Source: Catajapyx aquilonaris
Lineage: Eukaryota
DNA: 45,432 bases
Assembly: GCA_000934665.2 (NCBI GenBank)
Contig: KZ538832.1
Coordinates: 1-45,432, forward strand
Direction: 5' to 3'
Made by a program: the position numbers and the translations under genes. Shown one piece after another: positions 1 to 45,432 of the stretch (the stretch's first letter is position 1; each line of letters begins with the position of its first letter). Under the pieces are notes generated by a model. It worked only from the letters and a program-made list of their open reading frames with translations. It made no database searches and was not told the origin of the DNA.

Positions 1-493
1 GGGTAACAGAGGGGACCAAGACAAACATATTTGACCTAGGAACTCGTGTCCGGAAACGCCATCTAGAGGGGGTTCATAGACAAGGAACGGGTGCGGTCAG
101 ACGCGTCACGTGGGAGGCGCTAACAAGCGGACCGTTTAGTTGCTAGGTGGCGCGCGGATTGTACACAACTTTGCAATTCACCATAACTTGGCAACAACAG
201 AGTTGTTGTTTATTATCTGTGCGCTACCTAGCATGCTGACTTTAGTTGTTAGGTGGCTCTGTTATTGCCAAGTTATGTTAAATTTCGAAGTTGTGTACAA
301 TCCGCGCGCCACATAGCAACTAAACGGTCCGCTCGCTAACGCCGCCCGCCTGACGCGTCTGAGCGCACCCATTCCTTGTCTATGAACCCCCTCTAGATGG
401 CGTTTCCGGACACGGGTTCCTAGGTCAAATATGTTTGTCTTGGTCCCCTCTATTACCCCTACTAGTTTGTTTCCCGAATTCATTTACACCCTG
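1..493. mobile_element. Tc1/mariner-type fold-back MITE (left end outside the window)
   Basis: 1..~201 is the imperfect reverse complement of ~257..459; the right end is CACCCTG followed by TA (494-495). Confidence 0.85.
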
Positions 494-503
494 TATAGGA
501 CGT

Positions 504-572
504 TTCCTCCAAAAAATCCGACATGGCCCACAACGGGGTAATAGCCTATAATTTAAAAAATTAAATAAAAAA
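504..572 (+). mobile_element. 5'-truncated retroposon tail (69 bp) of the CACGGGGTA-tail group
   Basis: 10-bp direct repeats TATAGGACGT (494-503, 573-582) flank ...tggcccacaacGGGGTAat plus an A-rich tail. Confidence 0.6.
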
Positions 573-1268
573 TATAGGACGTCAAAAAATAATTCGAATG
601 TAAGTATAGAGAACGTCGCCAGATGCAGCCATGTATCAAGAGAAGAGATGATTATGAGTCAAGTCGTGACAAGCCCTATAATTTAACTAGACTTCTTGTA
701 TACCGACGACCTCGGAAGTAGGACGCAAAGGAACTTTTGATCTGGAACTTGAGTCAGGGATCCCAATAGCCTAGCTGCTACATGCCATTTTCTCTGCACC
801 GGGATGTTATCAGCGGAGTTGATAATTACTGTCCTCGGGTTTCTTTCCCATTCGAAGGAGATCAAAGGCGAGGGAAGCTGGGAGAAGAGGCTGCAGGCCT
901 GGGGGGTTGAAACTGAGCAACGAGACTCGAGTTGAGCTTTACGACTGAAAACCCAAAAGGTTTTTCTCAGCATTTCTGATCATGTCGTTGCGTGAGGATG
1001 AATACAAATAGGATTTATCCAAGTTCTGGCATTAATTTCGACTCTCAGAATTATCCTCACTACAACTTTCACTCTATAATCTACACGGCCTTTTAAAAAT
1101 CAGGCGGTTAAGCTTTCTGTTTATCTGAGGAAAAGGGCAAAGAATGTGATGAAAAGTTGAAGTAATTAATTCTGCAATATATTATTTAAATAAAATGTTT
1201 AATTATCAGTTACGAAGAAAACTGCGGGTGTAGTATACCAACATATTCAGCTGCATGCCTGAAATATA

Positions 1269-1315
1269 TATTTTAAATTGTTTATTTACCCCGATGGGCT
1301 ATACAGCCTGGGGGG
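1269..1315 (-). mobile_element. Ultra-short 5'-truncated retroposon (47 bp): terminal stem-loop + A-rich tail
   Basis: 16-bp TSD with 1 mismatch (gcatgcctgaaatata 1253-1268 / gcatgcctgagatata 1316-1331); minus strand reads CCCCC ca GGCT gtat AGCC catc GGGGTA aataaacaa. Confidence 0.75.
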
Positions 1316-2087
1316 GCATGCCTGAGATATAGTATCTTCCAAGTAAATTAAGGTCTAAAATTATTATATGTTTTATTTAAAGAGTAGTGTGGTGGAGGGA
1401 ATGCTCTCTGAGAACCCTTCTTCTGCACCAAAATACAAGGAAATGATCCTTCTGCTTCCCTCCCCTCTTCCCTTTGCATTATTTCCCTGTTAGCGTTGCT
1501 CATCACAATTCGCAAAGCGCATTAGCATAACTGCGAGTGCTTTTAATTAGGCAATATCTTATACTCTCACAGACGAATGACTCCCCACCTCCCATTTTCT
1601 AAGATGTCCCCGGCTGTTAGCCCAGAACGACACTTTTTAATGGGGTGCAGAGAATAAAATTATTGAGGGCTCCACTGCTGAATGGATTTTGTTACGGGCA
1701 AGACAACAGCCTAGCTGTTCCCCACTGCTTGACTTTTAATTGCTCTCCACCAGTCTTTTCTAGCAGTGAGCAGTTAGATGGTAATACAGCCTCCCTTGCT
1801 ATTTATGATGTATACAGAGAGTTGCACTCCCCAAGTCCCCTGTTCAAAAGGAGAGTACTAGGGGAAGTTATGAAGTGTTTTTATACCAGTAACCAGTTCA
1901 CAGTTAGTTTGGCATTGAATTTTTGCTTTCTTAGTGCAACCACGTTTTGGCAATTTCCATCCTATAGGGTGCAACGGTCCTAGTCAGCGTGTGTCCAAAA
2001 AGTAGGTAAGAAGGTATCCGGGCAGAACCGAGCAAACTTTAGGGTTGCATCCTATGAGCTGGAACAGTAGGCTTTGACTAGGACATA

Positions 2088-2116
2088 CTTCCTTCCTTCC
2101 TTCCTTCCTTCCTTCC
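2088..2116. repeat. (CTTC)n microsatellite
   Basis: About 7 perfect units. Confidence 0.95.
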
Positions 2117-3664
2117 GCTTCCCAGCAGCGGAATTCCCCGCACTCCTAGCATTCAATAGCTCGTAAAGCGATTGTTAACGGGCACCAAAACGCAGAACCA
2201 GCAGCCATAAAATGCCTTTAGAATTAGGGCCATTACTTTTGTACTCCTCCTTCTCTCGCCAGTCAGGAATGTCAGCTCAGGGAAATAAGGAATGTAGCCG
2301 CTCCACTGAAGATGCCCCATTATTCATTACACCTTTGCATTTCCCAACCGTGCATACATATTGGAGGAACTGTTCAGTCTGTAGCCATCAAACAATGTGG
2401 ATTCTCTGGGGTAAGGCTCTGCTATGTTACGGCCTACCAGAATCAGTAGGGCAGCAAAATTACTCCACTGAAGTACATGTCAGGTTGCAATCATTCTGGG
2501 ACTTGATTATGCAAAAGTAAAGCTTGACAAGGTAATTTTGATTCCGATTGCTTGTAAAATAAGCGACGCTGATAACCTGTAGCTCTTAGTGTTGCCAACA
2601 ATCAGACCATAGGAAATAACTCTATCGTAAACGATGCAACGAGCCTTAAAAGAGTGATTAGAAAATTCGTTTTTTTATTCAAAAAGCCACAGTTGAGTTT
2701 TATTTACCCCAATTTATTTCGCTGAGACTAATTTTTTACAGTGGTAGCATTAATGCTCATTCGTATATTATGCTATTTGGTTTTATTAGACTCTTAGAAT
2801 AATTATCAGCTACACAAACCCGACCACTAGTGCACATCACTAGTTCATAGCATAATAGTGAATGTAACTTAAGCAATCTCATAAAAAGAAAAGTGCGTTT
2901 AGATATTTTCATAATCACAGCAGTCTCTAATTAATTTAAATAGGAACACAACTCAATATTGAGTGTCAACCACCTACAAAACATTTGTTATGCACATAGT
3001 TATGAAAATAATCATGTTCTTATAATTAGATTTGGTTTAACCGTGCTTGAAAACTCACCGCGTAAAATTATATCAGAGGTCGTGGCTCGAGTGACATCAA
3101 TTTCAACAACAAAAAATCAAATCCAGCCGCCATATAGTCCACTTAGAGTTACCAGAATTATGCATCACAATGGGGTCAATTATGGAAGATAACCATATCG
3201 CCATCATTGCCATAAGTTCAAAGTAGGCGAGAAACAGTCAGGTGGCATTATTAGATGCTTGGCCTCATAACACTCGGTTATATTTGTTGCTGACTTCCAA
3301 CGTTTATAAATGCCATAAGCGCATATGAAACAAAACGAAACTTCCAGGAAATTAACATATGACTCAAATGCAGCTCTATCTCAAAATTAAATCAATTGCC
3401 CCAAAGCCAATATTGCCTCTTCGTGATGATCCTGCAGATAATTTTCATGAGATTAACGCTGTGCTGACTACACATATTTGCACTGTAGGCTGTTAGTACC
3501 ATCAAGGATTAAATCTCGAAGCTAATAAATGCTGCATGCGTGATTTTTAATCAATTCGGCCATTAGCGTAGCGCAGTATCTGTTTTCAAAAATTATGTTG
3601 AACATAAAGCATCTTTAAAAGTCAGGTTTTTTGGAGGGACCAACTAGAGAGCAGTGTTCATATA

Positions 3665-4373
3665 CAGGGTGGTTGTGAAGTAAGTGCCTATTGGAAATGT
3701 GTAATAAAATTGTCAAATATTGCTCGATTTTCATGAAACAAGATTTATTCTGTACCTTACAATGGGAGAATTTAAACTGCCACTAGTATGCAACTCCACG
3801 ACCCCAGGTGGCAGCAGCAGTCCCGATACCAGTAAAAATGGCGCAGCTGGCGTCCCATTTTGAAGTCGGGGGTCGGTGGTTAAAGTGCAGAGATGGTGGC
3901 GATACATACACGGACCTCGTGCCACAGTTCACCGGAGGACCATAAAGAACTGCCATTCGAAGCTGATGAGCACGGTATCCGTGATGGACAGCCATAGGAG
4001 TGGTCGTCCGTCGACATCGAGGACAGAGGAAAACGTGGCACCGCGATGGTTCGCCCATAGTGGCTTTATGGTCCTGGGGTGAACTGTGGCACGAGGTCTG
4101 TGTATGGATCGCCACCATCTCTGCACTTTAACCACCGACCCCCGACTTCAAAACGGAACGTCAGCTGAGCTCTCTCACGAGCACTAAGTTTCTGCGCCAT
4201 TTTAACTGGTATCGGGACTGCTGCTGCCACCTGGGGCCGTGGAGTTGCATACTGGCGGGAGTTTAAATTCTCCCATTGTAAGGTACAGAATAAAACTTGT
4301 TTCATGAAAATCGAACAATATTTGACAATTTTATTACACATTTCCAATAGGCAGTTACTTTACAACCACCCTG
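3665..4373. mobile_element. Tc1/mariner fold-back element made of two inverted left ends that include the transposase N-terminus (DUF4817-like HTH)
   Basis: TA|CAGGGTGGTTGT...ACAACCACCCTG|TA; arms 3665-3947 and 4064-4373. Reconstructed peptide MAQKLSARERAQL..RFEV/SVVKVQRWWR...TIKNCHSKLMSTVSVMDSHRSGRPSTSRTEENV. Confidence 0.9.
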
Positions 4374-5065
4374 TAGTGTTGGGTTGGTATAGAAATTACT
4401 ATACTCTTCTCCTAGAAGACCCTTAATTTGTTCCGTATCATCCTCATGAATAAAACGTGAGGATTTGTGGGGATGGGTTGGAAGAATAGAAAATAGAACT
4501 CGGAGTCGTAGGTTGCCAGCGACAACCATACATTTTGCAGGTTGGGATGAAAGGATTCTCTCCCAAGCCGCACTTCTGACAATATATTTCTAATCGTTAT
4601 ACATCCAGAGTTTTATGGCAAAATTTTGCATGATTCTGCTCGTCCGTGAAAACCACTTCCATAGAAATGAGCTAATTGGCGAAATATAAGCAAGATATAA
4701 TTTTTACAGATATTCTACTAATATGCAGTCTGTGACTATTAAGGTTCTAATATTTTGAAAGAAAATCATAAAAATTACTTATGTTTGGATTGTCACTTGT
4801 TATGTCCTAGTTCGTAAGTTCCTAACTTTAATCAATTATCATACGCTTTGGTTACCATTCAAACTACATAAATGACCGGAACCATCCCGAAAACAAACGC
4901 GATAAAAAAGTGTTGTTTATAGCTAGACACGTTCGCGTCATAATTGCCTTTGGCAGGCCTAAACAGTATTTATGAGGATCAGCCATCAGTGCTGCTGGTC
5001 TTCAAAATGACCTGTTAATATGAAGCACTTGCTTGAAAATTGTTCAAAAATTGCCACGCTAGTTC

Positions 5066-5312
5066 GACGGTGTTACGCAATAATGAGTCAACCCACATGA
5101 GACCAGTTTTGAGAAAAAGGGCTTTGTAGGTCATACGTGTGAAATTCTTTGTGTGAAGTATTCTTTTCGGTTATTTATGGCAGAAGTATGCAGAATTCAC
5201 CAGCGTGATTTTAACTGAATGAAGTACGCTTCTTTAGGTAGGCTATATGTTCCTGGGCTTAAGCTCTATTTTGACATTTTTGTGAGTTGACCCATTATTG
5301 CATAACACCGTC
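5066..5312. repeat. 32-bp inverted repeat pair (3 mismatches), probable old DNA-transposon remnant
   Basis: gacggtgttacgcaataatgagtcaacccaca (5066-5097) versus the reverse complement of 5281-5312. Confidence 0.55.
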
Positions 5313-5619
5313 CAGTTGGGATTACCCTCCGACGTTTGCTGAATGGAGGAACCACATCAAATTTGACGTCTCTGCAAGGCTATCAAATGGCAAAACGAAA
5401 CGATTCAACTTATCACATAATTTTTTGGAGTGCTGTACTTTTAATTTGAACGAGCTTTTTCACATTTTGCCCATAATTCTATAATGTCACATAATTATAA
5501 TTTTGCGAGGCAATAGGCAACAATATACAGTAACGTCTGTGACTGTTCTTGGCGTATAGAATAATTATCAAAAGAGTCTTAAAGCAATATGATGGTAGAT
5601 ATGGTATGACAGCTCCCAG

Positions 5620-8360
5620 TTTATTTATTTGCACATAACAACAAATGGGATGGCTCTCGTCAGAATACTTGGCCTAGGTTTTTGAATTCCACTATTTGTC
5701 GCACATTTAACTGTCCTGCGTTTGGTGTGCTGGAAGCTTTCACTGTATACCGTGAAGCAGTCAAGTGAAGCTCAGTAACTTCATTTGCATGTGGGGAGAG
5801 TGAATGAAGGGGTTTTAGGGCTATCATTGAGGAGAAAGTAGGGCAAAAGCTGCAGAGGTCGGTCCACCCTATCCCCTCTACCCCCTCTTCTAACAACCCC
5901 CCCTCCCCCCTGCAAAGTGTAGACTAGTGTTAGCAGCAAGCCTCTCCTCAAGTGGCGACAGACAGGAAGGAATTACAGCGTCCTCAGGCTGTTGCTTCTG
6001 GAACTGATGCTGCCGACCAAATGCCCAAACTTCTGCAGAGAATGAGACCACAACTGACGCTAAAGGGATCAAATGATGTTTTTCGATATTTCTGAGAATA
6101 CTGCTCATTTACGTACCTTCCCCTTTTCCAGCTAATGGCACCCTGAACTTGGGCATACGTACACTGCACCTAAAGTATTTTGTGTATTGAGTTGCAGTAT
6201 TAGGCTAATATGAATTAGCCTGCCCCTTTCTTGCATTTGGTTCAGTAATCCTTACGTAACAGGCTGGAAGAGAACTATACTGTGGCGTGAACCATCCCAT
6301 CCTAAAATCCACAATTATCCGGGCAGTAGCCAATTTTCCCTATTTTTAACAGTGGAAGTTTCCACCGGATAAGCTGGCATGGCCTGACAGGTATTTGGTG
6401 CAAACCTGGAGGTTATAATGGGCGAGTGTAAGAAATATGGTTGGTTGTTGAGTGACGTGAGTAGCGAGTGCCTGCAGCACCTTCGTAATTAGACCTGCCA
6501 ATGAAAGTCGCTTCACACCCTCCAGCCTTTGCCTGCTGCAGACACACCCTGATGATGATGATGATGATGCCCCGAGTTTGGAATCTTCCTTTCACATCTC
6601 ATTTTGCAACATTGCCTTACTCTGACACGTTTTCATTCACCCGTTAATAACTATTCAATAGTAAAGGCGATTATTTTTTATCCATATTATTATTGTAATG
6701 CTCAAAGCCCTACCCCAAGTTCTTATCCACATAATAATTTTCAGTTTCGCATGAAGATATTAGGCATTCTATATTGATTATTAGTTTTCTACCCTATTCA
6801 TTTATCAATACAGCGAAATAAAAATAGTCAATCTGTTGGTTACATATTTAACTTAGTAGTGGTGTTGAACTTTTTTCTGGTCCTGTACATATCACTTGGG
6901 ATAATGGACCAGTCAGTTTCCATTGTGACTAATGTTGACCATAACGCCTGCAGGACAATGTGTGCATCGTAAATTTTGATCAAAGCCATGTTTTTTGCGT
7001 GCCGCTAGAGTGTATTTCTTATTTCATTTTGTGAAACCCGTAAAGCATGTGATGGATTTTCTGGTTGAAATATTTTGGGTGCCGGTGGCGACTAGCTCAT
7101 TAATTTTTCATTTAATTTTTTTGTCGTCTGCGGTGTATTCACAGGAGTCACGCATTCAACTGAAGCCTTTTACATTTTTAAATACCCCTCTTCCAGATGG
7201 GAGGGTTTGAAACGCAGTGTTAAACAACGGGTATAGGCAAAGCGTATGTATAGTTGGTTACCTTAAGAAATCATGTGTCAGCTTGTAGCACCCCCATCAC
7301 CGTGTAAAGCAGTTTAATTGAGTACTGCGTTCAAACAGAAAACTTACTTTCACCTGTATACAGAATACCGTTGTACACGATGAGTCAGAACTACAGGTCA
7401 TCCCGCTGCCTGTTTCCCGTTATCTCTACAAAAATGCACTGAATCGACGACATCTGAATATTTGGTAGCTCCTTACACTCGTCCGCCCGCAATACCTGGA
7501 ACATGTGCACATCCATTGTTATTTACTTCATTACCCTTGGTTTCTTCTGACTTCTTTGGACCAACCTACAGCCAAGATCGGTGGCTGAAGAACCTGGAGT
7601 TCTGACTCACGGTTTATCCAGCAGAAATGAAGGGACTCAACCCCATTTTCTTTTTTTTTACGAAATTAGTGGACCACTCATGGTTGTAAACCTTGGTACC
7701 ATTGCTTTGTATATTGACCAGAATTTTTTCCCCGGAATAGAGGAACCGAGCCTGAGTTGCAACGTCACGATGTAAATCCTGGAGTTAGTTTGGAGATGCA
7801 TTGTCCTGTTCATAAGCCCCTGTCTATTGTGAGTAAAGCCCTCTGGCGGATGCACAGAACGTGCAAGCGGAGTCTGAGCAAACAATAGTGCAAGTTAAGG
7901 GGGTGGGGGTAGAAGGAGGCTAGGGGGGAAGTCAGGGAGGGCTGGCAATAAAGAGCAAATTGGACACGACAGATGTTGATTCCCTACGACTTGCGGGCTT
8001 TTGGCACAAAAGGTGGAGCCACTGCAGAAGCTGAGACTATATAGTGCCATCCCACGGCACAGAACAAACGGTATTGATCTCTGGGAATTTCCGCGACAAA
8101 TTATACCTCGGGACGTCTAATTTAATTAGCATGTATTGCTACCCGGTGAATGCAAAGTGCCAGAGGAGTACTCCATTTAATTACGGTGCTTACACTTTGG
8201 GTCACCTTAGAAATTCCGGGACGAGCTGATGCCTCCAGTTTGATGGGTGGGAAGAGGGTGGTGGTGGTGAGGGAGGGTGGAATTGTGTGGAAACCGTATT
8301 GGCCAGGTTGACGGTAACCGCAAATCGCACGCGAGCATTTGGCCGATCCCATTAAATTTA
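5620..8360 (-). mobile_element. Highly degraded LINE ORF2 relic(s), CR1/L2/Jockey-like
   Basis: Minus-strand motif remnants in the expected order: ICGYRQP (APE YRPP-like, ~8320), KKFWSIYK (~7720), frameshifted KYLG (~6175), LSPLEER (~5950), FTLPTCK*SY (~5790), AAATAAATAAA tail (~5620). No RT core recognisable. Confidence 0.45.
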
Positions 8361-9396
8361 TCAATCAAAGAGATTGGTTGAACATAGAGCACCATTCAAT
8401 GACAGTCTAGATATGCTGTGAGACCGCCATATTGAAAAGACGATGATTAGTCAACTTACAGTTTACTGTATGTACTGCAGTATAGGTAAAACCACCAGCC
8501 GTAAAAAGTAATGGGAGCAGTCAACTAGCATAAATGGCCTGAATAATTAACGCTCTTCCCTGATGAATGTGGCTCTTTCTGTTGCTGTGGATGTTGAGTC
8601 CTATTGCAACATTGTTTTTGGAGGGGGGAACATACACACAGGAGGTAGTGCTGGCTCGCTAATCACCGATGGTGACACGACCTGCCGACTACAGATGGGA
8701 TAGTTACAGTATATTAATAACCCTCGGCTAGAGAACCATTAATTTTCTCGACCAGCTGCACGATCCCGTGCGCAACTACTCCATCTGAATTTTGCACGCA
8801 ATTAGTGTGAAAAAAGGGTGCTGAATAGATCGTGTTGATAATATTTGCCCAATATTTATTCCTGTCAAAAAATGCTCAACTGCTGACGAATTTTGCCGAG
8901 TCACAAGCCTGCTTTGCCGTTGTCTTTTTTGGCGCGATTGACCAGTTTTGCAGCACAAACTTAAGCCCAATCCGGTTAATTTGCCATCTGGCCTGATGAA
9001 CATGTCCAATATAGCATGATTGAAGAGTGTAATGTGAAAGTGCATTTCCCCCGGGGTGTTGGCAAATTATATGTACCAGTGTTGGGTCGGACGAGGCCCA
9101 TGGGAACAAAAGAGTTTGGCCTCAATGAATGTCCAACATTTGCCAAGCCTATCCATCGAGCGTTCCTAGGGTGTCGCCCCAAATCCTATGTGCCAGTTTG
9201 ACCTGCAATATTCGCTAAATGGCTCACTTTCGACTGGACACCATCGTTCATCAATAATTATTTTCGACCACACTTTGCACCATTTTTTTCTTTCATTCAT
9301 GTTCATACTGAATATTATAAAAATATAAAATATTAGTATTATACTAGTTCTACTATGTATTCATATTGAATAGTAATGTAAAGGTAATTATTAATT

Positions 9397-9675
9397 AGGG
9401 GGCATGGTGGTCTAGTGGCTATATGCTACTGGCCAGCCAAGCGGGAGGTCCGGGGTTCAAATCCCTCCATGTCACCTCTGCTTGGTCGGATCTTTTCCGC
9501 TTCTCATCCATGTCCGGGCAGACTTGTACTCCCTTCTCTGCCCAGGGCGAAGAGAAAATGTCTGGTATTTAAGAAGGTCAGAAATGACTACAAATCGATT
9601 AAGAGTGCCCTCCCTTGGGAACCTCCCATTCCCCATAAAAGGGCCAATGGCCCTATCACGGAGTAATACAAAAAC
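9397..9675 (+). mobile_element. tRNA-derived SINE, family A (tRNA-Gly-like head)
   Basis: A box TGGTCTAGTGG, B box GTTCAAATCC; 15-bp TSD aggtaat(t/g)attaatt (9382-9396, 9676-9690); homologous to 22962-23414. Confidence 0.9.
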
Positions 9676-11456
9676 AGGTAATGATTAATTTCATGGATGA
9701 TTTTACCTGAAAGGTAGGTGCAATATAATGCAATAAAGAATTTCTTTTACCTGCAGCCTCCCAAAAGTGACATTGGATGCATCTTAGCACTAGAGACCAG
9801 CAAGTTATCCAGGATTAGTGCACCTTATCTCAAAGGCAGCTTAAGTTGGCCTCTACATGAATGTATCCGGCAGTGGGTAGGTAGCATGGTGGAGCAGCAG
9901 CAGCCTTGGTTGGCGAGACACCATTGCAAGGCCTGACACCTAATCTCTGGAAATTGCTTCTCTGGAATGGCTTATGGCCGCCGAGGATCTGTGTGCTTGC
10001 TAGCGTGTGTTTTATTTACCTAATAAGTGAGGCTTTTCGGAGCTTTCGCGCCACCTGCCCCGCACTACCAGATTCAACCAGTCTTTATGTGCACCTAAGG
10101 TACTTAGCTTCAGACACACATTGTACCCGGTCATGTCAGTAGTATTCGTGCATAATTACCTTCACTGACTTATGACTGTAACAAGTAACACTGGCAATAG
10201 CACTTTCTTGTTCAAAATTACATTACCGTTCTACTGTATTGTGGAGCTAAGTACACTTTAGTTATGAACATTTCAGTTGCTATTAATGAGTGAAAATTTC
10301 TGCAGCGTATTTATTTAGTGCTACATGGCTGAAAGGTACGAAGTTTAATCAAATTGGTTTTAAAGAAATGTATATTCCACTTTTTTTGCTAATAATTAAT
10401 CAAATGGAGCCTGGAAAGCAGACATCCTTATGTGTTGCCACCGCTGCGGTTCTTTCTTTGTCTATTTTTTTTCTCCGTCTTGACGGATGGGGGGCGGGCT
10501 GGACCGTTACCCTCCTAATGTACCGTGATGGCCACACATGAGTTCTCTCGGAAGCACATTTACTTTATTCTTTCATATCACACCTCATTGCCCGAAGTCA
10601 CCAACTATGATATTCTGACGACATTTAGTTACCGGTGTTCTTGAAATTATTGAATGTCATCCTACTGGGAGACACTATTTTTGCCAGCATCTCACATTTT
10701 GGACAAGTCCAGGTTTCTGACATGCTTCAGTTGGAAGTTGCCATGATCATACAGATATTATTTTCTAATTGCATACATTCCGTACGCTTGCATCTAAGAA
10801 ATTAGTTGAAATTACGAGTTATTTCTTACCAAAATTGCGTTGAACATTGCAGCGACAGCTGTTTATTTTTCTGGAAGTTAATGTTCAGGGAAAGTGTGTC
10901 AATAAACTGATTATTGCACGGTTACAAAGAGGCCACACCCTTTGGTATATTTTATTACTTGGACACAAAGGAAAACAGGAGAAGTCAACTTAGTAAGTAC
11001 TAACAATACCCAGAATACAGTTAGATTGATGCCGTGCGAGAAAACGTATGTTAATCTCTGGAAGTGATTTAAAACTTACACTTTAATTAAGGGACATGCT
11101 GACACGGAGAACACTTTGGGATATTACAAAAATATTTTACCATGCCCTTATGGGGTCCTGTAGCCAACACTGAATTGAAAGGGACATTCAAAGCATACAT
11201 TTGGCTTTAGAAGTATTCTAATACCAGCAATATTCCTAAGAAAAAACATAAATAAAATATAGCAACAAAAACACATTTTAACACAGCACTTCGCAGAAAT
11301 TTATATCACAGAATCACTTGGTGGTTTCCACAAAACACCGTTAGCTCATTGTTCTTCCATTTCGAAAATGGATTCAGTCCTCTGCATTCTTCACTCTGAA
11401 TATTTGGTCCCTTCTGCACTTGTTTCCGGAGTGAGGAGTTTGTTTTTGGAGAGTAC

Positions 11457-11462
11457 TTTATT
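11457..11462 (-). terminator. Candidate AATAAA polyadenylation signal of the TMTC1-like mRNA
   Basis: Minus-strand AATAAA about 285 nt after the stop; further ones near 10950 and 10862. No transcript evidence. Confidence 0.3.
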
Positions 11463-11746
11463 CGGGAAGCCAAGAAAGGCACTATGCTTGTTATGTTGCC
11501 TTAATGCATTGTCACGTTTAGCCAAGTAAGAATTTGACGCAGTTGCACTGATCGGTTGCGAATGTGAAATTGATTTGTTTTTAAGCGACCGAAATCGAGG
11601 TCTAATTTTGTCGATAATAAATATTCACCCTGTTTTTTTCAGACACAATTTTGATCCCAGAAAACAAATGAAAGTAGGAGTATGCATCATGATCCCGCTG
11701 TCACTGCTTCGTTTAGTCGGGTTCAAAGCAAAGTCCTAAACTATGA

Positions 11747-11896
11747 TTACATTTGCGTTGTGTGATGACAGGCCAGGTTCCCGGCCGTCTGTAGCTCTGC
11801 TTTCCTAAGCTTTTCCATATTCTGCAGAAGGACGTTGTTAGTCGGATCTTGAGCCAATGCTTGTCGATAATGGTGCCACGCAGAAGAAAAGTCTCC
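11747..11896 (-). CDS. TMTC1: TMTC1-like terminal coding exon: [49 protein letters not shown]
   Basis: ttttag|GGA acceptor; 150 nt to TAA; final TPR with the LLxENxxKL-type ending of TMTCs. Confidence 0.92.
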   Translation of the reverse strand, partial: GDFSSAWHHYRQALAQDPTNNVLLQNMEKLRKAELQTAGNLACHHTTQM

Positions 11897-14800
11897 CTAA
11901 AACGAACAAAAACATAATTTCCCTCAAATAATTTTATCATCGCCATCCCACGCCGTCCACATTTAAAGGTTATCGGCTAATTATGACAGGCTGAAAGTGT
12001 CGAAGCAACCGTTCATGTGTGACGTGATACTACACAGTAATTACGGCACGAAATTGTCGATGGGAGATAACAGTTTGACCCAAAGCCCTCTATAGAAGGG
12101 AGTATTAGCAGGCTGGAATCATGGTGATACGTTCATACCGATTTTTCCATGTTAAGTAATATTTTTTTTGGCATTGCATAGAAGGGAAAGATTACTACCT
12201 TCATATGATAGATGGCTCCCAAGTTGAGATGAACATGCGGCAGGTTGTCCTGAATTCCCACCGCTTTCTTGTAGCTGTGGACGGCAGCATCGATGTCGTG
12301 TAAGTCCTTGGCAAGGTCGCCGTGTAAGGCGTACAGAGGGGCGCAGTCCAGGTTGTGATTTAAATTGGGATTGGAGCATGCGGGTAATGCCCTCCGGAGT
12401 AGTTGTGCGGCCTCTCGGGTCCGGTTAAGTTGGCCCAGAAGAGACGCCAGCTGATGAAGGGCCTCTCTGGGACAAGGAAGGGAGCCATCATCGTCCTCGT
12501 CATCATCAGACGAGAGTAATCCCACCCCTTTAACCAGGCTACTCAGCAATCCCTCTGCCTCAGCATACAGCCGCTGGTGGAATTTTGCTTGGGCCTACGA
12601 ACAAACGAAAATTGTTGAGAATAATTTGTCTCTCTTTTGTCCCATTTGTAAGCCATTGACAAACTCACCAGATGCACTTTAGCCAGAGTGTCATTTGGTC
12701 TGGCATCCAACACTTCCTGGAACAGTCGTTCAGCCTGCGAGGCTCGACCAGTGTGCAGATAGAGGACTCCAAGTCCTTCCTTCACTTGAGGATCAGACTC
12801 CTTCTCTAGGGCCCTGTCATTATGGCAGTGTTAGACACCCACTTTCTGACCCCCAAACTGTATCAACGCACCTTTGGTAGAGTGACTCGGCATGATCATT
12901 GAGTCTGAGTTTCCTCATGAGTCTGGCAGCATTCACAAGAGCTACCGTGTGGTTGCCATTAATTTTTAGCGCTTTTTGGTAGTAGCTCAGGGCTTCGTGG
13001 AGTCGTCCTGTACAATTTGTTACCGTTACCTTATGTCAAAACTCAAGGTTGGGTTATTGATACCTGTCTTTTGAAGGATGGCGGCGTAATTATTCAGGTG
13101 GTCGGCATTGTCGGCGTCGGCCAACAGGAGCTTTCTGTGCAGCTTTTCTGCCCGCTCCGGTTGGCCGACGTCGGCATACATGGTTGCCAAGTTGGTCACG
13201 GCGTCCGGGTTGGATCCGTCCAACTCCACGGACCTTTCCATTAGCGCCATTGCCAAGAACAATTGGCCCTCCTGGCTGCAAAAGATGCATGCATGCATTT
13301 TATTACAATAGAAAGTTGTGTACTTTCATACTTCGAGGCTGTTTTGCATGGCTTTGAAAAAGTTGGAATTAGTGTGGGGTAACCGGTAGTTGCTCCACAA
13401 GAATGCGAAGCATAATTAAGTTAATGGCCTCTAAACTGAATGAATATGGAAAGCGGGTTTGATTTCGGGTAAACTGAACCTTCATATTTTTCAGTTTTAT
13501 TTTTTGTAATCAGGATGCATGAGATTAATCAACCTGTTTAATCGATGCTATCTCCTGATATTGTCATATCAATCTATTTGCTACTGGGAAACAAGCTGTT
13601 TCAGTTTATTACATTTCCTTGCTTTACATAATTTCTGGATGAGAGACTTATTACGACATGCGGGGGCAATTCGTTTTGGTGCTGTCCCAATTGTGACGCC
13701 GTAACAATGCATACTATCCAAAAATGAGGTAGAATATTTGCTTCTTATTATACATAGATCCAGTTATCGCCCTCTCTGACTATATGAGAAGGTTACTGAG
13801 CATCCTGAATGTATTTCGGCCACTGACACGTAAACAATATTAGTAGTCTACATCTCCCGTTTACTCTGTCATTGTCACATGTGGTGATGTCATTATTTTT
13901 TAGTGAACTAAATTGACCACATCGTATGCTGTCCATAATATTAAGGATTAAAGTAGGAGTCTCCATCACGGGTGAAGTGTATTACTCGTGTGTATGTTTG
14001 CAATTTAATGAGATACATACACACTAGCTCCAAAAATTTAGACACATTACTTGTTTCATTTAAAATACTGTAAGAGTGTAAGTTATATAAAATGCATTTT
14101 GGGTCGTGTTTCTCTCCAATTGAAAATTTAATGTGTTGCAGTAGTGAAATTATTAGCGGAATTAATGTTTTGTTTACTTTACTCCCACGCGTGATGGGCA
14201 ATTAGCGTTATATTGATGAACGTAATCATTGATTAGCATATCTCTTAATAACATGAAATATACCAAACACCTTACCATAACATCAAGAAAGTAACACCTG
14301 TTTTGCGTACTCATTAGACATTTCGTTATCGATATAAATTCCGGTATTGAAAAATTCCATTTTAATTAAAACGCATTTAATTTCGGATTTATTTCAACGC
14401 GTACCAGCATTTACAAGAGTGTTCACAAGCGCAAGATATTTCAGGAATCATTTTTCATTTTTTAAAAGGAAGCGTCTTATTCAGCGACATTACAAGCACT
14501 CTCAGATGAGTAATGAGGTTTGTTCTAGTACTAACCTGTGGAAGTAATGAAGAGAAAGGAACACACACAAAAGGAACGTGAAACCTAATGACATAACATC
14601 ATGAACATTGTAACGTAAGAATATCTTGCCTCTCTCAACACAATAGCATTAATTCAGCTGGTAATGAAATTGTCTGGTGACACAACGCGAGTCAAGAAGG
14701 AAGAAAGGCATGAAATCGAGTCGCAGAAAGGGGAAGGAATAAAACAGCATTATTTCTCATGGAAATAAATTGGCAATCAGAGAGAGCGCTGAGATGATGC

Positions 14801-17800
14801 TAGAGTAAGCATGAAAAATGAAACCAGATGCAGGCCGGGCGAAGGAGAAAAATCAAAGATAAATGGTACTTGAAGAGAGAGGGGGGAGGGAGGGAGGGAG
14901 GNGGGAGGGAGGGAGGGAGAGAGGAAAAGTATACCACTGGAGATCCATATTTCAATTCCTCTCCACAGACTGGCCTTCTTTTCCTCCCACTTCCCCCGCT
15001 TCTACTTGACAAACAGTTTATTTGTTCATTCGTCATCGTCAGATTCAACCAGCCCGTGATGCTGGCTTTCCCACAACGGAAATCCGACCAGGTTGTCATC
15101 ATTTATCTTGCCCACTTGATACTGTATTAATAATCACTTATGAGAGACATCAAGCGGCACTTTTGCGAAATATCTGCGCTAATAGGCATGTTATCTGCTT
15201 TGCTAATCACATGAACGAGTTGGAAACATGTGCTCATTTGGGGATGAGTCGGCCATGCGTAATTTGGATCATTAAATTTGCAACTATTCTGGCTGATAAA
15301 TCCGCAAAAATTCTCCCGTTCATTTGCTCGCCACAAAAAACTATGCCCATTTTTAACCCCTGGTGAATTTCCGCAAATATCCAGGGGGCCTCAGGCGCCA
15401 TATCATGCTCTGCAAGTGCCATGAGATATTTAGAAGTCCTATCAAGCGAAATATTTAGCGTATCCACAGCATGGGGAGCCTTCAGGGTCTGGATGCATCG
15501 CAACAACAAGCCTCCAGTGCTACTCCCAAACACTCCTTAAAGGGTGGTATCCACTGCTCAATATCAAGGGGTTTCAACCCGTTCAACCCCTTGATATTGA
15601 GCAGTGGAGACCACCCTTAAAACCAGAGTTTTATGCAAGAATGGAGTCTGATGGGAAACTGTTAGAGTGGCGTTTCTCAACCGCTGTAAAGCACAGCGAC
15701 ATACTCTACATGCAACATGCTATTTTTTCAATCAAAGTAATCAGGCGTATTGATACTCACTATTTGAGATTGGCCAAATTGAAGTAAGCGTGAGCGTGCT
15801 GTGGGTTGATCCGTATGGCTTCGTTGAAGTGTAGCTCAGCCTGAGCTGAATCGTTCAGAAGGGTCCCCAGATTGTTGTGGGCACTGGCGTGGGTAGTCCA
15901 CAATCTGTTTAGAAAGAACATACCCCATCATTTATTCTAACGTCTTTTAATCTTGCAGGTGACCAACAGACCAGATTTGGCCCTCTAGCTTATTGGTTAA
16001 GACCGGTGCGGTCTATCTGCATGAATCTTGGCCAGTCAAATAAAGCTGGTGCAATGCGAATAAATTCATTTGTTACGGAAACTAAGGGCCGGTTTCACCG
16101 AGCTCAGTATATGATAAAACCAGGGTATTTCTCAAAATCCCTATCTATTTGTATGGATTTTCCTAAAGAAACCTGGTTTTATCATATACCAAGCTCGGTG
16201 AAACCGGCCCTAATTCAATATTTCCCTATCCAAAATTTGGTGCAGATAGAGTGAAGCATCAATATACAGTGCAGACTCCGTAGCTCCAAGTAATAATGCC
16301 GGCTTGCAGTGCTATTTTGATTGCAGAAGTTTCCGCATAGAATTCTCTTTTGCAGTGCGCGCTAGTTTGTACTCGCATTTAAAGCGCGATTAGAGCTCTT
16401 TGCGGCTGGATGGAAGGGGGTGGAGAGGTCCAGGAGGGGGCATCCGGCCCTGTACAAGAACATTGTCCCGCCGACGTCATTAGATCGTTGTCAGCTAATG
16501 ACAGAAGATGGAAATGAAGCCATAAAGTAAGTTTATGGCAAGAAATAGACCGGAAGGGATCATCAGAAATGGCCCTATAATTACATCGAGCTGGAGGCAC
16601 TAGTACTTTCGGTTTGGAGTGAGTGTTAGGGAAGGGAGGATATGAAGAGTTGGTGAAGGGGGAGGGGCGTAGACGCAATCATCATCCGGAGGGCAATGAT
16701 GTCGTTGAGAAGCTTACTCATTAGCATAGTTTCAAACTGCATCGGCCTAGCTTGTGGGGAGGAGATTTGACCCCCATCTGGTTTCGCACAACAAGCCAAA
16801 CATCATCAATTCGGCATTTCCCCCTCTCCCTCCCTCCCTCCCCGGCGACCTTTCCACCCACATCCTCCCCTATCCACCGCCCATCCCCCAACATCCTGCT
16901 CTGGTTTGAGGTGTGGCTTTTAACGTAATTACCCAACCCAATTTCCATTCCCACGGAAATAAGTTTCGTCTCATTTGAAACGTGTATTTTCCCAATGGTT
17001 GCTGTGGGGGCCATCTGAGGTTTTGTTTATTTACTGTGAATTATATTGTAGGGAACTCGCTTGAAACAAGCGGGTTGAAGTGTTTCACAGGCATCTGGTG
17101 AAGACTCTACTCCCTGCATTTGTATTATATACGACTGCCTACAAATATTTTCTCAATATTGTGCGAGTTGGCTGATTTGCCAAGAGATGGTGGGATGCGG
17201 GGATGACAGGTGGGGACCTGGAGGGAGGATTCTAGTGTTGTAGATCAGTCGTGAGACGGCCTCGGTAGAGGCTGGTTCTAAAAGAACAGGTTGTTGGTAA
17301 CCTGCAAATATGGACTACGACCCTGAGGGACCAGTCAGTGTCTGGAGTGATGACGTGGGAAGGTCAGATCCCACAAAAGTTGGCTTGATTATAAATTGAC
17401 CGTTCATATGACACATGTTCGCCATAACTGTGTCTCTGTATAAATGTAACGGAAGTACTTGACAAAGAAGAGAGATTTGTTCTTAGATATTTTAAAAATA
17501 AACTCCAGTATGAAAGAGTGCTATGGGAGTCAACCATAACGCCTGGTTGATATAAGCCAATCGTAAAGCGAGCTCCATTAAGAGATCGATACGCCTTAGG
17601 TGATCGCTTTCCGAGTGTCGCCGCCCACACCTTCCGTTTCCTCACGCCCCTATTGATTCGTGTATCTCCATATGGACTTCATCTGATACGTCAGAATTTG
17701 AAAAATGTAATTACCACATGAAGGATAGAGCCAATTAATGGTCTCCCGCCTTCTTTGGTGAGAAACCCCACTGAGCTTCCATAATCGCTGAAGCTAAAAA

Positions 17801-20800
17801 TATGCGCTGTTGTACAGCACCCCTTTATGGAAGCGATAGTGCCGGTGGAATAAATTACTACATTCAAGCTGGATAGATATCAATAAATGTATGGCACTTT
17901 TCCTTCATCAAAAGGGAAAGAAACCAGAAGAAGTTGAAATATTTTTATGGAATGCTCTATATGGCAATAGGTTGATCTTGAGCATGATCACTTTTTGGGC
18001 AGTTGGCCAGTGCTGAAAGGATCCGCCCGAAAAATAGTAGGCTACAGCACGGTACGGTGGGCAAGGAAGGCTAGTTCGCGTTGACAAGCCCATAAAAGCT
18101 TGAGAAAGAGGACATGCTTGCATTTGAGAGGGGTCATCATTATGTCCGCATTCGCCTCCCACTAGACCGCCCAAAATAAATGGGCCCGTTTTGTGGCCGG
18201 ATCATTCCCGGCCGGTCAATAAGGCCCGGGCCATCACCCTTGCAGATGATCCTTTCCCATGCTTCCCAACCTCACGCCCAATTGCATCCACCATAGGATG
18301 TGCCTATCAACTTTTCTTGCCCCATTCTGAAATTAATCCAACCGCAAAATAACCATATTTATCGTTTAAATCTGACGATTAAGTATACTATTCTTGCTAC
18401 ATGCATTTATAGTCCACTGCTCGTATAAGGAAGCGATAAAAATGGAGGACTCGAGCCAGGCCTAGCTAGGGCTAGCTGGTTATTGGAAGAGTGTGGCATC
18501 CTGTTACACGTCCGGGTGACTCCATCCGGCAGTAATAATATTCTGGCCAACCCTCAAATATATGGATCTACATGAGTTCTTAGGGGTCCTGTGGAAGCCC
18601 AGCAAGGCTCCAATATTGGCCCAGCGGCAGCAGCCGCCATATTCCCATTTTTTACTTGGTGGCGTCAATTATCCCGCGCTGCACCTCCGTCGGCACATAC
18701 AAGCACCAGGAAAAACGTGAGCTTGACAGCTCTTTTTTTATCCTGTCACATCAAAGGTGGAGCTACCAACATTGCGCTCTTCAAATTAGTTCCACGGGAG
18801 GTCCTTTCACGGTGTTTCGGTAGAGTCGTCACTGGGGAAACTCTCTTTCAGTGGAACGCGAGGTGTTACTACTCGCCGGATTTGGTCACTTGGATGCGAA
18901 ACTCACAGGTTGGCTGGAAGTTGACTATGAGCATACTCCTGGCAGACTGATGGGGGTCAGTGCTGCCTATAGGTGGTCAGAGTCTACTGGAGCTGGTAGT
19001 GTCTCATGAGAGAGGGAAAGATTCTTGCGATTTTTCAGGAGGTTTTCGACATTTTTATACACAGCTCCATTACTGTGCTCCAATAGTAATTTTGTAGAAA
19101 GGAAAATGGAACAAATCGATATACTTTCCAGATGTCATCAATCAAAGGTAATAGTCCCTGGGTTGTGCACTTAAATAGCGTTTAGGGTAAATGCACACTT
19201 CAGCTCCAATTCCGTTTTCAAATGAAACATTTGGTGCACACTTCCCTTTCCACACATTTTGGTGGTACGTGAACCCCAGCCCAGCTGTCATTTTGAAACA
19301 GGTTGCCATTTGCGCGATTTCTATGACACTGGCGTGTACTATTCTTTATCACCATTATACATGTGTAGCGGCTGATTTAAAAAACCCTCATGCGTTGCCA
19401 TAGCGACGGAAAGCTCATTATGTGAGTAGGGGACTGGCAGGGCCCACACAAGTACTTTTAGGTAAGAAACGTGGAAAATAAGCCTGCCTTTTTTGCTTGA
19501 AATTAAAGCGCGAGAGATTGGTATAGCAATGCGATTCAGGTCATATCAAATAAAATTTGAATGTATATTTATCAAGGACGCGCATTCAACCCTCTTTCTT
19601 TAACTGCTCGTAAACAAAACTTTTTAAATTATTCTAATCAACTTGCTACTTCTACATTTTCATTCGCAAAGTAAATATAAGTTACATTGAAGAACAGTCA
19701 AAACGTAGTCTGCTCGAGTCAGTCTTGAAGCGAATTACCTTCTTATATCGATGAATGTACACTACAGTACACCTAATGGCCGTGAATAATTCCCGGAACA
19801 GTGATGTAGATCATGTGACGGATGATTGTATGCTGTCCTTAAGAAGCTACAGAGATAGAGAATTCCTGTGTCTGAGATCAGGAAATTGCGCTTTAGTTTA
19901 CTCGAACACCGAAAGAATCCATCGTAACCCTTTCCCATATGAGAACATTCTCTGTCCTGTCCGGAAATCGAATGCCGGGCCATGAGATAGTATGGCATGT
20001 CTTAAAACTACTACGCCACCCTGCCGACGAGGGAGGGTTAGGTTCCAGCAAAACAGGGTCGTAAAATAGAAAGTTAGACAAAACGAGGCCTACCTGTATT
20101 TACCTATAAACCCTGCCACAATGCATCACGAAAAACAAAAGAATCTTTTATACTGTAGTGTGTTGGGACCACGGTTGGGACTCACAAGTGTTGCCAAGAG
20201 TGTTGCAGTGATGTGTTTGTTTGTATTTTTTCCCCCAATTTATTTTAACGTCGGAATGTGATTTTGAAAAGGCCGTTAATGTGAAACGTCGTAAATGGAC
20301 CATTGTAAATGGGTGACTTCCTGTTTGGTATTGCTCATGTATTGTACAACTTAATGCTAGCTCAGTTAGTTTTAATTTAATTTAAGTAAACGCTACAACT
20401 CAAGGTACAAATGATGTGAACAACAGGTATTAGCATTATTGTGACAGTGCTAAAAATTCCTTCACAATGTGTCAAATCGTGATAATTATGCAAAGGAGGT
20501 TGCTATTATTATCTATGCAGTGTATAGCACATGATGCTGTACTGTACTAGGCGGTAACAGAGCGAAGTGTTACAGTTGTGGACAACAAATAAGTGATATA
20601 AGGTACTTGATAAATTACATACTGTTGTATATTATGTAGTATGTCACAGAAAAACCTTCGAGCTATAATATAGACAATTTTATATTTTAACGAGTGTGCC
20701 ATGTAAAAGTGGTCAATATGTTTGCAAATAAGTAACTGAATTCCATATCCGGTGCAATATCCTATTGTGGTATTTCCTTATAAATTTTCCACTACAAAAT

Positions 20801-23800
20801 AGAGGAAACCATTTTCGTAAAAAAATAATGTTACAACGTTCCATCGCAGCAAGATTCCATAATATTGGGTGGAATGGAGAGCAAATTTCATTTGGATCCT
20901 TAAAGGAAAGGGGCTCTTATATAACAGGATATAGCATAACAGCGATCAAGTGGATGCGGATCGAGAAATATGCATGTAGTCCGAAGGTAAATGGATTTGT
21001 TGCCTGGTGACAAGATGAAAAACGTCAATTGGTTCAAAACGCATGGGCAGCATTTACGAAAATTTATTTTTGTGGAAGCAGGTTCCATTATTACACAACT
21101 TCCTTTTTACCCGCGATGCATTTACCTTCCTGCTTATTTCGTAATATCTACTCGAGTTTTTCAAAGACAAATGGTGGTTCTAAGAATTTGGAGGAAGGCG
21201 ACGGCAATCCCGAGCTTAAAGGGATCAATATATTATATAATCGTGGTGCGAACGTTACCGCTCCTGAATTCGCATCTCGCCTCCTTCCTCAAAGCTAACT
21301 AACTGTGCGAAAGGTGGAAAATATTTTGTTTCCCCCTTTAAGATGCCTTTGAGGCATAGTCAAATGAAAAGTCGACAGTTGTCATACTGGCGGAAACACC
21401 TCGCAAAAACTAGAGAGCATCAGCATTCATAAACGGGCTGTAAAATTAACCTTGCGCAAACCTAATTACTGAATATAACGTGATGACTGATGAGAGACTG
21501 TTAGTGAAGTAACGTGGTTTCGAAAATGTCATAATATCGTAATTAACTTACATTCAAACGTGAAGAAAGGAAAGGTAGTGCACGTTTGTAGTTAAACGTC
21601 GGGAGCAGGTTAGTATAAGGAATCGTTTGCATAAATTACAGTAAAGGAAGCAGGCTTAGCATTATTTCTCTCTTTGTACTAGTACTGGATCCTTGCCGAG
21701 GGAGCCGGTCGTATTTCTCCGAGGATTAAGAAAGTGCAGCACAGAAATTACCCCCCAGACCGTAAATATTTCCTTCCAACTTATAGCTGGACCTTTTACA
21801 AGGCAGATAACACTAGTTTGGAGAACAAGCTTCTATCTCAAATCTTGTTAGTCTACCCGGATCAGACAAATGAGCCAATCTCGCTCTGTGCATTGCAGTA
21901 GGCCTTCACTTTGTTTGAGGGTGCACGCCAGGGCCGTACGCAGGGGGGGTTGGGGGGTTCAAACCCCCCCCCCCCNNNNNNNNNNNNNNNNNNNNNNNNN
22001 NNNNNNNNNNNNNNNNNNNNNNNNNNNNNNNNNNNNNNNNNNNNNNNNNNNNNNNNNNNNNNNNNNNNNNNNNNNNNNNNNNNNNNNNNCCCCCCCCCCC
22101 CCCCCACCAGAAAAAAATTCCTGGATCTGCCACTGTTAGGACTAATGGGAGGTCAAGGAGGATTCGACTGTAGTTTGTCAGTTACATTCACCTAGACTTG
22201 CGTAACCTTGAACAACAACAAAAAATTTCGCCTGCGGCGGGATGTCTGTGTGTGTGGGGGGAGCAATCAGGTAACGAACCCCCCCGAACAAAAATCCTGC
22301 GTACGGCCTTGGTGCACGCTTGTAAATCTGAGAACATTGCAGTCTTAATTTCATGCACATGGTGGTTTGAAAGTGACAATATTGATATGAGTTAATAACT
22401 ACTTCATTTAGGCAGTATTTTCAAGCCTGCTTGGCCTTGGCGGAGTGGTGAGGATGGCATACACTTCAGGATAAACCTGATTCAGATCTGGTACAGTACC
22501 CTCACTGTGCTGGCCATGGTCTTAGAATACTAAGGTCTGGACACTCCCTCTTATCGCCTGCCGGTGCGTTTTGCATGAGGTGCTCACTTGAGAGCGCCAT
22601 GAGACAGCTTTTCATTGCGCTATTATGTGGCGAGTGGCGACCCTACCGGACTACGCCGAACTAAGGTAGGAGAGAAGCCGCTACATGCGGGCCCAACAGG
22701 GTCGCCGGCGGCCATGTTGGGTCCCCCAATGTAGCGCTTCCCTTTCGTACCTATAAAGTTCAGCGTAATCCGGTAGGGTCGCCACATATCAGTGCAGTGA
22801 AAGGTCTCATGGCGCTCTCAGGTGAGCACCTCATGCAAAACGCCCCGGCAGGCGATAAGATAAGATTGTAGGGGAAGTGTCCGGGGGCTGGTGCTGGCGA
22901 TTGGATGGTCCAAAATGGAAGAAACACTATACAGAAAGTAACTGCTTACAAATAAGAAACTGTCTTTTTAAAAAAAAAATACCCCGTGATAGAGCCAGTG
23001 GCTCTCTTAGGGGGGAAGGGGGTGGTTCCCTAGGGAGGGCGCTGAAATTTTCAGTCATTTCTGACTTATGAAGATACACCAGGCCTTTTCTACTGGCCCC
23101 GGGCAGATAGGGAGTGAAATTCTGCCCCGGCATGTCGGTGGAAAAGCGGAAAAAGACCCGGCCAAGCAGAGGTGACGGGGACGGGATTTGAACCCCGGCC
23201 TCCCGCTTGGCTGGCCAACGGCGTAAAGGCCATTTCACAAAAAAAAATGTCGCGCGGCAAACGGCGCGCGTTGCGGCAAATTTTTTATTTATATTTATTG
23301 TTGCCAATTGTTGGCAATAATAAATATAAATAATAAATTTGCCGCAACGCGCGCCGTTTGCCGCGCTACATTTTTTTGTGCAATGGCCTTAACCGTTAGA
23401 CCACCATGCCGCCCTACAAATAAGAAACTTAGCGTGCAAACCGAAGCGGACATGATATGAAAATACATTTTCAAGTGAACCTGCATTATGACGCATTAGA
23501 GGTGGTGTTGATACATGTGCTTGTTGCCATTCACAGGTTATTTTCCCCATCGCCGTGTAAGCGGAACACGATGCCTGCAGCGAAAGCGAGTATTTATCGA
23601 CGCCCTTCCATCCATCCATCCTGCAGGGTATGTAATTTCATCCTCCATAAAGGTTGGTCGCTGGGAAATGAAATCGCAATCGTATTTGGAGCCTCTTTGA
23701 CTTAGTCGGGGAGTCCCCGGTAACCGCATCCAGCTCAGGTAATGAATCTGGGGGATCCATCAAGCAACTTGGTAAACGGTTTTAAGAGGAGATCAACTTT

Positions 23801-25673
23801 CTGGTAATCTGAAATCCATAAACCGGAAGCTCACGTTTGCACTTTTTCGCAAGTTTGCCCCGCCTAGGAATAATGGCGGCGTATAGAGTATAAGTGGTAG
23901 GGACGGAATCTCGTTGGGAGATCGCCAAAACGATGCCAAGGAGGAATCCTCTTTCCAAATGAGAAGGCAATAATCAGTTCGAAGTTTTTGATAAGGAGAG
24001 CGGGAAACATTTCCTCTTTATTACACTTTTATTTCCTCTTCGGGCGCCCTGTTTTCCCTGCACCTTGGATTTTCCCGCCTTAGCGACGGCAGTAATGGAA
24101 AATTGTTTTCAGAGATGCTCGCCCAAAGTTCGCGGGTTTTAGGAAATGAACAGTCGTTTTTGACCTATCTCTCCTCTACTTAGAACCTCGTGAAATACTA
24201 ATTTCATTCCCGAATGCCGCGGATGGAAGAAAATGCTGCCATCCCTTATAACTACACAATTTTCCGGAACATACTTCACCTTAATGAGATGAGAATCGCT
24301 CATTTTTATTTCTGTTGTGTAACATACAGTATATCGTGGTGGGTTTTATTATTGCTTGGCGAGCTCAGAGGTATTAATTTACTTTTAAACGTTCTTGTAT
24401 TTCATGAAATTTATTTATTATTGTTATCAATGTGGCTATTCAAGGAGAGAATTTATGGATTATGTTACTCTCAGGACTCGGAACTGGTAAATCGATTTTT
24501 CATTCTGCATTGGTTATGAAAATAAGTCGTTAATCATCTAAATACAAGTGATGCACCTTCTGAACATTACCGGCTGTAATCCATTACAAAAGTTTCCGCA
24601 AAGTTTACACTTTGCTCCATTCTTTATTGCTCGGCATTGTGTGGAGGCAAAAACTTGAACAACATTTTGCAACTCAGTGGCGTCGTTGAATCCTGAAGTT
24701 ATTTTTTCTCTTACTACTTACTGAGATGCTAAACTTCATCAAGTTCGTTAACGGATCTGTCCCAGGATTGATTTTGTTATTCACCACTATCAAGTATGCT
24801 GTTCCTAATGATAAAAAATTAACCTAGTTAAAAATACATGTATTCTGAGTTGGGCTTGATTTTCACGAGTGCGCTATTTTCTTTTTTCTTTTCAAGTGAA
24901 CAAAGGAACCGCTGCAAACCATAGAGTCTTTTATACTTTCATTCTTAGAGCAATGACACTCAATTTGTTATACTGTATCACATATTATGTGATAAGTTAT
25001 AAAAAATTGAGTGTCATTGCTTATTATATTATATTATTGCTCAATTATACTTCACGGGACGATTTTTAAATAAAACCAATTCTGATTGCACAAAATGGCA
25101 ACACTTCAAACGTGGTATGCCAACATTTGAGGAAAAAATAATGAATGCGCACATGTCAATTTCACTACAGTTCAGTTTTAGTGGGGGGAAAAACTTGGAC
25201 CTGATTTACCAAGGCCTCAAAAATTATGCCAATCAAATCCTTGAAGCCTTCTATAGTAGTACGGTAGATAGGTGAAATATTTGGAAGAATTGCGCTATTG
25301 ACGATAGAAGCATAACATTTGGCACACTTTTAGACAACACCCTAATGGACGCTTTTGGAAGTGAGGCCACCTCAGATTTTTCCTGTAACTAAATTGGCAG
25401 CCATTTTTCAAAATGGCAACTAGATGTCATGTAAACGTTTTATTTTTTGCAGCTATTCATGTTCAATCATTTAGTTGTGGCTATGCGATTACTAAATTAG
25501 AAGTAAAACTTACATTATATTAGTAAAAATATAAAGCATAATATTATATTATAATAATGTTTATATTCATAATTTAAACATACTAGGCCTATATTATCGT
25601 TCTATTCTTGTAAAATTTTGTGATATCATTGACGCCCTCCCCCAGTGGCCACTGTGCCAATCGGAATAATTAA

Positions 25674-25708
<35 letters not shown>

Positions 25709-28700
25709 ATATCATTTAATTGAGGTCGAGTGAAGAAAAACAAAATCATTATTATTGAGAGTAGTTTATTCGATGCACATACAGTATCTTAGATTACTAA
25801 TTTTTATTTTGGTGTTCATTATTAAGTAAATATTGATGCTATTCCTCAAACCCATTAATTATAACAACCTATCCTCTAGGCGTGTGCAGCCTTCCTTGCA
25901 GCCACATCGTATGAGTTATTTGCACGGCCTCTGCGGCCTCTGGTAGGTTTATACACAATATTTTCTATCCATCTTCACCCTTCTTCCACCCCCAATCATG
26001 TAGCGATGTAAGCTGTGGTTCGACCATCACTATTTGGGCCCAGCAGTAACCTGCCTCATTTGCCTCATTTTGTATACTGAATAAGTACATCTTGCGTGGG
26101 AGGCACATTGTCAATTGCTGTACCTATCTGACTAAATAGGCATCTTCTTGCCTCATTAACATATTATTCGTCGCTGATAGTAGGCCTACGGTCATAGAGC
26201 AAAACTACAGTTCTCTCCAGTGGCAGTGCAGTGGCTTCATTATTTCTTTCTAGTTTACTATAGCCCTGTGAGCCAATCTACACGGTGACATTTCCGTATG
26301 CATTCCAGGTGCCCCATGCAGTCATTTTGCCTCTTCCTCCATTGCTCTATGACCGTACTAGCAGCGACGAATAATAATTATGTTAATGAGGCAATAAAAT
26401 GCCTATTTAGTCGGATAGATAGAGCAATTGACAATATGCCTCCCACGCAAGATGCACTCATTCAGTGTACAAAATGAGATGCCTACCAGGCTGGTTACTG
26501 CTGGGCCCAAATAGTAATAGTCAGTGACATTAGTAAAATTGCAATATGTGTCCAAGCTTATTCACCAGTACACCATGGAAAAGCGAAGACGTGCCAACAT
26601 TTCAGCAATTTTAATTAGTGAAATTATACTGTACATAGAAGATGATAATAATAATGCAATTCAATAACTGCTGTAAATTGGGAATGTCATTAAAACTTTT
26701 CAAGTGTCCTTCGAGTTCTGGAGGAGTCCATGAAGTATTGGATCCAGTAGAAAAAATTTCAGCCCTACTCCGTTGCAGATAACAAAAAAATAAATGACGT
26801 CCTCAACCGTTTGCTCTTAATCTTTCGGCCATAAAAAATCCCAGACCAATTTCACACTATACCGCAGTCATCCTGTAATAAATCGTTCGAAGATCTCCGG
26901 TATGAGATAGGACGAGACAGGAGGAAAGGAAAGGTTAAGCCTCTCACCCGCATTCAAATTGATGATGTTACCGTGGGATATTCGCCCTCGTATTTCGGAC
27001 GGACTTTAATCTCAACTTTTCCTGCCTCAAGGAAAAGGTTCGGGCTGCTAGTATAACAGTCGCCAAAAAAGGCCACGGGAGCAGAAAAAGTCTAACGTAG
27101 AGCGGAACTTACTTTAGGGCCTGTCTGTAGTGGTAAATAGCTTCTTCTGGATTTCCGAGATCCTTCTGAAGATTGGCGTAGTTGTAGTGCATCTTGGCGT
27201 TGTGAGGAAGCAGCTTCAGACCGGATCTGTACAAGAAATAGCAACGTATCATTAGTATCCTTTGCAAGAGTGAGTTTGTAAGCAACGAGATTGTAATAAT
27301 ATGGGAATTTTGAGTGAAAATGTCATAATTACAAGTGGCGATGGCAGAAGGAAGGACTTTATTTTCAAAGAATGTAAGCAACAATGCAGCGACCTTTTCA
27401 CTTTTGTCAGGTTTTATACCGTAATTGCAAACAAATGCGACGCACCGCACCATAGTGCAACCCTGTTCGTGCGTGACGCTTTAGGTTAACAAAGCAGGAG
27501 AATGATATCCCTTTATAGTGCAGCCGCATTTGATGTAGGACACGTCCCGAATCCGCGTCCATCCCCCATGGGAAGCGAACAAATCTAATCTGCAATTTGC
27601 GCCTGGCACATACTAGTGTAAGACCACTTTGGGGGCCAGCACGATTCGGATTTACTGAGCGGAAGTTAGTGCAAAGAGCAAGTGGACCAGGGTCACGTTT
27701 TCGGACGCGCCCGCTGGACATGGCCTGCAACATACTCCAGCAAGTGTCAGACACCTGCCCTCAAGAGACAATGATGGATGAGGGACCCTGAGGTCCCTGG
27801 AGCATCCATTCAAAAGACTACTCACGTGAAGAGGGTCTCCCTGGAGTCCCAGTCTGCGTTCCGTAGTAGCGTCTTGCACACGAACAGGGTCAGCAGCAGT
27901 AGCAGCAGGGGAGCGGGGCAAAGGCGCCGGAATCGCTGGCGCCGAGTCAGACGCTCCAGACCGGATCCCACCAGCAGGCAAAAACCCAGGCTATAGACAC
28001 GTCAAGAGAGAGGAGGACGACGAGGAGGAATAAAGATGGGCTCTTGTCAAGAGCAAGATAATCACACATACTACACATGACTACTCAAACACTACCCAGT
28101 CTGCCAATCACTATGATGTACCGCCAATTATGCAACCACACCTATGATGGGCAGGAAAGAATGGTGCTACTGTAATCTTGGATGGTGTATACAGGGTGGT
28201 CCAAATTCGTGGCACCCGATAGTAGTAATTTTTGTAGCTTGTTGCGCCCCTAACCGGGTGCCTCATTCTATAACTACTGCTATATAGAATGGGGCACCTG
28301 GTTAGGGACACAACAAGCTATAAAAGATAACTACTATCGGGCGATATCAGTTATAATAAAACGACCCACGAATTTGGAACACCCTGTATTATTCATATTC
28401 ATTTAGCCCAAAGAACTTAGTCAATATTATCACATAGGCCTACACCAAGAAGGTGGGTCCATTATTAAGTGTGGCTTTCGAGAGTAACACTAATATTAAT
28501 TCCTGACCAGCAGAAAAGGATGTCCAGCATGATGAAATTGAAAATTTGCGATTTCCACAAGCAAAACAAAAGTAATAATTAACACCAATTTTGGTAGATG
28601 TCTGCTTTTAGCGCGATTCCCTTGAGGCAAAAGCAGGCATTTAACAAAATTGGTGATAATTATTTTTTGTTTTTCTTGTAGGAATTGCAAATTTAGGAAT

Positions 28701-31700
28701 TTTCTCGCATGTCTGTTTTTCAGGTGAGGTCTCGATTTTATATCACAAAACGTAGGTACATTGTACATACGTTTTGTGATAAAAAATTAAGACCTCGCAC
28801 ATGGTGGCCTAAAATTATCAAAATACGAACTTTTATTTTTAAATTAAACATTTCAAAACACGTAACAGATATGTATACGGTTCTTGGAATATTGTCTTTG
28901 TTTGAAGATTACATACTGTACACTTGGTCACTATACACGTGATACCCTCATCCCTTTGGAAATAGATTTTCCTGCATTTGTACTGTTGAATGAAGGTCTA
29001 TTTATATGCTTGTGATATATTACAAATACATATCATTTAGTATGTCACTTACGTACTTCTGTCAATATTTTGGTAAAGGTACAATAATTATGTTGTCCGA
29101 GTGCAGTAAATGGTAAAATATTTGGCTCCACGAAAGTTGCCAGTTCCTTAATTTATTGTATTTGTGAAGCTGTTAGTGACAACAATACCGACAATGAAAG
29201 TGAATAAAAAGTGTGCAGTGTGAAGACTCATTAATAGAAGTTAGTTAATAATGCTATTGCAAGGTTAAGTGGGCTGCCTGTTTTGAACAAAACTTTTTGT
29301 TACATTAACAATTTTGCTTTGTTCAAGAATCTTCTAGTATAGGATGGAAGAATAAAGTATACTTTTCTTATCAGCTATATTAAAAAGAAAATGAGTGCAA
29401 TATTTATATGGGTTTCCTCATTCGGAATCCTTATTATCACGAAGTTTGGTAGGTCAACACTACTCTGGATTGAACACTTGACACACGAGTAGTTGCAAAG
29501 TGATCTAGAGCTACAAAATATAAGAGAATTAACATATGGAGGACGCAGCAACAAAGCTGCCGTAAATATATCTTTAAACGGGTGTGAGAGGCAGGTAGAG
29601 TATCCGGGAAATCTTGTCCCAAGTGCCCTCTGGGTCTAGTTGGATAATGAGAGAGGCCATCAGGAGAGCCATCACCAGGCTCGTGCTCGCTCAAGAGAAT
29701 TTAGAAGGTCCTGCTGCAGACTCCAAAAATCTCCGGGATCATCATGCACGAGACCGCATAAATCTTTCTCGGAACATGCCAGGGAACCAGGGCCCGGATT
29801 TTGTTCCGGGGACTATATATCCCCACCTATTTCGACCCCTGCACCATCCTGCTGTGTTACATGATACGGGATAAGCACACCCTGGAAATCTGGCTATAAT
29901 ATTTCACTTCGAGCATCGGGAAAGCGAGTGAATTTCATTAACCTGATACACATTGCAACAAATTATTATGACATAAAATGCAAAGTGTATATAAGTCGAG
30001 ATATAAGTTTGAAAAAATCACTTTCAGAAAACCATTATTTTCATACTTTTGAAATTTTGAGAATGTTCTAGCTCTTTAAGTAGAATCAATATTTAACATA
30101 ACTGCACTCCTCACTTAGGTATAACACTTAGTTCATATAAATAAGCCAAAGGGCTAGTCTCGCCACTGAACCATATAGAAGAGGCAGGGTGAGTAGTATA
30201 GGGTGTGGAGTGGTAAAGGACGAGCATTAAGTGCACTTAGCAGTTGCGGAAAAGCCGGGAGCTACCAGGGCCTACAGAGTATGCGACACAGATTAGGTTA
30301 TACGGATGTGCCATTTGCAGAAATAAGAGTGGACTTAGTCCTTGAGATGAGAAACCATGTTTCAGGAAGCACAGCAGAACTTCCATTTTAAATATAATGT
30401 CCGCGTTGACCAACTACAAGGCAAAGATCATTCGACGTCATTTGGAGAGGATGAAATATCATCAAAGTGTTTCTTAATCATGGTTATAGTCTCGTCTCAA
30501 GATGATCAAAGCCTAAGATGGTGAGACCATTCGGAGTTTTAAGAGGTCCATTCTTTCTGGGGTACTTTGGTAGAACCTGGGCAGCCCACAGAGTGACCAC
30601 TTGCAACCTGCGAATGGCCCACCCCTGATGGGAACTGCGGACTTGAAAACCATTTGGAAAGCCAAGCTAGTGCTGGACGTGATCCAAGCCACCTTTTGTT
30701 TGTCGGTTCCAGTCCGGACGTGGATTGGAACAAAAACATACTCCAGAGGACCAGAAGAATTACCCTTCTGTTTAAATCACGCTCTACTCGTAGCTGAGTA
30801 GAAATGACAGTGCATTTAATTATCAACTTTCTACTACCCATACTATTTGCCCTTCAAGAACGTGCTATTCATGTCCTTATTTGTAGTCTCCATTGAAGAA
30901 TGTGGATTGTGCTCATCGTATCACCTGTCTAATCATACCAAATCATGATTTTTATAAGTAATAGAAGCGTAACAAGGTATACATTTCAACATTCGTTATA
31001 TACGAGGGCTTTTAAGGAAGTAGGAAAAGTGGTTTTATATGCCTCGTAATATGCTAAAATATGCAGTATTCGATTTGAGTGTTTGAGGTGAGGTGTATTA
31101 TGTATGTCAGAAACATTCTGGACAATATTGTATCCTGGCGTTATGCAACCACCAGCTCTGCGCAATGTGACTTTCACTTTGCTCGAGTACTGATGGTTAC
31201 ATACATTATTTTGTCCGGAACTTATTCTGACATAAATCATTAAAAATAATATACTGTAAATTGATAAACAATAATTGAACAAAAGTGGAAATAATCAGTC
31301 AAAATTCGCGGAGGCTTACCTAGGTATGTAGAGAATTCTTTCGGCGACGACGAATCCCACCCGAAAGAATAAATTGGAGGCTGGCAAGAAGGGCACCACC
31401 AACAAAAGCAATCCGATCCCGAGCACGCGACGTTCCCTTTCCTGCAAAAATATTGGCAAGGATAGCAAATGCAGTAGCACATTGCGTCTAGCATTGACAT
31501 ACCTTCGCATTTTTACATGGCATTCTCACACCACGTGGCCTAACTTACAAAGAGTAAGAGCCTAATTCGATTCAATTCATATTTCTGAAGATAGTAATAA
31601 GTTTAATTATTGTTATTTCCCAAAAAAAGGGGTTGGGTGGAAAAGTCAAGATTATTTTGGGATGCAGATCACGAAGTCTGCTAAGCGAATACACCCCATA

Positions 31701-33524
31701 CCGCCGGCGCCGTCTTGCATTTTACCGTTTCCCATTTCGCCGCCTCCCATTTCTCTCCCAATCCGTATAATATTTATGTAGTCCTTCATGCGGGCATTGT
31801 CAGAAAGGAAGGATTGTAGCATGCATGATGACGGACGAAATGAGATTCATCGAGTCACGGCGTGGTGGAAAGCTGCTAGTGTTCAGAGATTATACGAATA
31901 CAGACTGACCAAGACCCATGGAGACAAGAAAGACTATAAGGTAAGCACGAGGAACGAACTTAACCAAGCTTGCCCCAATTTTTGAAGTGTGTTAGAGAGT
32001 GTGGAGCGAGGGTTACATTGCGCAATGAAAAGGTGCATAAGGACGACTTGGCCATACACAACCACGCTGCAGACATAGAGCGCCAGCGGGTTTTAGCCCT
32101 TGATTCCATACAGAAGTGGATGGAATATTTAGTTGGCGTAAGCCACATATACGGGCATAAGTTTCAGACATCATCGACGAGAAATAAATGACAACATTTA
32201 CATCGCGAATGCAGTGTTACACTTTTTCTTCTTCTTTGTATTGACTTGCGTCTTCGTGTATGTACCAGTCCCTCAGGCGGCGAATGGCGAAGGCGGCGAA
32301 TGGGAATGAATCATTGGCGGCGAAATGGGAAAAGGCATAATGCAAGGCGGCGAAATGGGGTGATACCCTGCTGAGCACATTTTGCTGGGATCTCAAGCCA
32401 TCACAAAATATAGCTAACATATGAAATACGCCAAGACAAGGACATCCTTATGCCAATTTACTTAAAGAGGGTGATGTTAATATTTTGAAGTGTGTATTAC
32501 GTCACCGAGCATGGTGAATTCGAAATGGAAGATAATTTTAATCATGCAATAGGCCAAGCGTAAACTTGAAAAACGAAAAGAATGTCCGGATTTTGGCAAT
32601 GGAGACACCAGAAATGATGTACTCTCAAGTCTTACCTTTCTGGAAGTGCAGACTTTGACGACAATGGCTACCACCAGAGAGTAGAAGCCCAAGGAAGCTG
32701 CGTTCCTAAGATCCTTCCACTCCTCAACCAATGAGATGGATCCCAGCTGCCAGTCGTAGGACAGTGCAGCGGGACACAGAAGTAGCCAAAAGTTGAAGGC
32801 CGGCAGGTAGGCAAAGGTGAGGAATCTGTCAATCAGATTTGAAAAGTCAGTCCTCCGAGTTTCACTGTGAAATACTTTTTAAAAAATTTACCCCGTGATG
32901 GGCCACATTGACCCGTTTGGGGGGAACCTTTTGATTTCAGGCTTTACATGGCTGAAACCTTTTTACGAATCGCCAGGTCCAAGGTCAGTGTGACTGGGAG
33001 GGAATGTCAAAGTGCAAGTGCAATGTCTGAATATGGTACATTTTGTGAACTCCCCCGGGTGGATTAGTCTGTCGTAGATTCCACCCGAGACGAAGCCAGA
33101 GACGACCCAACTCTGCACAAGATGAAGGGGAGAATGCCCGGCTTGGGATCGAACCCGGGACCCTTCCATCACTGTGGGCGCATACGGACGTTACCGCAGC
33201 GCCACTCTGCCTCCCCATTACAGTGAAATGCATGTGATGTCAGCACTTAATGAATGTATCATGCAGATGAGTGAAAATAATATTCTGCGAGCCACATTAA
33301 TTTATAAGTAATTATCTTACCCGATAAATTGAGGTACAGGTGATGCATAAGAAAATTATGCAAATGTCGATAATACTGTACGTCAGTGGTATGGGTTCAC
33401 TTTGTAAAAACAAGCCTTACCTTGTCGTGAAGTATGGAGAAAATGATGCCGGATTGTCCTGGTCGCAAAACTGCGGTAAACTTCCTTGAAGCATTAATAT
33501 GCGGAAGATGATGAGGAACAGAGT
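11747..33524 (-). CDS. TMTC1: TMTC1-like protein O-mannosyltransferase, 5'-partial, 11 exons: complement(join(11747..11896,12199..12594,12669..12813,12872..13007,13064..13275,15761..15904,27113..27226,27826..27990,31320..31441,32636..32825,33421..33524))
   Basis: Manually spliced 1878-nt ORF with no internal stops; all introns GT..AG with matching phases. Motifs [53 protein letters not shown] and [13 protein letters not shown] are followed by serial TPRs and match TMTC1 as recalled ([17 protein letters not shown]...YDWQVGSIPLV...LPHNAKVHYNYAN). Confidence 0.93.
12199..12594 (-). CDS. TMTC1: TMTC1-like TPR exon: [17 protein letters not shown]...[13 protein letters not shown]
   Basis: cgtag|GCC acceptor, AAG|gtagta donor; 396 nt, phase 0->0; follows a 74-nt intron. 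Confidence 0.9.
12669..12813 (-). CDS. TMTC1: TMTC1-like TPR exon: [48 protein letters not shown]
   Basis: gacag|G acceptor, CTG|gtgagt donor; 145 nt; follows a 58-nt intron. Confidence 0.92.
12872..13007 (-). CDS. TMTC1: TMTC1-like TPR exon: [44 protein letters not shown](R)
   Basis: tacag|GA acceptor, AG|gtgcgt donor; 136 nt, phase 1->2; follows a 56-nt intron. Confidence 0.92.
13064..13275 (-). CDS. TMTC1: TMTC1-like TPR exon: [33 protein letters not shown]...[12 protein letters not shown](G)
   Basis: ttgcag|C acceptor, G|gtatca donor; 212 nt, phase 2->1. Confidence 0.92.
14876..14924. repeat. (GGGA)n purine-rich tract, potential G-quadruplex
   Basis: Repeated GGGA units; contains one N. 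Confidence 0.8.
15541..15617. mobile_element. 77-bp PIF/Harbinger (Tourist-like) MITE
   Basis: TAA|AGGGTGGTATCCACTGCTCAATATCAAGGGG...CCCCTTGATATTGAGCAGTGGAGACCACCCT|TAA; 3-bp TAA TSD. Confidence 0.8.
15761..15904 (-). CDS. TMTC1: TMTC1-like TPR exon: [47 protein letters not shown](Y)
   Basis: aacag|A acceptor, TA|gtgagt donor; 144 nt; HASAxNNLGTL motif. Not in the ORF track. Confidence 0.93.
16086..16210. mobile_element. 125-bp PIF/Harbinger MITE
   Basis: TAA|GGGCCGGTTTCACCGAGCT...AGCTCGGTGAAACCGGCCC|TAA; TIR about 40 bp. Confidence 0.88.
16480..16790 (-). mobile_element. Degraded LINE ORF2 C-terminal relic
   Basis: Fragments [14 protein letters not shown] and [14 protein letters not shown] resemble the RR..D....K.LN..ID and L.VP.ARTNY...S tail motifs of CR1/Jockey-group ORF2. 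Confidence 0.4.
19760..20010 (-). pseudogene. Degraded Tc1-like transposase C-terminal relic
   Basis: [21 protein letters not shown] resembles WPxxSPDLNPIENVW; a downstream [14 protein letters not shown] stretch; several stops. Confidence 0.35.
21929..22311. mobile_element. hAT-type MITE with a second hAT-like end (22118-22135) nested across an assembly gap
   Basis: Perfect 8-bp TSD GTGCACGC (21921-21928, 22312-22319); TIR CAGGGCCGTACGCAGG / CCTGCGTACGGCCTTG (15/16). Confidence 0.88.
21976..22089. other. Assembly gap (114 N) between poly-C runs
   Basis: N run. Confidence 1.
22539..22892. mobile_element. Palindromic (fold-back) MITE, superfamily unassigned
   Basis: Arms of about 155 bp (22549-~22700 versus ~22710-22860); second copy at 45239-45432; no clear TSD. 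Confidence 0.8.
22962..23414 (-). mobile_element. tRNA-derived SINE family A, interrupted by a Harbinger MITE
   Basis: Perfect 15-bp TSD TACAAATAAGAAACT (22947-22961, 23415-23429); A box TGGTCTAACGG, B box GTTCAAATCC; collinear with 9397-9675. Confidence 0.92.
23227..23389. mobile_element. 163-bp PIF/Harbinger fold-back MITE
   Basis: TAA|AGGCCATT...AATGGCCT|TAA; near-perfect palindrome along its whole length. Confidence 0.9.
24949..25021. repeat. 73-bp hairpin/palindrome, possible mini-MITE
   Basis: agcaatgacactcaattt...aaattgagtgtcattgct with an inner tatcacata/tatgtgata pair. Confidence 0.7.
25671..25710. repeat. (AAAT)n microsatellite
   Basis: About 10 units. Confidence 0.95.
25880..26522 (-). 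pseudogene. Relic of a transposon protein C-terminus (XPG/H3TH-like + Cys-rich, AcademX-like) with an inverted partial duplication
   Basis: Minus strand 26340->25880 (middle motifs read from the plus-strand arm): [12 protein letters not shown]...[17 protein letters not shown]...AIDNxPPTQD....YQAGYCWAQ...HDWGWKK...[18 protein letters not shown]; 26342-26522 is an inverted copy of ~26022-26203. Confidence 0.75.
27113..27226 (-). CDS. TMTC1: TMTC1-like exon, first [41 protein letters not shown]
   Basis: tacag|A acceptor, AA|gtaagt donor; 114 nt. Confidence 0.95.
27826..27990 (-). CDS. TMTC1: TMTC1-like exon: [54 protein letters not shown](T)
   Basis: tatag|C acceptor, AC|gtgagt donor; 165 nt, phase 2->2; last TM helices plus KTxxRNxDWxSxExLF motif. 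Its reading frame is not in the ORF track. Confidence 0.92.
28192..28386. mobile_element. 195-bp Tc1/mariner-type fold-back MITE
   Basis: TA|CAGGGTGGTCCAAATTCGTGG...CCACGAATTTGGAACACCCTG|TA; internally palindromic. Confidence 0.9.
28724..28798. repeat. 75-bp palindrome, probable centre of an eroded fold-back element
   Basis: gtgaggtct..tatcacaaaacgtaggtaca / tgtacatacgttttgtgata..agacctcgc. Confidence 0.7.
31320..31441 (-). CDS. TMTC1: TMTC1-like exon: [40 protein letters not shown](S)
   Basis: ttgcag|GAA acceptor, AG|gtaagc donor; 122 nt; TMTC signature [16 protein letters not shown]. Confidence 0.95.
31687..32367 (+). mobile_element. Internally deleted Mutator-like element (MULE) with a FLYWCH mini-ORF
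   Basis: 9-bp TSD ctgct(a/g)agc (31678-31686, 32368-32376); imperfect TIRs with tandem (GGCGGCGAA(A)TGG) subrepeats. Confidence 0.75.
31825..32191 (+). pseudogene. FLYWCH-type zinc-finger mini-ORF (one +2 frameshift; 47-nt intron 31941..31987)
   Basis: [38 protein letters not shown]^[29 protein letters not shown]...[14 protein letters not shown]; gtaagc...tttgaag intron. Confidence 0.7.
32636..32825 (-). CDS. TMTC1: TMTC1-like exon: [41 protein letters not shown]...TSRK (DUF1736)
   Basis: gacag|A acceptor, AAG|gtaaga donor; 190 nt, phase 2->0. Confidence 0.95.
32876..33216 (-). mobile_element. tRNA-derived SINE family C (copy C1, A-type 3' end)
   Basis: B box GGTTCGATCCC; body shared with 40254-40589 and 40787-41197; ends ...tggcccatcacggggtaa; degenerate TSD. 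Confidence 0.88.
33421..33524 (-). CDS. TMTC1: TMTC1-like exon (first in window): [35 protein letters not shown], start of DUF1736
   Basis: Acceptor tttcag|ACT, donor AG|gtaagg; 104 nt, phase 0->2. Confidence 0.93.
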
Positions 33525-34630
33525 CTGAAACAAAAAAGAAAAAGAAATTCAATATCCAAATATCATGTGCAAGTTGAAATATTAATATTAATATTGCCAC
33601 CACCAAGCAACACACTACAAAAGGTATCAAAAAGAGAGCACAAAAGTTGATTTAATAATGATACTTTTTGGATTAACGTTGTCGGCTCGCTATTCATTGG
33701 CCATCGTCGCTCAAAAGAAGGCTCTTTCTGCCACAAGAAAAAGTTCCCAAAATTGATTTCGCAGCTTCTCCCCTCCCCCCTTCCCTGAATACCCCTCCTC
33801 TTCTCCTTCCCCTTCTCCTTTCCCTCAGCCCTCTTTGGCTCTTTCCATTACGTTAGGAGAGCACTTCAACACCCCCATCCATTCCCAGGCTCGCCTTCCA
33901 TTTCTCCCTACATATTTTCAATTTTATTTCAAAAAAGTGTTTTAATGTACTGCTTAGCGCTTTATCACTGCATGGCTGCAGCATGCTCATGCTTGAGGGA
34001 CATTCGGTACGGTATTTTTTTCCTACGAATGATAACTCTTGTGCAGTATTCATCTTAACAAAGTTGTCGCTCGAGTTGTTCCAAATAATTAAAAATCCGA
34101 ATGAGATTTGCCAACGTTAGATATTCCATTGCTGAGCCGGTAATCATTCCCTTGTTAGTATTTTAGGAGAAAACACGTTTTGCAATTCTGATGACGTTGC
34201 ACGCCTAGCTAATGACATTGCACCAATTAATATGCATATATGCAATCACCGGGATGCAAACAATTGATAATTAACAATAAGGGGCATCCCAATCAAATAT
34301 TTACAAACACCGAGGAACAATAGTGATTTCCATGAATGCGAGTAGCGACAAGTTTTTAAACACTCGCGGTGCTCTGATGGCAATGCGTGTAGGAAGCTAA
34401 ACCTCCAAATGCTCTCCTCTACATTATTAACTACACAAACACGTACAGTAGGGCCCTTTGTGCTATTAACAGTACTTTTCGGAAGCAATGCTTTCAGAGC
34501 GAAATTCAGAAACTCTATAGCATAAAAACGTTTAGTTGAAAACCGTGTGATATCGTGGTGTGAGAACAACAGGGTTCCATCTGCATTAAACTACTTTTTC
34601 CAGAAATAGGCTTTGAAGATACTAGTGCCA

Positions 34631-34960
34631 GGGGAGGTGTGGTGGCCGAGATGGCAACGTCTCGGCTTGCTGAGTGAAAGGCCCCAGGTTCGATCCCCGC
34701 CTGGGGAACTTTCCTTTCACCTGCGTCAGGAGGGTCTCTGACCTGCACCAAGGAGGTGTCTGGCAACCTAACCTCCTGGGGGACAGCACATGACCCCTTT
34801 ACCGACATTGCACTTGCACCTATGTTCCCTCCCCAAAAAATCCCTATCCCTACCCTACATCCTTGTCTCCTTGCACAAGTGTATGAATTTAAGAAGTGAA
34901 AATGGTGGTATCCCACCCCCCTAAAAAGGCTAAGCCTTAGCACGGGGTAACGTAAAAAAA
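34631..34960 (+). mobile_element. tRNA-derived SINE family B
   Basis: A box TGGCCGAGATGG, B box GGTTCGATCCC; TSD GATACTAGTGCCA (34618-34630, 34964-34976); homologous to 43809-44160. Confidence 0.92.
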
Positions 34961-35475
34961 GAGGATACTAGTGCCATATACTAGGAACTAACTATTGAAT
35001 TCTGGTGATAATTTAAATTTACAGTTCTCGATTCAGTAGCACTTTGGATAAAAATATCGTGCCATTACAGTTGCAATCATTTTAATTATAAAAATGTCAA
35101 TTTGCAGATAGAACCTCGTTGCACCCAAAATCATATGAAGCAGTTATGTCATGCAGATGGAACTTTGTCGTTCCCTATGCATGATAAAACATTAATAATC
35201 CCATAATTATAATTCCTCACATAAGTCACATCATTATGTCTATTTTTGGTGATACAAAGCACAAATTAAATTATGTGTTAAAAATATGTCTGTACATAGA
35301 AAGTTATGCAGGTTGCAAAAAAATTGTCATTCTTACAGCTTTCCTCATAAAGAGAGTACATTTCGGTTATAGATAACTGCTGGTCAATGTATTTTTACAA
35401 GTTTTAATTTAGTTCACATTTTGGGTTAGCTTGTGGCTCCCGTCGTGGCTGACTACCCCTCATAGGGAAATGTCG

Positions 35476-35515
35476 TGATGTTGTTGTTGTTGATGATGAT
35501 GATGATGATGATGAT
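35476..35515. repeat. Compound (TGT)n(TGA)n microsatellite, possible retroposon tail
   Basis: Read directly from the sequence. Confidence 0.85.
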
Positions 35516-38500
35516 AAGTCACGGCAAAGGACTTGTCACATGCTCTCAGTTATTAGCTCTTGGTTGTACCAATAACTCATTATTGGTGAAATTGTCAGAT
35601 GGAACCCTGTTGTTCTCACCCCACGATATATCTTGCTCTTTAACCATTCTCCTATTCCTACCGGGTATTTATAGCGCTTATGTAAACATCAAGTAACTCA
35701 ATGAATTTTAGTATGGTCAAATTTGTGCGTAACTGTCATCACGCGACTTTGCAATGGGTATCGTATTTAAGATAGACAATGACAAGTTCAAAACCTGAAA
35801 TGTAACTAGATACGAATAGCCAGTTTCATGAAAGCAGGATTATACAGTGTCTGATTATGTACTTGCACTTGGTATGCACACCCTGTATTACGTTTTTAGG
35901 CTAAAAGCAACCTATGCTTTACTTGAAGTTAGTAGGAATGGAGTGCATTGTTACAATCGGCTCAAATGCGACTAGGTCATGACTGTTGGTTGAGGTTCAG
36001 AAGCCACCACATGTGAACAACAGGGTAGGCTGGGCGAAGGTCCCAATTGGAAGCTGTATCTACCGTAATTTGAGCAGGAGTCAGAGGAATAATTAGTAGG
36101 CAACATGAGGCGCATTCTGGCTGGGATCTGTAGCCTGAAGGGGTCGCTGCACGCACACCTACCAAAGCTCTACACCGTATAAGCGACTATCCCCACAGGA
36201 GCAGTACGTGGGTCTGCCACTACCAGAAAACTCCAGTATAACTACTCCTTTCTCGCCCAGATAATTAGCGCCGAAGGATGAATGCAACTGGATGCAGACA
36301 AATGCCTCCCTGGCCTCTTCTTGCCTGTGACGCAGCTTCGCATGACGGACTGATGAAGCTGTATTTCTCTCTATTCATCAGTTTGAAAGCTTCTTGTTCC
36401 GGGCCTAATCTTATTTACGGGGCTGTGAGCCGACTCTTCCTCAGGGGACGGAGGAAGCCTTTTCATTCGGGTTACAATGGGGGCCGATGCTTATGTGGGG
36501 TGCATGGGACCGTAAGAGATGCTCTTTTTTCCTGACTCATAAATGCCTCGCGTAACTCGGGACTATAAGGACCATAGCTGCCACATTCTGCTTCAACGTC
36601 AGCTGCAGTAACAGCATTCGTGCATTGTGGAGGTTTTCGAGGTTTAATCCGGATCCGTGCTGGACACTGTGCCTCATCATGCGCAATGCAATCAACGATA
36701 GTGAAACACTATGGAGAATATCATATATAGGAACTAGGCCGCTAACAGTCGCCAACCAGCTGGCCCCTACCGGACTGACCTGGACAAAATCTGGCTAGCC
36801 ATCAGAATGGGGGCCTTTCGCCTTAGTTGTTGGTAGGAAACAGCTGGCAAACCAGTATACAGTACAAACCCAGTATCAGGTGTTTCATTGAAACTATGGT
36901 TATAATATAAGACATTTTGTCAACTACAACAATTTGAAATCGAGAGAATATGCAATGTGTAGCATTAGCATGTGGGTACAAGAATTTGTCGTATGTTGGA
37001 ACAACGTTTTACATTTGTTGAGTTTATATAATTATGGTACAGGATAAGTATAGTTGTTCTTTAGTATGGTTGACAAAACTCTGGAACCAATCCTAGTAGA
37101 ATCTTTCAATATTGAACAACATGCACAGCAGAACTACGGAATTGCGAGTTTTCCTCTACAGCCTTCTACAAAAAATAGTATGACTCAATCTGATGTCTGA
37201 TGATATCCCATTTGTGATATTCCCACATTCTATAGGCAGAAACAAAAATCGACGAATTAAAAAAAAACTCTTGTGTGCAACTCACGTGTGTTAAAGGCAG
37301 TTCTACAAGTACGCGTCTGCCAATTGCGATAGCTTATTGTACTGGACGCTTTGGTAAACCAGAATTTTATACAGGCTAATTGCTGTGTGATGAAATCATT
37401 TCAACAGCACATGTGCATTGTAATAGAGAAACCTTCTTTTGCATGCGTTTATAATGGGACATGTCGGGCTTTGTACTACAACTGAGGAGATGGAGGGTTT
37501 TAGAATGATTTATTTTGATGCCGTGTCTGGATTTGTCGGATATTGGCAGGAAAGCGGTACTTTCAATGCCTGTTTTAAGCCACTTGCGATCGGGTTTTTG
37601 CAATTCCAAATAGATGTGATTGTGGCTTGTGGTGTAAAGAACCCATTGCAAGGGTAACCTTAAAATTTTTAAAAAGATATTTGTCGCGTTTTGTCATTAG
37701 GAGCCTCGTATGGTGTACTGAATAGTTGCAGTGTGCTAATGAGAGAGTCTAATCTACGAGTATAGTAGTAGTAGGGTTTTGAGCCAGACTGCCAATATGG
37801 AAGTCCTAGGTTCGAAACTCGATGCCGATCATCCAGAGCAGGGAATTTTGTGTGGTTTTTCCTATTCCTTAACTGTGACAGTCTCAGACGGCTTCCTTTT
37901 GAAAACGGCCACAATAACTACCTTCCTTACACTTACCCCCATTTTCTGTCACGTAATGAAACCACACGAAAATGAACCAACCTCCTGTACAAGGAATGAT
38001 AATGAGAATTATTGTTTTTGTTATTTGTTATAGTTGTTGCTATTGTTGTTTTAGCCGAGATTACACTTGTCCGTTATTGACTAAAATGTTTGTCAATTGG
38101 TTCAGGTGGGTTAGTGTGTGTTTAATTACTTATCGTAGCAAAAACTATTCTCACATCGCAGTATTGAAGGCATACGTACACTGAGGATGAGTTAATAATA
38201 TTAGGCGCGATGACCTGTCAGGAAGATGGTAGGCCTGAAGTGTTTGCTTTGAGTTGTGGCGGAGCTGAAAGCTCTCCAGGGAAGTGTTGGCTTGTTCATT
38301 AGGCGAATAGACAGCGTGATATTCGCCATTCATTTGTGTCCGCCTAGAGTCGAGTGACTTACATACATCCGTGCTCTCTGAAGTGTTGAGTGGCACAAAA
38401 TGTCCGTCAACTTCAAGCTGGTTTTTAAAACTCGCACCATACGAGCCGGTCTGGATGACACGCGATGGTAATTTTGAAACGACTTATATCCATTTTCCAG

Positions 38501-38758
38501 ATTTTTATGCTACCTTATTTTCATTAAGCAAATAAATTGCCCTAGTATGTATTTCATAGTGTATGGCAATATTTATTCACTTCTTTGATTAATGCGAATT
38601 ACACTATGCAACACTATATTTGTCCATGGAAATTCATCGTCATATTCGTGTTCCTTAGGTCACAAGTAACTCATAATGAGCATTCATTTTGTCTTTGATT
38701 TGTTTTTGACCTCTGGGCAGTTAAAAACTAAAATCCTCAAATAGAGGAGGTTTTTCCC

Positions 38759-39625
38759 GGACCGTAGGCCTAACCGCACACAGCCCAAGCGCACCTGAGA
38801 AATAAAACACCTGGCCCAAGCGCACCAGCGCAAGCACACCCCGTAACGATCGCACCAGCCCTAATCGCACTCAGCCCAGGAGCATATGGGAACAAAGACA
38901 CCCGGTCTTAGCCGCACTCGGCCCAAGTACACCCAGCCTAAACGCACCCAGGCTAAGCGTCACTCGGTAACAAACGCGACCGGACTTTGCCGCACCCAGC
39001 CCAAACGCACCTGCCCCAAGATCCCCCAGCCCAAATTCTCCCAGCCCAGCCGCACTTCGGCCCAGCCGCACCGAAGCTTTGCTTAGTATGCTTAGTATGC
39101 TTAGTACGATGTACTAACCCAACCTAACCAAACCTAACCTTCACTCGTTGCGGATACAGCCCTATCCTCAGCGTATACAGCCCTATCTTCAGCGGATACA
39201 GGCCTATCCTCAGCGTATACAGCCCTATCTTCAGCGGATACAGGCCTATCGTCAGCGGATACAGCCCTATCTTCACGTAAGAAAAGACGACGAAATCGCT
39301 GGGATTGCCGGGTGAAGCAAAGCTCCTATGCGGCCGGGCCGAAGTGCGGCTAGGCTGGGAGACTTTGGGCTGGGGGACCTTGGAGCAGATGCTCCTGGGC
39401 TGGGTGCGGCAAAGTCCGAGTGCGATTAGGCCGGGTGAAGCAAAGCTCATATGCGGCCGGGCCGAAGTGCGGCTAGGCTGGGGGACTTTGGGCTGGGGGA
39501 CATTGGGACAGGTGCACTTGGGCTGAATGCGGTAGGGGCCGAGTGCATTCATTCCAGGGTGCGTTTGGGCCGGGGGAGTTTCGTCCCAGGTGCACTTAGG
39601 CTGGGTGCGTTTAAGCATCCCGACC
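38759..39625. mobile_element. MULE/Foldback-type non-autonomous element with tandemly repetitive TIRs
   Basis: Perfect 9-bp TSD GTTTTTCCC (38750-38758, 39626-39634); GG...CC ends; arms built of ~15-bp aaRcgcacccagccc units; central AACCT run. Confidence 0.85.
39150..39275. repeat. 21-bp minisatellite x6 (gcgKatacagScctatcBtca)
   Basis: Six units with an alternating 42-bp pattern; preceded by (gcttagtat)x3 at 39081-39107. Confidence 0.95.
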
Positions 39626-40253
39626 GTTTTTCCCAATCAAGCAGGCCTAAATGTTGCTAGAACATCTCGGGTTTTTCGGAAAATAATCACAGCTGTACAC
39701 ACCTATGCCGTAACACTGCATATGAAGTTTCAGCCAAATTACGAAATACAGTGGGGAGGGAAAAAATCGCAAAATTCTGAAAATGGGGCCTTTTTTGGAT
39801 AATTTTTTTCGGATAGTGGAAGTGCTCCAAACCCAATCAACATATACATCATATGAAAGATAAACGCGAGTAGAATGCGCCAATCGAATTTGTTTTTCTG
39901 TAAAATGAACTCAGAAAAACACCTGTGACATTTCATCAGTCACATGTCCAAGAATTTGGCTTCATTAAAATTAATAGAAATTCGGCAAACATATCTATTA
40001 TTTTCTCACGAGCCATGCATGACCCAGGATTGAAACTGAACATAATTATTGAATTTTGTATGGGTAGCAACTCCTGTCACCAAATATGGCTGCTCTTATG
40101 CGCAAATACATCACTAATTGTTGGGGTCTAAACACTTGGACATGTTACTGAGCAGGTGACGGATGGAATGCCATACATGTTTTTCTGAGTGCATTTTCGA
40201 GAAAATCAAATTCCATAGGCACATTCTACTCGCGTTTCTCTTTCATTTGATGT

Positions 40254-40589
40254 TTATTGTTTATTTGTTTACTGTACCCCATTATCGGGACCAGGGCCCT
40301 TGTTAGGGGAGTGGGATACCACCATGTTTGGAACCTACATAATGTGTATGTTTTAATTGTTCCAAGAGTAAGTAGGAGGGGATATGCAAAGTGCAAGTGC
40401 AATGTCGTATATTGGTCATTTTGTGAACTCCCCCGGGTGGATTAGTCTAGCGGAAATTTCCTCCCGAGACGAAGCCAGAGACGACCTAAACTCAGCACGA
40501 GATGAAGGGGGGAACCCCGGGCTGGGATCGAACCCGGGACCTTAACATCCGTGGGCGCGTGCGTTACCGCAGCAGCACTCCGCCTCCCC
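40254..40589 (-). mobile_element. tRNA-derived SINE family C (copy C2, B-type 3' end)
   Basis: 16-bp TSD ct(c/a)tttcatttgatgt (40238-40253, 40590-40605); B box GGTTCGATCCC. Confidence 0.9.
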
Positions 40590-40786
40590 CTATTTCATTT
40601 GATGTATAATATGTTGATTGGGTTCTGATCACTTCCAATAACCGAAAAAATTATCCAATAAAGGCCCCATTTTTAAAATTTCGCGATTTTTTCACTCCCC
40701 ACGGTATTTCGCAATTTGGCTGAAACTTGATATGAAGTGTTACGGCATAGGTGTGTCCTGCTGTGATTATTTTCAAAAAAAATCCT

Positions 40787-41125
40787 GGGGAAACGAAGTG
40801 GCGCTGCGGTAACGTACCGTAGGTTCCCAGTCTTCCCACGGATGTTAAGGTCCCGGGATCAAATCCCGCTCGGGGTTACCCCCTTCATCTCGTGCAGAGT
40901 TAAGCGGTCGTCTCTGGCTTCGTCTCGGGTGGAATCTCCAACAGACTAATCCATCCGGGGGAGTTCACAAAATGTACCACGTTCAGACATTGCACATTCC
41001 CTACCAGTCACCCTGCCCGTGCGCCCGGGCGCTTCGCTCAAGGTTTCAAATGTACATCCGACTATTTTAATGACCGTGCGTTTAGGTCCGTGCGAAACAC
41101 TTGAAGGGTGACCGCACTATCCACG

Positions 41126-41197
<72 letters not shown>
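40787..41197 (+). mobile_element. tRNA-derived SINE family C (copy C3, distinct 3' end with an (ATT)24 tail)
   Basis: TSD AAAAATCCT (40778-40786, 41198-41206); C-type head and core; (ATT)n at 41126-41197. Confidence 0.9.
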
Positions 41198-41199
<2 letters not shown>

Positions 41200-43808
41200 A
41201 AATCCTAGATGGTTTAGCAACATTTAGGCCCGCTTGAATGGGAAAAACTGCTATATTTGAGAATTTTGGTTTTTTGCCTGCCCAGAGGTCAAAAACAAAT
41301 AAAACACAAAATGAATGCCCATCATGAGTTACTTGTGACCTAAGGAACACGAATATGACGATGAATTTCCATGGACAAAAATTTATTTTGTTGCATAGTG
41401 TTATCTAAGCGAGGCTGCTGAAGTCAAATGACACCTTACATACAGCGATCATCTAGTGCTTAGGTTTTCACTTTGGAAATGCCTGAATCATGATGAACCA
41501 CCTTGTGTAGGTGTTCACACTGCCGGTGACAATACGTCACATCAGATAGACTTTACCGGTGTATTAAAACAATAGATATCCAATACTGTACAGTGTATGC
41601 GAGTTTCAAAAACAATTGCAAAATAATGAAATTACATGTTGTGCAGTAAAGAGAATATATTATTGCTGTAGGAGGTAATAACATGAGTGACATTCATTGC
41701 AGATTGCATAGAGGCGTCAATGACACACGCATAATTTTTTTCTTGGTTTATAGAAACGGTCTGACAAGTGAGTAAATGGTGCATAACATAACAAACTATT
41801 GTAGTAGCTTTCCAGTCAACGGCTAAGGACAGGCGGAATTCAGAGATTTCCATCGTTTGCCACCGTTATTGTGAAGATTTGGTGAATTGGGCTCAATTCA
41901 TATTTCTCACAAATATAGGCCAAATACATTCAGTATCTGTTATTCCTACTAAACCCGGGCTAGCGCAACCGTCCCCAAGAGCACAACTAATTGCATCCAT
42001 TGGCAAGTACAGTATATCCTGAAAGTTATGCTTTACCAAGTAAAACTCATCTTATCCTGACACTCCAGGGCAATCCATTCGCCTCTCTTACCATGCTGGT
42101 TATCGCCATTCCAGGATGAATAAGGTTTTGTCTCTGACTGTGAGAATGAGCAGGTCAGTAGTCTAATAAGCCATTCCGCCACAAAAGTATGGTCAGGGGT
42201 CAGGGGTCAGATGGTAGAAATTGGGAGTAGGTTGGACAAGGATGTTGCCTTCCTTCACCCTTGGAGGACCAGATTCTACCGCAGAAACTGTTCCCATAAG
42301 CAATGAATACTAACCGGAATGAGCAGTGGCGCTTCGGTTCTGGCTAACGGAAATTGCATTTGGCAATATGGGGACGACCTGATGATGATTCCGACCGGGA
42401 TCTTTCAAGCCCCCAGAATGCTCTCATACGGTACTGTACCAAGCGGAGATACGTCGAGTAACTTTGGCGACCGCAGGAGATGATGAGTAATGTGCTGGTG
42501 ACTGGCAATGCTTTTGTACTTTTGCTTCGCATTTCAGAGGTAACAGTTTGCTTTTACGCAAGTTGCGTATCAATTTAGCTGCATGACACCATTCAAATAA
42601 GAAAAATATTCAGAACTCTCACGGAGTATACGAGGCATTTGACTTCAGCGTCAATTTTATGAAATTGCAAATTTGAATAATTCAAATTTGCAAAATATTG
42701 TGTAAATGCGAATTATTTAAATTTTCAAAATATTCCGACACATTGAATTATAATATTCTCACATTTCGATCGTTTCTTCTTTCTTCTCGTATGGCTTATA
42801 CCGACTTTCCGACGTGGAACACGAAGACGTTTTGTGTCATCCGCTTGTTGACTGAAGTGACGCGTCATGAGTAGGCCTACATGGCATTTCACATTACTCT
42901 TAGCAGGTGCCCGCCCCTGGACCTACACTGGACAGCTTTCAGAACTCCTCGCATTCGCCTGACGACAAACCGACACAATGTATAGTTAAACAGCACATAC
43001 AGTAAATTATGCCTCAAGGAAAATTTGCATAATATTATTTTCCTTTATAATAATATCAGTCCTGTAGGAATGATTTCGTAATTTTAAATAATGATAAGCA
43101 GTCATTTTGCTTCAGATTGGGAATTACGTTCAGTTATTTTACGTTTCCTTATTTTCCTTAGACGGCAATAATAATCTTACAGTCCGTAAGCATACTGCAA
43201 ATGGAAGAAGAAATGCTATACAGTAGTGTAATAAAGGTTTAATAATTTCAAAATTGCAGCCTGAACACTACGGGTATAAATACTTGTTAAGGATATTGCA
43301 TATTTTCGGGACACCAGCGATGGATTGAGGAAAATGTATGATGTGTAACAATGCATTGTGTTGATAGGTCGTGAAGTCAACGAGTATGGGGAAGCCGGAG
43401 AGCCGATTCGGAGGCAGACACCCACAATACCTAATTCATTACCTACACCTGCTTTACGTTCGCCGCATTGTGTCACTATCATAACGCGTCTTGTCAGCTA
43501 CTGAGCTTCCGAAATCTTCACTTGCCACATTGTCAATTGGGATGTAAAATATAGCCATTCAGATGTTCATTTGGAGAGGTATTTTAGATAAATAATGCTG
43601 TAGAAAGACAAAGATTTGAGCATCTATTTTTCTAAAGTTTTATACTTGAAATCTACGTAAAAATCGAAACATCCAAGAAAGATAGGAAATAGAAATTCGG
43701 AAATGACTTTGATCCACATTTAAACGGCTTGTCTAGCTCCAAAAGACAGGCCTAAGCTTCTATAGAAAAGGCGATAGCATTATACAGTATTATTCCTCCA
43801 TGTAAGTT

Positions 43809-44160
43809 TTTATTATTTATTATTATTTTTTGTACCCCGTGATGACCCTTACGGGTTATATAGGGGGTGGTACACCACCATTTTTCTATCAATGTTCTGA
43901 TTTTATCTTCACTCCGGTGCAGGGAAACAAGGACATTGGGTAAGGATATGGATTTTTGGGGAGGGAACATGGGGTGCAAGTGCAAGGTCTGTAAAGGGGT
44001 CATGTGCTGTTCCCCAGGAGATTAGGTTGCCAGACACCTCCTTGGTGCAGGTCAGAGACCCTCCTGACGCAGGGGAAAGGGAACTCCCAGGCGGGGATCG
44101 AACCTGGGGCCTTTCACTCAGCAAGCCGAGACGTTGCCATCTCGGCCACCACACCTCCCC
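43809..44160 (-). mobile_element. tRNA-derived SINE family B
   Basis: 14-bp TSD cctcc(a/c)tgtaagtt (43795-43808, 44161-44174); head nearly identical to the 34631 copy. Confidence 0.92.
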
Positions 44161-45238
44161 CCTCCCTGTAAGTTAACAACACTAGCTTCCTGGCCAAATA
44201 GTTACGAACATACATTAGTGATCAAATGATATCATGGTGGCCTGCTTGGCGTGATATTCCTCATGCGTGATGATCGCAGCAGCGGTGTATTTTTCCTGCC
44301 ATTTTTATTTTTTAATGAAAAATATGCAGGTCTGTAAAGCCTAGCTTATTGTTACAGTTCAGCAGGTGCATACAAGAGTGAATCTTTATTACTTGGCATA
44401 ATGCCATTATATGGGTATTAACAACGGCTTCTTTCTGCCTGGCTTGCTCGTCTGCTATACACAACCTGCTGCAAAGCTTTGCCTACAGTTCTATTTATTG
44501 AACTGTGCACTTTTCTTTCTTTCTATACAGCTATGTTATACTGTACAAGTTTTACCGCAGCAAGTTTTCCACAGAAAAAATAGGACGTATTCTGCTTTCC
44601 CAAATAATGGTGGTAGTTTACGTAAAAACGGTATTTCCGCAAACATCAAATCCTTTCAAAAATATTCAACGTGCACACACCAGTAGAGCCTCAATCCTCT
44701 CTTCCGAGGTGCAATATAGAGAACAGTACTAAAGCACAGCAAATGTACTTTACCTGAGAGGTATAGGATCGAGAGGCTTGCTCTTCAGTGACGAGGCATC
44801 TCGCAGCGAGGTAGGAATTAGGCAGAAGGATTCGCGTGTGCATTATGTGTTACATACTTAATGGCAGCGTTTCTGCAGATATGAGCCGGCATCTGGAGCT
44901 GAAGTGGGACGGGACTTAAGTGTCATGCTGGTGGGGGAAGAGCCGGGAGAGCGCGCAATTTGGACGACTGCAGGCTCTTTGCCGAGATTGCCCGCAAGGA
45001 GGGTTAATTAGAGTCAGGACGGAGTTTGGGACACTTTGGACTGATGGCGCCGTGCCTGCTAAGTCACACGCTGCCACGTTATACGATTTAGGAAAGAGGC
45101 GCCTCATATTTGCCCCTAAACTAACCCCCTGATACTAACTGAACACTCATGCAGTGTCTGAATTTTTAATTTTACGTCTAGACGTGTGCGTCAAAAAATT
45201 TGCAAAAACCCATGCACATTCAGCAGCTTATTGTCAGA

Positions 45239-45432
45239 ACCAGCCCCCGGACCAGCCCCCGGACACTATCTCTACGTTCTTATCTTATCACCTGCCGGGG
45301 CGTTTTGCAGGAGGTGCTCACCTGAGAGCGCCATGAGACCTTTCACTGCACTGTTATGTGGCGACCCTGCCGGACTACGCTGAACTTTATAGGTACAAAA
45401 GGGAAGCGCTACATTGGGGGACCCAACATGGT
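45239..45432. mobile_element. Second copy of the 22539-22892 palindromic MITE (truncated by the window end)
   Basis: tcttatcttatcacctgccggggcgttttgcaggaggtgctcacctgagagcgccatgagacc... matches the reverse complement of 22710-22892. Confidence 0.85.

Follow-up and report, generated by a model that had tools for sequence, protein, structure and literature searches.

A two-tiered 3' stem-loop common to SINEs and RTEX-like LINEs in Catajapyx aquilonaris

The window analysed here, 45,432 nucleotides of Catajapyx aquilonaris contig KZ538832.1, contains several insertions that differ at their 5' ends and share a 3' stem-loop. This raises the question of which LINE mobilises them, and whether it reads the structure or the sequence of the tail. 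A preliminary description listed eight such insertions, carrying three different SINE heads or no head at all, and proposed that one LINE lineage mobilises all of them by structure rather than sequence. All eight are present, with their coordinates and target site duplications (TSDs, 10-16 bp) verified at each site, and the inner-hairpin arms quoted earlier are found in the sequence.

Insertions in the window

The common tail is two-tiered and lies directly 5' of an A-rich or microsatellite end. The outer stem of 4 bp (CCCC/GGGG) is conserved in sequence, as are both strands of the internal loop, which is A-rich and measures about 5x5 nt (C-N-A-A-A facing A-N-C/A-A-Y). The inner helix of 4-6 bp is free in sequence, and the apical loop is free in both length and sequence.

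Six of the insertions form three pairs, in agreement with the three heads claimed. Family A is represented by 34631-34960 (forward strand; tail 34909-34951; TSD 34615-34630/34961-34976, 15/16) and 43809-44160 (reverse strand; tail 43831-43875; TSD 43795-43808/44161-44174, 13/14), whose heads are 92% identical over 247 nt and whose inner helices differ; the former belongs to a young subfamily with copies that are 93-98% identical. The family B heads (83% identical) are those of 32876-33216 (reverse; tail 32887-32932; TSD approximately 32864-32873/33220-33229, 9/10) and 40254-40589 (reverse; tail 40273-40317; TSD 40238-40253/40590-40605, 15/16), the latter with an A-type segment immediately 5' of its tail. 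Family C (78%) includes the putative tRNA-type SINE at 9397-9675 (forward; tail 9621-9667; TSD 9382-9396/9676-9690, 14/15), with a tail core near those of LINE families L330, L089 and L294, and 22962-23414 (reverse; tail 22978-23022), which has a perfect 15-bp TSD (15/15) and a palindromic MITE-like insert in its head at about 23225-23392.

A ninth SINE had been overlooked. It spans approximately 40787-41200 on the forward strand, has a family B head and body, and ends in a second, unrelated tail class followed by (ATT)n; it is not matched by the LINE-trained tail model described below. Head and tail are therefore exchangeable. The same heads use this second tail class elsewhere, including 16 of 24 TSD-bounded family B copies (five of the tail-class assignments were settled by eye). 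Median TSD lengths are 14.5 for SINEs with the CCCC/GGGG tail and 14 for those with the second class, so TSD length does not discriminate between partners.

Genome-wide, heads A, B and C each give 1,587-3,713 first-look candidates. The SINEs are 279-352 bp long, non-coding and dispersed, with 71 TSD-bounded copies, as expected of SINE2 elements (100-600 bp, many copies). B-box-like words are common to heads A and B and to that of a further family, D, and are visible also in C. ARAGORN reports no tRNA in the heads and Rfam has no match of any kind at the gathering score; SINE heads commonly escape detection by such searches. At least four SINE families (A-D), with heads of apparent tRNA type, appear to have borrowed the LINE tail.

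The remaining two of the eight insertions are headless. The first, 504-572 on the forward strand (model match 498-542; 10-bp TSD 494-503/573-582), has an eroded tail and is a single copy genome-wide at up to two mismatches. The second, 1269-1315 on the reverse strand (TSD 1253-1268/1316-1331, 15/16), consists only of the stem-loop and an A-rich end, and its 5' end coincides with the base of the outer stem; it has two relatives in the genome with different 5' ends, one of which includes 20 nt resembling an L064/L084-type LINE 3' UTR. An independent headless non-autonomous family is rejected, as no set of copies shares a 5' end and sequence. Both insertions look like extreme 5' truncations of LINE or SINE copies, and 504-572 is probably a 5'-truncated retrocopy. 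Among 229 anchored tails, an exact-TSD rule (too strict) yields no such minis and a relaxed rule one; 55 unassigned anchors are mostly chance matches. The 5' ends of the 1269 insertion, L326, L344 and L346, and perhaps that of 504, lie no more than about 5 nt from the base of the stem.

The LINE partner

A LINE with the same 3' motif, as predicted in the preliminary description, is present in the same genome. Of at least 1,073 candidate LINE 3' ends, 156 were read, and the tail lies 3' of ORF2 in 95 of these, representing 32 families after removal of one SINE; the families, at least 32, are less than 70% identical to one another in the ORF2 C-terminus. On a 97-row RT tree, 27 of the 32 tails accepted under a strict rule fall within one 36-row subclade. 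In a second RT tree, all 17 sampled rows of this genome-specific radiation sit on one branch with support of 100. The single lineage proposed earlier corresponds to one clade, a radiation that comprises 32 or more families, and every family has an inner-helix sequence of its own. No sense-strand tail was found in 12 outgroup loci from other LINE clades of the genome, and sister LINE families keep the two-tier fold, judged by eye, with different outer stems. L329 and L330 carry the SINE-type 3' strand at their ends.

These LINEs are 4.7-5.1 kb long and encode ORF1 and an ORF2 with APE, RT and CCHC domains and no RNase H; six full-length copies have TSDs of 13-16 bp, in line with the median of 14.5 in SINEs with this tail. 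ORF1 has no Pfam match above the cut-off, and the atlas leads are L1-type RNA-binding ORF1 clusters. The separate ORF1, the APE and RT domains with a C-terminal cysteine motif, and the lack of RNase H are the domain arrangement of RTEX, and the length of about 4.9 kb with two ORFs resembles the RTE-X clade, for which a mean of 4,937 bp is given (PMC10294476). By eye, the RT motifs of P0121 agree with the RTEX reference rows of that paper and not with those of Daphne or Proto2. In the second RT tree, which was built without named references, the LINE joins RTE-group-like rows, apart from Daphne/Crack-, Proto2- and I-like rows; the nearest named proteins are 32-36% identical. We refer to the clade as RTEX-like, a name suggested by the by-eye RT comparison together with this tree. 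Daphne/L2, Nimb and Proto2 are rejected as partners on RT motifs and domains, and membership of the CR1 group (L2/Daphne/Crack) is rejected because the RT motifs are unlike the Daphne rows by eye and the tree branch is separate.

Several RTEX-like 3' ends from other genomes appear two-tiered by eye, but the 10 loci scored have folding z-scores between only -1.8 and +0.9, and the tail model has no match in 23 foreign loci. In a single GTDB locus the sequence stops 14 nt past the ORF.

Structure and sequence in the tail

A covariance model (R2) was trained on the 32 LINE tails only, without SINEs. Run over the window, it recovers all eight sites ahead of everything else: they are the top 8 of 18 matches at E<=10, with rough E-values of 1.4e-5 to 0.048 and of 1.2 for the next match.

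The inner helix shows compensatory changes, as expected of stringent-type recognition, in comparisons uncorrected for relatedness. In a sequence-only MAFFT alignment of the LINE tails, double changes occur at 5 of 5 pairs, with 31 double-change cells against 12.5 after shuffling (0/500 shuffles). With the register fixed, 70/100 LINE pairs are Watson-Crick, compared to 22-37% when the arms are slid and 46% (maximum 62%) when permuted. Among 33 SINE representatives 93/132 pairs form, against 57.6 +/- 5.2 (0/5000 permutations). The 5/5 register was picked after inspection of the data, and the shuffles and permutations for both LINEs and SINEs ignore relatedness among the sequences. Covariation of the inner helix thus exceeds shuffled and slid controls in LINEs and permutations in SINEs; in family B SINEs, register 0 is not favoured (34/60 versus 36/59 when slid).

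The outer stem shows no covariation in 32 anchored LINE families, which were selected for CCCC/GGGG, and is the only element that RNAalifold predicts on the LINE alignment. A further short hairpin 5' of the outer stem, to which some families had pointed, is rejected, with 3.65 bp compared to 3.85 bp after shuffling in 31 families. The two-tier structure is the minimum free energy fold at six of the eight window sites (z -0.85 to -2.67); the 504 copy lacks an inner helix (z +0.5) and the 40254 copy prefers an alternative fold (z +0.7), and folding of single copies is weak evidence. Whole-tail folding energies of LINE ends are unusual only to a modest degree (median z -0.98, with 28% of values lower than -2; coding controls +0.27, 2%). 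The claim of recognition by structure rather than sequence fits the inner helix and apical loop, but not the outer stem and internal loop, where sequence is conserved.

Proposed mobilisation of the SINEs

The SINEs have their 3' end in common with autonomous LINEs of this genome, as in stringent-type SINE/LINE tail pairs. A likely interpretation is that the motif is the 3' cis-acting signal of an RTEX-type LINE radiation and was taken over by four or more SINE families with heads of apparent tRNA type. ORF2p would grip the outer stem and internal loop, the inner helix would be required merely as a shape, and reverse transcription would be primed on the repeat end at the nicked target. SINE tails could then drift under structural selection while several LINE families serve them, tails would occasionally be exchanged between elements, and the headless minis would arise where reverse transcription halted at or shortly beyond the stem base.

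The main alternative, which we consider rather unlikely, is that of strict cognate pairs, in which each SINE tail variant was copied from one LINE family that recognises its own inner-helix or loop sequence. Covariation among the SINEs would then only reflect how the LINEs have diverged, and most of the cognate LINEs would have died out or lie outside the sample. The sample is indeed 156 LINE ends of at least 1,073, the many LINE families with inner helices of their own mean that SINE variation may partly mirror different donors, and ZfL2-1 and ZfL2-2 reject each other's stem-loop (PMC4176376). L330 closely resembles the family C tail, and single A and C copies have the inner helix of LINE families L252, L296 and L299 (86-88%). 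However, only 3 of 50 SINE cores are at least 85% identical to any of 71 LINE cores; the other 47 are no closer to LINEs than LINE-family cores are to one another (median identity 0.79). As a result no LINE can be named as the cognate of family A, B or D, which counts against the main interpretation as well. None of the sampled LINEs matches the young A subfamily, and SINE-LINE similarity ends at the C-run, the LINE motif just 5' of it being absent from SINEs.

It is also conceivable, though improbable, that only the sequence-conserved parts matter and that covariation is a mutational by-product of template switching at a quasi-palindrome, which homogenises the arms. Short inverted repeats can self-correct, and the apical loop has disappeared from a few of the copies; yet the young A variants are mostly one-sided breaks, so the arms are not quickly repaired after insertion, and the helix is fixed in register and length, with no growth. 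Least probable by a little is that the fold aids 3'-end formation or RNA stability (as a polyadenylation aid or nuclease block) rather than RT recognition: it adjoins an AATAAA-like word immediately 3' of it in the LINEs, but putative Pol III-type SINEs and LINEs have it in common, precisely at the end used for priming, and it is confined to one clade, like the RT-bound tails of L2.

More tentatively, the borrowed-signal reading can be extended. RTEX ORF2 proteins might read the A-rich 5x5 internal loop on its C/G stem and not the apical loop, so that a single cross-mobilising pool would unite dozens of LINE families with four or more SINE families; RT might tend to release at the stem base, with the bare 35-nt stem-loop as the minimal retroposed unit; and the two-tier tail may be ancestral to RTEX across kingdoms, a suggestion made by eye and without statistical support.

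That SINEs borrow a LINE tail is already known in principle, from L2, CR1 and maize L1. ZfL2-1/ZfL2-2 and UnaL2/UnaSINE likewise have a 3' stem-loop before the repeat end and SINE-LINE sharing, and in the ZfL2 assays stems can be swapped when pairing is kept (Hayashi et al. 2014, PMC4176376). Those elements are L2 and take specificity from the apical loop, whereas here the apical loop varies, the internal loop and outer stem are conserved, and the LINE is RTE-group-like with 13-16 bp TSDs. Maize/sorghum LINE1-1_ZM and ZmSINE2/3 share a 3' hairpin of about 50 nt among several SINE families, in which the stem letters likewise vary with compensatory changes while the flanking letters are conserved; this is a single hairpin with a conserved loop in the L1 clade, unlike the tail here, and the SINE/LINE pair table of the same paper includes no RTEX partner (Ohshima 2013, PMC3747384). 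In bivalves, CR1-14_CGi with BivaV-SINE2 and BivaCORE-SINE1 (Nishihara et al. 2016, PMC4824008), and the HCD-SINEs (PMC11481361), similarly combine different bodies with one LINE-type tail and compensatory changes, and a body may occur with several tail classes, as here; the partners given are CR1, CR1-Zenon, L2 and Nimb, and covariation is described from a few consensus sequences rather than 32 LINE families. A literature search, with Repbase, Dfam and SINEBase outside its scope, found no RTEX-SINE pair or this hairpin design described.

Since the general principle is textbook knowledge, the gain is mainly for retrotransposon specialists. If the interpretation is correct, RTEX would be a further LINE clade with a role in SINE mobilisation, and the 32 LINE families and 50 SINE tail variants would constitute a natural mutagenesis experiment of unusual richness on a LINE cis-signal, in which the variants indicate which letters the enzyme reads. 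The long-standing question of how several stringent LINE families persist side by side in a genome, and whether they and their SINEs cross-mobilise, would thereby become open to direct tests.

Insertions sharing a 3' stem-loop

All eight insertions proposed in the preliminary description (504-572, 1269-1315, 9397-9675, 22962-23414, 32876-33216, 34631-34960, 40254-40589 and 43809-44160) are confirmed, each lying between target-site duplications (TSDs) of 10-16 bp, and its three SINE heads correspond to families A (34631, 43809), B (32876, 40254) and C (9397, 22962), giving six full SINEs. First-look candidates for these families number 1,587-3,713 each in this 285.6-Mb animal genome. The shared tail is a two-tier stem-loop, with a CCCC/GGGG (C4/G4) outer stem, an A-rich internal loop, an inner helix and an apical loop. 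Single-sequence folding recovers it in six of the eight; 40254 prefers another fold, and 504 folded singly lacks the inner helix. ARAGORN and Rfam gave no matches over the window.

The headless insertion 504 has no further copy at two or fewer mismatches. Insertion 1269 has two relatives, one beginning at the stem base (TSD by eye) and the other carrying 20 nt that resemble the L064/L084 LINE UTR. Of 20 pattern loci, 12 have a TSD, and its distance upstream of the C-run is 1, 2, 22, 24, 32, 47, 53, 82, 215, 222, 440 or 452 nt. Such a continuous spread is what 5' truncation typically produces; these 12 positions point to no more than a possible excess at the stem base.

The SINEs are interspersed with minus-strand exons of a TMTC-like O-mannosyltransferase gene (12136-12594, 27112-27480 and 32480-32878; DUF1736 and TPR matches). 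A palindromic MITE-like element of ~165 nt (23225-23392) interrupts SINE 22962 between its promoter boxes, and long terminal inverted repeats mark several MITE-like elements at 1-458, 3663-4375, 22549-22897, 26022-26522 and 45246-45431. A nested inverted-repeat element at 38616-41382 (arms 38616-38727/41271-41382 and 39672-39808/40645-40781) contains a pair of family B SINEs together with a 21-nt tandem array (39129-39296).

The partner LINE clade

An RT-family search of the genome scored 150 of 929 candidates, and 110 of those loci were read (30 plus 80 likely non-LTR). A strict tail rule identifies the tail 850-1250 nt past the RT in 32 of 97 RT rows, 27 of them within a single 36-row subclade (SH-aLRT 92, quick tree); judged by eye, the remaining rows of that subclade mainly represent copies that are truncated, interrupted or eroded. 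A second search with one ORF2 C-terminus query (150 scored of 1,073) added 80 stretches to give 156 distinct ORF2 ends, 95 of which have both C4 and G4 anchors and form 33 clusters at <70% amino-acid identity. Cluster L304 proved to be a SINE that had inserted at the end of a LINE and was dropped. The predicted LINE with the same 3' motif is thus present, as at least 32 families with the tail downstream of ORF2; the proposed single lineage is instead one clade comprising at least 32 families <70% identical in the ORF2 C-terminus. Sister families keep the two-tier fold with different outer-stem letters (by eye). Full-length copies, at six of 14 long loci, measure 4.7-5.1 kb, contain two ORFs and are flanked by TSDs of 13-16 bp; ORF2 encodes an endonuclease, RT and C-terminal cysteine motif. 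Among loci L141, L154, L143 and L144, we note that the ORF1 ends of L143 and L144 read identical while their ORF2 families and tails differ, which hints at LINE-family recombination or chimeric assembly.

By eye, the partner RT resembles rows of RTEX, an RTE-group clade, and not Daphne or Proto2 rows, in the available portion of PMC10294476 Additional file 30. The closest named proteins are 32-36% identical (pseudoscorpion, then mollusc-type contigs, lancelet, coral and frog), and FastTree places the radiation on one branch (support 100; 111 rows) among RTE-group-like rows. From sequence resemblance the clade is likely RTEX, although not proven because the tree rows include no named reference. 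Ten foreign RTEX-like loci (L377, L379, L381, L418, L424, L385, L353, L356, L363 and L390) have 3' ends that on visual inspection look two-tiered, in some cases with A-rich linkers comparable in length; this appearance is not significant by folding energy.

Covariation and origin of the tail

When the 32 LINE tails are aligned by sequence alone, double changes occur at all five inner-helix pairs, in a register picked after the data were viewed, with 68% of cells paired and 31 double-change cells versus 12.5 +/- 3.1 in shuffles that ignore relatedness (0/500). The outer stem is 97% paired without covariation, in rows selected for it. When the anchors fix the register, Watson-Crick pairs fill 70 of 100 inner cells (20 of 32 LINE families, with a clear 5' anchor); sliding the register lowers the share to 22-37%, and none of 2,000 permutations exceeds 62%. 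Among SINEs the corresponding value is 93/132 versus 57.6 +/- 5.2 (0/5000; 33 representatives of 50 distinct cores, relatedness ignored), the register being favoured in A, C and D but not B. The suggested inner-helix covariation is therefore borne out in LINEs and SINEs against shuffled, slid and permuted controls, relatedness ignored. Whole-tail folding energies are modest (median z -0.98). Scanning the window with a model built from LINE tails only puts the eight sites at the top, with E-values between 1.4e-5 and 0.048 and the following match at 1.2. Both internal-loop strands are conserved in LINE and SINE sets while apical loops vary freely, and the idea of recognition by structure rather than sequence would hold only for the covarying inner helix and free apical loop, not for the outer stem or the internal-loop strands.

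Only three of 50 SINE cores reach >=85% to any of 71 LINE cores, and family medians (0.74-0.82) are similar to the nearest-neighbour value among LINE families (0.79); the SINE cores are not copies of the LINE cores sampled. Strict cognate SINE-LINE pairs with unsampled partners are possible. A SINE-type 3' strand is present in two clear LINEs, L329 and L330 (20 of 21 pattern matches read), and the L252/L296/L299 inner helix occurs in single A and C copies. The simplest reading is that the SINE tail was taken from the partner clade and would then have drifted under structural selection, with occasional exchange.

Modularity, mechanism and relationship to known tails

A second tail class ending in (ATT)n is found in 1/32 A, 16/24 B and 2/15 C copies (71 TSD-bounded SINEs, corrected by eye, the A set biased by query). 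A ninth SINE in the window, of family B (~40787-41200, plus strand), has this tail, with its own nested hairpin followed by (ATT)n; no LINE partner for it was found among the loci read. A fourth head, D, bears the C4/G4 tail (L339, L342, L334), and heads and tails are therefore modular. At least one SINE family beyond A-C has this tail, and probably two or more do; further heads with it were seen at L002, L017, L026, L084, L201, L229 and L243.

The anatomy, partner clade, covariation and TSD agreement are demonstrated here. By analogy with L2, as described in the accessible part of PMC4176376, ORF2p would bind the tail, with priming at the nicked target; its predicted grip is the outer stem and internal loop, the inner helix being required as a shape.

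In the portions of the sources available, maize L1 (PMC3747384) and bivalve CR1/L2 (PMC4824008, PMC11481361) have shared tails with variable, compensating stems, which the tail described here resembles, and tail exchange is described for RTE SINEs (PMC5786205). RTEX is absent among the partners in the 2013 SINE/LINE table, as available (PMC3747384), and no RTEX-SINE pair was found in the published papers searched. The shared-tail principle is already known; its variant here, with a likely RTEX clade as partner, is real, well supported and apparently new.
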